A stretch of DNA of 64,000 nucleotides, from positions 334,965 through 398,964 of the forward strand of contig CBDDHX010000005.1 of NCBI GenBank assembly GCA_965228585.1, given 5' to 3'. Within the stretch, counting starts at the first letter, position 1; each line of letters begins with the position of its first letter. This DNA comes from Caldilineaceae bacterium. Its GTDB lineage: Bacteria > Chloroflexota > Anaerolineae > Caldilineales > Caldilineaceae. This document shows positions 1 through 64,000 of the stretch, one piece after another. The notes below the pieces were generated by a model. That model searched no databases. It was not told where the DNA came from and saw nothing but the letters and a program-made list of their open reading frames with translations. Position numbers and translations under genes: made by a program.

Positions 1-1791
1 TTGCCCTTCCCGGTTCATGCGCATATCCCATTCCCCACTCTGCTCCTGGTCGGTGCGCGCGGCACTGTTAAGCGGACGGGAATTAACTTGGATTCCCACA
101 TCGCGCAGCAGCGTTACGATCGCATCGCCCGCGGCCTGGGTCTCTTGTTGATCTTCACTGGTTGAGAGCGCGAGAACCAGGTTTTCACCACTGGCAAGCC
201 GGTCAGTTGGCCAATTTAGGATTCCATCACCGTCGGTATCTTCAAAATTGAGGTCAGCCAGCAGCGCGGAAGAAGCCGCGGGATCGTTGTTGTAATAGGC
301 AACCGTACTTCGGTCGAAGTAGGAGGAGCCTGGATAAAGACCCCCTGCCCAACCTCGCAAAAACGGTCCACGCATGATCGATTGGGCAATACCGTCGCGG
401 TCAAGTGCAAAACTAACAGCCTTGCGGAATCGCAAATCGCGGAAGAGTTCACGGACAGCCACGTCACGTTCGCCTTCCACACCCAACGATGTAGATAGGT
501 TGAGGTGCAACCCATATCCCAGTGTTTCGGGACCCCATTCCACGTAGAAATGTGCATCCTCTTCCTCTGCCCGTTTCAGCGTCTCAATAAAGGTGGAGGG
601 ATTCTCCAGGTTGGAGTGATCGCCGGAGCCAGCCAATGTGTTCAGCGTGCGACCCACACCGGATGGACCCTTTTCAAAGACCACTTCATCCAGATAGGGC
701 AATTGTTTCCCACTCTCATCGACGCCCCAGTAGTAGGGGTTGCGGCGCAGGATCATCAGCTCATCGGTGATGTATTCCACGGGCACAAATTCACCCAGCA
801 CAACCGGTGCTTGATCGGGTGGCATGGCGGCCTCGAAGTCCACGTAATCATAGTCCGAGTTATACTTCGGGTGGAGTGGCTTCAAAATATGGGCCGGGGA
901 GATGTGGAAGTCGCCTTCATCCATCTGGAAGAGCGATTGCACGAGGAAGGGGATCGGATAGATGAACTTGAAGGTGTAGTCGTCGATCACCTCCAGCTGC
1001 GTCAACTCCCCTTCAAAGGTCCAGGCACTGGCCCCCTTGGGCGAGTTGATGTTTGGATCGATGATCATATCTTCCCAAGAGAAGAGCACATCTGCCGTCG
1101 TAAAGGGATGGCCGTCGGACCACTTGGCGCCCTCGATCAGGTGCATGGTCAGCTCGTAGCCATCCTCGCTCCATTCCCAGCTCTTGGCCAGGTAGGGCAG
1201 CGGCTCCAGCGCGTCGGCGCGGCGATAGATTGGGCCGGATTTCAGCAGCGAAGCAAAGATGGCCGCTTCAATGCCAAACCAGCCGGCACTCTGCCCGGCG
1301 CCACGGTTGTAGCCTTCGGTGGGGCAGGCCGAAAAGTCACGCCAGACGCCACCATATTCACCCAGGCCGGAGGACATGCCCGATGCCAGAATGACGCGCG
1401 GTTCGCTGGGGAGCCGTTCTTCAAGGGGTGGCAATTCACCCGCTTCCACCAGTTCGGTGACCCAATCTGGCTCGCTGTAGGAATCGAGCGCTTTGTACGT
1501 CAGAATCTGATCGAGTGGCAACTTTTCAATTTCACGGGCACCAAAGATCTCTTCACCTTCTGGATATTCGCTGGGGCCCACATCGCCAGCCGCGGTGGCG
1601 TCGCTGCTCTCCGCGGCATCCTCTGCGCTGGCATCATCAGCTGCCGCGTCGGTTGCATCACTCCCTGCCGCTTCTTCCTGTGCCGGTGCGCTCTCTTCTG
1701 CCGGAGCTGCCCCACCTCCACAGGCGCTCAGCAACATCGAAGCGATCACCAATACTGAGGTGAGCAGCGTTAGCAAGTTTTTTCTCTTCAT
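1..1791 (-). CDS. ABC transporter substrate-binding lipoprotein, family 5 (peptide/oligosaccharide type); 3' end lies beyond the window start
   Basis: It is absent from the ORF track because it has no stop in the window. The reverse complement from ATG 1791..1789 reads MKRKNLLTLLTSVLVIASMLLSACGGG (lipobox), then ...YLAKSWEWSEDGYELTMHLIEGAKWSDGHPFTTADVLFSWEDMI... and ...DTDGDGILNWPTD..., typical of SBP family 5. An AGGAGG RBS lies at 1799..1808. The frame stays open to position 1. The + ORF 505..1758 is its antisense shadow. Confidence 0.85.
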   Translation of the reverse strand, partial: MKRKNLLTLLTSVLVIASMLLSACGGGAAPAEESAPAQEEAAGSDATDAAADDASAEDAAESSDATAAGDVGPSEYPEGEEIFGAREIEKLPLDQILTYKALDSYSEPDWVTELVEAGELPPLEERLPSEPRVILASGMSSGLGEYGGVWRDFSACPTEGYNRGAGQSAGWFGIEAAIFASLLKSGPIYRRADALEPLPYLAKSWEWSEDGYELTMHLIEGAKWSDGHPFTTADVLFSWEDMIIDPNINSPKGASAWTFEGELTQLEVIDDYTFKFIYPIPFLVQSLFQMDEGDFHISPAHILKPLHPKYNSDYDYVDFEAAMPPDQAPVVLGEFVPVEYITDELMILRRNPYYWGVDESGKQLPYLDEVVFEKGPSGVGRTLNTLAGSGDHSNLENPSTFIETLKRAEEEDAHFYVEWGPETLGYGLHLNLSTSLGVEGERDVAVRELFRDLRFRKAVSFALDRDGIAQSIMRGPFLRGWAGGLYPGSSYFDRSTVAYYNNDPAASSALLADLNFEDTDGDGILNWPTDRLASGENLVLALSTSEDQQETQAAGDAIVTLLRDVGIQVNSRPLNSAARTDQEQSGEWDMRMNREGQ

Positions 1792-1946
1792 AAAGTTGGT
1801 TCCTCCTGAACTTTGGTTCATCGACTGCTCAATTTGTCGATTACAAAATGGATGACAAACATGCCGGAGCATGTTGTTCACGAAATGGGGAGCTGGGGTC
1901 CATCTACAGTATTCTGCACACTACAGTCTTCTGCGCAATACCCGAA

Positions 1947-3071
1947 CTACTCATGCAGCCAGCAAGCTGCCTGGTGTCCAGGTTGATACTCTTTGAGGGG
2001 AGGTGTCTCTTCGCGGCAAACCTGCATGACATGGGCACAGCGACTGGCAAAAGCACACCCACGAATCTCCTCGGTGGGGCTGGGGACCATGCCCTTGATC
2101 GGCTCCAGATTCCGCTTCTCTTTTTTCCTGCCCAAAACGGGAACCGAGTTCAACAGGCCAATGGTGTAGGGGTGCATCGGATTGTGGAAAAGTTCGCGCA
2201 CGGGCGCATATTCCACAACTTTGCCCAAATACATTACCACCACCTCGTCGGCCATCTGTGAAACCACCCCCAGGTTGTGGGTAATCAACATGATCGACGA
2301 ATGAAAATCTGCCTGCAATTGGCGCATCAGTTCCAGAATTTGTGCCTGTACCGTCACATCGAGCGCGGTCGTGGGTTCATCGGCAATCAGAATCGATGGG
2401 TTGCAGGACATGGCCAGCGCAATCATCACCCGCTGGCGCATCCCACCACTGAGCTGATGTGGATATTGGTGGAGCCGGGTGGCCGCGTCGTTGATCTGCA
2501 CCGCTTCTAACATTTCCAGCGCCCGATCCAACGCCATCTTGCGATTGACCCGTTGGTGGAGCTCGACCGATTCGGCGATCTGGTGGCCAATGGTAAAGAG
2601 TGGGTTGAGCGAGGTCATTGGTTCTTGAAAGATCATGGCAATTTCGCTGCCCCGGATCATCCGCATCTCTGAACCCATGGCACTGAGCTTGACGATGTCG
2701 ACCGTGCTTGGTCTGTTGGTGCGCTGGCGCCCTCGCGTGGGTTCGTGGTTGCCATTGCCGTTGGGGCTCTTTCTGTGCAGCAGAATCTGTCCATCGACAA
2801 TTCTACCCGGGGGCGATTTGATCAATCGCATGACCGAACGGGCCGTGACACTTTTCCCACAGCCGCTTTCGCCGACAACGCCCAGGGTTGCCTGGCGGTT
2901 CAGGGTGAAATCGACACCATTGACCGCTTTGACGATCCCCTTTTCCAAAAAAAACTGGGTATGCAGGTTTTTGACTTCTAAGATGGGATCTTTGCGGAGG
3001 GGGGCTGGCGTTGCCGCGCTGCTGGCGGCCGTTGGGGCGCTTCCATCGGTTGGCTGGCTGGTTACACTCAT
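1947..3071 (-). CDS. ABC transporter ATP-binding protein, OppD/DppD-like
   Basis: Walker [10 protein letters not shown], signature LSGGMRQR, Walker [12 protein letters not shown] and an oligopeptide-type C-terminal tail. I prefer the start at MSVTSQ (ATG 3071) because a GGTGGAG RBS precedes it; the ORF track extends to 3116. A roughly 25 aa basic insertion ([23 protein letters not shown]) precedes the Q-loop. Confidence 0.9.
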
Positions 3072-3240
3072 TGCTCCACCCGTGTGGTTGTTCCATAGGT
3101 GCCAGATCCAGGGCAATCTCCAAGCGGACCTCTGCGTCTATAGATACATTGTTATCAATATCAGGACAGCTGTTGCTCAGGCAATTATTTCACACTGGTT
3201 GCTGGCCAACTGGTGTGCGTTGGGGGCGAGCGCCCAGTCG

Positions 3241-3335
3241 ATCCTGGCGTGAATCAGGCCACCCTCGTTTTGCCTTGCACTCAGGTTTTATGGCCTGATT
3301 ACCTGCCGTGGTAGGTACGCCATACTGGACGAGAA
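3241..3335. repeat. Dispersed palindromic element, family C-prime (aatcaggcc...ggcctgatta.ctgccgtggta.gtacgcca.actg.ac)
   Basis: Closely similar to 21888..21988. Its tail motif tacgccacactgtacaag recurs at about 37515..37535. Confidence 0.7.
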
Positions 3336-3860
3336 GTTTGCAAGCCGGAACACGCGAAGGCGCGACAGCTGATGCGGCTGTGACAGCCGACGAGCGTGTT
3401 GATCAGTGAGATATGCTCAAAGCAGCATGGCCCAGATAAGTGGTTGCCAGCGTTGGCAACCGAATGTGCAACAGCGGCTGAGGAAAATTAGCCTAACATG
3501 CACTGGGCCGCGAAAATTTCAGTATGTACGAGTTTGCAGTTAATTTGTCTGGTCAGATTGTACGGGCTGTGAGTAGGTGCCCGCAATCAGGGAGTGATCG
3601 TAGTGTAATGCATTCAATTACACACTGTCAACTTTGGGCAACTTTGGGATGTAATTCTCTTTTGGGGCGAGCGCGAGCGTTCCTGGGATGTGCCACCTCG
3701 TGTCACCAAAGGTCGTTGAAAAACTGATCAAAATCGTCCCGTTCTCTGCAGAGAATGACGACAATGACGACTATGTCACTCTTTTCACCGCCCACGCAAT
3801 TTTTCTGTTACACTCAGGCCAGCAAATGCTGATCTCGGTGCAGAAACGCTGGTAGATCGC

Positions 3861-3911
3861 TCGGCACAACGTTCGGATCGGCACAAAGTTCGGATCGGCA
3901 CAACGTTCGGA
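3861..3911 (+). promoter_or_regulatory. Three perfect-period 17 bp direct repeats (tcggcacaaCgttcgga x3) about 50 nt upstream of the 3965 start codon
   Basis: The units tcggcacaacgttcgga / tcggcacaaagttcgga / tcggcacaacgttcgga were read directly. An AACGTT core lies in each unit. The AAGGAG RBS of the next gene follows. Confidence 0.5.
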
Positions 3912-3964
3912 ACAATCAATGTAAAAGAGCGCGAGCCGCACAGCACGCGTGACAAGGAGATGCC

Positions 3965-5173
3965 ATGCCAATGCTCAGGAATTATCACCACTTTGCCGGT
4001 CGTCATTACGAGACGGGCACGCTTCACAACTACTATGCCTATCGGGGTGTCACGGCCCCACACACCAACCAACCCTACTCCGAAGCGCTCTTCATGGGCG
4101 TGGCCGGTGGCGCGGTGATGGGCTATTTTTCGTTCGCCTACGAAGGGTATGATCCGCACGTGGCGCTGTTGACCCGCAACACCTTCGATCCGTTGAACAC
4201 AATGCTGGCGCGGCTGGGGGTTGTGCAAGAGCTGCGGCAGACGACTTCGGCCGCAAAAGGGCTTGCCAACCTGCTCGATACGCTGGAAGCGGGGTTGCCG
4301 GCGATCGTCTGGGCCGACATGTGGAGTTTGCCCTACAACGCGCTGGCGCACGATGAAGGCATGTGGGGCATGGTGCCGCTGATTGTCTATGGCTATGACG
4401 CGGCCGCCGACACCGTGCACCTGGCCGACCGCGCCAATGTGGGGCTCACCATCACCACGGCGGAGTTGGCCGCGGCGCGGGCGCGGGTGAAGAAGGAGAA
4501 ATTCCGCGTGCTCTCCCTCGATCCGCCCGATGCCGAAAAGCTGACCGCCGCGGTCAGCGCGGGCATCTGGGATTGCATCAACCTCTATACCGAGAAACCG
4601 CCCAAAGGCGCGGCCAATAATTGGGGGTTCAAAGCCTATCAACAGTGGGTGAATCTGCTGACGAAACCCAAACAACGACTGAGCTGGGCCAAGGTCTTCC
4701 CCCCGGGCCGCAAGCTCTATGCCGGGCTCACTTCGACGCTGAGCCATTACGGGGCAACGGGCATCCGGCGTGACGCGGAACGCGCGCTCTATGCTGATTT
4801 TCTGGAAGAGGCCGCGTCACTGCTGGAGAAAGAGCAACTGCGAGCGGTGGGGCAACAGTTCCGGCAGAGCAGCATTGCGTGGCAGCAGTTGACAACCATT
4901 CTGCTGCCCGATTCGGTGCCACGGTTGGGGGAGAGCCGCGCCCTGATCCAACAGAAAGAAGCGCTCTTCACGGAACAAGGCGCGGCGGCATTATCAAAGA
5001 TCCAACAGATCCAGGCACGGCTGGATGAGATCCGCACGAGCATGGAAGATGACTTCCCGCTGACCGCGGATGAGGTAACGGCGTTGCAAAGTGCCATTGC
5101 CGAGCAGCTATTGAACATTCACGATTTGGAAGAGCAGGCAATTCTGGCGCTCCGCGCGGCCATGGCCGATTGA
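3965..5173 (+). CDS. BtrH-N-like / DUF4872-like protein (butirosin BtrH-type papain-fold family), function unknown
   Basis: The N-terminal pattern FAGRHYETGTLHNYYAYRGV...YSEALFMGVAGGAVMGYFSF resembles the BtrH_N motif as I recall it, and a helical C-terminal half follows. AAGGAG lies 5 nt upstream of the ATG. The long - ORF 3785..4747 is a shadow. Confidence 0.6.
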   Translation: MPMLRNYHHFAGRHYETGTLHNYYAYRGVTAPHTNQPYSEALFMGVAGGAVMGYFSFAYEGYDPHVALLTRNTFDPLNTMLARLGVVQELRQTTSAAKGLANLLDTLEAGLPAIVWADMWSLPYNALAHDEGMWGMVPLIVYGYDAAADTVHLADRANVGLTITTAELAAARARVKKEKFRVLSLDPPDAEKLTAAVSAGIWDCINLYTEKPPKGAANNWGFKAYQQWVNLLTKPKQRLSWAKVFPPGRKLYAGLTSTLSHYGATGIRRDAERALYADFLEEAASLLEKEQLRAVGQQFRQSSIAWQQLTTILLPDSVPRLGESRALIQQKEALFTEQGAAALSKIQQIQARLDEIRTSMEDDFPLTADEVTALQSAIAEQLLNIHDLEEQAILALRAAMAD

Positions 5174-5187
5174 GAGGCTAGACACAC

Positions 5188-5285
5188 TAGTAGATCCCGG
5201 CGGAAGTAAGCCCATGGCAACCTGACCCATTTCACGCAAGTAGCTTGGGCTTGTTTACCGCCGTGGTATATACGCTCAACAGGCT
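5188..5285. repeat. Dispersed palindromic element, family C (cccggcgg aagtaagccca ... tgggcttgtttaccgccgtgg)
   Basis: A near-identical copy lies at 60735..60830. It forms a long imperfect hairpin and sits between convergent genes (stops at 5173 and 5324). Confidence 0.75.
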
Positions 5286-5323
5286 GGTGGGTTTCCCACC
5301 AGCACAATCGCGACACTCTGGCC

Positions 5324-8035
5324 TCAACGCACCACCACCGGCAGATAGATGCGTCGATCCACGGGCTCTGGTGCAGCTGCATAGCGCACCTGGTCCGATT
5401 CAGCCAGGACGGTGCCAAGTTCATCCTGCGCAACCACAATGAATTCGTAGATCTCGCCTGGGTCGGGCTTTTGCAACAGATAGGTGGTTTGGGTCAGGGC
5501 TAGGCTGTCGACCAACTGCCAGCGGATCGTGTCGGCGGGACGTGCCAGCAGCCAGTACGTTGTGGCACTGTTGGCCGTTGTGCTCGTCCAGTCGACGCTG
5601 ATGGTGGCACCGTTGCCCGGTTCAACTTGCTCTGTTACCGTGAGCGCGAGCGTTTCGGTTACCACATCGCGCACGAATGCAGGAGGCATGTAGTTGCAGC
5701 GCGTGCCCACCGTGGGCGAGAGCGGGGCCGTGTACCAGCTCTGGATGAACTCATCCCAACGCCCATCGCGCGCAAAGGCAAAACCGGCAGTGACCGTGGC
5801 GGTCTGGTGGGGTGTGTGGGCCAGCGTGGCCGGGAAAGGCGCTGCTTTGTGGTAGAGGCTGGCACGCCAGACATTGGCCTGGAGCATCTGTTGGTGACTC
5901 ATGGCCCGTCGGGCCAGCGGGGCGAGAATCGTCAACGTATCCGCATAGTTCCAGATCTGTTCGGGCGCAATGTAGGGGCGCCCCGTCCGGGCCAGGCTGC
6001 GTACCCGCTCTAATCGCTCCAGCAGCGTGGCGGCCGCGGAACGCACCCCGTGGCGATCACCGTCAAAGCCACGGGCCAGGTTGCGGGCAAAGGAACCGGC
6101 CCCCAACAGTTCATCGGGCTGGCCAAGCTGCAAATTGCCGCGTCCACACTGTGTTGTATCCACATATTGGCTTTGGAGCGCGGCCAAGGTTACCACGGTC
6201 TCCTCGCCCGCTTTGACCGCACTCTGCAACGCATCACCCAACGTGTTGACGGCCTCGGCAATTGGGGGAACATCCTCGCCCCGTACCCAGAAGATTACGT
6301 TGGGGTGCGCATCGCTCAGCGCGGCTTGATAGTGCACGACGATCGCTTCGGCCATGGCTTCGGCACTCGCTGTTGGGGCAAAGTCGACCAGATAGCGATG
6401 GTAGGGAGCTGACAGCCAGGCGTAGTTGGGCGAGGCCACGAAAACTTTCGCGTAGGCATGTAATTCATAGAGCACGTCGAGGTTGCCCTGGAAACATTGG
6501 TCAAAAAAGACGACATCAAAAGGATTGGCACCGTTGTCGGTGGCCGCAGCCAACGCCTGGGCAAAATCTGCCGTGCTGAGATAGCCCCCATTATTTTCAT
6601 AATCACCCGGCGTTGCCGGAATCGTCTTGGGCAGCGCGGGGATCCCCACGGCCGCTTCCGGCTCGGTCTCCGTCATTGCAAAGGTTTCACCCGTCACCTC
6701 GGGCGTCATGCCGCTGCCGTGGCCCATCAACGAAACCACCGTGCGTGCCGTGGGAAAGCGCGCGCGGGCATTCTGCAAAAACCAGGTGAGTACCGCGGGA
6801 TCGGTGCTGTCCAACTCGTCGGTGCCCCATGCTTCTTGCACAGCATTGGTGCGGGTAATCTCGCCCCCGGCAATCGAGAGCACAACCGTGTTGTGGTCCC
6901 CGCGCGCATCGACAAATAGGAGCGCCTGGATGTTGGGGTTGGCGCGGGTGCCCAACTGCACGCGTCGAATGACGCTCGGCACATGGGGCGACAGATCGTT
7001 GTCGGCCGGGAAATAGATGAGCACGAGCAGCGGATCGCCCGCGGCGCGCGTGGTGGCGGCAACATGGGTATAGCTGCTCCACTGCGCTGTTGCCTGATCG
7101 GTGTTGGCGGCTGTGTGGGTGCGCACGCGGAAGCGATAATTCTGCCCGGCGTTCAGGCCATCGACGGTGTAGCGGGTGGCACGTTTGTCCGCGGTGATCC
7201 CGTGGACCGTGTAGCTGCTGACCGCGCCCGCGGTGAGCACGGGTGCATAGCTAATCTCGTAATAGCCCCCATTGGTGACATAGTCGATTGGCTGCCAAGC
7301 GAGTGTGATGGTCGTGGTGGCAATTGCGCTGGGCTGCAAGCCACGGGGTGCGATGGTTTGCGTGGCCTGCCAATTGGGTTGCAGCCGTTGCAGACAGCGG
7401 GCCACCCGATCATTGGCCGCGTAGAGCTGATTGTGATCAACAGTGGCGATCTGCAAGGTGTCGACCAGTTCACAGAGATCGGGGGGAAGGGCACCACGCA
7501 ATCCATTGTTGGCCAGGTGGAGGTGGGTCAGAAACGAAAACTGGCCCAACCCGCGCGGCAACGGGCCCGTCAAATTGTTGCCAGCCAGCAACAGCCGGGT
7601 GACGTGGCCCCCCGCACAGCGTACACCGGCCCAATCGCAGGGCGAGATAGGCGACGTGCGTTGCAGCCAATTGGTCTGTTCCTGCCATTGGGGGCCATTG
7701 GTGCTCTCATAGAGCAGGAGCAGTGCCTGACATTCACGTGCGGGAACGGCATTCAGCGTCTGGCAAAGTTGTGGCTCGCCTGGTTGCACGGCTGTTGCCG
7801 CCGCGTTCAGGTTTGGCGGGGGCGCTGCTGTTGCCTCTGCCACCACCCCCGTGGCCGATTGTTGAATAAAGGCCAACAAGCAAAAGATGCCAAAGAGCGC
7901 GATTAGCCACGATCCCACTGCATAGTCGCGCGCTCTTGTAGGTTGGTTCAAGGCGTGTGCGTACGCGCCGTGTCTTCTTCTCGGATCTCTCATCATTTTC
8001 CCCACTTGATTCTTCCCACCAAGTCCTCCCACCAA
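5324..8035 (-). CDS. Secreted/membrane-anchored multidomain protein: LRR, fibronectin-III-like and clostripain (peptidase C11)-like domains
   Basis: The N-terminus has a TM/signal segment (WLIALFGIFCLLAFI). LRR text reads LLLAGNNLTGPLPRGLGQFSFLTHLHLANNGLRGALP. FN3-like text reads ITLAWQPIDY...YRFRVRT. The C11-like dyad context is VVSLMGHGSGM and VVFFDQCFQGNLDVLYEL. An alternative start lies at 7996 (MMRDP). Confidence 0.7.
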   Translation of the reverse strand: MVGGLGGKNQVGKMMRDPRRRHGAYAHALNQPTRARDYAVGSWLIALFGIFCLLAFIQQSATGVVAEATAAPPPNLNAAATAVQPGEPQLCQTLNAVPARECQALLLLYESTNGPQWQEQTNWLQRTSPISPCDWAGVRCAGGHVTRLLLAGNNLTGPLPRGLGQFSFLTHLHLANNGLRGALPPDLCELVDTLQIATVDHNQLYAANDRVARCLQRLQPNWQATQTIAPRGLQPSAIATTTITLAWQPIDYVTNGGYYEISYAPVLTAGAVSSYTVHGITADKRATRYTVDGLNAGQNYRFRVRTHTAANTDQATAQWSSYTHVAATTRAAGDPLLVLIYFPADNDLSPHVPSVIRRVQLGTRANPNIQALLFVDARGDHNTVVLSIAGGEITRTNAVQEAWGTDELDSTDPAVLTWFLQNARARFPTARTVVSLMGHGSGMTPEVTGETFAMTETEPEAAVGIPALPKTIPATPGDYENNGGYLSTADFAQALAAATDNGANPFDVVFFDQCFQGNLDVLYELHAYAKVFVASPNYAWLSAPYHRYLVDFAPTASAEAMAEAIVVHYQAALSDAHPNVIFWVRGEDVPPIAEAVNTLGDALQSAVKAGEETVVTLAALQSQYVDTTQCGRGNLQLGQPDELLGAGSFARNLARGFDGDRHGVRSAAATLLERLERVRSLARTGRPYIAPEQIWNYADTLTILAPLARRAMSHQQMLQANVWRASLYHKAAPFPATLAHTPHQTATVTAGFAFARDGRWDEFIQSWYTAPLSPTVGTRCNYMPPAFVRDVVTETLALTVTEQVEPGNGATISVDWTSTTANSATTYWLLARPADTIRWQLVDSLALTQTTYLLQKPDPGEIYEFIVVAQDELGTVLAESDQVRYAAAPEPVDRRIYLPVVVR

Positions 8036-8071
8036 GCCCTTTCACCCACGGCTGAACGTACCTTGCACAAT

Positions 8072-8852
8072 GGCACGCAGCCATGAAAATAGAGCAATGG
8101 CACAGTCGATCAGATAAAATAATATGGAAAATAGCGGTCGTCCGTGAGGTCCCCGGCACGGCTCACAACCGGCACGGTTCAGAGATAATTACTGAGCCGT
8201 GCCGGGGACCTTTCACTCCTCGATGCGCACATCTATTTCTAAAAATTTTATCGCGTTCACTGCGCAGCCATGAAAATAGAGCAGTGGCACAGTCGATCAG
8301 ATAAAATAATCTGGAAAATAGCGGTCGTCCGTGAGGTACCCGGCACGGCTCACAACCGGCACGGTTCAGAGATAATTACTGAGCCGTGCCGGGGACCTTT
8401 CACTCCTCGATGAGCGCACATCTATTTCTAAAAATTTTATCGCGTTCACTGCGCAGCCATGAAAATAGAGCAATGGCACAGTCGATCAGATAAAATAATC
8501 TGGAAAATAGCGGTCGTCCGTGAGGTCCCCGGCACGGCTCACAACCGGAACGGTTCAGAGATAATTACTGAGCCGTGCCGGGGACCTTTCACTCCTCGAT
8601 GCGCACATCTATTTCAAAAAATTTTATCGCGTTCACTGCGCAGCCATGAAAATAGAGCAATGGCACAGTCGATCAGATAAAATAATCTGGAAAATAGCGG
8701 TCGTCCGTGAGGTCCCCGGCACGGCTCACAACTGGCACGGTTCAGAGATAATTACTGAGCCGTGCCGGGGACCGTTCACTCCTCGATGAGCGCACATCTA
8801 TTTCTAAAAATTTATCGCGTTCACTGCGCAGCCATGAAAATAGAGCAATGGC
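8072..8852. repeat. Tandem array of 4.15 copies of a 187-189 bp unit that fills the divergent intergenic region
   Basis: Unit landmarks (gccATGaaaatagagc) fall at 8083, 8270, 8459, 8646 and 8834. Copies differ only by a few SNPs and 1-3 nt indels. Each unit holds a perfect 16 bp inverted repeat, for example 8150..8165 tccccggcacggctca and 8193..8208 tgagccgtgccgggga. A third degenerate arm copy (ccggcacggttca) sits inside the 27 nt loop. Confidence 0.95.
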
Positions 8853-11465
8853 ATGACGCTGTCGCACGAAATTGTAACATGCTGTAAAGCACACAACTGG
8901 CAGGATCATGGTATAATTGGCTCAAATCGGCTCAGGTTCCCAGGTGCGCTCATGTTATTTATGCATTCCATTACCGAGATGATTCGGCAGGTCAACGGCG
9001 CGTTGAAAAATTGCCAAAGCGGGCTGGCACTGGCCCGGTCGCCGTTGGCCAATTCGCCATTGGTACATCCCCTCTTGGTGCTCGATGATGTTTCGCCCAC
9101 CGCGGACGAACGGGGACATGCCCTGTGGCTGGTGCTGCAGTGGGCCGTGGCCCGGCTGGCACCAGAACCGACCGAGTATCCACTCGGCACACCGCGCCCC
9201 TATGACGACCCCACGTGGCGCGATCCCCGCTGGTGGCGCTACAACATTTTGCGCCACCGCTACCTGGAACCATTGCACCCCGATGAGTTCATTGAAGGCG
9301 GGCGCTTTACCGAAACGCTGTTGGCGCTGACCGGGATCACCAGCGCGGATGCGTTCTTTGCAGAGCGCAATCGAGCCATTCGTGAGGTGGCCCAACGGTT
9401 GCAGGCACAGCTCTCTGGCGGCGAAGCCAACGTTGAACTGCAGGCGTTGGCGCTCGAAGAAGTGTTGCGTCCCTTGCAGCGCAATCCTGAGCACGCGGCT
9501 CTGTTGGGCATTGCGGCGACCTTTGACGATGTCTTTCCCCGTTCTCTGCTCTTGCAGATGGCCGCGGCTGAACACCTTGATCAAGCCGAACGGGCCTTGA
9601 ACGAACTGACGGCAAAGCGCTACCTGCTCATGGGTGATGGCGGGGTCAACCTGTGGCTGTCGCCCCTGTTGCAGAAATCGGTCTACGCGCGACAATCGAT
9701 GCTCCAGCTACACAATCGACATCTGGCCGCGGCCAGCTACTTTCAGCAGCAGGACGAGATGCTGAAAGCCAGCGAGCACTACAGCCAGGGCGGAGAATGG
9801 ACACAGGCCGCCAATCTCTTGCTCGCTGCCGTGGATGAGCTGACTGATGATCTGCACGTCGATGAATTGCTGGCCATCCTCGCTGACTTCAAGGCCGACC
9901 AGATTCCCCCAACACTTTGGTGTGCGGTGCAATTGGTGCGTTCCGATCTCTGCCAGCGACAGGGGGAGCAAGCCACCGCGCTGACCATCTGTCGTCAGGC
10001 GCTATCGGTGGCCAAAGATGCCACGCAGCGTGGACAGCTCTACTGGCGCATGGGCAAACTATATGAAAAACGCAACCAGATCCAGGCGTTGGAATATTAT
10101 GCGCGTGCCGCAACAGAGCTCACGCCACGCGATCCCACATTGGTAGAGCTGCTCAAGGATCGCGCTTGGCTGCACATCTTGCGGCGCGAGTGGCAAGCCG
10201 CGGAGGAGCATCTGCAACGGGCGCTGACCCTGCACCCGGCCCTGGCCAACGAGCAACGTGCTGATCTGCTGGATGCGTTGGCACACCTGCACCTGGAGCA
10301 ACAACATTTTGCCAGTGCCATCGATTATGCGCAGGAGTCGTTACAGCTGCGCGAGGCCGCGGGCGATCTGTTGCAGATCGCAAAATCGTTGAACAACCTG
10401 GGCAATTTTTACAATCAGATGGGAGAAGTGGACGCTGCCATTGCCGCCCACAACGAGGCATTGCAACTCTATCAAAAATTGAACAATCAAGCTTTGGAGG
10501 CCGAAGCATGGCTCAATCAGGGCGTTGTCTATCACACCGCAGGGCGCCAACGGGAGGCGATTGAAAAGTATCACAAAAGTCTGCTCCTCAGCCAGCGGAT
10601 GGAGCTGTTGTTAACGGAGGTAACGGCTCACTGCAACTTGGTGGAAGCCTATGCCGAGATTGGGGAGCGTGCGGCGGCGGAACAACATTGGCGCTTTGGC
10701 CATGCACTGAGCTCGCGGGCCAACTTTCGGGATGAACTGCTCTATCTGCAAGAGTTGTACCAGCGCTTTGCGTTTGCAGCCGAGCCACCCCTCTCCACAG
10801 CGGTTCAGCCACAGGTGCCAACCACCATTGCGCTGCCACGCGCACTGCTTGCACCAGATGAACAGGCCGTGCTTGCGCTGGCCACCACGCAAGGACAGGT
10901 GACCCCGCGCGTGCTCATGGCCCAATTGCACATCAGCAAAGCGACGGCTACCCGCCGTTTGGCCGCGCTGACGCAAAGCGGTTTGCTCATCAAACGGGGC
11001 CGCGGGCGGGGCACTTGCTATCTGCCGGCACCCGTGGCAGAGGGTGCACCAACACGCAGTGTCGAGCCCACTGTCGAGCTCACTGTCGAGCCTGTTGTCG
11101 AGCCTGTTGTCGAACGTGTCGGCGAGCCCTTACCCCGGGCCACGGGACAGCAGCGCGCGCAGCAGACAACCGATGCGGCAGTGCTGAGCCTGCGCGCGCT
11201 GCTGGAGCCACATCTTCACCGGTTGCGCGACGACTATCAGGTGACGGAGGTTGTGCTGTTGCGCACCGAGATTGCCGGTGCGCAGATCTATCAGTTGGGG
11301 GTCGCGTTTCAACAACCCCCGACCGTGGTCAACTTTTTCAAGCTAGAGGAGATGCTGGCAACCTGGTGTGGGCATCGCATCGTTCTGCTGCCGTTGGCAT
11401 TTTGTGAGACGGAGATTGTCGCGGCCCGATCCCAGCTCGTGCTTGCTGCGACCACTGGTCAATGA
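8853..11465 (+). CDS. Large TPR-repeat regulator-like protein with winged-HTH and a C-terminal degenerate nucleotidyltransferase-like region
   Basis: The central part is TPR-like (YWRMGKLYEKRNQIQALEYYARA, AKSLNNLGNFYNQMGEVDAAIAAHNEALQLYQKL). The HTH reads LMAQLHISKATATRRLAALTQSGLLIKRGRGRGTCY. The start is uncertain: ATG 8853 sits at the junction with the last partial repeat, and alternatives lie at 8952 and 8961. Confidence 0.65.
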   Translation: MTLSHEIVTCCKAHNWQDHGIIGSNRLRFPGALMLFMHSITEMIRQVNGALKNCQSGLALARSPLANSPLVHPLLVLDDVSPTADERGHALWLVLQWAVARLAPEPTEYPLGTPRPYDDPTWRDPRWWRYNILRHRYLEPLHPDEFIEGGRFTETLLALTGITSADAFFAERNRAIREVAQRLQAQLSGGEANVELQALALEEVLRPLQRNPEHAALLGIAATFDDVFPRSLLLQMAAAEHLDQAERALNELTAKRYLLMGDGGVNLWLSPLLQKSVYARQSMLQLHNRHLAAASYFQQQDEMLKASEHYSQGGEWTQAANLLLAAVDELTDDLHVDELLAILADFKADQIPPTLWCAVQLVRSDLCQRQGEQATALTICRQALSVAKDATQRGQLYWRMGKLYEKRNQIQALEYYARAATELTPRDPTLVELLKDRAWLHILRREWQAAEEHLQRALTLHPALANEQRADLLDALAHLHLEQQHFASAIDYAQESLQLREAAGDLLQIAKSLNNLGNFYNQMGEVDAAIAAHNEALQLYQKLNNQALEAEAWLNQGVVYHTAGRQREAIEKYHKSLLLSQRMELLLTEVTAHCNLVEAYAEIGERAAAEQHWRFGHALSSRANFRDELLYLQELYQRFAFAAEPPLSTAVQPQVPTTIALPRALLAPDEQAVLALATTQGQVTPRVLMAQLHISKATATRRLAALTQSGLLIKRGRGRGTCYLPAPVAEGAPTRSVEPTVELTVEPVVEPVVERVGEPLPRATGQQRAQQTTDAAVLSLRALLEPHLHRLRDDYQVTEVVLLRTEIAGAQIYQLGVAFQQPPTVVNFFKLEEMLATWCGHRIVLLPLAFCETEIVAARSQLVLAATTGQ
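11061..11129 (+). repeat. In-frame 12 bp tandem repeat (VEPT VELT VEPV VEPV VERV GEP) in a linker of the regulator gene
   Basis: The sequence gtcgagcccact gtcgagctcact gtcgagcctgtt gtcgagcctgtt gtcgaacgtgtc was read directly. Confidence 0.85.
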
Positions 11466-11674
11466 TTTGGGGGGCTATCGTGGAATCTGCTAGAATGGGT
11501 TGGCATCGTTCATGCGCATTGCAGCCGGCAGAATGGCTCTTTTTTGGCTTGCAATGGTGAGTTTTATGCAGTAATTTTCAACTAGTGTTGCGTAGATCAA
11601 CTGTTTCGTAGAGGCTTGAGAAGGCTCGGTCAGGGACAAAGGTTGGCAGAGACAATAGTTGGCAGGGACAAAGG

Positions 11675-11983
11675 TTGGATTGGCGGGGAGTAAGGATAAA
11701 GCGTGGTATGGAACTGATATTTTGGCGTGACGTGTCGATCATCTGGTTGTCGCTCTTCTGCTTCATCGGGCTGGCAATTCCATTGGTGGCGCTCTTCTTC
11801 GTGGTGCGCGCCATGAACACGCTCCACGAGCGAAGCTTGCATCTGTTGCGCCAGGCGCAAACCATGAGTCGACGAGTTCCCGTGCAGACCGAACAGATCG
11901 CCGACAAAGTTGCCGAGCCAGTGATCAAACTGCAGCAGCAGATCAAGCGGGCAGAAGTCTTTCTGCACTCGCTGTTGAAATAA
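11675..11983 (+). CDS. Small membrane protein, hypothetical
   Basis: One clear TM helix (IIWLSLFCFIGLAIPLVALFFVV) is followed by a charged helical tail. The start is possibly MELIFW at 11708. The overlapping - ORFs (11578..12093, 11630..12085) are Cys/Arg-rich and look non-coding. Confidence 0.45.
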   Translation: MDWRGVRIKRGMELIFWRDVSIIWLSLFCFIGLAIPLVALFFVVRAMNTLHERSLHLLRQAQTMSRRVPVQTEQIADKVAEPVIKLQQQIKRAEVFLHSLLK

Positions 11984-12144
11984 TGGGATTGGCCGAGGAC
12001 AAGAGCGCATAGCCAAATCTTGTTGATGAGAGCCGCTGACTTGTAGCACCAAGCGGATGACCGCTGACCGTCTATGCGCAGGCATTCAAACACGCTCGCA
12101 CAGGTAGTGTAATTACAGAGGTTTGATTACTCAATTGTAATAAT

Positions 12145-12231
12145 ACTGATTGCTCAAGTGCAATCGTGATAATTCTAATTGCTCAAGTGCAATCGTAAAT
12201 ATACTGATTGCTCAAGTGCAATCGTAAATAT
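12145..12231 (+). promoter_or_regulatory. Three tandem copies (about 29 bp period) of a palindromic box gATTGC-tcaagt-GCAATc
   Basis: The box attgctcaagtgcaatcgt appears three times at 12149, 12178 and 12207, and ends about 20 nt upstream of the ATG at 12253. Confidence 0.55.
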
Positions 12232-12252
12232 AAGGGCTTAGGATATTATTTA

Positions 12253-12453
12253 ATGAACCACCGTACAAAATCAGTTATTGTTGGGTTGGTGGCCGGTGCA
12301 TTTTTGGGGGCCGCGTTTGGCTGGGTCATTGGCGACGATGACCCAAATGAAGAGATGCCAGGGTTAGATGCTTTGGGGCCGGGTGACTATTTTCAACTGG
12401 GCATCAGCATTCTGACGTTGGCGCGCCAATTTGGCAACATGGTGCGTGGCTAA
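12253..12453 (+). CDS. Small glycine-zipper membrane protein, hypothetical
   Basis: MNHRTKSVIVGLVAGAFLGAAFGWVIGDDD... The ORF track starts at 12208, but the ATG at 12253 gives a conventional short N-terminus. Confidence 0.45.
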   Translation: MNHRTKSVIVGLVAGAFLGAAFGWVIGDDDPNEEMPGLDALGPGDYFQLGISILTLARQFGNMVRG

Positions 12454-12654
12454 CGCCACGCGAGCGACGATCTCGAATCCCAAACAGCCAAAAGATCACG
12501 GCATTTACCTTGCAGCTCGACTGGGGTGATTGTTGTTTTGGCACAACGATAGCATTTAGGTTCGACCATGCATTGCAAGGGAGTGCAGCGTACTCGGATT
12601 CCCCAACTTGAAACAGATCCATTCGACTGTGGGTTCAGCCGCACTGCTAAAATA

Positions 12655-12795
12655 AGCTCTGTTTGAAACCTACCGTTTTCAAGCCAACCGCGCTATAAAG
12701 TGGGCTCTGTTTGAAACCTACCGTTTTCAAGCCAACCGCTCTGCTAAAGTGGGCTCTGTTTGAAACCTACCGTTTTCAAGCCAACCGCACTATAG
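12655..12795. repeat. Family A palindromic element, three tandem short-form copies (about 48 bp each)
   Basis: The unit (a)agtgggctctgtttgaaacctaccgttttcaagccaaccgc.ctata occurs three times. A degenerate fourth copy may lie at about 12607..12654. Confidence 0.9.
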
Positions 12796-12853
12796 CTTGC
12801 CACATTGCTAGATGTTAAAGAAGAATGTTTACATGAAGACAAAGGAGTCTGAT

Positions 12854-14293
12854 GTGACAGTGAAACCAGGCACGGCGGAGCGTCCATTGCGGATTGCCAT
12901 CGTTGGTGCTGGCCCCTCTGCTTTTTACGCGGCTGGCGCACTTTTGCAGCAAAAAGATGTGTCGCTAAGCGTTGATATGTTTGACCGTCTGCCCACGCCC
13001 TATGGGTTGGTGCGTTATGGCGTGGCTCCCGATCACCAGAAGATCAAATCGGTGGCAAAGGTGTACGAGCGCACGGCTGCCAACCCCAATTTCCGCTTCT
13101 TTGGCAACATCGACTTTGGCACGGACATCACCCACGCCGATCTGCGCTGCCATTACGATCAGATCATCTATGCCGTGGGTGCTCAATCCGATCGTAAACT
13201 AGATATCCCCGGTGAAGATCTGGCCGGGAGCCTTTCCGCCACCGAATTTGTGGCCTGGTACAACGGTCATCCCGATTTTGCCGATTTAGCCATTGATCTC
13301 AGCGGCGAGGCCGCGGTTGTGGTGGGGGTGGGTAATGTTGCCATGGATGTGGCCCGCATCCTTGCCAAATCAGCCGACGAATTGCAGCAAACTGACATTG
13401 CCGACCACGCACTGGCCCAGCTGGCCAACACCAACATTAGAGATATCTATGTCTTGTCGCGCCGCGGGCCAGCACAGGTGAAGTTCACCCCGCCCGAGAT
13501 CAAAGAGTTCGGCGAATTGGAGAATGCAGATGTCATCGTCGATGGCACGGCACTCGTGCTCGATCCAGTCAGTGCAGCCGCCGCGGCAGCAAGTTCAGAG
13601 ACGCAGCGCAACCTGGAACACCTGCACGATTTCAGCGTGCGGTCGCCAGCGGGCAAAGAACGTCAGGTGCATTTTCGCTTTCTAGTTTCGCCGGTGGAAA
13701 TAGAGGGCGTGCCCAAAGAGAATGCCATGGCCAATGGCAGTGAAGTTGTCGCTGTTCGGGTGGAGAAGAACCGCCTCGAAGCCGATGAAAGTGGCTATCT
13801 GAATGCCGTGGGCACCGGTGAGTTTGAGACGATCCCTGCCAACCTGGTGTTGCGCTCGGTTGGCTATCGCGGGGTTGCACTGGAAGATGTGCCCTACGAC
13901 ACCCGCCGCGGCACCATTCCCAATACACAAGGACGCGTTCAGGATCCAGTCACTGGCACGGTTGTTGCTGGTGAATATGTGGTTGGGTGGGCCAAGCGTG
14001 GACCCAGCGGTGTGATTGGCACCAACAAGCCAGACGCGATCGAGACCGTGCAGCAGATGTTGGCCGATCTGCCGGATCTGCAACCCGCACCCGAACCGGA
14101 CCCGGCAGCGATCGATGCGCTGTTGGAAGAGCGCAAACTGGTCTTCGTCACCATCGAGGGCTGGCGCATTATCGATCAGCTAGAAGTGGCCAAAGGAAAA
14201 GAGCAAGGGCGTCCACGTATAAAGTTCACGCGCATCCAGGAGATGCTGGAGGCGCTCCACGCAGAAGTCCACATCAAAGCAACTGACGCATAG
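12854..14293 (+). CDS. fprA: NADPH-ferredoxin (adrenodoxin-type) reductase, FprA family
   Basis: RIAIVGAGPSAFYAAGALL and FDRLPTPYGLVRYGVAPDHQKIKSV match the FprA/AdR family. I prefer the GTG at 12854 because AAGGAG lies 6 nt upstream; the ORF track starts at 12812. Confidence 0.8.
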   Translation: MTVKPGTAERPLRIAIVGAGPSAFYAAGALLQQKDVSLSVDMFDRLPTPYGLVRYGVAPDHQKIKSVAKVYERTAANPNFRFFGNIDFGTDITHADLRCHYDQIIYAVGAQSDRKLDIPGEDLAGSLSATEFVAWYNGHPDFADLAIDLSGEAAVVVGVGNVAMDVARILAKSADELQQTDIADHALAQLANTNIRDIYVLSRRGPAQVKFTPPEIKEFGELENADVIVDGTALVLDPVSAAAAAASSETQRNLEHLHDFSVRSPAGKERQVHFRFLVSPVEIEGVPKENAMANGSEVVAVRVEKNRLEADESGYLNAVGTGEFETIPANLVLRSVGYRGVALEDVPYDTRRGTIPNTQGRVQDPVTGTVVAGEYVVGWAKRGPSGVIGTNKPDAIETVQQMLADLPDLQPAPEPDPAAIDALLEERKLVFVTIEGWRIIDQLEVAKGKEQGRPRIKFTRIQEMLEALHAEVHIKATDA

Positions 14294-14350
14294 CAGTTGC
14301 ACAAAGGCAAGAACGGTGCTGCGCTTGCCTTCACGCACATGGTCACACTA

Positions 14351-14391
14351 TCCACGGCCCACTCCGAAAGACGGGTGGGCCGTGGATTTTT
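14351..14391. terminator. Rho-independent terminator between convergent genes
   Basis: A perfect 12 bp stem (tccacggcccac 14351..14362 with gtgggccgtgga 14375..14386) is followed by TTTTT at 14387..14391. Confidence 0.8.
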
Positions 14392-14397
14392 GCGTGC

Positions 14398-15021
14398 CTA
14401 CGCTGCCGCTTCTTGGGCGCGGACCTGTTCCACGACCTGCACCAACACATCGTACGGCTGGGCACCCGAGACCAAATATTTGTTCTGAAAGATTAGCGCG
14501 GGCACACCATTGATGCCATAGCTGTGCGCCGTGGCAACATCGCCCAACACCGCCTCTTCCCAGACGGGATCATCGAGTGCCGCGCGAAATGCTGCGCCAT
14601 CGATGCCGGCAGCTTGCGCAATGGCGACCAATGTCTCGGTCTCGGCAATGTTCTGGGCTTCGTGCCAATAGGCGTGCAACACACCATCGTGATAGGCGGG
14701 GCCACTGGCGATGGATTCTGCATATTTTGCCCCCACGAGCGCGGGGCGGCTGTCGATTCCCCATGGCCCCTGGTTCAGATCGAGCCCATATTGCTCCTTG
14801 GCGATCTGATAGAGGCGTGGACGTCCGGCCATGATCTTCTCGCGGTATTCTGGCGGCAGCGGGGGGGCTTCGCGCGGGCGCAACTCGAAAGAACGCCACG
14901 CAACGGTAATGTCATGTGAGGCTGCGAGCTTCTCCAAACTGGAGGCTACGAGATAGCACCAGGGTCAGACATAGTCGGACCAGACGTCAATGTAGATGGG
15001 CGAGGCTGGAGTGTGAGTCAT
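14398..15021 (-). CDS. DsbA/FrnE-family thiol:disulfide oxidoreductase with an in-frame TGA at the first Cys of the CxxC motif (candidate selenoprotein, otherwise a pseudogene)
   Basis: The reverse complement from ATG 15021..15019 reads MTHTPASPIYIDVWSDYV-TGA-PWCYLVASSLEKLAASHDITVAWRSFELRP... The TGA occupies 14967..14965 as codon 19. DsbA/FrnE proteins read I.VD.WSD..CPWCY at this point. The ORF track only shows the part downstream of the TTG at 14937. Confidence 0.7.
14928..14946 (-). promoter_or_regulatory. Candidate SECIS-like hairpin downstream of the in-frame TGA
   Basis: The mRNA reads AGC-C-CUCCA-GUU-UGGAG-AA-GCU, giving a 5 bp apical stem plus a 3 bp lower stem. The apical loop GUU starts 25 nt after the UGA. 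The hairpin is small and unvalidated. Confidence 0.3.
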
Positions 15022-15358
15022 CGTGGTTCTATCCTGTTTCGTTTTCAAATGCACGGCTGTCATATACAACGGGTACAGCTACAGTTGCTACAGTAATGAG
15101 TTGCCAGGAGTTACCGGGGCCAAAGCGTAACCGCGCGGCGAGCAAAGCGGTTGCAGATTTCCACCGTGGCAGAAGCCTGTTGGAGCAGGTGCTGCCCAAT
15201 GGCACCGTTCAACCGAATGATGCAGAGATTGATCTTTGTTCAGAAATTGGACTTTGGTCAATATCCCGGTCGCTCGCTTTGCCGCAACAGACCATGCGCT
15301 TTCATCATCGCAGTGTGGATGCCGCGGGTGGTAAGGCAAAGCGTGATTCGGGAACTAC

Positions 15359-18028
15359 TCAGTGCGCATCGTTCTTGCTTTTGGGCCAGATAAAGCGGAA
15401 AGTTGCGCCGGCCCCTTCTTCTGATTCTACCACAATCGCCCCCCGCTGGTTGTCAATGATTTTTTTGACAATCGAGAGACCGATGCCACTGCCTTCGACC
15501 TTGTCGCGCGGCTGCAGCGTCTTGTAAATTTCAAAGATGCGGTCGTGATAGATCGGGTCGATCCCCGGCCCATCATCCTGAACCGCAAATTCTACCACAT
15601 CCTCCTTTTCCACCGCGGTTACCGTTACCGTGCCATCGGCTTGCCCGTGATGTTTGATCGCGTTGATGATCAGGTTGCGGAAGACAGTTTCCAGCGGAAC
15701 CTGCCACGTATAGATCGTGGGCAGCTGGCGTGGGATGCAAAGGGTGAACGGCGGCGTGAGGAGCAATTCTCCCACATTCTGTACCAACTGGTGGACATCC
15801 ACAAATTCTGGCTCGCCACGATAGCGATCTGCTCGCGAATAGGCAAGCAGATCCGTGAGCAAACGCTCCATGCGTACCGTTCGATCGCGCAGCTTTTCCA
15901 AATGTATACCCGACCCCTGGGGGAGCAGATGGCCCGCGTCCTCGGTGATCCAAGTGGCCAGGTTGTCTATCGCCCGCAGTGGTGCCCGTAGATCGTGGGA
16001 AGCAATATAGGCGAAGTGGTCAAGTTCCTGGTTGCGTCGTTGGAGCTCTGCTGTGCGTGCCGCCACCTGTTGTTCCAGCGTTTCGTTCAGCGAACGGAGC
16101 TTGGCTTCAACCTGGCGCGCATTTTGATAGAGTTGCAAATTGTCGACTGCCAGAGCGATTCGGTCGGCAATCTCTTCGGCCAACTGCTGGTCAGTCGGTT
16201 CAAAGGCTGGTGCCGTGCCAATACGGATCAGGCTGAGCGTGCCCACAATCGAATCGCGGATGCGTAGCGGAACAACGAGCGCAGAGGAGATCCCCAACAA
16301 GCGCAGGGTTGCCAGATGTTCCTCATCACGAGCTGTATGGACCAGGTGCTCGTCTGTCACCTGGGGCAGGAACAAGCTCTCGCCCGTCTGAAAGACTTGG
16401 CTCCGGCCCATCTCCATTGGAAATTGTGCAGCATCTCGGGGGTGAACTCGGGCTAGCGCAGAAAAGGTATGGCTGCCCTTTGCGTGCGCCAACGCGGCCT
16501 GGCGCAGCACCTGCTCGGTCGGTGTGCGCGCGGGGCTGGCCAACGATAGTGGACTAGCCTCAGCACTGTCTGTTTCAGCACTATCTGTCGTCAAGAAGTC
16601 AACCAAACACCAATCGGCAAACTCTTCGACGAGTAGTTCGGCCACCTGTTGCAAACTGTCTTCATATTCGAGCGAGGCGGCCAGAATGGTGCTGGCTCGG
16701 GCCAGCAGACGCAGCCGTGCTTCTGCTGCCTTGCGGGCACAGATGTCCTCGATGACCGAGATGAAATATTGGGGCTGATCCTCGGCGTCATATTGCAGGG
16801 TCGCGGTGAGATGGATCCAGATGATGGAGCCATCTTTGTGGATGTAGCGCTTTTCGGCTTGATAGCGATCGGTGGTGCGATCGATTAGCGACTGCAACCC
16901 TTGCAGATCATTGGCGAGATCTTCAGGGTGGGTGAGCTCCTGGAAGGTTAGCTGCAACAGTTCCTCTGCCGAATAGCCCACAATTGTAGAGAGCCGTTGA
17001 TTGACCCGCAACCAGAGACCATCCAATCCAATGTGGGCAATGCCCACCGCGGCATTTTCAAAGGTGCTGCGGAAGCTGGCTTCGCTGGTGCGCAGGGCCG
17101 CTTCGGTTGTCTTGCGCTGCGTAATGTCTAGCCCAGAAGGGACGAGATGGGTGATGGTGCCATTGCCATCAAAGATGGGTGCCAGTGTGAAGTCAATATC
17201 AATATATTCACCCGCAGCTACACGCACCAGAACGTCATGGCGCAATCGTTCGCCCTGCGCGGCGCGTTCAATGTCCGCTTTCATTTCGGCCTGCACTGCC
17301 GGTGAGTAGGACCACCAATAGGTCTCCCAGAATGGTTTGCCCACCACATCTTCGGGCTGTAAATTGGCCGATTTCAGCGCTGTCTGGTTTGCCTGGAGCA
17401 AGATTCCTTCTGGTGAGAGCAGACCAACAAACGAGAAGAGGTTATCGATGACCTGGCGCAGCTGCTCTTCGCTCTGTTGCAGCTCCCGTTCAGCCCGGAT
17501 TCGTTGTTGCAGATGGACGCGCAGTGCAATTTCATCTTCCACAATCGCCGCCACTTCCGACAACACTGCAATATCCCGGTCCGACCACTTGCGCGGCTTG
17601 TCGTCAATGACACAGAGCGCGCCGAGCGTTTCCCGATCGGGGGCATGGATCGGCACACCCAGGTACGCCATCACGTTGAGATCGACAATGGCCTTGTTTT
17701 CTGCCACCAATGGCTCGATCGTAGAATCGTTGATGCAGAGTGGTGCGTCATTGTTCACCACATGTTGGCAGAAGGAGTGCGACAGCGCTGTCTCGCGTGC
17801 GCTGTGCCAAGGCTCGGCCAATCCTTTGCTGCTCTTGAAGAATTGGCGGTCAGCTGTTACCAGCGAAACCAGCGATACTGGTGTATTCAACAGCTGGCTC
17901 GCCAATTCTGTCAGCCGGTCAAATGCCCGTTCCGGCTGGCTGTCCAGCAGTGCAGTCTCTGCCAGGGATCGCAGTCGAGCTGGCGAAGCGAGGACTGATT
18001 GTTCTGGTGGTTTGGATGATTGAGTCAT
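15359..18028 (-). CDS. Multi-sensor histidine kinase (GAF and PAS domains, HisKA, HATPase_c)
   Basis: H-box FAYIASHDLRAPL, N/G boxes NLIINAIKHHG and DDGPGI ... GSGIGLSIVKKI, and upstream GAF/PAS-like blocks. The ATG at 18028 (MTQSSKPP) is preferred. The track start at 18100 is a TTG inside a 15 bp tandem repeat. Confidence 0.85.
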   Translation of the reverse strand: MTQSSKPPEQSVLASPARLRSLAETALLDSQPERAFDRLTELASQLLNTPVSLVSLVTADRQFFKSSKGLAEPWHSARETALSHSFCQHVVNNDAPLCINDSTIEPLVAENKAIVDLNVMAYLGVPIHAPDRETLGALCVIDDKPRKWSDRDIAVLSEVAAIVEDEIALRVHLQQRIRAERELQQSEEQLRQVIDNLFSFVGLLSPEGILLQANQTALKSANLQPEDVVGKPFWETYWWSYSPAVQAEMKADIERAAQGERLRHDVLVRVAAGEYIDIDFTLAPIFDGNGTITHLVPSGLDITQRKTTEAALRTSEASFRSTFENAAVGIAHIGLDGLWLRVNQRLSTIVGYSAEELLQLTFQELTHPEDLANDLQGLQSLIDRTTDRYQAEKRYIHKDGSIIWIHLTATLQYDAEDQPQYFISVIEDICARKAAEARLRLLARASTILAASLEYEDSLQQVAELLVEEFADWCLVDFLTTDSAETDSAEASPLSLASPARTPTEQVLRQAALAHAKGSHTFSALARVHPRDAAQFPMEMGRSQVFQTGESLFLPQVTDEHLVHTARDEEHLATLRLLGISSALVVPLRIRDSIVGTLSLIRIGTAPAFEPTDQQLAEEIADRIALAVDNLQLYQNARQVEAKLRSLNETLEQQVAARTAELQRRNQELDHFAYIASHDLRAPLRAIDNLATWITEDAGHLLPQGSGIHLEKLRDRTVRMERLLTDLLAYSRADRYRGEPEFVDVHQLVQNVGELLLTPPFTLCIPRQLPTIYTWQVPLETVFRNLIINAIKHHGQADGTVTVTAVEKEDVVEFAVQDDGPGIDPIYHDRIFEIYKTLQPRDKVEGSGIGLSIVKKIIDNQRGAIVVESEEGAGATFRFIWPKSKNDAH

Positions 18029-18046
18029 GGCCAATTTGTTTGTAGA

Positions 18047-18106
18047 AGCGTTCGATACAGCAGCGTTCGATACAGCAGCATTCGATACAGCAGCATTCAA
18101 TAGAGA
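18047..18106. repeat. 15 bp tandem repeat x4 (agcgttcgatacagc) immediately upstream of the kinase start
   Basis: Read directly. It would encode AAVSN x3 if translated from the TTG at 18100. Confidence 0.85.
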
Positions 18107-18380
18107 AGTGTGCGTATTGCGGCAAGAGAGAGAAATCTTTACCAGCGTGTGCGGGTCGGTAGCGGTGTCAGCAGAGCACTTGCAATGTTATGCCTCTTCT
18201 TCTTTCGGCCTTGCACAACAGGGCCAAACTGGGTCTGCTGATCCTTGTGCGCAAGTCAGGGGAGCCATGGGTCCACGGGGATGTCGCGCCATCAGTGTAC
18301 TATAACTGGCGCAGTGTGCATAATGATTTGGATCACAGTTTGGGGATAGAGATAAAGCCATAGCGTGTGAGCTTGTCTTC

Positions 18381-18425
18381 TGTTTTGCCAGCGACTGTTT
18401 TGCCAGCAACTGTTTTGCCAGCAAC
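18381..18425. repeat. 15 bp tandem repeat x3 (tgttttgccagc[ga]ac), intergenic
   Basis: Read directly in the kinase/crp divergent region. Confidence 0.85.
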
Positions 18426-18593
18426 TGTGGCGGTAAATATCTTCTGTATACAGATCTGTATCTTTCTTCTATACCCATGATGATAGGTTTATCAAGTGAT
18501 GGATGTCATTATGGCTCCACAAATTACTCCAACGTATTCGCCTGATTCTTACCTGCACTTGCAGACTCTGTTCTAAATATACAATTGAACATC

Positions 18594-18667
18594 TAAAGTG
18601 GGCTCTGTTTGAAATCAGTAGTTCCGGCAAGAGAAAACCTACCGTTTTCAAGTCAACCGCACTGTAA
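18594..18667. repeat. Family A palindromic element, long form (23 nt insert in the apical loop)
   Basis: taaagtgggctctgtttgaaa-TCAGTAGTTCCGGCAAGAGAAAA-cctaccgttttcaagtcaaccgcactgtaa. Confidence 0.85.
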
Positions 18668-18788
18668 GACTGTTCAAAGGAATCATATCCAAGCGAACAA
18701 CGTCGGTAACCGCACATTTATCCAAACGAATTCATCCGAGCGAGCCTGGAACTGACTTTTCGAGTCCACAAAGGGGAAACATACTATT

Positions 18789-19535
18789 ATGAGTGCAACT
18801 GCTATGCCAACATCGGGCACCACTGCGTCGACCACGACCGCAACACCTCAGCTTTGGGGCAGCACAATGAACATGCCCGAGGATTACCGGGCACTAGCCC
18901 CCCAGTTGACCAATCTGCAGCATGAAGATCATACCTTTGACAAGCTGATTCGCGCTCAGCGGTACAAGGCGGGCTCGGTTGTGGCAACCTACGCCGATCT
19001 GACCAATCACGTCTTTATCTTGATCAAGGGACGCGTGAACCTCGTCTGGCGCAATAACATGGTGGGGCGTCAGTTGGTGATGTCGACGCTGGAGCCTGGT
19101 GCCATTCTCAGCCAACAGCAGTTGCCCAAAAGCCGTCGTGGCAGCCAATTTGTCGAAGCCGTGGAGAATTCGGTCTTCTGGCGCATTCCAGCTGACAAGC
19201 TGGAAGATGTCATCGTGCGTTATCCGATTCTGAGTTGGGGGCTCTTGCAGACCTATGCCGCCCGCCTCATTCAAGTGGAGGATCACATGGAAGCGGTGAC
19301 CTGCAAGAAATTGCCCGAACGGGTGGCCGAGCTGCTGCTCTCGCTCGATCATAAAGAAGATGGCAATTTGGAAGGGATCAGCCACCAGATGTTGGCCGAT
19401 CACCTGGGCACCTATCGCGAGACCGTTAGCTCCATCCTCCGCGAATTCAAGCGCAACGCGCTGATCAAGCTGGGCTATCGCCGCATTCAACTGCTCGACA
19501 CTGAAAAACTTGAGGTCATTGCTGGCATCTGGTAA
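18789..19535 (+). CDS. Crp/Fnr-family transcriptional regulator
   Basis: A cNMP-binding-like beta-roll (VFILIKGRVNLVW) and a C-terminal HTH (ISHQMLADHLGTYRETVSSILREFKRNALI). A Thr/Ser-rich N-terminal extension means the start may be MNMPEDY at 18867. Confidence 0.8.
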   Translation: MSATAMPTSGTTASTTTATPQLWGSTMNMPEDYRALAPQLTNLQHEDHTFDKLIRAQRYKAGSVVATYADLTNHVFILIKGRVNLVWRNNMVGRQLVMSTLEPGAILSQQQLPKSRRGSQFVEAVENSVFWRIPADKLEDVIVRYPILSWGLLQTYAARLIQVEDHMEAVTCKKLPERVAELLLSLDHKEDGNLEGISHQMLADHLGTYRETVSSILREFKRNALIKLGYRRIQLLDTEKLEVIAGIW

Positions 19536-19579
19536 GCAGACCAACGGCGACTGAATCTTATAGAGGTAGACCCAATCAG

Positions 19580-19608
19580 TCCGGGGAGCGATCGCTCCCC
19601 GGATTTTG
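19580..19608 (+). terminator. Terminator: perfect 24 bp palindrome followed by a T-run
   Basis: tccggggagcgatcgctccccgga (19580..19603) is followed by tttt. It lies 45 nt after the crp stop. Confidence 0.7.
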
Positions 19609-19704
19609 TATGCCTTGCTCCCAATTGCAACTTCATTTATACTCACCAGCAGTGCAACTCTCTGTCCACCCCACCCTCACAATCAACACCGGAAAGGAAA
19701 CTCC

Positions 19705-21204
19705 ATGCGCGCGATCATGGTCATGTTTGATTCGCTGAACCGGCACATGTTGCCCCCCTATGGCTGCGACTGGACCCACGCCCCCAACTTCGCCCGCCTG
19801 GCCGAACGCACGGTCCGCTTCGACAACAGTTACATTGGCAGCATGCCCTGTATGCCCGCCCGCCGTGAACTCCATACCGGGCGCTATAACTTTTTGCACC
19901 GGGCTTGGGGACCGCTAGAGCCCTTTGACGATTCAATGCCAGAGTTGTTGGACAACAATGGCATCTACACCCACCTCTCCACCGATCACTATCATTATTT
20001 TGAGGATGGCGGCATGACCTATCACGGTCGCTACACCTCGTGGGATTTTGAGCGGGGACAGGAAGGTGATCCCTGGAAAGGGGTTGCCGGTGATTATGAT
20101 GTGCCCGAAGCGCTGGTGGTGCGTCGTTCGGTTAATGCCAACCCCAACTCGTTGAAACAGGCGTGGCGTCAGGATTGGATCAACCGTGACTACATGACCA
20201 CAGAAGAGGCTCAGCCGCAACCGCGCACCTTTCAGAATGGCCTTGAATTCATCCGCACCAACGCCGACGCCGACAAATGGTTCTTGCAGATCGAAACCTT
20301 TGACCCCCACGAACCTTTCTTTACCCAGGAAAACTACAAGGCGCTCTACCCGCACGAATACGATGGCCCCCACTTTGATTGGCCGCCCTATCGGCCGGTC
20401 GAAGAGACCCCAGAGCAGGTGCAGCACATGCGCTATCAATATGCCGCACTGCTCTCCATGTGTGATGTCTACATGGGCAAGGTGATTGATCTGATGGATG
20501 AACTTGATCTGTGGGAAGATACCATGCTCATCGTCTGTACCGATCATGGCTTCATGTTGGGCGAACATGATTGGTGGGCCAAGAACAGCCAGCCATGGTA
20601 CTCGGAGCTGGCACGAACCCCCCTCTTTATCTGGGACCCGCGCGCACAGCGGCGGGATGTTGCCGTGGATAGCCTGGCACAAATGACCGATCTCTCCGCC
20701 ACATTGCTCGATTTCTTTGACGTTCCCCTGCCCGATGATATGGAAGGTTTACCCTTGCGCGAGGCTGTTGCTTCCGGGGCAGCTACCCACGAGGCGGTGC
20801 TCTTTGGCGTGCACGGCGGCCATGTCAACGTAACCGATGGCCGCTATGTCTACATGCGCGCGCCGGTTACGCCAGAAAATGAGCCACTCTACGAATATAC
20901 GCTCATGCCGACCCGCATGCGCCGTCTTTTCACGCCAGAAGAGATGAGCGACACAGAATTGGTGCCGCCACTTTCATTTACCAAGGGGCTGTCAGTGCTC
21001 AAAAATGCCGCACGCATGTGGTCACAGGTCCATAGTTTTGAGACCCTCCTCTTCGATCTGGAGGCTGACCCAGAACAGGCAGAACCATTGCAGGATCGTG
21101 CCATCGAGGAGCGCATGATCAAGCTCATGGTGGCGCGCATGCAGGCCAACGATGCGCCGGCAGAGCAATATGTACGGCTGGGGCTGGAAGCCTATGTCGA
21201 ATGA
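19705..21204 (+). CDS. Sulfatase-family hydrolase (Cys-type formylglycine motif)
   Basis: MRAIMVMFDSLNRH..., CxPxR motif SMPCMPARRELHTGRY, and later CTDHGFMLGEH. A GGAAAGGAAA RBS precedes the ATG at 19705; the track starts at 19606. Confidence 0.85.
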   Translation: MRAIMVMFDSLNRHMLPPYGCDWTHAPNFARLAERTVRFDNSYIGSMPCMPARRELHTGRYNFLHRAWGPLEPFDDSMPELLDNNGIYTHLSTDHYHYFEDGGMTYHGRYTSWDFERGQEGDPWKGVAGDYDVPEALVVRRSVNANPNSLKQAWRQDWINRDYMTTEEAQPQPRTFQNGLEFIRTNADADKWFLQIETFDPHEPFFTQENYKALYPHEYDGPHFDWPPYRPVEETPEQVQHMRYQYAALLSMCDVYMGKVIDLMDELDLWEDTMLIVCTDHGFMLGEHDWWAKNSQPWYSELARTPLFIWDPRAQRRDVAVDSLAQMTDLSATLLDFFDVPLPDDMEGLPLREAVASGAATHEAVLFGVHGGHVNVTDGRYVYMRAPVTPENEPLYEYTLMPTRMRRLFTPEEMSDTELVPPLSFTKGLSVLKNAARMWSQVHSFETLLFDLEADPEQAEPLQDRAIEERMIKLMVARMQANDAPAEQYVRLGLEAYVE

Positions 21205-21883
21205 TCCGCACGGGCCAAAGCGCACCGATCCATTTGCTCAACGCCGCGACCGCTTCCGCGGCTACGAATCATCCGCCGCGGTCACGGCTTATCTTGAACG
21301 GCTGGAGCGGGAGTGGCCCGCGCGTGCCACCATTGCCGACCAGATCCAACGGCTGATTGCCCAACTCGATAGCCCGGTCCCACATCTGCTGGAGCTCTGC
21401 TGTGGGCCGGGACGGCTGGCCCAGACGCTGCTCGACGCGCAACCTACCCTGCAGTACACTGGGGTCGATCTCTCGCCCCCGTTTTTGGCGCACGCCCGCC
21501 AACAGTTGGCCGAGCACGCCGCACGCGTGACGCTGCTGCCGCTCGATCTCAGCGAGCCTGGTTGGGTGGAGCAGGTGCAGGCAGCCGCTCCATTTCACGC
21601 CATTGTTTCGCTGCAATCGTTGCACGACGTGGGCGATGCCGGGGTAATCGAGCGCCTCTATGCACAGGCAAAGACCCTATTGGCAGCTGGCGGCTTCTGC
21701 CTCAACGCCGACCTGATTGTCGCCGACGGTGAAACACTCCCCGACAATCCCGGTCGCCTCACGGTTTCCCACCATCTACAGCTGCTGCGCGCGGCGGGCT
21801 ATGTCAATGTCCGCTGTCTGTCGACACCGGGCGGCTTTGGTCTGGTGGCGGGCTGGAGACCAGCGGGCGAATCAATGCAATAG
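21194..21883 (+). CDS. Class I SAM-dependent methyltransferase
   Basis: Motif I LLELCCGPGRLAQ, then YTGVDLSPPFL. The ATG at 21194 overlaps the sulfatase stop by 11 nt. Alternative starts lie at 21152 and 21170. Confidence 0.75.
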   Translation: MSNDPHGPKRTDPFAQRRDRFRGYESSAAVTAYLERLEREWPARATIADQIQRLIAQLDSPVPHLLELCCGPGRLAQTLLDAQPTLQYTGVDLSPPFLAHARQQLAEHAARVTLLPLDLSEPGWVEQVQAAAPFHAIVSLQSLHDVGDAGVIERLYAQAKTLLAAGGFCLNADLIVADGETLPDNPGRLTVSHHLQLLRAAGYVNVRCLSTPGGFGLVAGWRPAGESMQ

Positions 21884-21887
21884 CTAG

Positions 21888-21988
21888 TACATCCCGGCGT
21901 CAATCAGGCCACACTTGTTTTGCGGTTTGTACTTGAGTTGAAGGGGCTGATTAGCTGCCGTGGTATGTACGCCACACTGTACAAGGTT
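21888..21988. repeat. Dispersed palindromic element, family C-prime
   Basis: atcccggcgtcaatcaggccacac...ggggctgattagctgccgtggtatgtacgccacactgtacaagg, similar to 3241..3335. Confidence 0.7.
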
Positions 21989-22009
21989 AACGCAAAAAGG
22001 AAGAGTGCT

Positions 22010-22756
22010 ATGGAAAGAAACGGTGTACTCAGTGGCAAAGTCGCGGTGGTGACCGGCGCGGGGCGCGGCATTGGCCGCGCCATTGCAATTGGCTATGCCG
22101 CCGCGGGGGCCGCGATCGTCTGCGCCGCGCGCACCGTCGGCGAAATCGAAGATACGGCAGAGACGATTCGACAACGGGGCGGCCAGGCGTTGGCGCTGCC
22201 CGCGGATGTGACCGATGCTGCCGCGGTGGATGCGCTCTTCCAGCAGAGCGTCGAGCATTTTGGCGGCATTGATATCGTTGTAATCAATGCCGGTGTCAAC
22301 CTGGATCGGCGGGCCGTGGCCGAGAGTGTGCCCGCGGATTGGCGCATGACCATGGAAGTCAACCTCTTTGGGGCCTATCATTGTGCCAGGGCAGCCTTGC
22401 CCCATCTCAAAGAACGCGGTGGGGGGAAGATCATCATGATCGGGTCGGGCATGGGACACCGGGGCAGCGCGGGTAGCTCGGCCTACGCCTGTTCCAAGGC
22501 GGGGCTGTGGATGTTTACCCGCGTCCTTGCCCAAGAGGTCTGGCAGGATAAAATTAGTGTCAACGAACTGATCCCTGGCCCCGTCAATACCGCAATGACC
22601 GCTGACGAGGCGGCCCAAGCCGGGGTAGCCTTTGCCACCAGTAGTGAATGGACCAAAGGGCCCGAAGATGTCGTGCCGCTGGCCCTCTTCCTCGCCACCC
22701 AGCCTGCGGTCGGTCCCACCGCACAGAGTTTCAGCTTGATGCGGCGGGATGGGTGA
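22010..22756 (+). CDS. Short-chain dehydrogenase/reductase (SDR)
   Basis: VAVVTGAGRGIGRAIA (TGxxxGxG), NAG, and the S...YxxxK context SAYACSKAG. A purine-rich RBS (aaaaaggaagag) lies upstream. The 332 aa - ORF 21884..22882 is a shadow. Confidence 0.85.
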   Translation: MERNGVLSGKVAVVTGAGRGIGRAIAIGYAAAGAAIVCAARTVGEIEDTAETIRQRGGQALALPADVTDAAAVDALFQQSVEHFGGIDIVVINAGVNLDRRAVAESVPADWRMTMEVNLFGAYHCARAALPHLKERGGGKIIMIGSGMGHRGSAGSSAYACSKAGLWMFTRVLAQEVWQDKISVNELIPGPVNTAMTADEAAQAGVAFATSSEWTKGPEDVVPLALFLATQPAVGPTAQSFSLMRRDG

Positions 22757-22906
22757 ACATTTCCACCCTGCGCGCACCAAACAATTGAACCATATCACTT
22801 TGAGATGGTAAGATTGATTTGCCCCGGTAAAGGTGCGCTGGTTATGGGGCAGGCTACCAACCACTTTGTGGGCTCGCCACAAAGCACGAAGGAGTAAGGC
22901 TGAACG

Positions 22907-23707
22907 ATGTGTACGAGTTTTGGATTATATGCAGACCAAACCTATATTGGCATGAATTTTGATATCTCCGATCGACCCATCAAGCTCTGCCTAAAAGGAG
23001 AGAATCAATTTCTGATTTATCAAAAAGATGGCGGTAAATTTTTGCCTGCCTTTGGCATCAACAAAAATGGCACATTCATGAATCTGCTCATGGTGAAAGC
23101 CAATGCGGCAGGTGAATATCGACGTGGTAAGGATTGTCTCCACATCATCAAATTGTTTGATAATGTTTTGGGCGAAAAGATCAGTTTGGATGAGTTGGAT
23201 ACGGTGTTGCAAGAGAAGACCATCGTTAATGTGCCAAACATCAGTGTACATAGCATGATTGCCGCCAAAAACGGTAGAGCCTATGTGATTGAACCAGGGA
23301 GAACAAATCTCAGCTTCAATCCGTCTGACCAAAACTTTTTGGCCTTGACCAACTTTCCGCTCACGAATTTGGGAGAGATGGCGGATGGCGTAACTGGTGC
23401 GGGTGCCGATCGATATCAGGTCTGCACGCAGCTCTTAGCAGAGCATCAGGGCGACTTTGATGTGGCGCATGGCTTATCCATATTGGCATCAACCGCGCAA
23501 GCTGCCGGCGATTATCCGACCCAGCTTTCAATGCTGGCCATGCCAGAAGAGGGGATCATCTACTTTACGGTAAAGCGGAACTATCAAAAGCGATTTACCT
23601 TCTCATTTGCCGATGAGCTACTGCGTACGGACGAGGGGTTTGCAGCGCCCCGGGCGATTACGCTGGACAAGAGAGGTGTATTGCTATCGGCATTGGAAGA
23701 GTGGTAA
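22907..23707 (+). CDS. Ntn-hydrolase, choloylglycine hydrolase / linear amide C-N hydrolase-like (N-terminal Cys nucleophile)
   Basis: It starts MCTSFGLYADQTYIGMNFD, matching the MCT...G.NFD pattern of the CBAH family. The gene is visibly more AT-rich than its neighbours. Confidence 0.6.
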   Translation: MCTSFGLYADQTYIGMNFDISDRPIKLCLKGENQFLIYQKDGGKFLPAFGINKNGTFMNLLMVKANAAGEYRRGKDCLHIIKLFDNVLGEKISLDELDTVLQEKTIVNVPNISVHSMIAAKNGRAYVIEPGRTNLSFNPSDQNFLALTNFPLTNLGEMADGVTGAGADRYQVCTQLLAEHQGDFDVAHGLSILASTAQAAGDYPTQLSMLAMPEEGIIYFTVKRNYQKRFTFSFADELLRTDEGFAAPRAITLDKRGVLLSALEEW

Positions 23708-23850
23708 GAGAGATTGGCCGTGGTGCGCTCTGCTTGCCTGCAAGCGTTGGTCTTTCGCCTGTTGCGCCCGAGCAGCGCCCACCATTTGGGCAACCCGCCC
23801 CCCAAAAGTTTGGCCCCCCGCCTACTTTATGCTATACTCTGCGCAGCCGT

Positions 23851-23924
<74 letters not shown>

Positions 23925-24030
23925 TTTTCAATGTAACCAGAAGGCACTCTATCGAGCCGGAAGCATTCATTGCTTCCGGTTTTTGTATTGGTGCAGATGT
24001 CCCCGAAAAAAGGCGGTGGAGTACACATCT

Positions 24031-24056
24031 CTTCGCAAGGGTACGCCCCCTACAAG
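24031..24056 (-). repeat. REP element (GTAG + GC-rich hairpin) overlapping the RAYT stop codon
   Basis: The minus strand reads cttGTAGGGGGCGTACCCTTGCGAAG. The TAG stop of the RAYT gene is inside the GTAG tetranucleotide. Confidence 0.7.
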
Positions 24057-24742
24057 TACTGCCGAATATCGTTGAGGTAGTCGTCGATGGCTTGGGGAAA
24101 GGGTAACCCTAGACGGTTGGCGGGATTATCGGGATCATCATTCCACCGTCTAGGGTTGTCACGGATATAGTGGCGAATGGCCATCAATGTCCGAACATTG
24201 CGGATGATCTGCTCATAATAGTTACGTTGCCAAAATTTGGCGCGTTGCAGGCGGTCATGCCGTCTGATCCAATCTAAATATACTGTGCTTACCAACGACT
24301 TCCAAGCACCTACCACTTCTCCCAAAGCTGGTCGCTCCTTTACCGTCTGCGGCACCGGAATTATCCAATCCCATGTTGGGGGACGACGAGAGTCCGCCCC
24401 TGTGAAAGATTGCCCGTAAATCTGAATCTGCGCTGCCGACGGCGAGGAACCAGGCGATTTTCCTACCGAAGTGAGGTCAATCTCTGCGCCAGGATTGACC
24501 TCAAGCCAGATAACAAAATGTATGTGGTTGGGCATAACTGTAAAATTGTCGAGTCCAATTGTTGGAAACCAACTGGGTAGGGCAAGCCATACATCGCAAC
24601 AGATGTGGGTTAGAATCGGATCATCAAGCACACATTGCCGATTTTGTGTGCAAACTGTGACAAAATATGCCCCAGGTTGTGAGTAATCATAGCCTGCCTT
24701 GCGAATTGAGCGTCGATGATGGCTATCGGGATTGTATGTCAT
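24050..24742 (-). CDS. REP-associated tyrosine transposase (RAYT), IS200/IS605-like Y1 transposase family
   Basis: HUH motif PNHIHFVIW and Tyr motif WQRNYYEQIIRN. The start at MTYNPD (24742) is preferred because the track extension to 24805 runs through a REP. Confidence 0.8.
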   Translation of the reverse strand: MTYNPDSHHRRSIRKAGYDYSQPGAYFVTVCTQNRQCVLDDPILTHICCDVWLALPSWFPTIGLDNFTVMPNHIHFVIWLEVNPGAEIDLTSVGKSPGSSPSAAQIQIYGQSFTGADSRRPPTWDWIIPVPQTVKERPALGEVVGAWKSLVSTVYLDWIRRHDRLQRAKFWQRNYYEQIIRNVRTLMAIRHYIRDNPRRWNDDPDNPANRLGLPFPQAIDDYLNDIRQYL

Positions 24743-24754
24743 GACGGATCTCTC

Positions 24755-24833
24755 GTAGGGGCATGCCCTTGCGGCTGCCCTGGTTGATGACGACGGGTGT
24801 TCCATGGGGGCGACCGCAAGGGTGCGCCCCTAC
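24755..24833. repeat. Inverted pair of REPs just upstream of the RAYT start
   Basis: GTAGGGGCATGCCCTTGCGGCTGCCC (24755..24780, + strand) and GTAGGGGCGCACCCTTGCGGTCGCCCCC (24806..24833, read on the - strand). Confidence 0.7.
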
Positions 24834-24927
24834 GAATCGTATCATGGCTACATAGCGAACGCCTCGTTCATTTGCCCTGAGGCGCGCATCGGCAACGAAC
24901 CCAGGTAGAGCGCTGAAGTTGCGCGTG

Positions 24928-25653
24928 TCAGGTGGTTGTTCCCGCCATGGCTGGGCTGGTCAATACTGGAGACTCAGCTGCTGTGGGATTCGTTTCCGGT
25001 GTGGCCGCCAACACCGGCGCCATATCTGGATAATTCGGCTCTGCCTCAATGCTTCTGTCACTGGATAGGACCTCTTTGAGACGCAGCATGGCACGTTTGG
25101 GATCGTGCTCAAAGGCGTGTTGAATGCCGGCGATCTGTTGGGATGCATTGGCTTTTCTACGTGTAATCCGGCTAAATATTCTCTTTGGCTGGGGTATCAG
25201 TCTATCGCGCTCAAGTTTGTCGTAGAGCGGTTCGATCAATGCCTGATGCCTGCCGGCCGTCGGTTTCTTCTCAAAATCCAGATAGAGTAAATACGCATTG
25301 ACGTCAAGTTCTTTCTGCAATGAAAGAAAGATTGTCTCCAGGTAATTATTGATGCTTGTTTCCAGAACAGCTTGCAATTCTGGCGCTTTCTGAATTTGGG
25401 GCGACAGCAGCCAATCTAACTTCCAATTCAAGCTCGTGCAGTAGCCCTGCACGAGATCAAATAGAATTTCACTTTCGCGCATGGAAAGACCCTGCTTCCA
25501 GAGTTGAAAAGCAGGGATGGGCGTTTGGTAGCTGATCATCCAGGCGTGTAGATCCTGCACCTGTTCCCGGCGTTGCTTGCGTCTTTGCCGAGCGCGCAAG
25601 TTGATGCCGAGCAGGAAGAAAATGAGCAAAAAAGTGCTGATGAACAGTAACAT
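24928..25653 (-). CDS. Membrane-anchored hypothetical protein (paralog family with 31750..32670)
   Basis: An N-terminal TM segment (MLLFISTFLLIFFLLGI) and the shared block LWKQGLSMRESEILFDLVQGYCTSLNWKLDWLL, against MWLASLTDEQILALTEHLADFCHDMGFELDWLL in the paralog. Confidence 0.6.
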   Translation of the reverse strand: MLLFISTFLLIFFLLGINLRARQRRKQRREQVQDLHAWMISYQTPIPAFQLWKQGLSMRESEILFDLVQGYCTSLNWKLDWLLSPQIQKAPELQAVLETSINNYLETIFLSLQKELDVNAYLLYLDFEKKPTAGRHQALIEPLYDKLERDRLIPQPKRIFSRITRRKANASQQIAGIQHAFEHDPKRAMLRLKEVLSSDRSIEAEPNYPDMAPVLAATPETNPTAAESPVLTSPAMAGTTT

Positions 25654-25742
25654 GGTCTAACCCTTACTTATTTTTCCGACGAGTTCTCTGTCCACGCGGT
25701 GGACGGTTACGCCATGCCAACGCTCACCTTCAGGATGAGAAC

Positions 25743-26291
25743 TCAACGCAGCTTTTCAACTGTCTCTTTGCCTATCGGGGGACGTTTTTCCAGTGGCGCC
25801 AGCCCATTGCGAAAGAGCCCCACCGCAATATCGGCTGCTTCCAGTTGAACCTCAACAGCCGCGGCAAAGGCCTCGGATTCGCTGCGTGCAGCAGTCTCTG
25901 TCGCTTGCTTCCGTTGGGCGGCGCGTGCTGTGTTCTTCTTCGCAAGCAGCAGCGTCAGAGCAGCTGCTCCCAACATGGCGCAATAGACAGCCGTGGCCGT
26001 GGAATCTGCCAGCAGAATTGTGCCGACACCGCCAGCAAGCAAGAGTGTAGAGATTGAGAACGCTTTCAGGAACCTGCTCCAAATCGAAGGAGGATCCGCA
26101 AAAAAGTGAGAGATGGCCCAATCTAGCTGCCAGACCAATAGAATGGCTACCGCGGCCAATGGAACCGCCACCAAAATGGGGTCGTCAACGGGTGGTCGCA
26201 AGGCCACCAGGCGATTCAGTAGCGCATCTATACTATTTGATATGGCCTCTAGGGTGGACATGAACGTATCCATCGGTGATGAATGCAACAA
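25743..26291 (-). CDS. Integral membrane protein, hypothetical
   Basis: Three or four hydrophobic helices (ILVAVPLAAVAILLVW, FSISTLLLAGGVGTILL, AVYCAMLGAAALTLLLA). I recognise no family. Confidence 0.55.
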   Translation of the reverse strand: MLHSSPMDTFMSTLEAISNSIDALLNRLVALRPPVDDPILVAVPLAAVAILLVWQLDWAISHFFADPPSIWSRFLKAFSISTLLLAGGVGTILLADSTATAVYCAMLGAAALTLLLAKKNTARAAQRKQATETAARSESEAFAAAVEVQLEAADIAVGLFRNGLAPLEKRPPIGKETVEKLR

Positions 26292-26365
26292 GCTGCAATA
26301 TCCATTTGCGCTCTTGCTTGGCTAGCACGCAAACAACGTTCCCAAGCGTAGCTGTGCAGCTGGGA

Positions 26366-28024
26366 TCACGCTGCAGCCGCCACAACGCCCCGCAGATCGA
26401 GCCACCCAGCGGGATGGGGTTGAAAGCCTTCAAGCCGTTTGTGGGCCGCGGTAAAGAGTGGCCGGAAATATGGGATCACGACGGCACCATCTTCCATGAG
26501 CAACTTCTGGGCCTGCTTGTATAGCGCTTTGCGTTGGGCCAGATCCGATTCGCTCCTGGCTGCATCGATTAGCTCATCAAAATCAGGGTTGCTCCAATTT
26601 CCCTCATTCCACTGTGCCGTTGAATGATAGGCAATGGAAAAGGTCTCATCGATACTGGGGCGAAAGTTCCAGCTGCCGATATGAAAGGGAACATTGCGCC
26701 AGTAGGTACTCCAATAGACGTCAGACGGGACGGGCGTTGGCTCGATCTCGAAACCGGCTGCTCTGGCCAGCGTCTGAACGACTTGAGCCAGCTCTAGCAT
26801 GCCAGACTGGGACGTAGAGGTAATCAGATCAAGCTTGATCCCATTTGGATATCCCGCCTCCGCCAACAACATGCGCGCCTCTTCGATATCTGCCGGGGGA
26901 GACGAAATGTTGACAAAAAATTCGCTAAAGGAAGCAACCGGGTGGTCGTGGGCAATTTCTCCTTTGCCCTGCAGCACCATCGCTTGAATCTGTTCCCGAT
27001 CGAGGCAAAGCTTCAAGGCGCGACGCACGCGCACATCGGTAAAGGGCTCTTCCGTGGCCTGCATCACAACCGTCTGATACGAGCCACCAACGCTCTCCAG
27101 CACCGTGATTGTCGCATGGTCGGCCAGGCTTGCTGTTTGTTCGGCGCTGATATCTGGTACCAAATCAACCTCACCAGCTTTTAGCGCTTCTAATTGAACG
27201 GCAATGTCTCCGATGTAGACGTGTTGGATCTCTTCGAGCAGAACCGATTCTTGATCCCAATAGCGCCCGTTGCGTTGCAGCACAACCCGCTCGTTGGGAA
27301 TCGAGCTGGCAAATCGAAACGGTCCGGTACCCGAAGGTTCGGTTGCAAAGAGATTGGGCTCAAAATTATGGGCCACAATCAGCGCCTGTGGTGCACCCAA
27401 TAGATATGGCAGATCCGCGTTGGGCGAATTGAGCAGAAACCGCACCGATCCAGTTTCGCTGCCATCATCAACGATTTCAACCTGATCAATAAAGCTAAAG
27501 AGCGATCGAAGGGGCGATTCGACGGCTGGATCTTGCAATCGAGTGAATGTATAAATGACATCTTCCGCGGTAAACGCTGTGCCGTGGTGAAATTCAACCT
27601 CTTGGCGCAATGTAAAGGTCCAGCTTAGTCCATCGGGTGCAACCTGCCACGCAGTCGCCAAGGCTGGCTGAACTGCCAGATTCTGATCTACCCGGGTGAG
27701 CCCATCAAAGAGCGCATAGCCCAACTGATAGCCGGGGACTGTGGCAAAGGTGGCGGGCTCCCATTGCAGCGGAGGATTATCAAATGCAATGCGCAAAGTC
27801 GCTTCGGGCAAAGGTTCCGACGCAAAGAAGGAGAAGAGCGAGTTCGCTGCTTCTTCCGTTGGTGCCGTGGTCGCGAGATCACCACGCCCAGCTTCCCGCT
27901 TGGAAAATAGGGTTGTCACGCGCTGGCACCCCGCCACCAACAAGCCCATGGTGCCAAGCATGAGGTTTCCAAATTGACGACGATTCACTAAATGGTTACT
28001 CTTTGACAAATGCTTTTCTCGCAT
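26366..28024 (-). CDS. ABC transporter substrate-binding lipoprotein, family 5 (orphan, no adjacent permease)
   Basis: A twin-arginine-like motif plus lipobox (NRRQFGNLMLGTMGLLVAGC), then an SBP_bac_5-like body (LATAWQVAPDGLSWTFTLRQEVEFHHGTAFTAEDV). The start at MREKHL (28024) is preferred over the track start at 28096, which lies in a tandem repeat. Confidence 0.85.
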   Translation of the reverse strand: MREKHLSKSNHLVNRRQFGNLMLGTMGLLVAGCQRVTTLFSKREAGRGDLATTAPTEEAANSLFSFFASEPLPEATLRIAFDNPPLQWEPATFATVPGYQLGYALFDGLTRVDQNLAVQPALATAWQVAPDGLSWTFTLRQEVEFHHGTAFTAEDVIYTFTRLQDPAVESPLRSLFSFIDQVEIVDDGSETGSVRFLLNSPNADLPYLLGAPQALIVAHNFEPNLFATEPSGTGPFRFASSIPNERVVLQRNGRYWDQESVLLEEIQHVYIGDIAVQLEALKAGEVDLVPDISAEQTASLADHATITVLESVGGSYQTVVMQATEEPFTDVRVRRALKLCLDREQIQAMVLQGKGEIAHDHPVASFSEFFVNISSPPADIEEARMLLAEAGYPNGIKLDLITSTSQSGMLELAQVVQTLARAAGFEIEPTPVPSDVYWSTYWRNVPFHIGSWNFRPSIDETFSIAYHSTAQWNEGNWSNPDFDELIDAARSESDLAQRKALYKQAQKLLMEDGAVVIPYFRPLFTAAHKRLEGFQPHPAGWLDLRGVVAAAA

Positions 28025-28034
28025 CGCTGTGTTA

Positions 28035-28100
28035 TTTCCCCACTGTGCCATTTCCCACTGTGCCATTTCCCACTGTGCCATTCCCCACTGTGCCATTTCC
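28035..28100. repeat. 15 bp tandem repeat x4.5 (tttcccactgtgcca) in the 5' leader of the SBP gene
   Basis: Read directly. It gives the artefactual MAQWG/MAQWE N-terminus in the ORF track. Confidence 0.85.
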
Positions 28101-28408
28101 TTACTAGTGCTCTGGAAAGCCGGATTTTGCCATTTTGTTTGCAGGATTGGAAACCCGCTGCTGAGAGTGAGAAGCCGCCGCAGCGGCTAGAGCCAACATG
28201 CAGTGGCTGAGGCCACCGCTCCTTGTTAGAAGCCGAATTCATTCGTGCTTCTAACAAAATGTCAAGATTCTCGCTAGTGATGCACTAGGCCACTCCATTT
28301 CATTGCTGCATAGCTATCACAGTCAATAATAGAGAATTCCAGCCCAAAACCTAGACCGATTTAAGGGTCCGCAGTGATTGCACCGGCGGCATGTCAAACC
28401 GCGTGCCC

Positions 28409-29383
28409 CTATTCCACCCGATAGATAGTCGTGTGAGGAGGCGCAAACCCCTTGGGCCATTGCGTTTTGCTATTCACTTTTGCCCCAGCCAACTCAACGG
28501 TTGTAATCGCTTCTTCCTCTTTGAGCAAGAGCACCGCTTCACGCAAGTCACTAGTTTCCAACGCCGCGCCTTTCAGGGAGGCCCCCAGCAAGTTTGCCCC
28601 AATTAGATTTGCATCGGTTAAGTTTGCCCCCTCCAGCAGCGAATCTCTCAGATCAGCCTGACTCAGATCAGCGTTGGCAAGGAGCGCACCACGGAGTTGA
28701 TTGCCTTGGAACAATGCGCCAGAAAGTTGAACGCGCTGCAGGCGGGCGCCCCGTAAATTCACCCCCTCCAGATTCGCGCCCATTAATATGGTTCCAGTCA
28801 AATTGGCCCCACGTAAATTGGCACCAGGTTCACGGTCGCTGGGGGCAGAGAGATTGGCCCCCTGCACAAAGGCCCAGCTTAAGTCGGCACCGCGCAGATC
28901 AGCCCCGCTCAGGGTGATGCCACGCAGATCGGCACCGCGCAGATTGCACCCAATCAGCTTCGCTTTGACCAAGACGGCTGCCCGCAATCGCACATTACGC
29001 AGATCCACGGCCGCCAACGAGGCACCACTCAAATTGGCCCCGCTTAGATCCGCGTTATCGAGTTGGGAGCTAGCCAGATTGGCACCTGAGAGATTCGCTC
29101 CCACAAGCTGGGCATCGCGCAAATCTGCCCTGGCTAGATTGGCACCACTCAGATCGGCGCCGCTCAGATCCGCACCGCGGAGATTGGCACCAATGAATCG
29201 GGCCTGAATGAGCGAAGCATTGCGCAGATTGGCTCCCTGAAAGTCTGCACCAGAGAGATCGCGCTTAAAGAGGGAAACTCCCAAACAGCTTGGAGGACAC
29301 CCCCTGGGCAACCTGGCACCGCATGCGGACAAGAGTTGTAAGAGAGCAAGACAGACGACCCAAAATTTGAAATTTGCACTCAT
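28409..29383 (-). CDS. Pentapeptide-repeat lipoprotein
   Basis: Signal/lipobox MSANFKFWVVCLALLQLLSAC, then about 50 A(D/N)LxG-type pentapeptides (ADLSGANLSGA...). Confidence 0.85.
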   Translation of the reverse strand: MSANFKFWVVCLALLQLLSACGARLPRGCPPSCLGVSLFKRDLSGADFQGANLRNASLIQARFIGANLRGADLSGADLSGANLARADLRDAQLVGANLSGANLASSQLDNADLSGANLSGASLAAVDLRNVRLRAAVLVKAKLIGCNLRGADLRGITLSGADLRGADLSWAFVQGANLSAPSDREPGANLRGANLTGTILMGANLEGVNLRGARLQRVQLSGALFQGNQLRGALLANADLSQADLRDSLLEGANLTDANLIGANLLGASLKGAALETSDLREAVLLLKEEEAITTVELAGAKVNSKTQWPKGFAPPHTTIYRVE

Positions 29384-29396
29384 GCGAAATATGATG

Positions 29397-31616
29397 CTAC
29401 TGCCCCTCCTGAATCGAACTGATGATCACGGATAACTCCTCTGCCCACTCATATTGCGTCAGGAATGGATCCGGTTTAACCGGCTCTTCTGACGCCACAA
29501 TTGTCTCAATGAGACCATCCTCGCGGATTGTGCCAACGCGGGCCGTCTTGTATAGGTGGCGAGTTTCACCATCGAGCTTGACCAGCCCACCGGGAGCCAT
29601 CAACTCAATTTCGCGCGAAGCTGCTACCGCCAATAGCGCATCGGTTTCAGTTGAACCAGCCAATTCTACCAACTGTTTCCAAAGATAGACGGCGAAATAG
29701 CCAGCCTCAATTGGATCGGATGTCACTCGATCATCCCCATAGGTATTTTTATAGGCTGTTACGAAGGCAAAATTGTCCGTCGATTCGACTGTCTGGTAGT
29801 AGTTCCAGGTTGTTAGATGACCCAACAAAACGTCGGCCCCAATGAGCCTCACTTCTTCTTCGGCCACGCTCACACTCATAACCGGTAACCGATCCGATGT
29901 GAATCCTTCCTCCGCCAGTTGTTGAAAGAAGGCAGCACTGCTATCGCCGCCAAGCGTGCTAAAGATTGCATCCGGGGGGGAGGAGCTGAGCTGCATCAAA
30001 ATGTTGCTGAAATCGGTTTCACCCAGCGGCATCAGGACGTCACCCGTTACTGTCGCACCACTATCTGCCAGAAAGGCTTTTAAGATCGCATGGGTAATCT
30101 GTGGTAAAACAAAGTCGGAACCAATGAGAAAGATACGTTCATGGCCCTCATTGACCAGAAATTGAGCTGCTGGGATAATCTGTTGCGTTGGTTCTGCCCC
30201 CAAATAGAAGATGTTGGACGATTCTTCAAATCCTTCATACTGCACGGGATAAAAGAGCAAGCTGTTTAGCTCCTCTACCACTGGCAAGATCGCTTTGCGA
30301 CTGTCGCTCGTCCAGCTGCCAAAGATGGCAACGACTTCGTCATCAACAATGAGTTTGCGCGCTTTTTGGGCAAATACCTCTGGATCGCTGGAGCCATCTT
30401 CGATTGTGACCAGCAGCGGTCGCTCTAGCACACCACCGGCTTCGTTGATCTCATCAATGGCGAGCAGTGTGGCGTCACGTACCGCACTTTCACTGTTAGC
30501 CATTGGGCCGCTCAACGAATGCAGAATGCCAATCTTGATGGCGTTACTAATGTCAATTTCGTCTTCCTCTTCTGTGGTTGACGTGACCACCATCTCTTCG
30601 CTAACATCCCGATTGGGCCAGACCGTCTGGCCATTGAAGGTCGCACCTTCCAGTTTGGCATCGGCTAACATCAAGCTGAGCTGCAACTCATTTAATTCTT
30701 CAAGAGTACGATCCGAAACGAGATCAGCATCGGTCAGTTCGGAGAGCAACAGTCTGGAGCCAAGCAGGTTGGCACCATTGAGATTTGACCCACTGAGATC
30801 GGCTGCGATCAAGGTAGAGCCGACGAGACGACTGCCACTGAGGTTGGCAGAGGCCAAATCGGCACCGATCAAGCTAACGCCCAACAGCTCTGCGTTCGAG
30901 AGATCCGCACCGGCCAACATCGTGAGATTGAGCCATGCGCCACTGAGATTGCTCCCACTCAAATTTGTTCCGCTCAGATCCGCTCTGCTCAGGTTGGCGC
31001 CAGCTATATTGGCGTTGCTCAGTTTGGCACCATTTAATTTCGCGTCGACTAGATCTGCCGCCACCAGCTCAACACTGCGCAGGTCGGCACTTTCCAGCTC
31101 TACACCCATCATGTTGACGCCAAGCAGCGTCGTCTCCCTTAGATCAAGGCCGGTGAGATCCGCGCCATCCAGATCGGCACCATTTAAATTTGCCCCCGCG
31201 AGGTCGGCACCTGCAAAATTGGCTCGTTTTAAGTTTGCGCCCACAAACTTTGCATTGCGCAAATTTGTTCCCTCAAAATTGGCCGCGAGCAAGTTGGCTC
31301 CGCTAAAGTCGGCATTCATCAGATTGGCACCGGTAAACTTGGCATTTGCCATGTTTGCGTCGACGAACATCGCGTCTTGCAAACGCATGCCGCTCAGGTT
31401 GCGAGAAACCAGAATGTCGCCGACACAATTGGGGACACATCCCACCGAACTAATGATCCAGTGGCGCAAGCCAAAAGCCGTGCTGCCAAAGAGCAGCACG
31501 ATGATAATCAGACGACTTATAACTTGATTCTTAAAGTGATCCCATTTATCGATCAAAAGAAAGGCCAAGGCAAAAACAATCGCAAGAACGATAAGTAGGA
31601 GTAGGATCTGAAGCAT
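29397..31616 (-). CDS. Fusion protein: N-terminal TM segments, pentapeptide-repeat domain, and a type-1 periplasmic binding domain (UrtA/AmiC/Liv-like)
   Basis: [24 protein letters not shown], about 280 aa of pentapeptide repeats, then [42 protein letters not shown]...[18 protein letters not shown], typical of urea/amide/branched-chain amino-acid binding proteins. Confidence 0.75.
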
Positions 31617-31749
31617 GAGATGAATGGTAGTCGGTAGGTCGTTGGGCCGAAGCAGAATGGCACTGATCCGCTGCGAGGGCCAAGTCGCATCAGCCTGACT
31701 TCATGGCCCAGTCGCTAGCTTCTTTGTGAACAGCGATTGCTGCTCCGGA

Positions 31750-32670
31750 CTAATGCGCGCTTGCCGCGGCAGGTGTTGTCGATGGCCTGTTTGCATCCGT
31801 TCCGTTTGGGCTCCCATTTGATCGTTCAGCATTGCCAGACGCAGCGCTCGGTTCCTCCTGGTTCGCCGATGGGGAGCGGTCGGCGGTTTCATCGTTAAAA
31901 AGGACGGCGCGCAGCGCATGTTTGAGCACGTCGGGCTGTTCGGCGGCTATACGTTGAATGGTCTCCATGATCTGCTGTTGCTGTTGACGCGGCGAAGAGG
32001 CAAGATGTTCAGAGATTGTCACTTGGCACTTGCCTGCTTCCATCAACATGCCAAATAGATGCTTGCCCAATTCTCGGTTTGCTTGGCTCAATGGGTTTTG
32101 CATATAGCTGTGGTAGGCCCGAAAGAGTTCAACTTCGCGTTGCAGTGCCACGGCCTGAAAACTGGCCCGGCTATAGAGAGCGACAATCTCGCTGAGCCCT
32201 TGCACCAGTTCGGCATCTGCAACGGATTGATTCGCAATGTGCTCCTCAAGCAGCCAATCCAGCTCGAAGCCCATATCGTGACAGAAATCGGCCAAATGCT
32301 CCGTTAGGGCCAAAATTTGCTCATCCGTTAGAGATGCCAGCCACATCTGAATTTCAGGATCTTTGACAAATGCCGTGGCGCTCCAATGGCGAAAGAGGGT
32401 TGCCACATCGTTTGGTGCTCGATTTCCACTGCCCGTGAGGCGAACCCCCAGCTCACCAATGCCACTGCGCAACCCTTGCACGCGGCTTTGCAGCCCGATT
32501 GCGAATTGATTTGCAACGCTGCCCGCGCCAGCGGCTGGCATTTCACTCGCCGCGCCAGTCTCTGTTGCAGCTGTGTCTTCACTCTCTAGCGATGAAAGCC
32601 AGCTCCGCTTTAGCAGTATTCCTATTCCAATCATGAGGCCAATGATCATGGCCCACGCTAGAAAATGCAT
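31750..32670 (-). CDS. Membrane-anchored hypothetical protein (paralog of 24928..25653)
   Basis: The start at MHFLAWAMIIGLMIG (32670) is preceded by AGGAGA. It has the shared ELDWLL block and a Gln/Ser/Pro-rich C-terminal tail. Confidence 0.6.
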   Translation of the reverse strand: MHFLAWAMIIGLMIGIGILLKRSWLSSLESEDTAATETGAASEMPAAGAGSVANQFAIGLQSRVQGLRSGIGELGVRLTGSGNRAPNDVATLFRHWSATAFVKDPEIQMWLASLTDEQILALTEHLADFCHDMGFELDWLLEEHIANQSVADAELVQGLSEIVALYSRASFQAVALQREVELFRAYHSYMQNPLSQANRELGKHLFGMLMEAGKCQVTISEHLASSPRQQQQQIMETIQRIAAEQPDVLKHALRAVLFNDETADRSPSANQEEPSAASGNAERSNGSPNGTDANRPSTTPAAASAH

Positions 32671-32736
32671 GTTGGTCTCCTGTGATGGTGCTTGATGATC
32701 GATGAGCAGCCGCACGTCGAGCCACGGATCGACAAC

Positions 32737-33894
32737 CTATCGCTCATTGCCAACTGGCGCTAAGGAACTCGCTCGCGTCACCGTGGGCCCGGGCACGGTA
32801 GCGGTGATGGGGGCAGTGATGGGGGCGGTAATGGGGGCGCTCATACCTAGATCGGATGCCAAATCTTGCAAGGGCAAGATCAAGGGTGCATTGTTTGGCA
32901 CGAGCATGGCTCGAATGTTGGGCGAAAGTTTGTTGATATATTCATAGGTAAGCAGGTCGGGATTTTCTGCCAGGGCTTCGGCTATCAATTTAAAGCCTTC
33001 GGCCTGAGCCTCCGCCTCCAACAGGATACTGCGTGCGCGCCCTTCTGCCTCCAGGATCAGCCGTTCTTTGCGACCCTCGGCTTCGGTCATGAGCCGATCC
33101 CGTTCGCCTTTGGCCCGATTGCGAACTTGATCAGCCTCGTGTTCCGTCCGCTCTTTGCCCTCTTGGGCCATCTGCTTTTCCTCAATCGAGTTGGCATATT
33201 GGTCGGTAAAGGTAATGTCGCGCACCAGAAATTGATCGACGATCAGCCCTTTGCTGGCAAATTCTTCGGTCAGGAGCCGGTTGAGCGTCGTTTCCAAATC
33301 TTTGCGGGCACTGCTATTTACCTCTCGAACCGTAAATTGAGAGACTTGGGTACGCACAACACCACGGATGACGGGTCGTACGAAATCTTCAACATAGCGC
33401 TCCTGCCAGTCGACGTGGACCGTAACTGCCTGAAAGAGGTCGATACGAAAAATCATCGAAGTGCTCAACCTCACTTCCTGCCCATCGCTCGTGCGGGCAC
33501 GGATCGAGTCATCGCCACTGGTTCCCACACTTTCGTCCAGCTTACTCGACATCGTGTAGGTCTGCCAATAAGTTGGGTAGCGCACTTCCGATTCCAAAAT
33601 GGGGACAATGAGATGTAGCCCCGGACCCACCGGCTGCGGACGGATACCGCCAGGAGACAAGATCGATACAATGACCCCGACGTAGGTCGGCGGCACAAAG
33701 ATGATCGCGCTGCTGACCAGGCTGAGGCTAATGACCAGCAGGAGCGGCAATAGCACTCGTGCCGAAAGCAACTGCAGAACAGCCAACACTAGACCGCGGC
33801 GTATCAGCGTACGCACGAAGTACACGATGGTGATAACAAGGAAAAACGCCCACGCAAGGAACGAAATTCCCTGAAGAATCTGATCAAGCAGCAT
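32737..33894 (-). CDS. SPFH/Band-7 (prohibitin/HflC-like) domain membrane protein
   Basis: Two N-terminal TM segments, an SPFH core (GLHLIVPILESEVRYPT...VRTQVSQFTVREV) and a coiled-coil EAEGRxxxxLEAEAQAEG region. A 12 bp in-frame repeat (APIT x3) lies at 32801..32839. Confidence 0.8.
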   Translation of the reverse strand: MLLDQILQGISFLAWAFFLVITIVYFVRTLIRRGLVLAVLQLLSARVLLPLLLVISLSLVSSAIIFVPPTYVGVIVSILSPGGIRPQPVGPGLHLIVPILESEVRYPTYWQTYTMSSKLDESVGTSGDDSIRARTSDGQEVRLSTSMIFRIDLFQAVTVHVDWQERYVEDFVRPVIRGVVRTQVSQFTVREVNSSARKDLETTLNRLLTEEFASKGLIVDQFLVRDITFTDQYANSIEEKQMAQEGKERTEHEADQVRNRAKGERDRLMTEAEGRKERLILEAEGRARSILLEAEAQAEGFKLIAEALAENPDLLTYEYINKLSPNIRAMLVPNNAPLILPLQDLASDLGMSAPITAPITAPITATVPGPTVTRASSLAPVGNER

Positions 33895-34170
33895 TACACA
33901 TTATCTTCCAGCAAGTGGCATTCATGTGATTCAATCGTGTTTGGATGTACGCAGCCGGTTGAGAACAAACTCCCCCGATTGGCACCTACCGTACACTCGG
34001 TTGCGATGCCCGCATCTGGGCGAGCGATTGTGGTGGAGACAAAGAATGTGTGGACAGACAGTTTGGCGTTGACCGCCATCAATAATTCGTTCTCGGTGCG
34101 CAAGTTGAGAGTACTGCAAAGAAGAGTACCGCATGAACGTGGGACGAACATGGGACGGCGCAACCGAGCG

Positions 34171-34270
34171 CGTTGCACAGGTCTCAACAGCCCAACGCCG
34201 TCCCACGCCGCAAGGTGCAAGCTCTACAAGGTGCAAGCTCTATAAGGTGCAAGCTCTATTTGCTTTCTCC
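34171..34270. repeat. Family D dispersed element including a 16 bp x3 tandem repeat (caaggtgcaagctcta)
   Basis: ttgcacaggtctcaacagcccaac ... caaggtgcaagctcta x3 (34211..34258) ... tttgctttctc. Related pieces lie at 40781..40812 and 60318..60372. Confidence 0.75.
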
Positions 34271-34327
34271 ATGAGTTGCCCCCCGGTTGCCTTCTCGGCG
34301 CGTGGTAGAGCGATAATTTTTCAGCAA

Positions 34328-35317
34328 TCACGCTCGTGTAGGGATGGTAGGTGCAAGCGAGACGTTGGTGGCCGCTACCATTTCTATGTCTGAATCAACC
34401 GTGCTGTTTGGTCTGAGCTGGCGCTGATTGAGCCGGCGCGCAAAGACCATGCCCCCAATCACGAGCAGGCCACTAATGAGTAGGGGGGCAGGATTCAGCA
34501 TTGGTACTCCGGCAATCATGCCGCCCGGCAAGGCGGCACCTGCCTGCACCAGAAAGAGTGTTTCCGGCAATGAGCCGACCACTGTGCCAGCCAAGAAAAG
34601 ACGCCAATCCAACGCCAACAGTCCCGCGCCATAGCTGACCAAGTCAAAGGGAAGAAAAAGAAGGTGCATCGTCATCGTGGTAACAAAGGGCTGTGCTTGC
34701 ATTTGTTCCGTGTACGGCCGCAACATCTTCAGGTGGCGCGGGACCGTCGACTCGTTGTTCGCGCTTCCCACTTTCCCAAAACGGTCGCCTCGCCGATAGG
34801 ATTCGCGTCGAGCTATCGATGCTTTGTGCAATCTACGCAATCGGCGGCCAATCCCATAGGCGAGCAGTGAAGATGCGCTGCTGCCAATCATTGCCATCAG
34901 CGTGCCTGAAACTGTTCCAAAAATCGTACCACCGGCAATCGTCAGCAGCGACGCGGGAAAGAAGACGAGCGGTGCCACGGCAAAAGTAACCAGATAAAGT
35001 CCAGGACCATAGGGGCTGTTGCGCAAGAAGGTGATCAACCGATCTGTAAGCAGCAATGGCGTCATCCCAGTGGCGCTTGCCCACCACAGGAACCCGCCAG
35101 CTGCCATCATGCCCGCTCCAATGGCTACCTCTGTCGGCACGCCATGACCCAAGAATCCCTTGACCATTGGTGGATCGGAGTCGGGCGCTAATTTATCAAC
35201 CAGACGTTGCCTGTCTCTATATCTTCGATGCAGACGCTGCCGCTTGGCGCGCCGCTGAGAGATTCGGGTGCCTAAATACGTGGCACCACCGCCAATAAGT
35301 ATGCCAGCTACGACCAT
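34328..35317 (-). CDS. TVP38/TMEM64 (DedA-related) family membrane protein
   Basis: Multi-TM protein with VTFAVAPLVFFPASLLTIAGGTIFG and LLAYGIGRRL motifs typical of the family. Confidence 0.7.
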   Translation of the reverse strand: MVVAGILIGGGATYLGTRISQRRAKRQRLHRRYRDRQRLVDKLAPDSDPPMVKGFLGHGVPTEVAIGAGMMAAGGFLWWASATGMTPLLLTDRLITFLRNSPYGPGLYLVTFAVAPLVFFPASLLTIAGGTIFGTVSGTLMAMIGSSASSLLAYGIGRRLRRLHKASIARRESYRRGDRFGKVGSANNESTVPRHLKMLRPYTEQMQAQPFVTTMTMHLLFLPFDLVSYGAGLLALDWRLFLAGTVVGSLPETLFLVQAGAALPGGMIAGVPMLNPAPLLISGLLVIGGMVFARRLNQRQLRPNSTVDSDIEMVAATNVSLAPTIPTRA

Positions 35318-35373
35318 CTGTCTACTGCTCCATTCGTTTTCGCAAAGCTGTTACTGGGAAAGTCCGGCGGCTT

Positions 35374-37335
35374 CTATGCGCTCGTTGATTGGCAACTGTC
35401 CAGCGCACTCACCCGCTGGACAATCGGTTGCAATCCCGCCAACAGTGGTTCGAGCTGCCAGCTGTTTTTGCGCCACTTTTCCGCGGATGGTTCGGACAGT
35501 GTCATGCTGGAGGCTGGCAGCGAGTGGGAAACGTGCTGCTCGACATGGTCATCCCATTGCAGTTCAGCGAACCGCGCGATCCGATGAATGGTTTGTCTGG
35601 GCGAACGCACCAGATCATTGTAGCGCACGAGTCTCCAGTCCGCAGTGGGCAACGCTGCTAGATCGGCCAAAATCGTTGCATTTGCCTGCTGCCATTGGTA
35701 GGCCGCGATCTCGGCAATGGGCCGATCAATCAGTGACCGCCAGCCCGGCACCAACAGAAAATTCCACTCGCGATGGGGCCAGCCGGGCATGGCAGGATAG
35801 GGAACAAACCGTTGCGCGCGCCAGCCTTCCATCATGCTGCTAATGTTTGCGCCGGGCTCGCGATAGAGAAAAAGGAAGCGGGCCTCTGGAAAGACACTCT
35901 TTAAGAACGGAATCCGTAGCGCATTTTTGGGTGTTTTCTCCAACATCCGCACCCTATCAGGTCGCTGTTGAGCCGATAGCTCCAAATAGAGCTGACCACT
36001 TCGATCTTGCAACTGTTGCACAAATCGGCGCTGCAAATCCGTGGCAAGGTGGAGCGGAGCATCCACCGCGGTTAGTCGGTTCGATTGATAGCCATGGGCC
36101 GCTGGATGCAGTGATGGGATCGCTTCAATCAGTTCGTGGCTCTCTTCACCAATGGTCCATAATGCCGGAAACAGAGCCAGCGTTTCAAAGAGAAGCGTGC
36201 TGCCAGCCCGTGGTGCCGAGACAATGAAAAGCGGTTTCTCGAATTGTGGACAAGCCAGATCTACGCTGCTGGGCCTGTTGTTGGCAGCCTCTAGCTTGCG
36301 CTGTCGTTTATTAAGCCGTCGTTTATCAAGCTGTCGTTTGTGCAGAAAGAGACGTAAATTCATGGGCTCGGGCGTTCTCTTCGGAGCGGTCTGCAACATG
36401 GAGCGAATGACTTCAATGGCCGCTTTACCCTTGCTTGCCCTGCAAAGCCAGCGACTGGCTTTGGCGGCAACTTGTGGCACAAAGAAATAGAGAATCAGGT
36501 CTAAATAGGCGAGTTCGCCAGCCGTGTGGTGGCCAAACCGACCAAAGCACGCTGTCCATCTGTCGCGGAAGGTTGCCACAGCCTTGGTGAACGCATGGCG
36601 CGCGTGGGCGGGCATTTCGCTCTTGCCAACAGCCGCGAGGATCTCTGCGGTCAATTCCTGAATTTCTCTGGGCGTCAAGACCTCAAACGCATGGGGCTCA
36701 ATGAGGAGCTCACCCGCGTGCTCCCGTTGCAGATTATCGTCGGTGGTGCCCGGCTGTGCCTCTGCTGAAGCCAATTTGGTTTCCACAGCCAAGTAGATAC
36801 AGTCGTGGTCGCTTGCGTTGATTATTGCATGGGATTGTGCTGAGCCAACCAGCCAAGCCGTGCCAGCGGGCAGATGGATCTCCTGCCCCTTGTCAATAAA
36901 TTTGACGTCAGGGTTGGTCACAATCGGTATGTAGATGGTTTGGCGACGAAACGCATGATACGAGGCATCGGCAAGGTCAGGCGTTTCTCTTCTGCCTGCC
37001 AAACGGAGCAAGCAACAGCGCGAGAGCGGACGTGCAAATGTATGTAGCAGCTGCAGCAGAGATGGCGACTGCTGCAGCTGCGGTGTCGGCTGCATGGGGC
37101 CAGCAATGGCATAGTCCCGATTGGGCGTGCCGCCGACTGAAATCAAGGGCAGCACGTAAACATTTGCTGGTTCGCCTGGGTAAGCAATCCATTGCTGTCG
37201 ATTCAGTCGGGCCACCTCACGCTGCAAACACTCGCTATCGGAACGCTTGGCTAGTTTGTACAGATCGATGTTCTGGTTTACCACGTCTGCTCCTTCAAAT
37301 CGAATAATACCCGCTACCACGTCAGATTGGTTCAT
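35374..37335 (-). CDS. Two-domain protein: N-terminal cupin (aspartyl/asparaginyl beta-hydroxylase-like, weak) fused to a C-terminal PAPS-type sulfotransferase
   Basis: The C-terminal half has the 5'-PSB loop LFIVSAPRAGSTLLFETL and LEKTPKNALRIPFLKSVFPEARFLFLYREPGANISS. The N-terminal half reads TIYIPIVTNPDVKFIDKGQEIHLPAGTAWLVGSAQSHAIINASDHDCIYLAVE, resembling Asp_Arg_Hydrox. The start at MNQSDV (37335) is preferred because the track extension crosses a family B repeat. Confidence 0.65.
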   Translation of the reverse strand: MNQSDVVAGIIRFEGADVVNQNIDLYKLAKRSDSECLQREVARLNRQQWIAYPGEPANVYVLPLISVGGTPNRDYAIAGPMQPTPQLQQSPSLLQLLHTFARPLSRCCLLRLAGRRETPDLADASYHAFRRQTIYIPIVTNPDVKFIDKGQEIHLPAGTAWLVGSAQSHAIINASDHDCIYLAVETKLASAEAQPGTTDDNLQREHAGELLIEPHAFEVLTPREIQELTAEILAAVGKSEMPAHARHAFTKAVATFRDRWTACFGRFGHHTAGELAYLDLILYFFVPQVAAKASRWLCRASKGKAAIEVIRSMLQTAPKRTPEPMNLRLFLHKRQLDKRRLNKRQRKLEAANNRPSSVDLACPQFEKPLFIVSAPRAGSTLLFETLALFPALWTIGEESHELIEAIPSLHPAAHGYQSNRLTAVDAPLHLATDLQRRFVQQLQDRSGQLYLELSAQQRPDRVRMLEKTPKNALRIPFLKSVFPEARFLFLYREPGANISSMMEGWRAQRFVPYPAMPGWPHREWNFLLVPGWRSLIDRPIAEIAAYQWQQANATILADLAALPTADWRLVRYNDLVRSPRQTIHRIARFAELQWDDHVEQHVSHSLPASSMTLSEPSAEKWRKNSWQLEPLLAGLQPIVQRVSALDSCQSTSA

Positions 37336-37424
37336 GGATGTTCCGTGGGGAACGTCGCCTTGTCTTCGACCGTAAGCACCGGCCTGTGGATGCCCCGGTT
37401 GCGATGGCAATGTAGTCGGTCTCT

Positions 37425-37497
37425 GCCCTGAAATTCTCTGCGCCGATATCGGTGCCTGGAGGTAGTCCAGGCACCACAACCGACTTGCAGAAAGGGC
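37425..37497. repeat. Family B palindromic element (cctgaaattctctgcg ... cacaaccga.tt.cag.a)
   Basis: ccctgaaattctctgcgccgatatcggtgcctggaggtagtccaggcaccacaaccgacttgcagaaagg. Other copies are listed below. Confidence 0.8.
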
Positions 37498-37567
37498 TCT
37501 CATTGCACGCAATGCTTACGCCACACTGTACAAGTCGAGAGCAGCTGTTGCACTGCGCCGTTGCCCG

Positions 37568-39559
37568 TTACAGATAATCCGGTCTCGTTGCATACGTTGG
37601 GTCGATATCAGCGGCCCGCATACAACGGTTCAATCGCCCATTGCCGCCATCGTGCAGCGGCATCTCTGTGGTGCTACATGTTTCCACAGCGAAACGGCAG
37701 CGTGGATGGAAATGACACCCCCGTGGCCAAGCGTGAGGCGGTGGCACCATCCCCTCAATCATTGGCAATCTTGCGGTCAGTTGGTCGTGAATGTGTGGCG
37801 TGGTTGCCAGCAACGCAGCCGAGTATGGATGTTGGGGGCTGGCAAATAGCACGTGGCTCTGCGCCACCTCCACAATCTGCCCGGCATACATGACTGCAAC
37901 GCGATCACACAGCCGCGCCACTGCACCAAAATCATGGGTAATAAAGAGAATCGCCATGCCAAGCGTCTCACGCAGCTCGGCCAGCAGATCTAGCATCTGC
38001 CCTTGTACGGTCACATCGAGCGCACTTGTCGGCTCGTCGGCAATCAACAGCTTTGGGTCGCAAGCCAATGCCCGCGCCATGACCACTCGCTGTGCCATAC
38101 CACCGGAGAGTTGGTGCGGGTAAGCGTCGCTGCGCCGTTGCGGATCGGGGACTCGCATTAACGCCAGCAATTCTACCGCCCGTTCTCGCGCTGCCCGCCG
38201 GTTGAGCCCAAGATGTAGCTGGAGTGGCTCGCTGATCTGCTCCCCCACAGTCAGCGCCGGATTGAGCGCCGACATTGGATCCTGAAAGATCATCGCGATC
38301 TCGCGGCCACGTAGCTGCTGCCATCGCTCTTCTGGCTGATCGGTAACATCTTTGCCATTAAAACGGATGGTGCCGGATTGAATGCGTCCCGGAGAGGGTA
38401 GCAACCCCATTGTGCTCAATGCGGTCATGCTCTTGCCAGAACCAGATTCCCCCACCAATCCCAGAATCTCGCCCGGCTGAATGGCCAACGTGAGATCCTG
38501 CAGCAACATCAAGTCCTCATGCCCTGGGCCGGGAAAAGCCACATCGAGCGCGTTGATCTCGAGCAGCGCACCTTGACTGGATTTGGCGGACGTGCTTGGG
38601 TGGCTTGGTGTTGCCTTGGTTTGCGATTGCGCCTTTCGATCCCTGCCCGTGCCTGGCAGAATGGAACGCTTGTTGCCCCCCAACGACTGCTCCAATCCGC
38701 CGCCAAAGAGGTTGAAAGCCAAGACCGTCAAAGAAATGGCCAAACCGGGCGGGAGGGAAAGAAAAGGTTGGTCGCGCAGATAGGGTCGTGCGTCGGCTAA
38801 CATGCGTCCCCAACTCGGTTCCCCCACTGGCAACCCCAACCCCACAAAGCTGAGTACGGCTTCAATGAGAATCACTGCCCCAAAGAGAAGCGACGATTGG
38901 GCAATGAGCGACGGCGCAATGTTCGGCAAGATGTGGTGGGAAAGGATGCGTGGGGTCTTCAACCCAACCGCACGTGCTGCCTCCACATACAGCTCTTCCC
39001 GCTCCGCCAACGCCATGCCACGGGTCAAACGGGCGTAGCGTGTGGATAGCACCAGGCCAACCGCAAGCATGGCATTGGTCAACCCTGCGCCGAGAATCGC
39101 AATGATGGCAAAGGCAACAACGAGCGGCGGCAGCGCAAAGAGTACATCCACGATCCACATGATCATCCGCTCCACGCGCCCACCCACGTACCCCGCCAAC
39201 AACCCCGTGGGGATGCCCAGCAGCGCAGCAATGCCCACCCCCTGCAGCGCGGCAAGCATGGAGATGCGAGTGCCAATGATAATGCGGCTCAGCGTATCAC
39301 GGCCCAGGTTGTCGGTCCCCAGCCAGTGGACGCGGTTGGGCCCCATGCTCGCAGCCCGCAGATTCTGTTGCAGCGGATCGTGGGGCACGATCTGTGGGCC
39401 AACGATTGCCAATGCAATCAAGCCGAGGATGAAAATGAGGGCGATCGTCGCGGCGCGATCCCGGCAAAACTGGCGCCAAAAGCTGGCCCGATCCACCTCC
39501 ACTTCCTCTCTGTTGGCAGGTATCTTTTGCTCAATCAGACCGGCTAAATTGTTCACCAT
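37568..39559 (-). CDS. Fused ABC transporter permease (DppC/OppC-like) and ATP-binding (DppD/OppD-like) protein
   Basis: The N-terminal half has 6 TM segments with a BPD-transporter EAA-like loop (VEAARAVGLKTPRILSHHILPNI). The C-terminal half has Walker A GESGSGKSM, signature LSGGMAQR and Walker B LLIADEPTSALD. Confidence 0.85.
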   Translation of the reverse strand: MVNNLAGLIEQKIPANREEVEVDRASFWRQFCRDRAATIALIFILGLIALAIVGPQIVPHDPLQQNLRAASMGPNRVHWLGTDNLGRDTLSRIIIGTRISMLAALQGVGIAALLGIPTGLLAGYVGGRVERMIMWIVDVLFALPPLVVAFAIIAILGAGLTNAMLAVGLVLSTRYARLTRGMALAEREELYVEAARAVGLKTPRILSHHILPNIAPSLIAQSSLLFGAVILIEAVLSFVGLGLPVGEPSWGRMLADARPYLRDQPFLSLPPGLAISLTVLAFNLFGGGLEQSLGGNKRSILPGTGRDRKAQSQTKATPSHPSTSAKSSQGALLEINALDVAFPGPGHEDLMLLQDLTLAIQPGEILGLVGESGSGKSMTALSTMGLLPSPGRIQSGTIRFNGKDVTDQPEERWQQLRGREIAMIFQDPMSALNPALTVGEQISEPLQLHLGLNRRAARERAVELLALMRVPDPQRRSDAYPHQLSGGMAQRVVMARALACDPKLLIADEPTSALDVTVQGQMLDLLAELRETLGMAILFITHDFGAVARLCDRVAVMYAGQIVEVAQSHVLFASPQHPYSAALLATTPHIHDQLTARLPMIEGMVPPPHAWPRGCHFHPRCRFAVETCSTTEMPLHDGGNGRLNRCMRAADIDPTYATRPDYL

Positions 39560-39735
39560 TGCCTCTGCTCTTTTTGGGGCGGTCAGCCTGTTTAGTGGGC
39601 GATCAGCATGAGACGTGCTCTATTGAGGAACGAGGCGTTCCCTATCCCTCTGCCCGCCAAAGCCGCCAGCAACTGCGGAACGCCACCAAAATCTCTCGGT
39701 GTTTGTCGATATTTCTCAGTGCCTGTTGATCGAGC

Positions 39736-40680
39736 TTACACCAACCGGATTTTGGGATTCAGCCAGCCATAGCTGAAATCGACGAGCAGATTGGCCGTGA
39801 CGATGACGACCGCCGTGAGCATTACAACCCCCTGAATCATGGGAATGTCCTGTTGGAGAACGGAATCAACCGTGAGCGCACCGAGCCCCGGCAAGCCGAA
39901 GATCTGCTCAACGACAAAGGCCTGTCCCAGGGTGACGGCAAAGCGGAAACCAATCACCGTGACAACTGGAATCATGGCATTGCGCAGGAGATAGCGACGC
40001 ACGATGCGCCCGCGGGGCAGCCCGGTGGCGCGGGCGGCGAGGACATAGTTGGTCTGCAACACATTGGTGATGGCACTGCGCAGTTGCCGGGCAATGACCG
40101 CGGCCGAGGCGACACCGAGCGCCAAACTGGGCAAGATCATGCGGTATAGCCAGCCCCAGGGTGACTCGCGAAAGCTCACGTATCCGGCAATGGGAAACCA
40201 CCGCAGCTCAAATGCCAGCCAAATGGAAAAGAGAATTGCCAGCCAGAAGGAGGGAATGGCGACACCGATCGATGTGCCAAAGATGGCCAGCCGGTCGATC
40301 CATGTACCAGGACGCAGCCCGGCCAGGGTGCCCACCGTCATTCCCAACAGAACACCAACCAGCATGCCGCCCGCGGTTAGCGCCACGGTCACGGGCAGTC
40401 GCTGTCGGATGCTTGTGGCAACAGCACGCCCCGTCTGATAGGACTCGCCCAAATCTCCCTGCACAGCACCACTGAGCCAGCGCGCATATTGCAGGGGGAG
40501 GGGCTGATCCAACCCCAACAGTTCCTCCAGCGCGGCCATATTTTCCGGGGTCGCTTCTGTGCCCAAGAGCGCGGCCGCCGGGCTGCCAGGGATCAAGTGC
40601 ACCATGAGAAAGACCAGAAACGACACCACGAGCAGCAAGGGAACGGTGGCAAGGAGGCGAGCCAAACAATAATAAGCCAT
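39736..40680 (-). CDS. ABC transporter permease (DppB/OppB-like)
   Basis: 6 TM segments, with YVLAARATGLPRGRIVRRYLLRNAMIPV as the typical conserved loop. Confidence 0.85.
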   Translation of the reverse strand: MAYYCLARLLATVPLLLVVSFLVFLMVHLIPGSPAAALLGTEATPENMAALEELLGLDQPLPLQYARWLSGAVQGDLGESYQTGRAVATSIRQRLPVTVALTAGGMLVGVLLGMTVGTLAGLRPGTWIDRLAIFGTSIGVAIPSFWLAILFSIWLAFELRWFPIAGYVSFRESPWGWLYRMILPSLALGVASAAVIARQLRSAITNVLQTNYVLAARATGLPRGRIVRRYLLRNAMIPVVTVIGFRFAVTLGQAFVVEQIFGLPGLGALTVDSVLQQDIPMIQGVVMLTAVVIVTANLLVDFSYGWLNPKIRLV

Positions 40681-40726
40681 TGATCTGAGTATCCCAGTCT
40701 CTTTCTCTGCTACTTACCTGTAGGCG

Positions 40727-41002
40727 TAACGCCTCTTCACTGGATCAAGCGCGGATGGCAGATCCCGCGGTACATGAGTGCATTGCACAGGTCTCAACAG
40801 CCCAACTCTACCCCACGAGCACCTCACCTGTGCGCTGCACACCCGCCGCGGCTCTACCCATTTACCCCTGCAACGCCTCTTCACTGGATCAGGCGCGGAT
40901 GGCAGATCCCGCGGTACATGGAGTTATCAGCCCTGAAATTCTCTGCGTCGACGTGGCCAGCTGGGAGTGGTTTACGTCCCACAACCGAATTTCAGGATAG
41001 GC
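40727..41002. repeat. Mosaic of repeats filling the SBP-permease spacer: a 53 bp direct repeat x2, a family D fragment and a family B element
   Basis: The 53 bp repeat aacgcctcttcactggatca.gcgcggatggcagatcccgcggtacatg occurs at 40727..40779 and 40871..40923. The family D fragment lies at 40781..40812 and the family B copy at 40929..41002. Confidence 0.8.
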
Positions 41003-41015
41003 CATAATATCAAGC

Positions 41016-42584
41016 CTACCTGTCGCCCAAGGTCACGCCACGCATCTGATAGGTCGCGGGCATGAAATAGCGACCCTGTTCGACCCCATTTACATAACTT
41101 TGCACCGCGACAGATTGGTTGAAGACGCCAATGTGAAGTATGTACCCACGCGCATAGAATTTGCACAAGATCTCTGCCCAGAGCGCTTCTGCTTCCTCAC
41201 CGCTGGCCGACTGCGCAAGCGTCCTCAATTCGGCAATATCCTCATCGACCACTTTCTGAGGATTTAGGAATCCGTCTGCGACGCGATTGTTGATAAAGGT
41301 AACTGGATGCACCTCGTTGATGGGGACAATCCCCGCCACCCAATTCCCGCTGGCTGGCTCCGCGAAAATCCCCGTCGGTGGGATCGATTCGATCTTCATC
41401 GTGACGCCGACTTCGGCCAGGAAGCCAGCCAGCGCTTCATCATAGGATCTGAATCCAGGTGAAGAAGGCACCGTGAATTCCAACTGCTCGACACCAGCTT
41501 CAGCCAGCAAGGCGCGCGCTTTTGCCGGATCATAGGGCAATCCGGCAAACGTTTCACAGTGTCCCACCTGACCCGGGAAATAGCGCTGGTCGTTGGCCGT
41601 GCCATAATCTATTGTCTGGAACAGCACCTCGTTGTCGATGGCATGGCCCAACGCCTGTCGCACCCGTTCATCGGCAAATGCTGGAATCACTTCGCCACCA
41701 CGGTCAAAGATATGGAGCCCCAAGTGAGCAGATTCGCCAGATAGCAAACGAATACCCTCTGCTTCCAGGCTGGCAGTGCCTGCCCGTCCCTGAATCGCAA
41801 CCGAATCATACTCGCCGGCCAGCAGTGCATTGATGCGGGTGGTCTGCTCTGGGATCAAGTCGATCTCGATGCGGTCAACGCCCTGTTGCGACGGATCCCA
41901 GAAATTCTCGAAACGGTCATAGACATATTTGGCATCGGGCAATGTCGCCTCTGCATTGTACTGCCAGGGCCCGGTTCCCACTGGCACTTGTGCTGCCGTT
42001 TCAAATGCGTTGGGGCTGATCATCAACCCGGCAAAGCGCGCCAGATAGCCCAGGAGCGCCGGATCCGGCTCGGTGAGGTTGAAGCGCACGTGGGTGGGGT
42101 CGATCACCTCCACCGTAGCGATGGCGCGCAGAAAGTTGGCTGTTGGTGGATAGATCCCGGACTGGACGCGCTCAATGTTGGCTTTCACAACAGCGGCATC
42201 AAAGGGCGTTCCATCATGAAAGAGCACCCCTTCACGCAGGGTAAAGTCGAGCACAGTGCCTGTATCCACCCACTCAGTTGCCAGCGCGGGCACAATCGTG
42301 CCATCAGCCTCTTCAGTGACCAATCCATCATAGACCAATTGGAAATGGAGCATCTGAATATTGCCCTGATTCCGATGGGGATCCAGGTTGCCAATGGGCC
42401 AACTGTGCGCGTGGCGTAGGGTGGTAGCGGTGCTCTCTGTCGCGGGCTGTGCCGCCGTTGCAGCGGTTGCCGAAGCACTATCTTCGGCCTGACGACTATC
42501 GATGGCGGGGGCGGCGCAAGCCACGGCAAAGACCATCAATAGCAAGAGCAGGCACCTTTGCCCCAGCCAAAAATAAGTTTTCAT
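41016..42584 (-). CDS. ABC transporter substrate-binding lipoprotein, family 5
   Basis: Lipobox LLLMVFAVACAAP, with LATEWVDTGTVLDFTLREGVLFHDGTPFDAAVV typical of SBP_bac_5. A GGGGAG RBS lies upstream. Confidence 0.85.
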   Translation of the reverse strand: MKTYFWLGQRCLLLLLMVFAVACAAPAIDSRQAEDSASATAATAAQPATESTATTLRHAHSWPIGNLDPHRNQGNIQMLHFQLVYDGLVTEEADGTIVPALATEWVDTGTVLDFTLREGVLFHDGTPFDAAVVKANIERVQSGIYPPTANFLRAIATVEVIDPTHVRFNLTEPDPALLGYLARFAGLMISPNAFETAAQVPVGTGPWQYNAEATLPDAKYVYDRFENFWDPSQQGVDRIEIDLIPEQTTRINALLAGEYDSVAIQGRAGTASLEAEGIRLLSGESAHLGLHIFDRGGEVIPAFADERVRQALGHAIDNEVLFQTIDYGTANDQRYFPGQVGHCETFAGLPYDPAKARALLAEAGVEQLEFTVPSSPGFRSYDEALAGFLAEVGVTMKIESIPPTGIFAEPASGNWVAGIVPINEVHPVTFINNRVADGFLNPQKVVDEDIAELRTLAQSASGEEAEALWAEILCKFYARGYILHIGVFNQSVAVQSYVNGVEQGRYFMPATYQMRGVTLGDR

Positions 42585-42686
42585 GTCACTCCCCTTTTTT
42601 TCTCTTTTTTTCTCTATCGTTTACACCTGTCAGGTGCACTCGGTTAAACCACACTGGCAACAGTAATCTTCGCTGAGACCATCGAG

Positions 42687-45572
42687 CTATTTTTTCGGCA
42701 GTGCCACTGGAGCAACTTCCTCTTGGACACCCAACTGTCGAGCCATCCAGTCGCCCGCGACCGGCATGACTTCGCGCGCGCGGCTAAAGCAGCAATGTTC
42801 AACATCGTCCAACAGCCACAGTTCCGTTGCGCCCTGTGCCCACGCCTGAATCCGTTCAATCTGTGCCACGGGCACAATGTGATCCAGCGTGCCGTGGATG
42901 AGAAAGAGTGGCTGCGTGATGGCCCGTGGCACGGTTGCAAGGTTGATTGGCCCCTGCGGATCCATCAACTGTTCCGGCGCATCAAAACCAAAGAGACGGG
43001 CGGTGACGAGTTGATTGCGGGGCGCCAAGTTGCGCGTGGTGCTGCCATCAAATGGGCCGCTCAGGCTGATACAAGCGGTGACGCGTTGCTCCATGGCCGC
43101 GGCGCGCAGCGCCATGTAGCCGCCCAAGCTCACCCCAAAAAGACCGATCCGGGTGGCGTCAACTTCCGCAACTTGGCACACCAGATAGTCAATGGCCGCG
43201 CCGACCACGCTTTCAAAGTCACCGTGCATGAGGGCGCTATCGACAAGCTCACCTTGGCCCGGGCCATCAAATGCAAGGACCGAGATGCCGCGTTCCAAAA
43301 AGTATTCGCCCCACTGATGCAGCTCCGCCTCTTTGGAAAATTCAAAGCCGCCCAGCAGGATAATACAAGGCGCGCCCGGCTGGGCGACCCGCAGATAGCC
43401 GGGCAGCTTCATCCCCCGATAGGGAATGGCGACCCGTTGGCAGCGCGGTCTACTGAGCGTGGCCAACTGCCGATAGGCGTGCCAACATTTTTCCTGGTAA
43501 TGCTTGCGTTGCTCCACATCAATGAACATCTGGACAAAGTGATAGTAGTTCACCACCATCTGCCACCACTGGCAGGCAGATTGAGTTCGATGCGCAGCCG
43601 CAGCTGACTGGGCGGCACGCTCATACCGTTCGGCAAATTTCACCAGTTCGGCACTCCAAGAGGCTGGATCGTGGGCATTTTGGTTCGCCTCTTGCAGATC
43701 GTAATGGCTGATCCCAAAGGCGGCTGCGCGTAGGTGGAGCAGCGACACATTGGCACGCAGATGCTGCACTGAATAGCCAATGTTCTGATCGGATTTGCGA
43801 CTTGCTGCTTTTGCCGCACGGCTTTGTGGGGCGCGTTGATCATAGATCCATTCGGCCAGCGCACGGATGCTTTGCAGCGCCTCTAGCTCGAGCTCCTCGT
43901 CATAAAATTCGAGCTGGAAACGCTCTTTGATCAAGGCTGTGAGCCGGACCAACGCAATCGAATCCAGATTCAGCCCTGTGTTGAGCAGCGCCATCTCTGG
44001 TTCAATTTCGGCTGGTGCCATCTGGATCTCCAGCATATCGACCAAAAGATGGGTTAGACCATCGATGATGTCATCGACAGAAGTGATCGACTTTGCTGCC
44101 CGCGGGCTGACAGGCTCCTCAACAGAAAGTTGGGCCTGTTGAATCAGCGCCTGTTGATCCACCTTGCCGCTGTGGAGCAGGGGCAGCGACGCCATGACGC
44201 GCACTTCATCGGGAACAGCATAACGGGGCAGCTTGTCGAAGCAACGACGGCGCACCTGCTGACTGTTGAGGGCAACACCTGGCTCTGGAATACAGAAGGC
44301 AAACAGCGCTTGACCCCGTTCCGTCTCTTGGCCAGAGGCCACCACGACTGCCTGGGCAATCTCCTCGAACTCTTCCATGATCCGCTCAATATCGGAGAAC
44401 ATGACCAAATAGCCGTTGCGGTTGGTGCTATTTTTAGCACGCCCCACCAGCCGAATGCTCCCTGTATCTGTCACTGTGGCCAGATCGCCGGTGTCAAACC
44501 ACGCACCTTCTCTATTCTGTTGCAGCCAAGTGCCGGTTTCATCCACGTAGCCCACAAAGCTAACCGTATTCTGACATTGCAGTTCCCCAACACCCGTTGC
44601 GGGGTCCGGCTGCTGGATCTGCAGGTTGGCCGTTTGCAGCGGTTGACCAATGGTCGTGAGCTTGCTCTCGAGTGGATCGTGGGGAGCGCAGCCCGCCACG
44701 GTCCCCAATTCCGAACTGCCATATATGTTGATGAGGGTGCCACCAATCTGCTCATCAAAGCGGCGGAACAGGTCATCACTGATCCGCTGTGCGGACGTGA
44801 CCACCACCTTGTATGCGCGCGGCGTCGAGAAACCAGGCAGCAGCTGGTCGCAGATTGTCGGTGTCAGGAAGGCCACGTTGGGCTTGAATATTTTTTCGCG
44901 GGCAAAGTATTGCAGATGATTGCTGTTGCTTTGCAGATCGATCGACGCGCCCGCGGCAAACGCAGGCAGAAATGCACCGGCCAACCCGTAAATGTGGGCC
45001 AGCGGGATCGGGATCGCGACTCGGTCGCTGGCCTCGAGCGCGTATTTTTTGACGCAATTGTGCGCGTTGCCGATAAAGTTGTCGTGGCTGTGAACGACAA
45101 TTTTGGCGTTGCCCATGCTGCCGGACGTCCGCAGGTAGATGCACCGTGGTCCATGATCTGTTCCCGCGGGCAAGGGCTGGAACGCTTCATTCGCCTCAAC
45201 GGTCAGCAAGCGTACGGGATACTGTGCCCCATTAGCATCTGCATCAGCGCTGCCCGCATCGATCCGCACGCGGTAGCGGCAAAATTGGGGCACCGGTGTG
45301 AGCGCTGCCTGATTTTGCGCTACCGGGGGCAGCAGGAAAAAGCTGATGCCTCGCTCCATGAGCGCGAAGATCGTCAACGCGGCGGGGATCGCGTTGGGAC
45401 ACTCCAGCGCAAGGCAGTCGGTTGCCTTGACACCCTGGGCCAGCAGGTGGTCGCCAACCGCGGCCACCAACGACGTCAGTTCGGCATGGGATACGGTGAA
45501 CTGACCGTCGGTAATCAGACTGCTTCGGGCCGTCTCTGCCGAGGCGACCCGGTCTAGAAGTTGAGCAAACAT
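42687..45572 (-). CDS. Tri-domain enzyme: acyl/aryl-AMP ligase (adenylation), carrier protein (phosphopantetheine site), alpha/beta-hydrolase
   Basis: AMP-binding core LRTSGSMGNAKIVVHSH with later GDLATV...GRAKN. The carrier motif is GLNLDSIALVRLTALIKERF. The hydrolase nucleophile elbow is GLFGVSLGGYMA, with HGTLDHIVP near the C-terminus. Confidence 0.8.
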   Translation of the reverse strand: MFAQLLDRVASAETARSSLITDGQFTVSHAELTSLVAAVGDHLLAQGVKATDCLALECPNAIPAALTIFALMERGISFFLLPPVAQNQAALTPVPQFCRYRVRIDAGSADADANGAQYPVRLLTVEANEAFQPLPAGTDHGPRCIYLRTSGSMGNAKIVVHSHDNFIGNAHNCVKKYALEASDRVAIPIPLAHIYGLAGAFLPAFAAGASIDLQSNSNHLQYFAREKIFKPNVAFLTPTICDQLLPGFSTPRAYKVVVTSAQRISDDLFRRFDEQIGGTLINIYGSSELGTVAGCAPHDPLESKLTTIGQPLQTANLQIQQPDPATGVGELQCQNTVSFVGYVDETGTWLQQNREGAWFDTGDLATVTDTGSIRLVGRAKNSTNRNGYLVMFSDIERIMEEFEEIAQAVVVASGQETERGQALFAFCIPEPGVALNSQQVRRRCFDKLPRYAVPDEVRVMASLPLLHSGKVDQQALIQQAQLSVEEPVSPRAAKSITSVDDIIDGLTHLLVDMLEIQMAPAEIEPEMALLNTGLNLDSIALVRLTALIKERFQLEFYDEELELEALQSIRALAEWIYDQRAPQSRAAKAASRKSDQNIGYSVQHLRANVSLLHLRAAAFGISHYDLQEANQNAHDPASWSAELVKFAERYERAAQSAAAAHRTQSACQWWQMVVNYYHFVQMFIDVEQRKHYQEKCWHAYRQLATLSRPRCQRVAIPYRGMKLPGYLRVAQPGAPCIILLGGFEFSKEAELHQWGEYFLERGISVLAFDGPGQGELVDSALMHGDFESVVGAAIDYLVCQVAEVDATRIGLFGVSLGGYMALRAAAMEQRVTACISLSGPFDGSTTRNLAPRNQLVTARLFGFDAPEQLMDPQGPINLATVPRAITQPLFLIHGTLDHIVPVAQIERIQAWAQGATELWLLDDVEHCCFSRAREVMPVAGDWMARQLGVQEEVAPVALPKK

Positions 45573-45593
45573 TGCGTGTGCCTTTTCTGCGTC

Positions 45594-47222
45594 TTAGCGA
45601 CCACCGTACAAGCTAGCCAAGCGATCCGAGCCATAGGTCTGCCAGCTGTGGGTTGGGTTTTCCTCGTCTTCCCGATCCATGCGGATCTCCCAGACCACTT
45701 CCGGCGGATTGGTGTGGGCGACTTCGCGAATGCGAGTCTGAAAGATCAAATCATTCATGGTCATCCAATTCATCTCATCGGTGATTTGGTTGCGGGGGTA
45801 GCAGAAGCCATAGGTTACCAGCACATTCTCGGTTTCGGGCAGCCAATCGGTGTCACCCATCGCGTAGGTGACCATGGCGTCGCCCTCGACTGTATCCGAT
45901 TCCCAGAGTTCGCGAATGGTCATCTTGTCGGTATCTATCGCATATTCGACGGCTCGGCTATAGGATTGATTGGGCGGAAATGGGGGCGCAAAGGGGCGTG
46001 CGCGATAGTTGCCATTATCAAAAAGCATAATCGTGCCCCGCGGTGTAACCGAGGGCGCATGGGTGTGATAGGGCCAACGCATGTCCTGCTCCGGTTGAAA
46101 GAGCTTCTGCTGTAGCTCTTCCGACCAGTCGGTTGGCTCACCCAGGATCCACTTGATTTCACCTGTTTTGCGGTCGATCTTAAAGAGGGCATCCTGGTGG
46201 CGCAGCGAGATGATCAACGAATCATCAGATTCATCCAGCCACAGCCCATTGCCGTGGGTCCAATCGACGAAATCTTCGAAACCGTGCATGAGCCAGTAGA
46301 TGTAAAGTGCCTCGTAGCCCAGGCGATAAGGATCCAGCCAGTCAAAGGCTTTCCAGCGCCAGACAATGGTGCCGTCCCGTTCGAATTCAATAATTTCATC
46401 GCCCATGATCTTCTTGCGCTTGCGCGGCGCGTTGGGATCTTTTTCACTGGACCAATAGTCATCGATGACTTTGGAGACGGTGGAGAAGGCAATGATATTA
46501 CCATTGGGCAGTTCATCAATGAAGTGATGGAAGGAGAGGGTGTCAATGTCGATCACATGGTCGGCGCGGGCCGGGAATGGGCTGCCTGCCGAACGCCACG
46601 CGGCCACCTCATTGCCCAGCAGATCGATCTCGATAATGTGGTGATCCAGGGTCAGGTACATAATGTTGCCATTGCGTAGCTGGGCAAAATCACTAAAGCA
46701 GATGTCCATCTTGTGATACCAGACAACCTCGCCTTCACTATCAAGCGCCACCAAGAGACCGAAAAAGAGCAGGAAATTCCTTTCCGCTTTGGTCAGCTCG
46801 GTCAACTGCCCAAAGCGGCGGCGGCGGATGCTCGTCAGTGTAATGCCCGGCTCCATCCTGTCCGGTTGGCTAACCGTGCAGCGCAGCGGTGGGAATTCCA
46901 GCTCATCTGTCGGGAGCGGCGGCGTGGTGTAGGTGAGCGTTTCGGGGGCCTGCACCACATTGCCATCCGCGTCTTGAATGGAGACCGTGAGTTTGTGGGT
47001 GCGGTCGGGGCGCATGCCGACAATGGGCAGCCCCTCGCTTGGGTTCTGGTCAAAGGTGATGCTCCACTGTCGGTCGCCATCGACAAGCTCGATGGTGGTC
47101 TGCACAGCGCGGTTGGCAGAAAAGTGGAGCACAGCCGCAAGTGGCACGGTGGGATTGGGATTTTGGAAGACCGCGGGCGATTCGGTGAATGCCAGCGTCT
47201 CTTCTTGCGTGGTTGTGAACAT
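45594..47222 (-). CDS. Arylsulfotransferase (ASST, PAPS-independent aryl-sulfate sulfotransferase) family protein, without an obvious signal peptide
   Basis: The N-domain pattern is FQNPNPTVPLAAVLHFSANRAVQTTIELV...GLPIVGMRPDRTHKLTV. Propeller motifs are DWTHGNGLWLDESDDSLIISLRHQDALFKIDRKTGEIKWILGEP. Confidence 0.7.
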   Translation of the reverse strand: MFTTTQEETLAFTESPAVFQNPNPTVPLAAVLHFSANRAVQTTIELVDGDRQWSITFDQNPSEGLPIVGMRPDRTHKLTVSIQDADGNVVQAPETLTYTTPPLPTDELEFPPLRCTVSQPDRMEPGITLTSIRRRRFGQLTELTKAERNFLLFFGLLVALDSEGEVVWYHKMDICFSDFAQLRNGNIMYLTLDHHIIEIDLLGNEVAAWRSAGSPFPARADHVIDIDTLSFHHFIDELPNGNIIAFSTVSKVIDDYWSSEKDPNAPRKRKKIMGDEIIEFERDGTIVWRWKAFDWLDPYRLGYEALYIYWLMHGFEDFVDWTHGNGLWLDESDDSLIISLRHQDALFKIDRKTGEIKWILGEPTDWSEELQQKLFQPEQDMRWPYHTHAPSVTPRGTIMLFDNGNYRARPFAPPFPPNQSYSRAVEYAIDTDKMTIRELWESDTVEGDAMVTYAMGDTDWLPETENVLVTYGFCYPRNQITDEMNWMTMNDLIFQTRIREVAHTNPPEVVWEIRMDREDEENPTHSWQTYGSDRLASLYGGR

Positions 47223-47321
47223 GGTCCTTCTCCTGGAACTTTTTCAACGGAGTCATGAGGATTACACAGCGTTTGCTCTGCATGATCCTCTACCCCCTGT
47301 TTACTTTTGGCGTAGCAACAA

Positions 47322-48968
47322 TCACGCGGCCACAGCGGGGATCTTCTCCGCGGCGTGGGCCGCCGTGCCATTGGTCGAAAACGCGGAGTGCCCCTTCTGA
47401 CCCACTGTTGGTAGAGAACCCGCCGCGACCGCCGCTTGGATGGCACCGGTTGCCACCAACTCGTGGACATTGGCAATTAGCGGAGCCAGATAGGCATCAG
47501 TTTCGAGGAAGGGAACTTTGGTGCGGATCAGGTTGTAGACTGGCGCGGTGCCTGCGCCCAATCGCGTGGGTGGAATCCCCATTTCTTGACAGCGAAAATC
47601 GATTCCCTGGGCCGCGACCAGCAATTCGATCGCTACAATCTGCTCCACGTGTTCCAATATCTGCTCCAATTGACGGGTGGCAATGGTCCCCATGCTGACA
47701 TGGTCCTCATAGTTGGCGCTGCTCGGGATCGTATCCGCGCTGGCCGGATGGGCCAACACCTTGTTCTCGCTGGCCAGCGAAGCCGCGGTATAGTGGGCGA
47801 TCATCATGCCGCTCTCTACGCCCGCATCTTTCGTCAGGAACATGGGCAGCACGCCGCTGTTGGAATCGGCATCGACCAGGCGCGCGACACGCCGTTCGCT
47901 CATGTTGCCCAAATCGGTGATGGCGGTTTTGGCAGCGTCCATAGCGAGGGCAAGCGGCTCGCCGTGGAAGTTGCCAGCGCTGATCACGTCGACGATCTCG
48001 ACACCGGCCCCATCTTCTTCCACGAAAATAAGCGGGTTGTCGTTGACCGCATTGAGTTCAATATCGATACACCGCTTGGCGTGGTAGACTGTGTCGCGCA
48101 CCGCGCCGTGAACCTGGGGCACACATCGCAGGGTATAGGGATCCTGAACGTTGCTGCTCGTTCTGGCCCGCAATAGTTGACTGCCTGCCAACAGCTTGCG
48201 CAAGAAGGCCGCGCATTCAACCTGGCCTGGATGGGGTCGCGCGGCGTGAACTCGCGCATCGTACGCGTGATCGGTGCCGTTGAGCGCCTCCAGCGACATG
48301 GAGGCGGCCACGTCTGCAACATAGAGCAAGTTGAGTGCCCGATGGACCAGCAGCGCACCCAAACCAGCCATGAGCGTGGTGCCATTTAGTAGGGCCAGAC
48401 CTTCTTTGGCCTGCAATTCAACGACTGCAAGATTGGCGTGGCGCAGAGCCTCTGCACTGGGGATCCGTTCGCCGTCCATCATCACTTCTCCCTCGCCGAT
48501 CAGTGCCATTGTTAGATGAGAGAGGGGCGCCAAATCGCCGCTGGCCCCCAACGAACCCTGGCTGGGAATGCAGGGGTGGATGCCACAGTTGAGCATGTCG
48601 AGCAGCGTCTGGATCACGGTGGGGCGGATCCCCGAATAGCCCAGGGCCAAGGTATTGGCGCGCACGAGCATCATGGCGCGCACGGTCTGCTCGTCCAGCT
48701 CGGGACCCACACCGGCCGCATGGCTGCGCACCAGGTTGAGTTGGAGCTTTTTGACCTTCTCAACGGGAATGATTTTGTCGCGCAGACGACCAAAGCCGGT
48801 TGTAATGCCGTAGGCCACGGTGCCATCGGCAATGAGTTGATCCACCGCGGCGCGCGAGCGCTCAATCTTGGGCAGCGTCTCAGGATCGAGAGTCACACTC
48901 ATGCCATTGGCAACCGCCACCACATCTGTAATTTGGAGTGAATCTCCGGAGATTTTCAACATAATCAA
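47322..48968 (-). CDS. hutH: Histidine ammonia-lyase (MIO-dependent)
   Basis: MIO triad context GSLGASGDLAPLSHL, YGITTGFG, and the selectivity pair LVRSHAAGVG (Ser-His as in HAL, not Phe-Leu or His-Leu as in PAL/TAL). SANYEDHVSMG is also present, and overall similarity to Pseudomonas HutH is high. Confidence 0.85.
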   Translation of the reverse strand: MIMLKISGDSLQITDVVAVANGMSVTLDPETLPKIERSRAAVDQLIADGTVAYGITTGFGRLRDKIIPVEKVKKLQLNLVRSHAAGVGPELDEQTVRAMMLVRANTLALGYSGIRPTVIQTLLDMLNCGIHPCIPSQGSLGASGDLAPLSHLTMALIGEGEVMMDGERIPSAEALRHANLAVVELQAKEGLALLNGTTLMAGLGALLVHRALNLLYVADVAASMSLEALNGTDHAYDARVHAARPHPGQVECAAFLRKLLAGSQLLRARTSSNVQDPYTLRCVPQVHGAVRDTVYHAKRCIDIELNAVNDNPLIFVEEDGAGVEIVDVISAGNFHGEPLALAMDAAKTAITDLGNMSERRVARLVDADSNSGVLPMFLTKDAGVESGMMIAHYTAASLASENKVLAHPASADTIPSSANYEDHVSMGTIATRQLEQILEHVEQIVAIELLVAAQGIDFRCQEMGIPPTRLGAGTAPVYNLIRTKVPFLETDAYLAPLIANVHELVATGAIQAAVAAGSLPTVGQKGHSAFSTNGTAAHAAEKIPAVAA

Positions 48969-49076
48969 ACTTTCCTTCGGCTATCGGCGAGTGACAGTTC
49001 ATGCAATCTATCTAGCGTGAGAGCAGAGTGGAAATCACATGTTGGGTGTGCAGCAGCCCTACCCCCAACCGTGAAT

Positions 49077-51371
49077 TCACGATTGCTCCTTTTCCTTGAT
49101 CTGGAGGCGGGGGAGCAAAGCATTGCCCACACCGACCCCCAACCCCAGCTGACAGAGGACAATGACCGATAGGAGACCAAAGTGCATAAAGAGTAGCCCC
49201 AAAAAGCTCAGGAGATGCGGCGCAATCACGAGGCCCAGGGTCCTGCCCATGTTGCGCTTGAAATCAGCAGCCAGATCAAAGAGCTTCAGAAGCTTATTCA
49301 AACTTTGGTCCATCAAAACAACTTGCGCTGTATCGGTGGCAACGCTGGAGGCACCCTGCAATGAAATGGAGACGGCGGCTTTCTTGAGCGCAATGGCGTC
49401 GTTGATGCCGTCACCGATATAGCAGACGGTCTTGCCATTCTGTTGCAGCTGATCGATAATGTTCGCTTTGTCTTCGGGCAAGGTTTCGGCAAAGTAGTGA
49501 TCGACCCCCAAATCGTGGGCCAGTTTGCGTGTGGGTGCTTCATGATCGCCAGAGATGATGTAGGTCGATTGGATGCCCCGTTGGCGCAACCCCTGAATGA
49601 TGGCTCTCGCTTCGGGGCGCACGGTCGGCTCTAGTTCGATGGCACCCACCACCGCTCTATCCACCGCAATGAGAATGAGCGAGTGGCCCTGTTGGTGGGC
49701 ACGCTCTTTGGTGGCTTCTGCCGATGTTGGGAGCGTCAACGCTTCCAGCTCCATAAAGCGCAGACTGCCCACCCGCACGGTCAACTGACCGATGAGGACC
49801 GTGAGCCCATAGCCGACTTTGTAGGCTGCCTCTGCAATTTCGGGCAGGACCAATTGACGTTCCTCGGCTTCTTCCAGAATCGCATGGGCCACTGGATGTG
49901 TTTGGCGATACTCGGCAGCGGCTGCAAAGACCAAGATCTCATCTTCTGTATATTCCGACCAGGTGTGCACATGGCCAACGTGGGGCTGCGTCTCGGTGAG
50001 CGTGCCCGTCTTGTCAAAGACAACTGTGTCCACGTCGTTGAGCAGCTCTAGCACGCGGCCATCTTTGAGCAAGATGCCATGTTTAGAGGTCACATTCAGA
50101 TAGCTGAGGATGTTGATGTAGGTGGCCACAATTCCCTTATATTTGGGATGGGCCAACAGGAGCGCCCACGAACCAACTGGAAAGAGCGGTAACATCAATC
50201 CTGCCAATGCCAGCGTGGGCACCACTGATTTGTCGGCCAAATCTTCCACCCGCAACTGCATCCCGGTCTTAAAATTCATGGTCTGATTGAGCACTTTGCC
50301 AATCTGAGCTGCGGTCGTCTCCTCGCCTGTCTTTTCGACCAAAATTTGAATCTTGCCAGTTGCCACCATGGTGAGGGCAAAGACCTGGTCATCCGGTCCC
50401 TTTTCAGCAGGTTGGGATTCGCCCGTTAATATATGTTGGTCAACCGAAGCAAACCCTGCGGTAATCCGCCCATCAATGGGGATGGTCTCGCCAGCATTGA
50501 CGATCACGACATCTCCGGTGCGCAAGCTCTCGACCGGCACCTCGACTTCAGAGCCATCGACAATGGACCAAGCCGACGTTGGCTGTTGCCGAAAGACATC
50601 CACCAAGCTCCCCTTGGCATCCTCTCGCACCCGCCGCATGAGCCGCTGGGCATAGTTCGCCAGAAAGATATTCAGGCTCAGCATGAAGGTAAAGATGGCA
50701 TGCCCCGCCAAGATGGCACCTGCCCCCAAACCCAGCCCAACCACCACGGTTGCGAGGATGATCAGATCCACAGAGGTTCTGCGCTCATGAAAGAGTTGAT
50801 TGTAGGCCCTGCGCACCATCTCTGGCGACCCGAGAATCGTAAATATCAGGCTGACCACGGCAAGCGGTTTGACGATAAAGCCAACCACTGACAAACCGAG
50901 GGCAATGGAGGATAGCTTGAAGGTGTGCTGGGTCATCAGATTCAGCGCGCTGGATTGTGGTGGAGGCTGGGGCGCTTCCCCTTTGGAAAGAGCCGCAGGC
51001 GCGCCGTTGCCCGCACGGCCGTGCCCATTCAAGAGACCATCCAACTTTGTGACAAACGGTTCCACCGTCGTTTTGGCGCTATCCCAAATGTGGTGGTCCC
51101 TGAGTGACGGCAACAGCTCTGACGGCAACAGCTCTGACGGCAACAGCTCTGACGGCAACAGATCATGTAGTGCTGAAAGAACCTGTGGCGAGCCATTCTG
51201 AACCGAGCCGTACTGTGGCGAGCCATTCTGAGCCGAGCCATTTTGTAGTCTGGCGGAGGCTCGCTGCCCGTCTGAGGTCAGTTGGCGGATCAACGGCTGC
51301 TTGAGCGCTCGGATTCTGGAGCCCTTTGGGGCAGCACGGTAAATTTTGTCGGTAAGTGTATGTAGTCGCAT
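49077..51371 (-). CDS. P-type ATPase, P1B-like topology but lacking the CPx metal motif and an HMA domain
   Basis: TGES, DKTGTLT and GDGINDA motifs are present. By eye alignment, the position of CPC reads AHPK. The N-terminus contains 15 bp in-frame repeats (SELLP x3, NGS.Q x4). Confidence 0.75.
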   Translation of the reverse strand: MRLHTLTDKIYRAAPKGSRIRALKQPLIRQLTSDGQRASARLQNGSAQNGSPQYGSVQNGSPQVLSALHDLLPSELLPSELLPSELLPSLRDHHIWDSAKTTVEPFVTKLDGLLNGHGRAGNGAPAALSKGEAPQPPPQSSALNLMTQHTFKLSSIALGLSVVGFIVKPLAVVSLIFTILGSPEMVRRAYNQLFHERRTSVDLIILATVVVGLGLGAGAILAGHAIFTFMLSLNIFLANYAQRLMRRVREDAKGSLVDVFRQQPTSAWSIVDGSEVEVPVESLRTGDVVIVNAGETIPIDGRITAGFASVDQHILTGESQPAEKGPDDQVFALTMVATGKIQILVEKTGEETTAAQIGKVLNQTMNFKTGMQLRVEDLADKSVVPTLALAGLMLPLFPVGSWALLLAHPKYKGIVATYINILSYLNVTSKHGILLKDGRVLELLNDVDTVVFDKTGTLTETQPHVGHVHTWSEYTEDEILVFAAAAEYRQTHPVAHAILEEAEERQLVLPEIAEAAYKVGYGLTVLIGQLTVRVGSLRFMELEALTLPTSAEATKERAHQQGHSLILIAVDRAVVGAIELEPTVRPEARAIIQGLRQRGIQSTYIISGDHEAPTRKLAHDLGVDHYFAETLPEDKANIIDQLQQNGKTVCYIGDGINDAIALKKAAVSISLQGASSVATDTAQVVLMDQSLNKLLKLFDLAADFKRNMGRTLGLVIAPHLLSFLGLLFMHFGLLSVIVLCQLGLGVGVGNALLPRLQIKEKEQS
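51105..51164 (-). repeat. In-frame 15 bp tandem repeat x4 (tgacggcaacagctc) in the ATPase N-terminus; a second 30 bp x2 repeat lies at 51183..51245
   Basis: Read directly. It encodes SELLPSELLPSELLPS, and the second repeat encodes NGSAQNGSPQYGSVQNGSPQ. Confidence 0.85.
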
Positions 51372-51372
51372 C

Positions 51373-52233
51373 TTATTTTGTCAGGACAACAGTATAATGA
51401 GATACAGTTTCACCTGGATCTTGAACGTTGGGCTGATCTGGCTGCCACAACGAAATCGGCAGAATACCGTGTGGCGTCGGCTGCCACTTGCCCAGTAGTG
51501 GGCGAATCGTATCGGGAACACGCCGCATATATTTGCGCTTTTTCACCGTATCGGCTGGCATGCCAAACGAATCAAAATCCACGGCAAGATAACTATTGGG
51601 TGGTGCCATTTCGTATAGCTGCTCAAATGTTTTCGTCAATAGATCATCTTCGAGGAAGCAGACCACGCCCGCAATGCAGATGCCCAGGCGCTCATTTGCA
51701 TGTGGTATCTGCCCTGAGCTTCTCTGCGTCGACGTGGCTGGCTGGCGGTGGTTCAAGCCCCACAACCGAATTTCAGGATAGGCTTCTAGCAGGGTGTTCG
51801 TGCTATCCCAGTCAAACGTAGAGAGATCAGTGACATCGCAATAGAGATAGTCACAGCGTGGGTTGTCTCTCAATATCGCTTTACCAATGTCTACATTTTT
51901 CAGATCGATGTCGCCATACAAGACCATTGCATCTGGCACAGCCTCATGCAGGGTACCCAGCGTGGGAATCCCCCCGCCAAAGACGAGAAAACGATTGACG
52001 TTTTGGCTCTGCATGTAGCGGGCCGCTCTGCCAAAAAAGCTGCGCACGTCACGAAACATCTGGGGATACCTCGCGTCCAACGCAAGCATTCTGCCGCCAG
52101 CTGCTTTGTCCGCGGGAAAATGATGCTTCCCACCCAACAGATAATCAACGATCCGTCCAGAATTTGGGCGTTCAGGTCCTGTCAACGTTCTGCTTCCTTT
52201 CAGCTTGTCCACCCAAAATTCCTGGTGGCACAA
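51373..52233 (-). CDS. SAM-dependent methyltransferase, Methyltransf_19 (former DUF574) family, carrying an in-frame family B element
   Basis: GRIVDYLLGGKHHFPADKAAG...FGRAARYMQSQNVNRFLVFGGGIPTLGTLHE matches the family pattern. Its stop lies 1 nt from the ATPase start. Confidence 0.65.
   Translation of the reverse strand: MCHQEFWVDKLKGSRTLTGPERPNSGRIVDYLLGGKHHFPADKAAGGRMLALDARYPQMFRDVRSFFGRAARYMQSQNVNRFLVFGGGIPTLGTLHEAVPDAMVLYGDIDLKNVDIGKAILRDNPRCDYLYCDVTDLSTFDWDSTNTLLEAYPEIRLWGLNHRQPATSTQRSSGQIPHANERLGICIAGVVCFLEDDLLTKTFEQLYEMAPPNSYLAVDFDSFGMPADTVKKRKYMRRVPDTIRPLLGKWQPTPHGILPISLWQPDQPNVQDPGETVSHYTVVLTK
51710..51784. repeat. Family B palindromic element located inside the methyltransferase coding sequence (75 nt, in frame, no stop)
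   Basis: gccctgagcttctctgcgtcgacgtggctggctggcggtggttcaagccccacaaccgaatttcaggatagg. It is translated on the - strand as YPEIRLWGLNHRQPATSTQRSSGQ. Confidence 0.8.
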
Positions 52234-52297
52234 AGTACTCTTGCGGACGCTCCGCGTCTAACGTGGGGCTCCACACAGCGCGTGCGGGGTTGGCGGT

Positions 52298-53575
52298 TTA
52301 AGCAGGGCTTGGCATATGTTCGGCACGTGGCAAAAAACCGATCTGCTGGAAATAGGTGAAATAGGTTGCTATCAGCTTCTCATCGATTGGCGGGGCGCTA
52401 ACAGGCGAGTGAGCCAGTCCATCCTCGACGTGGCGCATATCGAAGCGCGGTCGATCAAAGAAGAGGTTGTTAGGTGCATACAAGAGCGCGTGCAGTAACT
52501 TTAGAAATTGATGTTCGGGGTGTTGTTCAACCGCACCCCTTAGCGCTTTGCGCCAGCTGCTATAGGGGAGAACTTCAAATGTATATCCACAAGCGCGAAT
52601 GGCTTCGAGCAACTGCGGCCAGGGAATTGGCTCGGCGCTGATAAAGTGAAAGGCCTTGCCCAATGATTGACCCTGCTGTGACAAGTGCACAATGGCTTGG
52701 CTCAGGTAGTCGACGGGGACCATTGGAATCGCAATGTCGAGGTTGGGAAATTTCTGCAAAAAGAGACAACTTTTGATCAATATGTTCAGTAGATCTTTCA
52801 CGCTGTTGGTCTTGCCCGTTTGGCTATCCGCCGTGACGCGTGCCGGTCGATGGATTGTTGCGGGCAGACCGCGACGTTGCGCATTTTGAATCAGCCGATC
52901 CGCCACCCATTTCGATTGGATGTAGCCACTTTTCATCGTTGAATCGTACTGCGGTCTGTCCGTCTCCCACACAACCTCGGCACCGGCATAGGTTGGGGTG
53001 AAGAAGATGGCCAGGCTAGAGACAAAGTGCAGCGGTTTCATCTGGGTCAGCGTGGCGAGTCGAATTGCCTCTGCTGTGCCACCCACATTGGTTGGTTTCA
53101 GCGTGGCGTAGGGGTAGATGTTGTTCACCCAGCCACCGCTGTGGTAGATCACGTCGATTTGGGCGGCCAAGTGGGCATATGTTGACTCGGTCAGGCCAAA
53201 GCGCACCCGCGACAGATCCCCCGGAATGGGGTTGATCCGCGCGTCAAAGTGCGGTTGCCAGCGGTTACAGAATTGTAGATTTTGGATCAGCCGTGCTTTG
53301 GCTGCTGCTGGATCCTCGCCGCGCAGCAGGCAGTGCATGGTGGCTGTGGTCTGCGCCAAGAGATCGCCCAGCATGTAGCTCCCCAGCAATCCGGTGCTGC
53401 CCGTCAAAAAGATATGTTGCGGGTCATGGGCATGGGGACCGAGTGGTGCATCAAAGTGAATGGCGGGATCTAACGTGGCCTCGGTTTCGAGCTGTAGACC
53501 GTTTGTTGGTGAGGTAGACACGACGACTCCAGTTTTCAACTTTTCAGAATTCAGAGATATTCGGGACTCACACAT
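52298..53575 (-). CDS. Stand-alone thioester reductase-type SDR (NAD_binding_4 / carboxylate or acyl-carrier thioester reductase domain)
   Basis: IFLTGSTGLLGSYMLGDLL ... CLLRGEDPAAAKARL ... PIPGDLSRVRFGL ... VIYHSGGWVNNIYPYATLKPTNVGGT closely follows the thioester-reductase domain pattern. Confidence 0.8.
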   Translation of the reverse strand: MCESRISLNSEKLKTGVVVSTSPTNGLQLETEATLDPAIHFDAPLGPHAHDPQHIFLTGSTGLLGSYMLGDLLAQTTATMHCLLRGEDPAAAKARLIQNLQFCNRWQPHFDARINPIPGDLSRVRFGLTESTYAHLAAQIDVIYHSGGWVNNIYPYATLKPTNVGGTAEAIRLATLTQMKPLHFVSSLAIFFTPTYAGAEVVWETDRPQYDSTMKSGYIQSKWVADRLIQNAQRRGLPATIHRPARVTADSQTGKTNSVKDLLNILIKSCLFLQKFPNLDIAIPMVPVDYLSQAIVHLSQQGQSLGKAFHFISAEPIPWPQLLEAIRACGYTFEVLPYSSWRKALRGAVEQHPEHQFLKLLHALLYAPNNLFFDRPRFDMRHVEDGLAHSPVSAPPIDEKLIATYFTYFQQIGFLPRAEHMPSPA

Positions 53576-53812
53576 ATTCAGGACATACGCACCGAGAAGA
53601 GCGTACCCGTGGCGAGCAGGCCACGCGCTTGCTGGCTCTTCTCGACAAGTTGCGTACGTCCAAATTTAACAATCTACATGTTCGTCAATTCACGGCTATT
53701 GTTGCGCCACAGGCCACTGAGCAACCCAAGCAGCAGCACTGTGAACAGTGCACCAAGCAGAGGCCACGTGCTCGGTTGCGCAAGCCACCGTTCACTCTGT
53801 TCGCGCATCTTC

Positions 53813-54907
53813 TCATTGCACCGTCAGCCCTGTCATGTGGGGGAAGCGAGCTTGCACGCCCCAGCCGCCAGGTGGGATGCCTTTTGATACGGCTAACCAG
53901 ACTTCGTTCTCCCCCTTTTGCAGCGGAAGGTAGAGATCGTCGTAGTAGCCAATGGTGCCCAGGAAACGATAGTCTCTGGTAAAGGCGCTGTCGTTGCCAG
54001 CAAAGAGCAGCCGGTCGTTGAGATAGACCTTGACCTTGTTGGCAAAGCCAAGCTGTAACGGTCTGACCTGTTCGCGCTCCGATTGCACCGTCACGCGGGC
54101 AAAGAGGGTATCCTGCTGGCGACCAAAGGTGGCAAAACGGGCCAGGTTAACGAGCCCGGTTGTTTCGGTTTCCGCATGTGTCCAGCTGCGGCTCTCTTTG
54201 ATTGCGGCGGGCAGACGCACTTGCCCCAGCAGATCTTTTTCGGCAAAGGCATCAGATACCTGCCAGGAACGGATCGTGCCCGCTGGTGCCGGGGCAGGGA
54301 TCTTGGCTGTTCCCCGGAGGGGCGGATGATCCATTGCCATGTATTGGAAGTTGGCAAAATGGGCCGCGGGGTCAGACGGTATCGGCTCGACTTCCAGCCC
54401 AATTTTGCCCCGCAAGAGGCCATGCTTCAGTTCGTTGACAAAGAAGAGTGGTTCATCCATATCCTGCACGTAGACCTCGGCATGCAGCCCGGCGACCACG
54501 ATTTTGACGTGAATCCACTCGTTAAAGGGAAACTCAATCGATTTGCCGTAACCCTCGCCGTGGTAGAGCTGCCAACCGGATACGTTGTTGAAGATGGGGG
54601 TGTACTGGGTGGCATCTGGGTTGCCTGATTGGTGGGCGCGCATGTAGAAACGTTCGTAATTCTGCATGTCTTGCAAGCGCCATATTGCGCCAACCATTTT
54701 GCGCGTCGCGTCGAAGGCCACATCATATTCGATAATGCCATTGGTAAAATCAACATTTTTGACCACGGCGTGGCCCGATTTGAGAAAAAGACTTTGCTGG
54801 CCCAAATATTCTTCCACGCGATTCGCTTGGGCATGAAAGACCCATTGATCAGAATCAAAGGGGATCAGGTTCACGGTGTTACTCCTTTGGGTTGGGGTGC
54901 AGGCCAA
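53813..54907 (-). CDS. Hypothetical protein, probably two beta-sandwich (DUF1080/LamG-like) domains
   Basis: The weak pattern FTNGIIEYDVAF...WIHVKIVVAGLHAEVYV...GKIGLEV resembles concanavalin-like domains. This is not a confident family call. Confidence 0.4.
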   Translation of the reverse strand: MACTPTQRSNTVNLIPFDSDQWVFHAQANRVEEYLGQQSLFLKSGHAVVKNVDFTNGIIEYDVAFDATRKMVGAIWRLQDMQNYERFYMRAHQSGNPDATQYTPIFNNVSGWQLYHGEGYGKSIEFPFNEWIHVKIVVAGLHAEVYVQDMDEPLFFVNELKHGLLRGKIGLEVEPIPSDPAAHFANFQYMAMDHPPLRGTAKIPAPAPAGTIRSWQVSDAFAEKDLLGQVRLPAAIKESRSWTHAETETTGLVNLARFATFGRQQDTLFARVTVQSEREQVRPLQLGFANKVKVYLNDRLLFAGNDSAFTRDYRFLGTIGYYDDLYLPLQKGENEVWLAVSKGIPPGGWGVQARFPHMTGLTVQ

Positions 54908-55067
54908 TCAACTTGATGGCCCTTGTTGCAATGGGGATAAAGCTCGGTAAGTCTGCTGGCGCCGCCTGGCATGCAATCACGTCGCGGTCAATGGCTGATA
55001 CACGGGACTAGCATTCCTGAACCGCGCTGACGAATGTCCAAAGTCCGGTTTACCAGCTGATTTCAGG

Positions 55068-55745
55068 TCAGCGTACCGCCGCTGGTTCCCCTGCAAATGT
55101 GTAGCCAAAGCGCTCAATATCTGTTCGGAAATGTTCTGCAACGAGCTGTTCTGTTTGGGAAGTATAGTAGTCACGATAGTTGCGGTGAGCAGAGCGATTG
55201 ACATGGGGCAGTGCGGCAGCAATGTGGAGCCGGTCGCAGACTTGGGCAAAGTCTTGGGCCAGGGATTCATAGCGGCCCACAAAATCGACCAGCAACTTTC
55301 CATCAGCAGCGGTCAGCACGGCGCTTTGCTCTTTGGTCGCCCCTTTGGGATAGGGGTTGGGGGTCTTGATAACCCACTGCAGGTAAGCGTCAAAGCTTCC
55401 CAGTTGTTCCACGATCTGATGTTTACGATGGGTTGGCTCGCGCAAAATAAAGTGATACATCGAAACCTGCCAATCCCATGGATTGCGCACGAAGGCAAAC
55501 TTGTAGTAGCCATCAAATATTTCCCGTGGCAGATACTTTTGCGCGTCACGGGCGGTGGCATGGAGCAGCAGCGCTTCCCACACTTCATACATGGGGTTGG
55601 GGCTGCCTGCTTTTGCTCTGGGTGGACGTTTGATCTTGAACCGTTCCGGCTCTTGCCCATATTCTTCCAAGACGGTGCGCATGCTCATGCCGCCAGTTTT
55701 GGCAACGTGGAAGAAGATGAAACGGTGCGAGTGTGAAATGATCAT
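55068..55745 (-). CDS. Sulfotransferase family protein (Sulfotransfer_2-like, PAPS-dependent)
   Basis: FIFFHVAKTGGMSMRTVL (PAPS loop), FAFVRNPWDWQVS and GRYESLAQDF are typical. The start at MIISHS (55745) avoids overlap with the upstream gene; the track starts at 55880. Confidence 0.7.
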   Translation of the reverse strand: MIISHSHRFIFFHVAKTGGMSMRTVLEEYGQEPERFKIKRPPRAKAGSPNPMYEVWEALLLHATARDAQKYLPREIFDGYYKFAFVRNPWDWQVSMYHFILREPTHRKHQIVEQLGSFDAYLQWVIKTPNPYPKGATKEQSAVLTAADGKLLVDFVGRYESLAQDFAQVCDRLHIAAALPHVNRSAHRNYRDYYTSQTEQLVAEHFRTDIERFGYTFAGEPAAVR

Positions 55746-55758
55746 GCGGAACTGTGCC

Positions 55759-56667
55759 TCATCTATGATTGGCCGCGTGGGTGGAATCGTGGGCAACAAA
55801 CTCAAGCTCTTGACCGCTGAGCTGGTGAATGATTTTGGTGTGAAACGAACCGTCACCCGGGTTGTGTACGGGTGCGTCATAAGGCAATCGATAGTTTGGA
55901 TCCTCTGTGGCCACGGCTTGCAGATCGTGATGGAGCTGCATCACGTCCTCTATCTGTTGAATGTGAAAGGCATAGTGCCAGATTGGATCCGAGTTAAAGA
56001 GCAGGGTGGCGCGCTGCCTATCTTCTGCCACGAGCCCGCTACGCGTGACCAAGCAGTTGAAATTGCGGTGGGTCAGCTTTGGTTTTCCGGCGTCCAGAAA
56101 GAGATCGACTGGGCGATGAATGTCAAAGAGCTCGAGCATTAGCCGCTGTCCATCTACCACGATCCAGATGCGCATGATTTCAGTATAGGCTGCCACGCGC
56201 TCTTGAAATTGGGGCGACGCCGGAAAGCGCAGCAGATCGCTAATTGCGAGATCGCACTGATGGGTACGGCGCGTTTTGCTGATCCAATGATCCATGCCGT
56301 GGAGTACGAGGTCGAGCGGTTCGTGAATTTCAAAGCCCAAGTGGTAGATTGAATCCTCTACCAGTGCAGCTGTAATTTGGGGCAGAAGCTGGCTCTGCTT
56401 GGCAAAAAAGTGACCCAACACAACCTGTGCTCGCTGTGCTTTGACTTCCAGCAGCGCATGAGTCAGCTTCTCCAGATCGAGCTTGATGATTTCCAGCAGC
56501 CGCTGTTTGGTCCGTACGTTTTTTTGCGCCAGCAGGTCACGGTAGGTCTCCAACAGCAATTCGTAGCGCTGGTGGACTATCTTGATATTCACTGTACCCC
56601 TCATCTCGGGTGTTGCACTTGATGCAAGCAGACCGGCCATTTGGTGACCAAGCCTGTCACAGGCCAC
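55759..56667 (-). CDS. Hypothetical protein, possibly VOC (glyoxalase/dioxygenase-fold) superfamily
   Basis: Repeated beta-alpha-beta-like modules (HLGFEIHEP..., LMLELFDIHRP, WHYAFHIQQIEDV, QELEFVAHD). The call is weak. Alternative starts lie at 56640 and 56604. Confidence 0.35.
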   Translation of the reverse strand: MACDRLGHQMAGLLASSATPEMRGTVNIKIVHQRYELLLETYRDLLAQKNVRTKQRLLEIIKLDLEKLTHALLEVKAQRAQVVLGHFFAKQSQLLPQITAALVEDSIYHLGFEIHEPLDLVLHGMDHWISKTRRTHQCDLAISDLLRFPASPQFQERVAAYTEIMRIWIVVDGQRLMLELFDIHRPVDLFLDAGKPKLTHRNFNCLVTRSGLVAEDRQRATLLFNSDPIWHYAFHIQQIEDVMQLHHDLQAVATEDPNYRLPYDAPVHNPGDGSFHTKIIHQLSGQELEFVAHDSTHAANHR

Positions 56668-56732
56668 TTATCGTACCCATCGCCAGCTGCCGGGTACGGC
56701 TCAATTTCTCGCTGATTTCGACGATTGTGAGG

Positions 56733-58016
56733 TTAATTCGCCATTGTCATCAGTTTTCTGGCCATACTTTTACCCGCGTAGTCGCCATATAGGATGCCTT
56801 TTCTGGTCAGGTGCAGCGCGTCGTCCGACACGGTGATGAAGCCATTCTGCACCAGATCCTCCATGGTGTCGGCACAGAGCGATTCTAGCTTGACCCCATA
56901 TTTGTGCTCAAAATCGCGCAGGTTAAAGCTCACCAGCTTCATGGTTAGCACCACGTCACGGATCATGCTGTCCCAGACGGTAAGCCGATGACCACGCTGT
57001 ACGGGCAACTCGTCGTTGGCCAGCATCTTCTGGTATTTGTTTTCGTCGTTGGTATTCTGGAAGAGATAGTTGTCCAACCGCCCAAAGGCCGATGTACCAA
57101 AAGCGTAGATGTCATCACCGCGGAAGACGCTGGGCGAGTGAACATGGACATTTTCGCCATTCTTGGTAAAGGTATAGAAGCTCCAGGGGACATAGCCGGC
57201 CGCTTCCAATTCATCCATGGCGTACTCCATGTAGCGCAGCTCCTGATCATCATCAGGTAGCTCTAGCGTCTTGTTCTTGATGCCACGATAGTATTCAGTG
57301 TTGGTATAGAGCTCGGTTTTGTAGACAGTGATGCTTTCCACCGCGGATTCGATGGCGCGGCTGACACTGTGGGCCCAGGTTTTGTCCGTCTCACCAGCCA
57401 GGCCACTCATGAGATCAATGTTGATGGCAACGGGGTTTTTCTTGGCAATGCCAATGGCTCGCAAGACTTTCTTCTCATCATCGAGACGATGGGAATTTTT
57501 AATGATCTCGGTATCAAAAGATTGCACGCCCATGCTCATCCGGTTGGCCCCCATCTGCATAATGGTTGCCATCTTTTCTTCATTCAGCGTAACGGGCTCT
57601 CCTTCGACTGTGTATTCGGCATCCTGGATGTTGTAATATTTGCGCAACGTCTCGTCGATCTGGAGCAGTTGGTCGTTGGGCAATAGGCTGGGCGTGCCAC
57701 CCCCCAAATAGATCGAGATTACGGGGCGATCCTGTAGGTGGTAGATTTCCGAGGCCAACGCCAATTCGCGACAGAGGGCATCCGTATAAGCCGCCATCCG
57801 TTTCTGTTTCTCTTCACCACGCAGGTTAATGGTCTTATAGAAGCAATAGCTACAGCGCTGAATGCAGTAGGGGGTATGTAGATAGAGATTGAGTGGCTTC
57901 CGGTTCTCCATTTCGGCCGCGGAGAGCCGTTTCCACTGCATAAAATTGGGATAATTGGTGATAAAGCCTTTGCGGGCTGGATCCCAATAATCGTTTTCTT
58001 GCCGAGTGTTAATCAC
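56733..58016 (-). CDS. Radical SAM enzyme, HemN/HemZ-like (coproporphyrinogen III oxidase family)
   Basis: CxxxCxxC cluster motif HTPYCIQRCSYCFYK, GGGTPSL, and RMSMGVQSFD. The gene is noticeably more AT-rich than its neighbours. Confidence 0.8.
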   Translation of the reverse strand: MINTRQENDYWDPARKGFITNYPNFMQWKRLSAAEMENRKPLNLYLHTPYCIQRCSYCFYKTINLRGEEKQKRMAAYTDALCRELALASEIYHLQDRPVISIYLGGGTPSLLPNDQLLQIDETLRKYYNIQDAEYTVEGEPVTLNEEKMATIMQMGANRMSMGVQSFDTEIIKNSHRLDDEKKVLRAIGIAKKNPVAINIDLMSGLAGETDKTWAHSVSRAIESAVESITVYKTELYTNTEYYRGIKNKTLELPDDDQELRYMEYAMDELEAAGYVPWSFYTFTKNGENVHVHSPSVFRGDDIYAFGTSAFGRLDNYLFQNTNDENKYQKMLANDELPVQRGHRLTVWDSMIRDVVLTMKLVSFNLRDFEHKYGVKLESLCADTMEDLVQNGFITVSDDALHLTRKGILYGDYAGKSMARKLMTMAN

Positions 58017-58075
58017 AGCGCCTACTCCTTTATTCTATGAAGCTACTGAGGATTCGTTTACGTCGTGTTTGGAGC

Positions 58076-58148
58076 CGATCCTGAAATTCGATTGTGGTGC
58101 GTAAACCACCTCTAGCTGGCTACGTCGCCGCAGAGACTTTCAGGACAG
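58076..58148. repeat. Family B palindromic element (inverted orientation) between the ACP and radical SAM genes
   Basis: gatcctgaaattcgattgtggtgcgtaaaccacctctagctggctacgtcgccgcagagactttcagga. Confidence 0.8.
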
Positions 58149-58178
58149 ATACTTGCTCTGGGGTTGAGGTCGCGCCAA

Positions 58179-58442
58179 CTAGGCCGGAACGGGCGCTTTG
58201 TGTTCTTCGATCCACTGGCTCAATGTCTGTATGTTGGCGAAAGCGTCCATATCGAGATCATCCTCATCAAACTCCACCGTAAATTTTTCTTCGATCAATG
58301 TGATCAACTCAACGATGGCAATTGAATCGAGCCCCAGACCATCTTCCAACAACGAAGCATCGGGTTCGATCTCAGCCATTTGAATATTGACGTCGAGTTC
58401 TTCGGCAATCAGCTGCTTTAATTGGTCAATTGTGCTTTCCAT
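58179..58442 (-). CDS. Acyl/peptidyl carrier protein
   Basis: An 87 aa acidic protein with phosphopantetheine site GLGLDSIAIVELITLIEEKF. Confidence 0.85.
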   Translation of the reverse strand: MESTIDQLKQLIAEELDVNIQMAEIEPDASLLEDGLGLDSIAIVELITLIEEKFTVEFDEDDLDMDAFANIQTLSQWIEEHKAPVPA

Positions 58443-58474
58443 GAATCACCTTTCTTTACTTGAATGAGTTCGAT

Positions 58475-60010
58475 TTATGCCGTCATGGCAGCTAGCGCTT
58501 GCCGGTCGACTTTTCCACTGGGCAAGAGCGGCAGGGCATCAAGAATCAGCACTTCATCTGGAATCGCATGAGCGGGCAGCAGATCGAAACAGTGTTGCCG
58601 TAGTTGTTTGGGCGTGGTTTGCTGGTTCTGTTTGATCACACAGAGAGCCGCGAGTGGCGCATCCTCCTCGTGCCTGCTTTTTCGCGTGGTACCGGCGGCC
58701 TGCACCACAACCACTTGCTGAATGAGCGGAATCTGTTCCATCTGTCGTTCAATGTCTGCCAGTTGAATCAGATAGCCGCGACGATTTACGCTATCACCGC
58801 TCCTCCCCACCACCTGAATGAAACCGCTCCGCTGCTCTTTGGCCAGATCGCCAGTGCTGTACCACTCATTGGCCAAATGTCGATGGAGCCACTGCCCCGC
58901 TTCATCCACATATCCTTCAAATCCATGGGGGTGCTGGCAGCGCAAGGCACCCATTCGTTCGTTGGCGTGCGTTCCGTCAGCCGTGGCTCCGTGCGAGCCA
59001 GGTGGGTCGTGGGTCTCAATCGTGAGTTCTACCCCCCTCATGGGTGAGCCAATGGTTGTCGCTTTCAAATCCTGGTGGGCATCGGGATCGCAAGCCGCAA
59101 TGGCCCCCATCTCCGAACTGCCATATTGGTTGACCAGACAGTGATTCACACGGTCGTCGAAATCCCGAAAGAGGGTTTCATTGATGCGCTGACCGGAGGT
59201 GACAATGACCTTGTAATTTGTCCGTGGTCGCTTGAAGCCCTTGAGCAGCATGGCACAAATAGCGGGCGTAATGAAGGCAATCGTCGGCTGGAACGCTCGT
59301 TCCCGCGCCATGTAGCGCAGCAGATTGGTCTTCTCTTGCAGATCAATCGAGGCACCGACCAACACCGCAGGTAGAAATTCGGCACCGAAACCATACATGT
59401 GGGCAAGGGGGACAGGGATCACGGCTCGATCCGCACTGGTAAAGTTGTATTTGACGACACAGTTCTGTGCGTTTCCAAGCAGCTTCTCCTGCCGGTGGAC
59501 AACGAGCTTGGACGCGCCCATGCTGCCAGAGGTGCGCAACATGAGGTGCCCTGGCCCAAGCAGGGAGAGATCTGCCGGTGGTCGATAAGCTGGGTTCTCT
59601 TCAAGATGCAAGAAGTTGGTGGGATCTTGCAGCCATTCGCGCGCGCTTTGCTCGGTGGCAGCCGCTTTTTCTGCTTTCGACATCTGTTTGACCACCAAAC
59701 GAAGCTGACAAAATTGGGGAATCGGCTTCCACTCCGATGCATGATCATCTTGCTCGGATGGCGGCAGCAGCACCATGCTGACTTCTTGTTGAAGAAGATA
59801 GAGGAGCGTCAATGCACCCGCTACCGTGTTGGGGCATTCAACGGCAACACAACCAGGTGTGCAACCACCATGTTCGGCTAAAAAGTCCCCAATTGATACC
59901 AGCAGCGTCGGTAACATTCCATAGGTGATCGTTGCCGTGCCATCCGTGACTATATTGTCGCGGCTTTCCTCTGCCTCTGTTATCTGTTTAAGCGTGGCTG
60001 CCAACACCAT
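58475..60010 (-). CDS. Acyl/aryl-AMP ligase (adenylation enzyme), paralog of the N-terminal domain of 42687..45572
   Basis: LRTSGSMGASKLVVHRQ and GDLAKEQRSGFIQVVGRSGDSVNRRGY. The start at MVLAATLKQ (60010) aligns residue for residue with the paralog N-terminus. The track start at 60046 is a GTG inside a family A repeat. Confidence 0.8.
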   Translation of the reverse strand: MVLAATLKQITEAEESRDNIVTDGTATITYGMLPTLLVSIGDFLAEHGGCTPGCVAVECPNTVAGALTLLYLLQQEVSMVLLPPSEQDDHASEWKPIPQFCQLRLVVKQMSKAEKAAATEQSAREWLQDPTNFLHLEENPAYRPPADLSLLGPGHLMLRTSGSMGASKLVVHRQEKLLGNAQNCVVKYNFTSADRAVIPVPLAHMYGFGAEFLPAVLVGASIDLQEKTNLLRYMARERAFQPTIAFITPAICAMLLKGFKRPRTNYKVIVTSGQRINETLFRDFDDRVNHCLVNQYGSSEMGAIAACDPDAHQDLKATTIGSPMRGVELTIETHDPPGSHGATADGTHANERMGALRCQHPHGFEGYVDEAGQWLHRHLANEWYSTGDLAKEQRSGFIQVVGRSGDSVNRRGYLIQLADIERQMEQIPLIQQVVVVQAAGTTRKSRHEEDAPLAALCVIKQNQQTTPKQLRQHCFDLLPAHAIPDEVLILDALPLLPSGKVDRQALAAMTA

Positions 60011-60019
60011 AATCTCCTC

Positions 60020-60105
60020 TAAAGTAGCTCTGTTTGAAAACGGCACTGTTACCCCTTCGGTAGACCGTCAAAAAATCTACCTTTTCAAGCCAACCGCACT
60101 ATAGG
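60020..60105. repeat. Family A palindromic element, long form, abutting the RBS of the ligase gene
   Basis: taaagtagctctgtttgaaaa-CGGCACTGTTACCCCTTCGGTAGACCGTCAAAAAAT-ctaccttttcaagccaaccgcactatagg. Confidence 0.85.
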
Positions 60106-60110
60106 TATCT

Positions 60111-60182
60111 GGCGCAAAATTGTCTGCGGCAACGTCGCTGGTTGGTGGTGGTTTGCCCACCACAACCAAAGTTCAGGAAAGG
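60111..60182. repeat. Family B palindromic element (diverged copy)
   Basis: ggcgcaaaattgtctgcggcaacgtcgctggttggtggtggtttgcccaccacaaccaaagttcaggaaagg. Confidence 0.65.
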
Positions 60183-60317
60183 TTCGACGTGTAAATAGTG
60201 TGTGGCTAAACTTTTGATAAATTCTTGTGTAGCAGATTCGCCTGCTCATGGAGAAATCATCTATAAGTCGCACAATGGAGGAATCAGCGTTCTCTAACGC
60301 TGGACGTGTGCAGTAGA

Positions 60318-60372
60318 GAATGCGCACGCCGCAAGGTGCAAGGTGCAAGGTCTATTTGCTTTCTCTATTAGC
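60318..60372. repeat. Family D fragment with a 7 bp micro-repeat (caaggtg x3)
   Basis: cgccgcaaggtgcaaggtgcaaggtctatttgctttctctatta, related to 34201..34270. Confidence 0.65.
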
Positions 60373-60532
60373 TTACAGAAAGTTTAAACGCCACAGCGTT
60401 ACTCAATAACGTACGTTACACTGTCGTAAAGCTGAACGACAGTCGGGTTGTTATCCGCATCAACGCGCGTTCGTCTGTGCCATCGCTGAGTATTTCAAGC
60501 GGCGGGAACGTCGCATTCAAAAAAATAACAAA

Positions 60533-60554
60533 CAAACGTGGGATAAACGTGGGG
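60533..60554 (-). promoter_or_regulatory. Two 11 bp direct repeats (minus strand CCCCACGTTTA TCCCACGTTTG), a candidate regulator binding site upstream of the ligase operon
   Basis: The plus strand reads CAAACGTGGGA TAAACGTGGGG. The same motif pair, in the same orientation, occurs at 63488..63509. Confidence 0.45.
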
Positions 60555-60734
60555 CAGATAGGTTCCGTGATCATGGAATGCAAGGATTTGGTGAATCAGA
60601 TGTAACAGGGCGGTGTCACAGAGGATGTCGCGATTGGTTCAAGAATACGTTGACATGTAGGCGACCCATTTAGATTTTGCCCAACTATGCGTACTTTCAC
60701 ACGGGGATAAATGGACAACGTTCGATGGATTTTG

Positions 60735-60830
60735 CTAGTAGATCCCGGCGTAAATAAGCCCATGGCAACCTGACCCATTTCACGCAAGTAGCTTGGACTT
60801 GTTTACCGCCGTGATGTTTGCGCCCAATAG
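60735..60830. repeat. Family C palindromic element
   Basis: Near-identical to 5188..5285 (tagtagatcccggcg.aa.taagcccatggcaacctgacccatttcacgcaagtagcttgg.cttgtttaccgccgtg). Confidence 0.8.
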
Positions 60831-60833
60831 GAC

Positions 60834-60925
60834 TAAAGTGGGCTCTGTTTGAAAAAGGTGGTTCCGGCAAGCGGGAAACCTACCGTTTTCAAGCCAACCG
60901 CACTATAAAGTGGGATCTTTGCAGA
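60834..60925. repeat. Family A palindromic element, long form, plus the start of a second degenerate copy
   Basis: taaagtgggctctgtttgaaaa-AGGTGGTTCCGGCAAGCGGGAAA-cctaccgttttcaagccaaccgcactataa, followed by agtgggatctttg. Confidence 0.85.
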
Positions 60926-60976
60926 GTCGCAATGCCGCGAAAGAAGGTGTGGCTTGCCACCGGTTCGTGACATGGA

Positions 60977-63184
60977 CTATGGGTGCGCCACCACCAGCAA
61001 TGTCGGTACGTGATCGAGTACGGTTTGCAACGCCTCTGCCAAGCTTTCTGGATCGAGGGCACCAAAGCTTTCATCGAGAATGACGAGATCTGCATCTTGC
61101 AAAATAGCCCGGGCAATATAGAGCCGACTGCGCTCGCCGTGGGAGAGCTGCCAGCCGCTTTCGCCCACAATCTGCTGTAAGCCGGCTGGCATTCGATCTA
61201 GCAATGGACCCAGCCCCAAGGCACGGCAGACAGATGCTGCTCGTTCCAGATCCTGCGAAGATGCGGGCCAGGATCTGCCCAGCAACAGATTAAAGGCGAG
61301 CGTGCCGGTGAGAATATGGTTCTCGTGAAATTGAGGCACAGCCACAATTCGCTGCCGCCAATGTTCCTCCTCGATCCGCGGCCGATCAACCCCGTGGAGC
61401 AAGAGCGTCCCGCGGTCTGTTTTTTGCAAGCCCGCCATCAGGTTGACCAGGGTTGACTTGCCGCCCCCCGAAGGCCCTTGCAGCAGCAGTCGGTCCCCAG
61501 CATGGACTTGCAGATTGCACTCGTTCAGGATAGCTCGATCCCGATTGGGATAGCGGAAGCCCACGTTGCGCAAGGTGAGAATTGGCTGACGGCCCCCGTC
61601 CAGCCCTTGTCGCAATGGCACAGGAGCGTCGAGGGGAAGTTTCCCCGTTTGGTGGCGATCCATCTCACCACTACATTCCTCTCGCAATGTTGCCGCCGCA
61701 AAGAGCGGCTTTACATCGGCCCACGCCAACGCCGCACCGACGATGCTCTGTGTCCCCAACACGATGCTGGAAAATGCCTGACGAGCAAAGAGGATGCCCC
61801 CGAGGCTAATCGCCACTTCCGCCACCGAATGTTCTTCCATCAGCAACGCAGCAAAGAACCACGCCAGCCCGACCATCATCCAGCCACGTGGGATCAGGGC
61901 CTTGAAGCGGCTGCTGGCTCTATCGCTCTGCTGCAACTGCTGTTGGTAGTGGGCCAGATCTTGGTCTTCGGTCGCGTGCCAGCGCGCGCGCGATTCCTGG
62001 GCCAGCCGCGTGCGATGACCGACCATTCGCTCTACCAGATCGGTGGTGAGCCCACGCCGCGTCGCGTGGATGCGGCGCTCGTGAATATAGGTGCGCCAGC
62101 CCAAGATCAGCATGAGCCCACCCCACAGGGCGAGCAGGAGAACATGGGGCCATCCTCCCGCACCCAGTGCCAGAACAACGGCTGCAAAGCAGAGCTGTAA
62201 CAGCGAAAGCAGCGCGACAAAACCGCCAGCCAGCGAAAGCTGTTCAAGTGCATCCGCAGAGAAGACCCGCCCCAAAAAGTGGCCAACTCCTTCCAAACGA
62301 GTTGCCTCGGGCCGTAGCCGTAGTGCGCCAAAGAGCAACCGCTCCTTAAAGTGACTGCTGAGGCCCAGGACCAGATTGCTCTGTACCGAGTTCATGGCGA
62401 GCTGCAAGGGAATTGTGCTCAGGAGCATCAAGGCCCAACCCCAGAGCCAACCCCATTCAAAGTGGCCGGTTAGCGCGCTCTGCCCAATCATCCACCAAGC
62501 CAAAATTGTCAACAACAGTTGCATCACCATGATGCCGCCCAACAGCCCACCGTAGCGGCGGGTGCCGAGCCGCCGTGTCTGTTCGGAAAGCGCAATCCCC
62601 GGCGACATCCGCAACTGCCAACAGCCAGTAATCGGCGTTGTGCCGACCATCTCTGCCAGCAGGCTATGTCGCACCCTTGTCTGCCGTTCTTCGGCAATTG
62701 CACCGCGCTCCAAGATGCGGTTGAGAGCGGCTGTGTGGGGTTGAGTTAGATCTCTACTGAGGGCATCGCGCACAGCGGTGAGTGCAATTCGGGTGCTCTT
62801 TCTGTTCGGTTGAATGAGGGTAACAGAGCGACCATTGCTGCCGGTCAGGAGCAGAAATTCTGCATCAGTTGCATTGGGGAGATTCTGGACAGAAGGAGTT
62901 GGGGGCAATCGTATAATGGCCGGGGCAGCATGCTGCAAGAGCGCTTCCAGCTCGGCAAAGCTGGCATGGGTGGCTTCTGCTTCCCATCCGTGGCGACTGG
63001 CTGTGCCGTCGATCCACTGGGTTAGTGCAGTTTCGTCCGTTGGTGGGCTCGAAGCGTTGGGCGGCCTCGAAACGGTGGAACCATTTGAACCGTGGCGTCC
63101 TTGATGTGCGATGATCACTGTGTCAACAGCCTCGGCCAACTGTGCGGCGGGCCAGGCTGTTGACGACAACTCTACAGTAGACAT
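60977..63184 (-). CDS. ABC exporter, fused N-terminal C39-like (non-catalytic?) domain, 6-TM domain and ATPase
   Basis: Walker A GPSGGGKSTLVNLMAG, signature LSHGERSRLYIARAIL and Walker B LVILDESFGALD. About 200 aa of N-terminal extension (WPAAQLAEAVDTV...APAIIRL...FLLLTGSNGRSVTLIQPN) resembles a peptidase-C39-like domain without the Cys. Confidence 0.75.
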   Translation of the reverse strand: MSTVELSSTAWPAAQLAEAVDTVIIAHQGRHGSNGSTVSRPPNASSPPTDETALTQWIDGTASRHGWEAEATHASFAELEALLQHAAPAIIRLPPTPSVQNLPNATDAEFLLLTGSNGRSVTLIQPNRKSTRIALTAVRDALSRDLTQPHTAALNRILERGAIAEERQTRVRHSLLAEMVGTTPITGCWQLRMSPGIALSEQTRRLGTRRYGGLLGGIMVMQLLLTILAWWMIGQSALTGHFEWGWLWGWALMLLSTIPLQLAMNSVQSNLVLGLSSHFKERLLFGALRLRPEATRLEGVGHFLGRVFSADALEQLSLAGGFVALLSLLQLCFAAVVLALGAGGWPHVLLLALWGGLMLILGWRTYIHERRIHATRRGLTTDLVERMVGHRTRLAQESRARWHATEDQDLAHYQQQLQQSDRASSRFKALIPRGWMMVGLAWFFAALLMEEHSVAEVAISLGGILFARQAFSSIVLGTQSIVGAALAWADVKPLFAAATLREECSGEMDRHQTGKLPLDAPVPLRQGLDGGRQPILTLRNVGFRYPNRDRAILNECNLQVHAGDRLLLQGPSGGGKSTLVNLMAGLQKTDRGTLLLHGVDRPRIEEEHWRQRIVAVPQFHENHILTGTLAFNLLLGRSWPASSQDLERAASVCRALGLGPLLDRMPAGLQQIVGESGWQLSHGERSRLYIARAILQDADLVILDESFGALDPESLAEALQTVLDHVPTLLVVAHP

Positions 63185-63210
63185 GAAAGGCTTTCGCCAG
63201 CTACTTTCTC

Positions 63211-63411
63211 TTAATCGGTTGCTGATGAATCAGCACCGGGCAGACTCAGAGAGCTGGCAACGTTCTGCCACCAGCTTGAGACTTGGCCCTGGATCTCTTC
63301 AATGCTGGTACCAGCGCGTAGATCGGTGCGGATGCTGAGCCCGCCCTGTGGCTCTTGCACCGACTTGTCGAGGCAGGGCTCAGCGTTTTGGTCTTTTTCT
63401 CTGTTGTGCAT
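63211..63411 (-). CDS. Small ORF (66 aa), hypothetical, with a strong RBS, 26 nt upstream of the ABC exporter gene
   Basis: AAGGAG lies 7 nt upstream of the ATG (aagagtAAGGAGcagagaaATG). The product is MHNREKDQNAEPCLDKSVQEPQGGLSIRTDLRAGTSIEEIQGQVSSWWQNVASSLSLPGADSSATD. I recognise no family. Confidence 0.45.
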   Translation of the reverse strand: MHNREKDQNAEPCLDKSVQEPQGGLSIRTDLRAGTSIEEIQGQVSSWWQNVASSLSLPGADSSATD

Positions 63412-63487
63412 TTCTCTGCTCCTTACTCTTTGCTAGAATGTTCGCCAGATTGTTTGCGACTGTGGGTCATGAGTTCATCTTACCGAG

Positions 63488-63509
63488 CAAGCGTGGGACA
63501 AACGTGGGA
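63488..63509 (-). promoter_or_regulatory. Two 11 bp direct repeats (minus strand TCCCACGTTTG TCCCACGCTTG) 77 nt upstream of the small ORF
   Basis: The plus strand reads CAAGCGTGGGA CAAACGTGGGA, and a TAAGAT (-10-like) follows 5 nt downstream on the minus strand. It is the same motif as 60533..60554. Confidence 0.45.
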
Positions 63510-63540
63510 TGTGAAGGTAAAAAGGTTGACCACGATCTTA

Positions 63541-63625
63541 AGTTAGCTCTGTTTGAAGACGGTACTGTTACTTCGTTGGTGGGCCGTAAAAAAATCTACC
63601 GTTTTCAAGCCAACCGCACCATAGG
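63541..63625. repeat. Family A palindromic element, long form, immediately after the stop of the partial ABC gene
   Basis: agttagctctgtttgaaga-CGGTACTGTTACTTCGTTGGTGGGCCGTAAAAAAAT-ctaccgttttcaagccaaccgcaccatagg. Confidence 0.85.
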
Positions 63626-63627
63626 TC

Positions 63628-64000
63628 TCAAGCGCATGTTGGCTTGGCGCCTTCGCCAACAGGAGCATCGCTCACCAGCAGGCCATCTTCCAACCATAAA
63701 TGTTGCCAGGCATTCGCTTCCCACAACGTCTGTTGCACCGTTTTTTCGGCGGCCAAGAGATGGCGGTAATGGGATGTGGGATCTGCCAGCAGCCGCGCGG
63801 GTCTTCCATCCTCGACAATGTGGCCTTCTGCTACGACCAGCACACGGTCAAAGTCCTGCGTATCGCTAACGTCGTGGGTGATGCAGAGCAGCGTGGCCGT
63901 TTGCCAATGTGTGCGGGTGTTGGCTAGCAGTTGCTGACGCGTGGTGCGATCAAGCCCGCGGAATGGTTCATCGAGAATAGCCAAACGCACGTTGGCACGC
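63628..64000 (-). CDS. ABC transporter ATP-binding C-terminal portion (5' part beyond the window end)
   Basis: Walker B/D-loop LAILDEPFRGLD and H-loop CITHD. The reading frame is open to position 64000, and the product has a long C-terminal tail. Confidence 0.75.
   Translation of the reverse strand, partial: RANVRLAILDEPFRGLDRTTRQQLLANTRTHWQTATLLCITHDVSDTQDFDRVLVVAEGHIVEDGRPARLLADPTSHYRHLLAAEKTVQQTLWEANAWQHLWLEDGLLVSDAPVGEGAKPTCA

Follow-up and report, generated by a model that had tools for sequence, protein, structure and literature searches.

A DsbA-like selenoprotein family (COG2761) with a UxxC motif and a predicted SECIS element was reported as new in the 2005 Sargasso Sea selenoproteome by Zhang, Fomenko and Gladyshev (PMC1088965). 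The family was found in four sequenced bacteria in a 2006 survey, in which three selenoprotein families were already recorded in Chloroflexi, and in 41 organisms by Peng et al. in 2016 (PMC5029168). It is entered in a 2026 review as 'DsbA-like protein form 1, PF01323, UxxC' (PMC13188914). The signature of a bacterial selenoprotein is a UGA at the position of a redox Cys, alternating with Cys codons, and a stem-loop with a G in its small apical loop (PMC1088965). In the present study, we analyzed a stretch of 64,000 nucleotides of Caldilineaceae DNA (hereafter, the window). The minus-strand gene at 15021..14398 very probably encodes a cytoplasmic DsbA/FrnE-type thiol-disulfide oxidoreductase, the N-terminal active-site residue of which is selenocysteine (U19-P-W-C22). 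The features of the locus are summarized in Table 1.

The minus-strand translation from ATG 15021 reads MTHTPASPIYIDVWSDYV-TGA-PWCYLVASSLEKL..., after which no stop occurs before the end codon TAG (14400..14398). The TGA at 14967..14965 is the sole internal stop of this frame, which comprises 207 codons including the proposed Sec19 and ends in ...VEQVRAQEAAA. When Cys was set at the TGA codon, a Pfam search matched PF01323 (DSBA) to residues 11-196 and thus across the stop, which indicates that the domain runs over the internal TGA. When aligned with FrnE of Deinococcus radiodurans (PDB 5cnw), the frame has its TGA opposite the first Cys of DIWSDIACPWCYI. An earlier note on this DNA placed the TGA at the first Cys of the CxxC motif of a DsbA/FrnE protein, and the frame, the Pfam match and the FrnE alignment all agree with this placement. 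The note also stated that the frame from ATG 15021 continues past the TGA into an ORF of 179 aa, and this was confirmed by the single internal stop and the open frame down to the TAG. With Sec written in, the peptide around codon 19 is IYIDVWSDYV-U-PWCYLVASSLEK, and Cys22 is the only Cys encoded. Another in-frame ATG is present at 15063; unlike ATG 15021, it is not preceded by a Shine-Dalgarno-like sequence. In alignment A1, V173 and P174 are invariant and G172 is nearly so, and the loop formed by this G-V-P motif (172-174) presumably faces the active site, as in DsbA/thioredoxin folds. TGA is the ordinary terminator of 11 of the 31 Pfam-supported genes in the window, and a genome-wide reassignment of UGA was rejected on this basis.

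Table 1. Coordinates of the features of the DsbA/FrnE-like locus in the window
Feature	Position	Strand	Basis
Predicted DsbA/FrnE-like selenoprotein CDS	14398..15021	-	PF01323 at residues 11-196, E=1.6e-34; FrnE 5cnw, E=5e-25
UGA codon 19, proposed selenocysteine, position 1 of the U-P-W-C motif	14965..14967	-	TGA in 77/80 species genomes
TGC, Cys22, proposed resolving cysteine of UPWC	14956..14958	-	Cys at codon +3 in 78/78 Sec forms
SECIS-like stem-loop inside the CDS	14924..14949	-	RNAfold; RNAalifold; covariation; frozen synonymous sites; missing in Cys forms
AGGA, possible ribosome-binding site 10 nt upstream of ATG 15021	15032..15035	-	Reading of the sequence
Pro174 codon, invariant G-V-P motif (cis-proline loop)	14500..14502	-	Alignment A1
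GC-rich inverted repeat between the DsbA-like and convergent Pyr_redox_2 genes	14350..14387		15-bp stem, TTTTT tail on the plus strand

Existing gene calls at this locus are shorter. In the program-made ORF list, the locus is represented by the 179 aa ORF alone (14398..14937, TTG start), and in the source annotation by a 144 aa fragment alone (P0007), which starts at Met64. Among the 22 best protein matches, 21 are annotated with 167-186 aa, including every match at 75-83% identity; P0007 (100% identity) is the window's own fragment. Most of the short homologs start at or just past M/V-ASSLEKL, beyond the redox motif, and a few start farther downstream. Most homologs at approximately 55% identity are full length with CPWC. 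Overall, approximately 47 of the best 120 database homologs are annotated as N-truncated past the motif, and truncation right after the motif is the usual signature of an unrecognized Sec codon. NCBIfam has no dedicated selenoprotein model for the DsbA-like family, which accounts for the truncated annotations; its best match (NF041057, 'Rcas_1661 family thioredoxin-like (seleno)lipoprotein') is partial and far below the cut-off.

If translation terminated at the UGA, the functional product would be the annotated truncated protein, initiated at a downstream TTG, GTG or ATG (179 or 144 aa) and without a redox motif. Many relatives have ATG or GTG at the 'ASSLEKL' position, and the 180-186 aa proteins of the gene callers result from these codons. 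However, the window has GTA (Val) there, which is not a start codon, so the first usable start would be the TTG of ORF 14398..14937 or the ATG at Met64. Moreover, such a product would be missing strand beta1 and all of the UxxC motif of the thioredoxin fold; purifying selection acts at the protein level on the 18 codons ahead of the TGA; and the hairpin specific to the Sec forms, which is described below, would be left without a role. We consider termination to be very unlikely.

The DNA of relatives was sampled as one genome per GTDB species, and the 80 loci retrieved were all from Chloroflexota. Since the peptide patterns used for retrieval ([FY]ELRP..., AL.GAK.AE) lie well downstream of codon 19, this sample is blind to the state of the codon. 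The homologous codon is TGA at 77 of the 80 loci and TGT or TGC at three (L040, L051, and L077); this ortholog alignment, for which the earlier note had called, favors recoding. The TGA carriers belong to Caldilineaceae, Anaerolineae, Thermoflexales, Ardenticatenaceae, Promineifilaceae, Aggregatilineales, Chloroflexaceae, Roseiflexaceae, Ktedonobacterales, and others, and the block DVWSD(Y/F)(V/A/N)-x-P(W/F/Y)C is kept throughout the 80 loci. One of the loci with the TGA (L058) is from a MAG of Litorilinea aerophila. Four additional TGA forms (L090, L091, L093, and L094) were found beyond these loci. The closest relative of the window protein, in a Caldilineaceae MAG (L001), is 80% identical.

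The codons ahead of the TGA vary at synonymous sites among the 78 Sec forms (the window and 77 loci). Trp at codon -5 is TGG in 78/78, Ser at codon -4 is encoded by TCA (32), TCG (19), TCC (16) or TCT (11), Asp at codon -3 by GAC (49) or GAT (29), and four codons are in use for Val at codon -6. The amino acids are kept while their codons change, which indicates that the N-terminal 18 codons are translated in frame. Together with the TGA at 77 of 80 loci, this signature means that a nonsense mutation or a sequencing error cannot explain the TGA.

The earlier note had named such a pseudogene as the alternative, namely, an ordinary Cys-type DsbA/FrnE gene in which TGC or TGT was changed to TGA by mutation or by a miscalled base. 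A single base change is sufficient for this, the source annotation gives only the 144 aa fragment, and sel genes were not found within the window. However, the identical TGA is present in independently assembled species genomes from several orders, the frame and the amino-acid sequence are intact on both sides of it, and an RNA hairpin is specific to the TGA forms; a decaying gene would keep none of these features. Nor do the related loci stem from a single contaminant, as the 78 TGA-form sequences contain 74 distinct 48-mers. The probability that we attach to a pseudogene or sequencing error is negligible.

The hairpin lies immediately downstream of the TGA. RNAfold pairs 14949..14924, with a core helix CUCCA-GUU-UGGAG at 14944..14932 and an apical GUU loop at 14939..14937. 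Below the core helix, the window has an AA bulge (14931..14930) followed by G-C, C-G, and A-U pairs down to 14949/14924; the register of this lower stem is variable among the TGA forms. The earlier note described a GUU-loop hairpin that started 25 nt after the UGA. The hairpin itself was substantiated by the fold and by conservation of its core in the TGA forms; the distance of 25 nt is correct for the G of the loop and not for the start, because the core helix begins 20 nt past the UGA. A published bacterial SECIS search model reportedly allows about 16-37 nt from the UGA to the apical loop. The caution in the same note that the hairpin is short was fair. Taken singly, the hairpin of the window has little stability (-8.1 kcal/mol, z=-1.0), which is equalled by 28 of 200 shuffles. 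Since the fold of the single sequence is not significant, stability was dropped as an argument, and the case for the hairpin is comparative.

All 78 TGA forms carry the small CUCCA-GUU-UGGAG-type hairpin. Its positions encode Ser-Ser-Leu-Glu, and the 13-nt near-invariant element dictates the codons for these residues: Ser+8 is TCC in 71/71, Ser+9 is AGT in 77/77, Leu+10 is TTG or CTG in 78/78, and Glu+11 is GAG in 63 and GAA in 5. Outside the helix, Ser+16 of the same genes varies among TCA, TCC, TCG, and TCT (17, 14, 11, and 4, respectively), and CTC predominates at Leu+5 and Leu+13, where several other codons also occur.

In the 78-sequence alignment (A2), the consensus fold predicted by RNAalifold contains the 5-bp helix. 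With this structure fixed, 94.3% of the cells are paired; sliding the 3' partner by 1-3 columns lowers this value to 30-52%. Changes on both sides of a pair are present in 12 cells versus 1.6 +/- 1.2 in shuffles (0/500), which ignore the relatedness of the sequences. Pairs with a double change number three, a count matched by 34 of 500 shuffles, which likewise take no account of phylogeny. The alternative pairs occur at three positions, at which U-A is replaced by G-C or C-G, C-G by U-A, and C-G by G-C or A-U. In the metagenomic Sec forms L090 and L091 (TCC TTC AGT TTG AAG GAG), a Ser-to-Phe change is coupled to a Glu-to-Lys change and the helix is kept; this CUUCA/UGAAG variant also occurs in L033, and a GGCCA/UGGCC helix in L061. 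A search of Rfam, with the whole window at the gathering threshold and 14850..15050 at E<=10, returned no SECIS family and chance matches only, which is unsurprising for so short and family-specific an element.

The Cys forms differ at these same codons. The helix is absent from L051 (ACC AGC CTC GAA), L077 (ACA AGC TTA CAA), and metagenomic Cys forms of the P0023 type (ACG AGT TTG GAG or ACA AGC CTG AAA). L040, which has TGT, contains a partly degraded remnant of the hairpin (TCT AGT TTG GAA). A 69%-identical Cys ortholog (P0004/L108) has TGC and no hairpin (TCT AGC TTG GCG); it is syntenic with the window gene and has the same convergent Pyr_redox_2 neighbor. In a neighbor-joining tree rooted on Cys homologs of 31% identity and drawn without support values, Cys forms branch at no fewer than three separate places within the Sec clade, to which P0004 would add one. 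These results suggest that Sec is ancestral and near-universal in the Chloroflexota FrnE clade, that it reverted to Cys independently at least three times, and that the hairpin decays after Sec is replaced by Cys. The earlier note proposed Sec recoding, and this proposal is supported by a conserved TGA, translated upstream codons, and a hairpin that is conserved and covaries only in the TGA genes; the conserved TGA, the frame intact on both sides of it, and the Sec-specific hairpin refute the pseudogene that the note offered instead.

The machinery for Sec insertion is not linked to the DsbA-like gene. ARAGORN found no tRNA-Sec in the 64 kb window, in which a tRNA-Lys is the only tRNA, or in 60 related loci. 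Pfam detected no SelA, SelB or SelD domain in 41 window ORFs (40 larger ORFs and the DsbA-like gene), and tblastn with E. coli SelA, SelB, and SelD (NC_000913.3) against the window and 80 loci gave one weak GTPase-type match only. The absence of sel genes from the window and from approximately 1.3 Mb of related loci is the basis for our statement on linkage. SelD, SelA, and SelB are scored as present in Caldilinea aerophila DSM 14535 (3 selenoproteins) and Anaerolinea thermophila UNI-1 (4), and likewise in Ktedonobacter racemifer (5), Chloroflexus aurantiacus (3), Herpetosiphon aurantiacus (2), and others (PMC5029168, Table S1). tRNA-Sec species, including an 8/4 form, have been reported in Chloroflexi, and unusual tRNA-Sec-like species in this and other phyla (PMC5389517). 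We also searched for other selenoprotein candidates as in-frame TGA codons beside Cys, Ser or Thr motifs, and for a CCAGTYTGG hairpin behind another TGA in 1.3 Mb; neither search yielded anything convincing.

The comparative data prove recoding and a cis-acting RNA; they do not identify the residue that is inserted. The UGA might be decoded as Cys by a tRNA resembling tRNA-Sec together with a SelB-type factor, or as Trp or Cys through hairpin-stimulated near-cognate read-through. The lack of Sec machinery within the window and the unusual tRNA-Sec-like species of Chloroflexi (PMC5389517) are compatible with this. However, alternation of UGA with Cys combined with a G-loop stem-loop is what has been published as the signature of bacterial selenoproteins (PMC1088965), DsbA-like UxxC proteins are already catalogued as a selenoprotein family, and cultured relatives are scored SelD+/SelA+/SelB+ (PMC5029168). 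Were the inserted residue Cys, it would be hard to see why a costly recoding signal is maintained instead of TGC. We regard a residue other than Sec as improbable. There is a similarly small chance that the UGA and the invariant CUCCAGUUUGGAG hairpin constitute a recoding device through which Sec is inserted only sometimes or not at all, for example, one that inserts Cys in Chloroflexota without selA/selD.

Under the Sec reading, the UGA at 14967..14965 would be decoded by Sec-tRNA(Sec) delivered by SelB, and SelB would be recruited by the mRNA stem-loop just downstream, the same element that would encode Ser-Ser-Leu-Glu of helix alpha1. Sec19 would most likely act in place of Cys as the exposed attacking nucleophile at the start of helix alpha1 in thiol/disulfide exchange, and Cys22 would be the resolving residue, which would form a selenenylsulfide with Sec19. 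Only ten non-hydrophobic residues precede the beta1 strand IYIDVWSD. Since this leaves no N-terminal hydrophobic segment, the protein is most likely cytoplasmic, similar to D. radiodurans FrnE.

Upstream on the same strand, a GAF-PAS histidine kinase gene lies 338 nt away, and downstream, beyond a strong inverted repeat, is a convergent gene for a Pyr_redox_2 flavoprotein. The repeat is likely a terminator that marks the 3' ends of both genes. Clustering of the flanking ORFs did not reveal a widely conserved partner or an operon partner; the only recurring neighbor is the convergent Pyr_redox_2 gene, in approximately 10 close relatives.

The present results call above all for a correction of the annotation: the locus appears to encode a complete selenoprotein of 207 residues and approximately 23 kDa, rather than a pseudogene or a fragment of 144-179 aa. 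Dozens of Chloroflexota genomes with an ortholog annotated as truncated need to be corrected likewise. The results also imply that the organism decodes Sec, and selA, selB, selC, and selD and probably other missed selenoproteins are expected in its genome. Furthermore, the clade provides a clean natural data set for the minimal bacterial SECIS and for the costs and benefits of Sec-to-Cys replacement, comprising at least 78 Sec forms, several Cys forms nested among them, and a hairpin of 13 nt that hardly varies. The clade-wide TGA and hairpin data illustrate such a minimal SECIS tidily and will not surprise specialists.

Among solved structures, the best relative of the window protein is D. 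radiodurans FrnE (PDB 5cnw and 5cp1; E=5e-25 to 5cnw). FrnE is a cytoplasmic disulfide oxidoreductase/isomerase with a C-terminal region that contains a second CxxxxC motif. Both proteins have the block (I/V)D(I/V)WSDxxCPWCY, with the predicted Sec for the first Cys in the window protein, and neither has a signal peptide. However, FrnE has Cys-Pro-Trp-Cys, 260 aa, and the extra C-terminal region, whereas the window protein would have Sec-Pro-Trp-Cys and 207 aa, and the second Cys pair of the FrnE type is absent from it, as it contains no Cys besides Cys22. The window protein appears to be a single-domain, FrnE-like member of the DsbA family. With periplasmic DsbA of E. coli it shares the Pfam domain, the fold class, a CxxC-type motif at the start of helix alpha1, and the V-P (cis-Pro) loop; in contrast to that protein, it lacks a signal peptide and has UPWC rather than CPHC. 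An ortholog of periplasmic DsbA was rejected, with 20.4 bits on the DsbA equivalog model of NCBIfam (NF008198) against a cut-off of 279.

The hairpin resembles the SECIS element of E. coli fdhF, in that a stem-loop within the CDS lies directly 3' of the UGA, its loop starts with G-U, and the RNA limits which amino acids are encoded. It differs from the fdhF element in its upper helix of only 5 bp, its 3-nt GUU loop, and the lack of an evident bulged U. The loop G is at +29 when the U of the UGA is counted as +1, and that of fdhF is at about +23.

The likeness to the DsbA-like selenoprotein family is closest: PF01323, Sec as the first residue of UxxC, Cys in homologs, and a nearby stem-loop with a G in the loop. 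In the sampled Chloroflexota clade, the Sec form is the majority state (77/80 species), and the hairpin sequence is nearly invariant. The family has been known since 2005, and the window gene is an ordinary further member that leaves the knowledge of selenoproteins unchanged. As judged from its sequence, the putative selenoprotein gene of the window has every sequence-level characteristic of form 1 of this family, and we found no essential difference from the family as it has been described.

In an NJ tree, cysteine-containing relatives of the DsbA-like selenoprotein gene, which carry TGT or TGC in place of the in-frame TGA, fell within the TGA-carrying clade at three or more separate positions. 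The relatives set against the Sec forms were those at the loci L040, L051, L077, L083-L089, L092, and L108. The codons of the SECIS-like hairpin downstream of TGA were degraded to remnants in Cys-containing relatives, such as TCT AGT TTG GAA in L040 and TCT AGC TTG GCG in L108. Since the Cys forms are nested among Sec forms and retain only degraded hairpin codons, these sequences suggest that Sec-to-Cys replacement happened repeatedly.

In several loci from Promineifilaceae/Ardenticatenaceae, the conserved motif (A/G)CCAGTTTGGAGG(G/A)AAC(A/C)GAA recurred upstream of the DsbA-like gene, at a distance of approximately 5 kb. This motif shares the core CCAGTTTGGAG with the hairpin, and no TGA precedes it. 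It is probably a ribosome-binding-site region belonging to a neighbouring gene that is itself conserved.

The convergent arrangement of the Pyr_redox_2 flavoprotein and DsbA-like genes was also found in the Cys-ortholog locus L108 and approximately 10 related loci. A functional link between the flavoprotein reductase and the DsbA-like oxidoreductase is possible. On the other side, 338 nt separate the selenoprotein gene from a large histidine kinase gene, which is not a conserved neighbour in related loci.

Features of the window and upstream motif positions in related loci
Feature	Position	Strand	Remark
Pyr_redox_2 flavoprotein	12812..14293	+	convergent with DsbA-like gene
15-bp GC-rich inverted repeat	14350..14387		between these two genes; T-run on + strand
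GAF-PAS-PAS-GAF histidine kinase	15359..18100	-	directly upstream of selenoprotein gene, same strand
tRNA-Lys(UUU)	23851..23924	+	sole tRNA in window
ORF, weak IS200/Y1-transposase match	24050..24805	-	adjoins tRNA-Lys(UUU)
Pentapeptide-repeat protein	28409..29383	-
Pentapeptide-repeat protein	29397..31616	-	fused Peripla_BP_5/6 ligand-binding domain
AMP-binding + PP-binding + alpha/beta-hydrolase	42687..45572	-
Arylsulfotransferase ASST	45594..47222	-
Aromatic amino acid ammonia-lyase	47322..48968	-
P-type ATPase	49077..51371	-
SAM methyltransferase	51373..52233	-
NAD_binding_4 terminal reductase	52298..53575	-
Sulfotransferase	55068..55880	-
Radical SAM/HemN-like	56733..58016	-
Second AMP-binding enzyme	58475..60046	-
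Additional sulfotransferase; sulfatase	35374..37512, 19606..21204
Upstream motif	L020 ~5214, L028 ~5047, L053 ~4939, L059 ~5128, L067 ~1075

Elsewhere in the window, two pentapeptide-repeat proteins are encoded side by side, and the region of the tRNA and the ORF with the weak IS200/Y1-transposase match may be an insertion site. The genes of the minus-strand run 42687..60046 resemble a cluster for natural products or sulfation; a further sulfotransferase and a sulfatase are encoded outside this run.

Follow-up and report, generated by a model that had tools for sequence, protein, structure and literature searches.

The window analysed here, a stretch of 64,000 nucleotides from a Caldilineaceae bacterium (contig CBDDHX010000005.1), carries a run of twelve genes centred on two acyl-AMP ligases, their carrier proteins, a HemN-like radical SAM enzyme and several sulfotransferases (Table 1). 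All twelve open reading frames (ORFs) of an initial annotation were re-found on the minus strand at the coordinates it had given, and gaps of 1-237 bp separate the cluster genes. Its family calls were reproduced by Pfam and NCBIfam scans, motifs and a structure model, the call of a double beta-sandwich protein being weakly supported. The scans also bore out the absence of ketosynthase (KS) and condensation domains, in the window as well as in the cluster: none was detected in the twelve genes or in 26 of the larger ORFs outside them, which are all but some six shorter or overlapping ones of 205-417 aa. Literature on the gene combination yielded no paper describing such a pathway, in agreement with the earlier remark that it matches none that is characterized. 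Promoter and terminator scans of the locus gave results at chance level.

Table 1. Genes of the cluster and of its downstream extension, with the evidence for each assignment.
Feature	Coordinates	Strand	Evidence
Acyl-AMP ligase 1	58475..60010	-	Pfam AMP-binding + AMP-binding_C
Free-standing ACP	58179..58442	-	PP-binding E 1.7e-12; GLDSI phosphopantetheine site
HemN-like (class C type) radical SAM enzyme	56733..58016	-	Radical_SAM + HemN_C; CIQRCSYC, GGGTPS motifs
VOC-fold protein with N-terminal helical domain	55759..56592	-	AlphaFold fold, Foldseek; no Pfam model
PAPS-type sulfotransferase (Sulfotransfer_2)	55068..55745	-	Pfam PF03567 E 1.9e-12; 5'-PSB HVAKTGG
Beta-rich two-domain protein	53813..54907	-	DUF1080 / 3keto-disac_hyd match, sub-threshold E 0.005
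Stand-alone thioester reductase	52298..53575	-	TIGR01746 292 bits (cutoff 213); NAD_binding_4 E 9e-58
Methyltransf_19 methyltransferase	51373..52233	-	PF04672 E 1.7e-23; only the N-terminal half matches
P1B-like P-type ATPase	49077..51371	-	E1-E2_ATPase + Hydrolase; TIGR01525 390 bits (cutoff 346)
Histidine ammonia-lyase (HAL) type enzyme	47322..48968	-	hutH TIGR01225 635 bits (cutoff 539)
ASST-type (PAPS-independent) arylsulfate sulfotransferase	45594..47222	-	PF05935 E 1.8e-72 + Arylsulfotran_N
Ligase 2-carrier-alpha/beta hydrolase	42687..45572	-	Pfam; NLDSI carrier, GVSLGG nucleophile motif
Opp/Nik-type solute-binding protein (SBP_bac_5)	41016..42584	-	Pfam
ABC importer permease	39736..40680	-	BPD_transp_1
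Opp-like importer permease-ATPase fusion	37568..39559	-	OppC_N, BPD_transp_1, ABC_tran, oligo_HPY
Sulfotransfer_3 protein, 712 aa	35374..37512	-	PF13469 E 1.5e-25, domain C-terminal

Some ORFs extend beyond the probable gene starts. The ligase 1 ORF reaches a GTG at 60046, while alignment with its paralogue favours the ATG at 60010, and the Sulfotransfer_2 ORF, listed as 55068-55880, probably starts at 55745 (MIISHSHRF). For the VOC-fold protein, the ORF as listed (55759-56667) encodes 302 aa; the gene call of the source genome, P0121, has 277 aa and therefore places the start at about 56592.

Shared orientation tells little about whether these genes belong together, since between 24050 and 63184 all ORFs of at least 180 aa lie on the minus strand, leaving aside those nested within a longer one on the other strand. 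The case for a cluster beyond chance comes instead from gene order elsewhere. Synteny in relatives had been set beforehand as a test, and three other assemblies (L130; L086/L127; L129/L128) were found to keep 10-12 of these families in unchanged order, with protein identities of 39-85% and flanking genes that do not match those of the window. Judged by this comparison, the twelve-gene set is a real cluster conserved in other organisms rather than a chance neighbourhood. HAL, ASST and ligase 2 are contiguous in all four loci, the ASST orthologues (80-85% identical) always lying between the other two. The tri-domain ligase 2 was found only alongside HAL and ASST, and wherever the locus extends far enough (the same four) the smaller cassette described below is present too.

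Part of the cluster recurs across phyla as a cassette of a ligase, an ACP, a HemN-like radical SAM enzyme, a VOC or chorismate-lyase-like protein, a sulfotransferase and a P1B-like ATPase without a CPC motif. It is present in Chloroflexota (Chloroflexaceae), Gammaproteobacteria (Beggiatoa alba, Methylococcaceae) and Bacteroidota (Gaetbulibacter), with partial versions in Myxococcota (Kofleriaceae) and Acidobacteriota, and often lies beside NRPS condensation domains (C/A/T), PKS genes or flavin (Trp-type) halogenases. Roughly the first six gene families of the cluster make up a mobile cassette, which supplies NRPS or PKS machinery in other loci; ‘NRPS-like’ is therefore a better term for the locus than unrelated to thiotemplate logic. 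The description of it as no textbook PKS, NRPS or RiPP locus stands insofar as KS and condensation domains are lacking, but needs amending in this respect.

The modularity raises the question of whether separate units merely lie side by side: the cassette from ligase 1 to the Sulfotransfer_2 gene, an ATPase for metals, a lyase of histidine catabolism, and a group for sulfate scavenging made up of ASST, sulfatase-like protein and Opp importer. Such an arrangement would fit the uninformative co-orientation, the existence of cassettes without the HAL/ASST/ligase 2 block, and an ATPase gene whose position differs from locus to locus. We nevertheless regard it as very unlikely, given that the order of the twelve families is kept at such low identity between non-matching flanks, that ligase 2 is confined to the company described above, that the gaps are short, and that scans of the window ORFs with Pfam and NCBIfam revealed no hutU, hutI or hutG near the HAL gene.

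Comparison with the syntenic assemblies extended the cluster downstream, where it takes in an Opp-like ABC importer and ends with a third sulfotransferase. All twelve genes initially proposed hold, but the cluster is larger, as the importer and the Sulfotransfer_3 protein (35374-42584) accompany it in L128. The SBP_bac_5 protein is probably part of the cluster; its homologues adjoin the cluster in L128 (48-50% identity) and the cassette in a Chloroflexaceae MAG, L002 (46%). Both loci also share the permease (54-55%) and the permease-ATPase fusion (48-56%). Homologues of the 712-aa protein occur in L127 (57-58%), L128 (64%) and a Methylococcaceae cassette, L005 (43% over 574 aa), and its N-terminal region gives a weak cupin / Asp-Arg-hydroxylase-like match (E 0.009). 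Related clusters also carry ATP sulfurylase and APS kinase genes, which represent a dedicated PAPS supply.

Neither ligase 1, the radical SAM enzyme nor the VOC-fold protein reaches a curated family threshold (the last in two libraries). The two ligases are paralogous, as had been noted, with 43% identity over 501 residues. The A4 motif of ligase 1 (PLAHMYG) is of the acid rather than the amino-acid type, and the best PDB matches are NRPS A domains and oxalate/malonate ligases (E about 1e-20 to 1e-12). By these scores the enzyme seems close to no characterized ligase, so a non-aromatic acid is a possible substrate. Its orthologues, 62-63% identical, adjoin ACP and radical SAM genes in L085, L086 and L130, and it is predicted to load the free-standing ACP, whose orthologues (76-80%) also keep their position. 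The radical SAM enzyme is best matched in NCBIfam by ChuW/HutW (218 bits against a cutoff of 400); the HemW and HemN matches likewise fall below cutoff. Against the PDB it scores 103 bits with HemN (1olt) and 54 bits with NocN, and it lacks the fourth cysteine of HemN. The enzyme forms a subfamily of its own; in all loci inspected, which come from several phyla, its homologues (37-88% identity) have a ligase and an ACP beside them. Since the HemN, HemW and ChuW models outscore the solved methyltransferase NocN, methylation by this enzyme is not established. HemN-like enzymes have been described that act on carrier-tethered aryl or enoyl thioesters (PMC10114718).

The VOC-fold protein has no Pfam or NCBIfam match. 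Its AlphaFold (AF2) model (pLDDT 92.6) adopts the VOC fold that had been suspected, with methylmalonyl-CoA epimerase 6bu2 as the best Foldseek match (E 7.6e-5). The invariant residues H84, E154, H206 and E262 or E264 form a metal tetrad of the glyoxalase I / methylmalonyl-CoA-epimerase type. The family is small, with 86 representatives among 1.84e9 proteins. Natural fusions of the VOC protein to a ligase (P0285) and to ACPs indicate that ligase, ACP and VOC protein are functionally tied, while some members occur away from ligases (L088, L090).

Among the remaining enzymes, the Sulfotransfer_2 protein has orthologues of 50-78% identity in cassette loci of several phyla. The thioester reductase retains GSTGLLG (NAD(P)H-binding) and YxxxK motifs and has orthologues of 59-67% identity in the syntenic loci; cassettes with a VOC gene but no radical SAM gene also exist, with reductases 37-44% identical to that of the window. 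The methyltransferase gene lies one base from the ATPase gene and keeps its position in L130 (61% identity). For the beta-rich protein, the proposed double beta-sandwich is suggested by a weak internal repeat and by the sub-threshold match in Table 1; a single-sequence structure model failed (pLDDT 35). It is 75% identical to a stand-alone gene in L129, 44% to a gene adjoining a radical SAM gene in an Acidobacteriota MAG, and 41-42% over 350 aa to the C-termini of sulfatase fusions in L127 and L128. The protein is homologous to the C-terminal half of these fusions.

The lyase was rightly called a histidine ammonia-lyase: besides scoring above the hutH cutoff, it has ASG as its MIO triad and LVRSHAAGVG as its S-H selectivity switch. 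All three orthologues checked (L086/L127, L128), each 74% identical to it, share both motifs unchanged, and the L130 orthologue shows 72% identity. The enzyme is of the true HAL type, which makes urocanate a plausible building block. The hydrolase domain of ligase 2 is FrsA-like, giving an A-T-hydrolase tri-domain protein, an architecture found in only nine protein clusters (67-100% identity) among 5.8e9 sequences. ASSTs normally act with a phenolic donor or acceptor and urocanate has no phenol group, a point against the model set out below. No signal peptide is apparent in the ASST. Antibiotic sulfation offers a precedent for the use of an ASST (PMC13426309), and a trio of ligase, carrier and alpha/beta hydrolase likewise has one (PMC10114718).

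On balance, this is a conserved thiotemplate (‘NRPS-like’) cluster without a condensation domain, and we think that its product is probably a small sulfated metabolite built from two carboxylic acids bound to carrier proteins. The earlier idea of a small acid tethered to a carrier protein is supported by the syntenic gene set of the three other assemblies. We infer the chemical steps, substrates and product from family membership and gene neighbourhood. In the first line, ligase 1 would adenylate an electron-rich aryl acid and transfer it to the free ACP. The probable acid of sister cassettes is 4-hydroxybenzoate, supplied by a Rv2949c-like chorismate lyase, with flavin halogenases alongside; the window has neither chorismate lyase nor halogenase, so the argument for an aryl acid depends on those cassettes. 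The tethered acyl group may then be C-methylated or alkylated by the radical SAM enzyme and isomerized or epimerized at the alpha position by the metal-dependent VOC enzyme, through glyoxalase I / methylmalonyl-CoA-epimerase-type chemistry. The reductase would free an aldehyde or alcohol, to which the PAPS sulfotransferase may add sulfate. In the second line, urocanate from HAL would be loaded by ligase 2 onto its own carrier domain and off-loaded by the FrsA-like hydrolase through hydrolysis, or else through acyl transfer to the product of the first line; NosK of nosiheptide biosynthesis performs an acyl transfer of this kind. The ASST, with the PAPS enzymes, may relay or add further sulfate, the Methyltransf_19 enzyme may methylate, and the P-type ATPase and Opp-like ABC system may transport the product or some solute related to it.

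The ATPase merits separate consideration. Consistent with its annotation as non-canonical, it scores above the TIGR01525 cutoff and contains DKTGT, yet CPC is replaced by AHPKYK; the N-terminus is a low-complexity repeat, and profile scans detected no HMA domain. Its transport site is degenerate. The L128 orthologue is 69-70% identical, and an xPC motif is absent from each of the 15 ATPase ORFs linked to the cassette (about 11 distinct sequences, as four loci duplicate the same contigs). It is nevertheless conceivable, if unlikely, that the product is a metallophore: an imidazole-bearing, urocanate-derived sulfated chelator that leaves the cell and returns as a metal complex through the Opp/Nik-type importer, with the ATPase handling the metal. 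No accessory gene of the cassette is more constant than that of a P1B-family ATPase. SBP_bac_5 importers, a family that serves nickel and opine-metallophore uptake, lie next to the cluster or cassette in the window, L128 and L002, and HAL would provide the imidazole ligand. The layout is also analogous to that of mycobacterial isonitrile-lipopeptide chalkophore loci, which combine a ligase, an ACP and an NRPS-R with flanking Ctp ATPases. The missing transmembrane metal site and HMA domain argue against this reading, as do the lack of enzymes for catechol, hydroxamate, thiazoline or isonitrile chelating groups and the absence of HAL from most cassette versions.

A role in the cell envelope or primary metabolism seems a little less plausible again. 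The product would then be an aryl or lipid head group that bears sulfate and is attached to a glycolipid or polysaccharide, not a diffusible secondary metabolite, and the ATPase would be flippase-like. The patchy distribution among phyla and the variable partners typical of secondary metabolism (NRPS, PKS, halogenases, RND efflux) speak against it, and the window cluster contains no glycosyltransferase or polysaccharide genes. In its favour, Rv2949c-type lyases feed mycobacterial phenolic glycolipids, and the radical SAM enzyme is very highly conserved, with a mean column identity of 68% across phyla. The Gaetbulibacter cassette includes a glycosyltransferase and a NusG-like gene, and in L090 a VOC family member lies amid sulfotransferases, Wzy/Wzx-type genes and glycosyltransferases.

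As summarized in the first table, twelve consecutive ORFs were called on the minus strand between 42687 and 60010, as the initial annotation claimed, and its family assignments were reproduced with Pfam and NCBIfam. The catalytic motifs of the radical SAM enzyme (CxxxCxxC, GGGTPS) and the thioester reductase (GxTGxxG, YxxxK) are intact, as are the DS(I/L) serines of both carrier units, and the hydrolase keeps GVSLGG. Gaps between the twelve genes measure 1-237 bp. Because all large ORFs between 24050 and 63184 (at least 180 aa, excluding those contained in a longer ORF on the other strand) lie on the minus strand, the shared orientation is uninformative. A promoter and terminator scan gave results at chance level, with no operon information.

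Features of the cluster and the surrounding window, with amino acid identity to counterparts in the related locus L130
Feature	Coordinates	Strand	Match or basis	Identity to L130 (%)
Acyl-AMP ligase (ligase 1)	58475-60010	-	AMP-binding, AMP-binding_C	63
Free carrier protein (ACP)	58179-58442	-	PP-binding	78
HemN-like radical SAM enzyme	56733-58016	-	Radical_SAM, HemN_C	80
Protein without family match, VOC fold	55759-56667	-	Structure model	62
Sulfotransferase (ST2)	55068-55880	-	Sulfotransfer_2	76
Beta-rich protein	53813-54907	-	DUF1080, sub-threshold only	
Stand-alone thioester reductase	52298-53575	-	TIGR01746, 292 bits (cutoff 213)	59
Methyltransferase	51373-52233	-	Methyltransf_19	61
P-type ATPase	49077-51371	-	TIGR01525, 390 bits (cutoff 346)	
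Tandem arrays in ATPase N-terminal region	51105-51242			
Aromatic ammonia-lyase (HAL)	47322-48968	-	hutH TIGR01225, 635 bits (cutoff 539)	72
ASST sulfotransferase	45594-47222	-	PF05935, E 1.8e-72	81
Ligase-carrier-alpha/beta hydrolase fusion (ligase 2)	42687-45572	-	Multiple Pfam matches	
712-aa sulfotransferase	35374-37512	-	Sulfotransfer_3	
735-aa ABC ATPase	60977-63184	-	C-terminal ABC ATPase domain	
16-bp tandem repeat	34212-34259			
Two pentapeptide-repeat proteins	28409-31616	-		
tRNA-Lys(UUU) gene and adjacent ORF	23851-24805			
Sulfatase	19606-21204	+	Choline-sulfatase/arylsulfatase-like, below equivalog cutoffs	
903-aa protein	5324-8035	-	LRR, fibronectin type III, clostripain (Peptidase_C11)	

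Conservation of gene order, proposed in the initial annotation as a check on the cluster, was borne out. The long architecture was found in four loci: the window and its relatives in JGI 3300055001 (L130/L131), ENA ERZ27251178 (L086/L127) and GCA_041736995.1 (L129/L128). This four-fold synteny contradicts the explanation that separate units are merely juxtaposed. L130 carries each of the twelve families, ordered as in the window except that the P-type ATPase gene has moved upstream, and adds a SnoaL gene and a sulfatase. Other additions in the relatives are homoserine-dehydrogenase-like, TauD, ACT/DAHP-synthase-like and Sulfotransfer_3 genes, and L127 also encodes its own PAPS supply (ATP sulfurylase and APS kinase). 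In the syntenic loci, sulfatase fusions have a C-terminal half 41-42% identical to the beta-rich protein, which is also 75% identical to a stand-alone gene in L129. In the syntenic relatives the sulfatase lies inside the cluster; in the window only its beta-rich C-terminal part is kept, encoded by a gene of its own, and a sulfatase gene lies 14 kb beyond the cluster edge at 35374.

The flanking genes of the window have no counterpart in the syntenic loci: trp genes stand at the start of L130, a type I PKS upstream of L086, and an unrelated ABC ATPase in the window. This upstream ABC ATPase and the downstream VTT/DedA gene were excluded from the cluster because no related locus examined carries a homologue of either. 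The first 550 residues of the former have no Pfam match. The downstream boundary was widened to 35374 because L128 ends in an SBP_bac_5/permease/permease-ATPase importer 48-56% identical to the one after ligase 2 in the window, and because L127, L128 and one Methylococcaceae cassette encode homologues of the 712-aa Sulfotransfer_3 protein. The latter protein has an N-terminal extension of ~420 aa with a weak cupin/Asp-Arg-hydroxylase-like match (E 0.009), and may be a hydroxylase-sulfotransferase fusion. The Methylococcaceae locus L005 has the long form too, whereas the forms in L127 and L128 are short.

In general terms, the cluster probably comprises two carrier-protein lines, and we place much less confidence in any single step. 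Line 1 would run through ligase 1, the ACP, the radical SAM enzyme, the VOC protein, the reductase and ST2. Line 2 would start with the HAL and proceed to the ligase 2-ACP-hydrolase fusion, whose hydrolase would join or release both lines; ASST/ST3 sulfation and methylation would come next and transport last. The logic of the cluster (adenylation, thiolation, tailoring on the carrier, and reductive or hydrolase release) is known thiotemplate chemistry, and hence the cluster is not categorically new. It is unusual in the breadth of phyla that share its cassette, in a VOC family fused to its partners, in a constant P-type ATPase without a metal site, and in a HAL-fed thiotemplate line. In agreement with the suggestion that no characterised cluster matches, the gene combination was not found described in the literature searched, and nothing relevant was found on class C radical SAM genome mining or sulfated NRPS products.

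Activation, thiolation and reductive or hydrolytic release had been predicted for the locus, and each function is present: AMP-binding, PP-binding, TIGR01746 above its cutoff, and GxSxG in the alpha/beta hydrolase. The two ligases are indeed paralogues (43% identity over 501 residues), and their alignment favours translation of ligase 1 from the ATG at 60010. Their A4 regions (PLAHMYG in ligase 1, PLAHIYG in ligase 2) are of the acid-ligase type, without the amino-acid-type Asp235 (FDxS), and the amino-acid adenylation model TIGR01733 scored 95 bits (cutoff 317). Both are distant from characterised A domains, and ligase 1 is far from every characterised enzyme and reached no curated family threshold. 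The reported lack of ketosynthase (ketoacyl-synt) and condensation (PF00668) domains held in scans that covered the 12 genes and 26 of the larger ORFs in the rest of the window, apart from roughly six of 205-417 aa that are shorter or overlap others. C domains do adjoin sister cassettes in other genomes, as the type I PKS does syntenic L086.

The function set of NRPS-like A-T-R and A-T-TE enzymes is provided in trans in line 1 and not by one polypeptide. As in carboxylic acid reductases and aryl- or keto-acid A-T-TE enzymes (e.g. RalA, atromentin synthetases), adenylation and thiolation are combined with reductive or hydrolase release and no condensation domain. Unlike these, line 1 of the window is divided among three proteins, with tailoring enzymes in between. 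The hydrolase of the ligase 2 fusion is FrsA/S9-like; the PF00975 thioesterase model is absent among its 16 Pfam matches. The tri-domain architecture is rare, with nine 90%-identity clusters among 5.8 billion proteins, and always adjoined HAL and ASST genes. As the HAL, ASST and ligase 2 genes are passed on as one unit, we infer that ligase 2 is the likeliest activator of urocanate. To our knowledge, a urocanate-loading thiotemplate line has no bacterial precedent.

The lyase is of true HAL type. It contains the MIO triad ASG at residues 142-144 and the switch motif LVRSHAAGVG. The switch residues are H-L in TALs and F-L in PALs; here they are S-H, identically so in the three orthologues checked. 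A TAL or PAL role, which would give the ASST a phenol, was rejected given this switch and the hutH score. Orthologues of the lyase sit in the same biosynthetic context. Urocanate is plausible as a HAL-derived building block, because the lyase is of HAL type and no hutU, hutI or hutG was found among the 38 window ORFs scanned.

The radical SAM enzyme has the features of the HemN-like class C (PF04055 and PF06969, CxxxCxxC, GGGTPS, biosynthetic context), while scoring below the curated thresholds for HemN (TIGR00538, 184 bits against 325), HemW (187.6 against 205.4) and ChuW/HutW (218 against 400). In its motif CIQRCSYCFY, Phe replaces the fourth Cys of the CxxxCxxCxC of HemN. An exact-sequence database look-up gave no match. 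Homologues at 50-88% identity number in the hundreds, and an ACP and a ligase adjoined them in all loci examined (12 distinct contigs). The solved NosN-type enzyme NocN is a distant relative (54 bits). In the indolic-acid module of nosiheptide, the HemN-like class C radical SAM methyltransferase NosN acts on a carrier-tethered aryl acid with the ligase NosI, the carrier NosJ and the alpha/beta-hydrolase acyltransferase NosK, and Jaw5 of jawsamycin is a HemN-like cyclopropanase of ACP-bound enoyl thioesters (PMC10114718). On these precedents, our best guess is that the window enzyme would perform on-ACP C-methylation or alkylation.

The window resembles the Nos module in four shared protein families. 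In that module an aryl acid is adenylated and held on a discrete carrier, the radical SAM enzyme acts while it is tethered, and an alpha/beta-hydrolase-fold enzyme passes it on. The window differs in having no thiopeptide or RiPP context and an FrsA-like hydrolase fused to a second ligase-ACP, and its reductase, sulfotransferases, VOC enzyme and P-type ATPase have no Nos counterpart. Urocanoyl or cinnamoyl thioesters would be the same kind of substrate as that of Jaw5 (alpha,beta-unsaturated and ACP-tethered). However, Jaw5 partners an iterative PKS, whereas the window enzyme is encoded beside ligase 1 and the ACP rather than beside the HAL/ligase 2 block, and enzymes of its type also occur in lyase-less cassettes.

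The 'VOC-like hypothetical' of the initial annotation proved to be a VOC protein of a small unnamed family. Sequence searches of Pfam, NCBIfam and the PDB found no match for it. An AlphaFold model from a 40-sequence alignment (pLDDT 92.6) gave methylmalonyl-CoA epimerase (E 7.6e-5), BphC, glyoxalases and HPPD as best Foldseek matches. The invariant residues H84, E154, H206 and E262/E264 lie on predicted strands beta1, beta4, beta5 and beta8, on which glyoxalase I and methylmalonyl-CoA epimerase have their metal ligands, and would form the predicted metal site. Four-ligand sites are typical of the VOC isomerase/epimerase branch and not of 2-His-1-carboxylate dioxygenases; the modelled site would place the protein in the former. 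An alternative identity for this 302-aa protein, a diverged Rv2949c-like chorismate lyase, was rejected: BLASTP found no similarity and the fold is VOC.

An exhaustive HMMER search recovered only 86 representatives of the VOC family among 1.84 billion proteins. Several are fused to a PP-binding domain, and the metagenomic protein P0285 (715 aa) is a ligase::VOC fusion with a ligase part 49% identical to ligase 1 over 506 aa. These Rosetta-stone fusions link ligase, ACP and VOC protein, and suggest that the VOC enzyme acts on the thioester or next to it. One ACP::VOC fusion (L088/L089, 10001-11077) has no ligase within 10 kb in L088, where it lies between aspartate-kinase-like and FTCD (formiminotransferase) genes. 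In L090 (GCA_024279945.1, 8939-20547) a VOC member is found among four sulfotransferase genes, Wzx/Wzy-type genes and glycosyltransferases, which ties the family also to sulfated polysaccharide loci.

The ligase, ACP and radical SAM genes recur together in many lineages, as listed in the second table. Cassettes with the radical SAM gene contain one of two alternatives, an Rv2949c-like chorismate pyruvate-lyase or the VOC protein, and none sampled has both. In loci lacking the radical SAM gene, the VOC protein occurs with the ligase, ACP, reductase, ST2 and ATPase; for example, L112 encodes an ACP, reductase, ST2, MT, A-MT-T module, C domain, ligase, VOC protein and ATPase beside RND efflux genes.

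Cassette loci in other lineages
Locus	Source	Content
L001	Beggiatoa alba B18LD	Only ligase, ACP, radical SAM, ST2, Rv2949c-like
L002	Chloroflexaceae MAG	Cassette with Rv2949c-like
L004	GCA_022842065	P-type ATPase, halogenase and NRPS added
L085	Metagenome	VOC, ST2, ATPase, halogenase, NRPS
L005	Methylococcaceae	Cassette with Rv2949c-like
L006	Kofleriaceae	Ligase, ACP, radical SAM only; radical SAM is last gene before contig end
L007	Acidobacteriota	Beta-rich protein, radical SAM, ACP, sulfotransferase
L008	Gaetbulibacter jejuensis	NusG-like, Rv2949c-like, DUF6734, C domain, ligase, radical SAM, ACP, sulfotransferase, glycosyltransferase

Chorismate-lyase-like and Trp-halogenase-type genes beside sister cassettes point to an electron-rich aryl acid as the putative substrate of ligase 1. 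Hydroxybenzoate-on-ACP starter systems are exemplified by those of xanthomonadin (XanB2/XanA2/XanC) and ambigol (Ab5/Ab6/Ab8/Ab10). Like these, sister cassettes group a chorismate lyase, aryl-acid:ACP ligase, free ACP and flavin halogenase; the HemN-like radical SAM enzyme, VOC enzyme, sulfotransferase and P-type ATPase are absent from the two starter systems. The window itself has a VOC protein in place of the lyase and no halogenase. The gene contexts of L090 and L008 would fit a less likely rival product, an envelope-linked sulfated aryl glycoconjugate.

Returning to the two-line model, the two sulfotransferase types have a precedent in caprazamycin biosynthesis, where the sulfate relay passes through an aryl sulfate. 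Two-step sulfation of caprazamycin and liposidomycin involves the PAPS sulfotransferase Cpz8, the ASST-type Cpz4 and the type III PKS Cpz6 (PMC13426309). The window likewise pairs a PAPS-dependent sulfotransferase with a cytoplasmic ASST-type enzyme in one cluster, the latter having a PF05935 beta-propeller and a PF17425 N-terminal Ig-like domain (E 6.7e-8). By analogy, this suggests a possible relay through an aryl sulfate. In contrast to caprazamycin, the window lacks a nucleoside scaffold and no type III PKS (chalcone/stilbene synthase-type) was found in its scanned ORFs; any phenolic carrier would be the ACP-line product.

The P-type ATPase keeps DKTGT and has AHPKYK in place of the CPC transmembrane metal motif; no Pfam match to an N-terminal HMA domain was found. 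Of the 15 ATPase ORFs linked to cassettes (about 11 distinct sequences), every one likewise keeps DKTGT and lacks CPC/xPC, with AHPKYK, AHFGMR, ANFSEV and GCNYVI among the replacements. A less likely rival reading, a metallophore system, would account for the P1B-like ATPase, the Nik/Opp-type importer and an imidazole unit, yet sits poorly with this degenerate metal site. Within the N-terminal region of the window ATPase are two tandem DNA arrays, a 15-bp unit repeated 3.8 times (100% identity) and a 15/30-bp array. Their translation yields the low-complexity peptide repeats SELLPSELLPSELLPS and NGSAQNGSPQYGSVQNGSPQ before the first transmembrane segment, where there is no HMA domain.

More tentatively, the cross-phylum cassette could represent a novel class of sulfated, radical SAM-modified aryl units, stand-alone or passed into NRPS/PKS lines, with an ATPase recruited for an organic molecule and not a metal ion; we consider this possible, with the odds somewhat against it. 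Roughly the first six gene families would then make up a cassette not recognised before, built from an acid:ACP ligase with its ACP, a PAPS sulfotransferase, a HemN-like radical SAM enzyme of a distinct subfamily, a P1B-derived ATPase that has lost its metal site, and either a chorismate lyase or a VOC-fold thioester isomerase of a new family. Should the two-line model be correct, the locus would define a widespread, unstudied family of sulfated natural products and give first functions to three orphan enzyme groups: the HemN-like radical SAM subfamily that spans phyla, the Pfam-less VOC family and the P1B-like ATPase clade without the metal motif. A non-metal substrate of a P1B-type pump would be of interest to the transport field. 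Since Beggiatoa alba B18LD and Gaetbulibacter jejuensis JCM 15976, which both carry the cassette, can be cultured, the question is open to direct testing.

Elsewhere in the window, the minus-strand gene run (24050-63184) begins at the tRNA-Lys(UUU) region, where the tRNA gene adjoins an ORF with weak, sub-threshold matches to REP-associated tyrosine transposases; an Rfam scan of the window found this one tRNA only. HIP1 shows no enrichment, and those window proteins that were looked up proved to be singletons at 90% identity. The second of the two adjacent pentapeptide-repeat proteins is fused to a Peripla_BP_5/6 solute-binding domain, an unusual architecture, and the 903-aa protein joins three domain types. 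The 16-bp tandem repeat (3 copies, 96% identity) lies in a 433-bp gap between the VTT/DedA and Band 7 genes.
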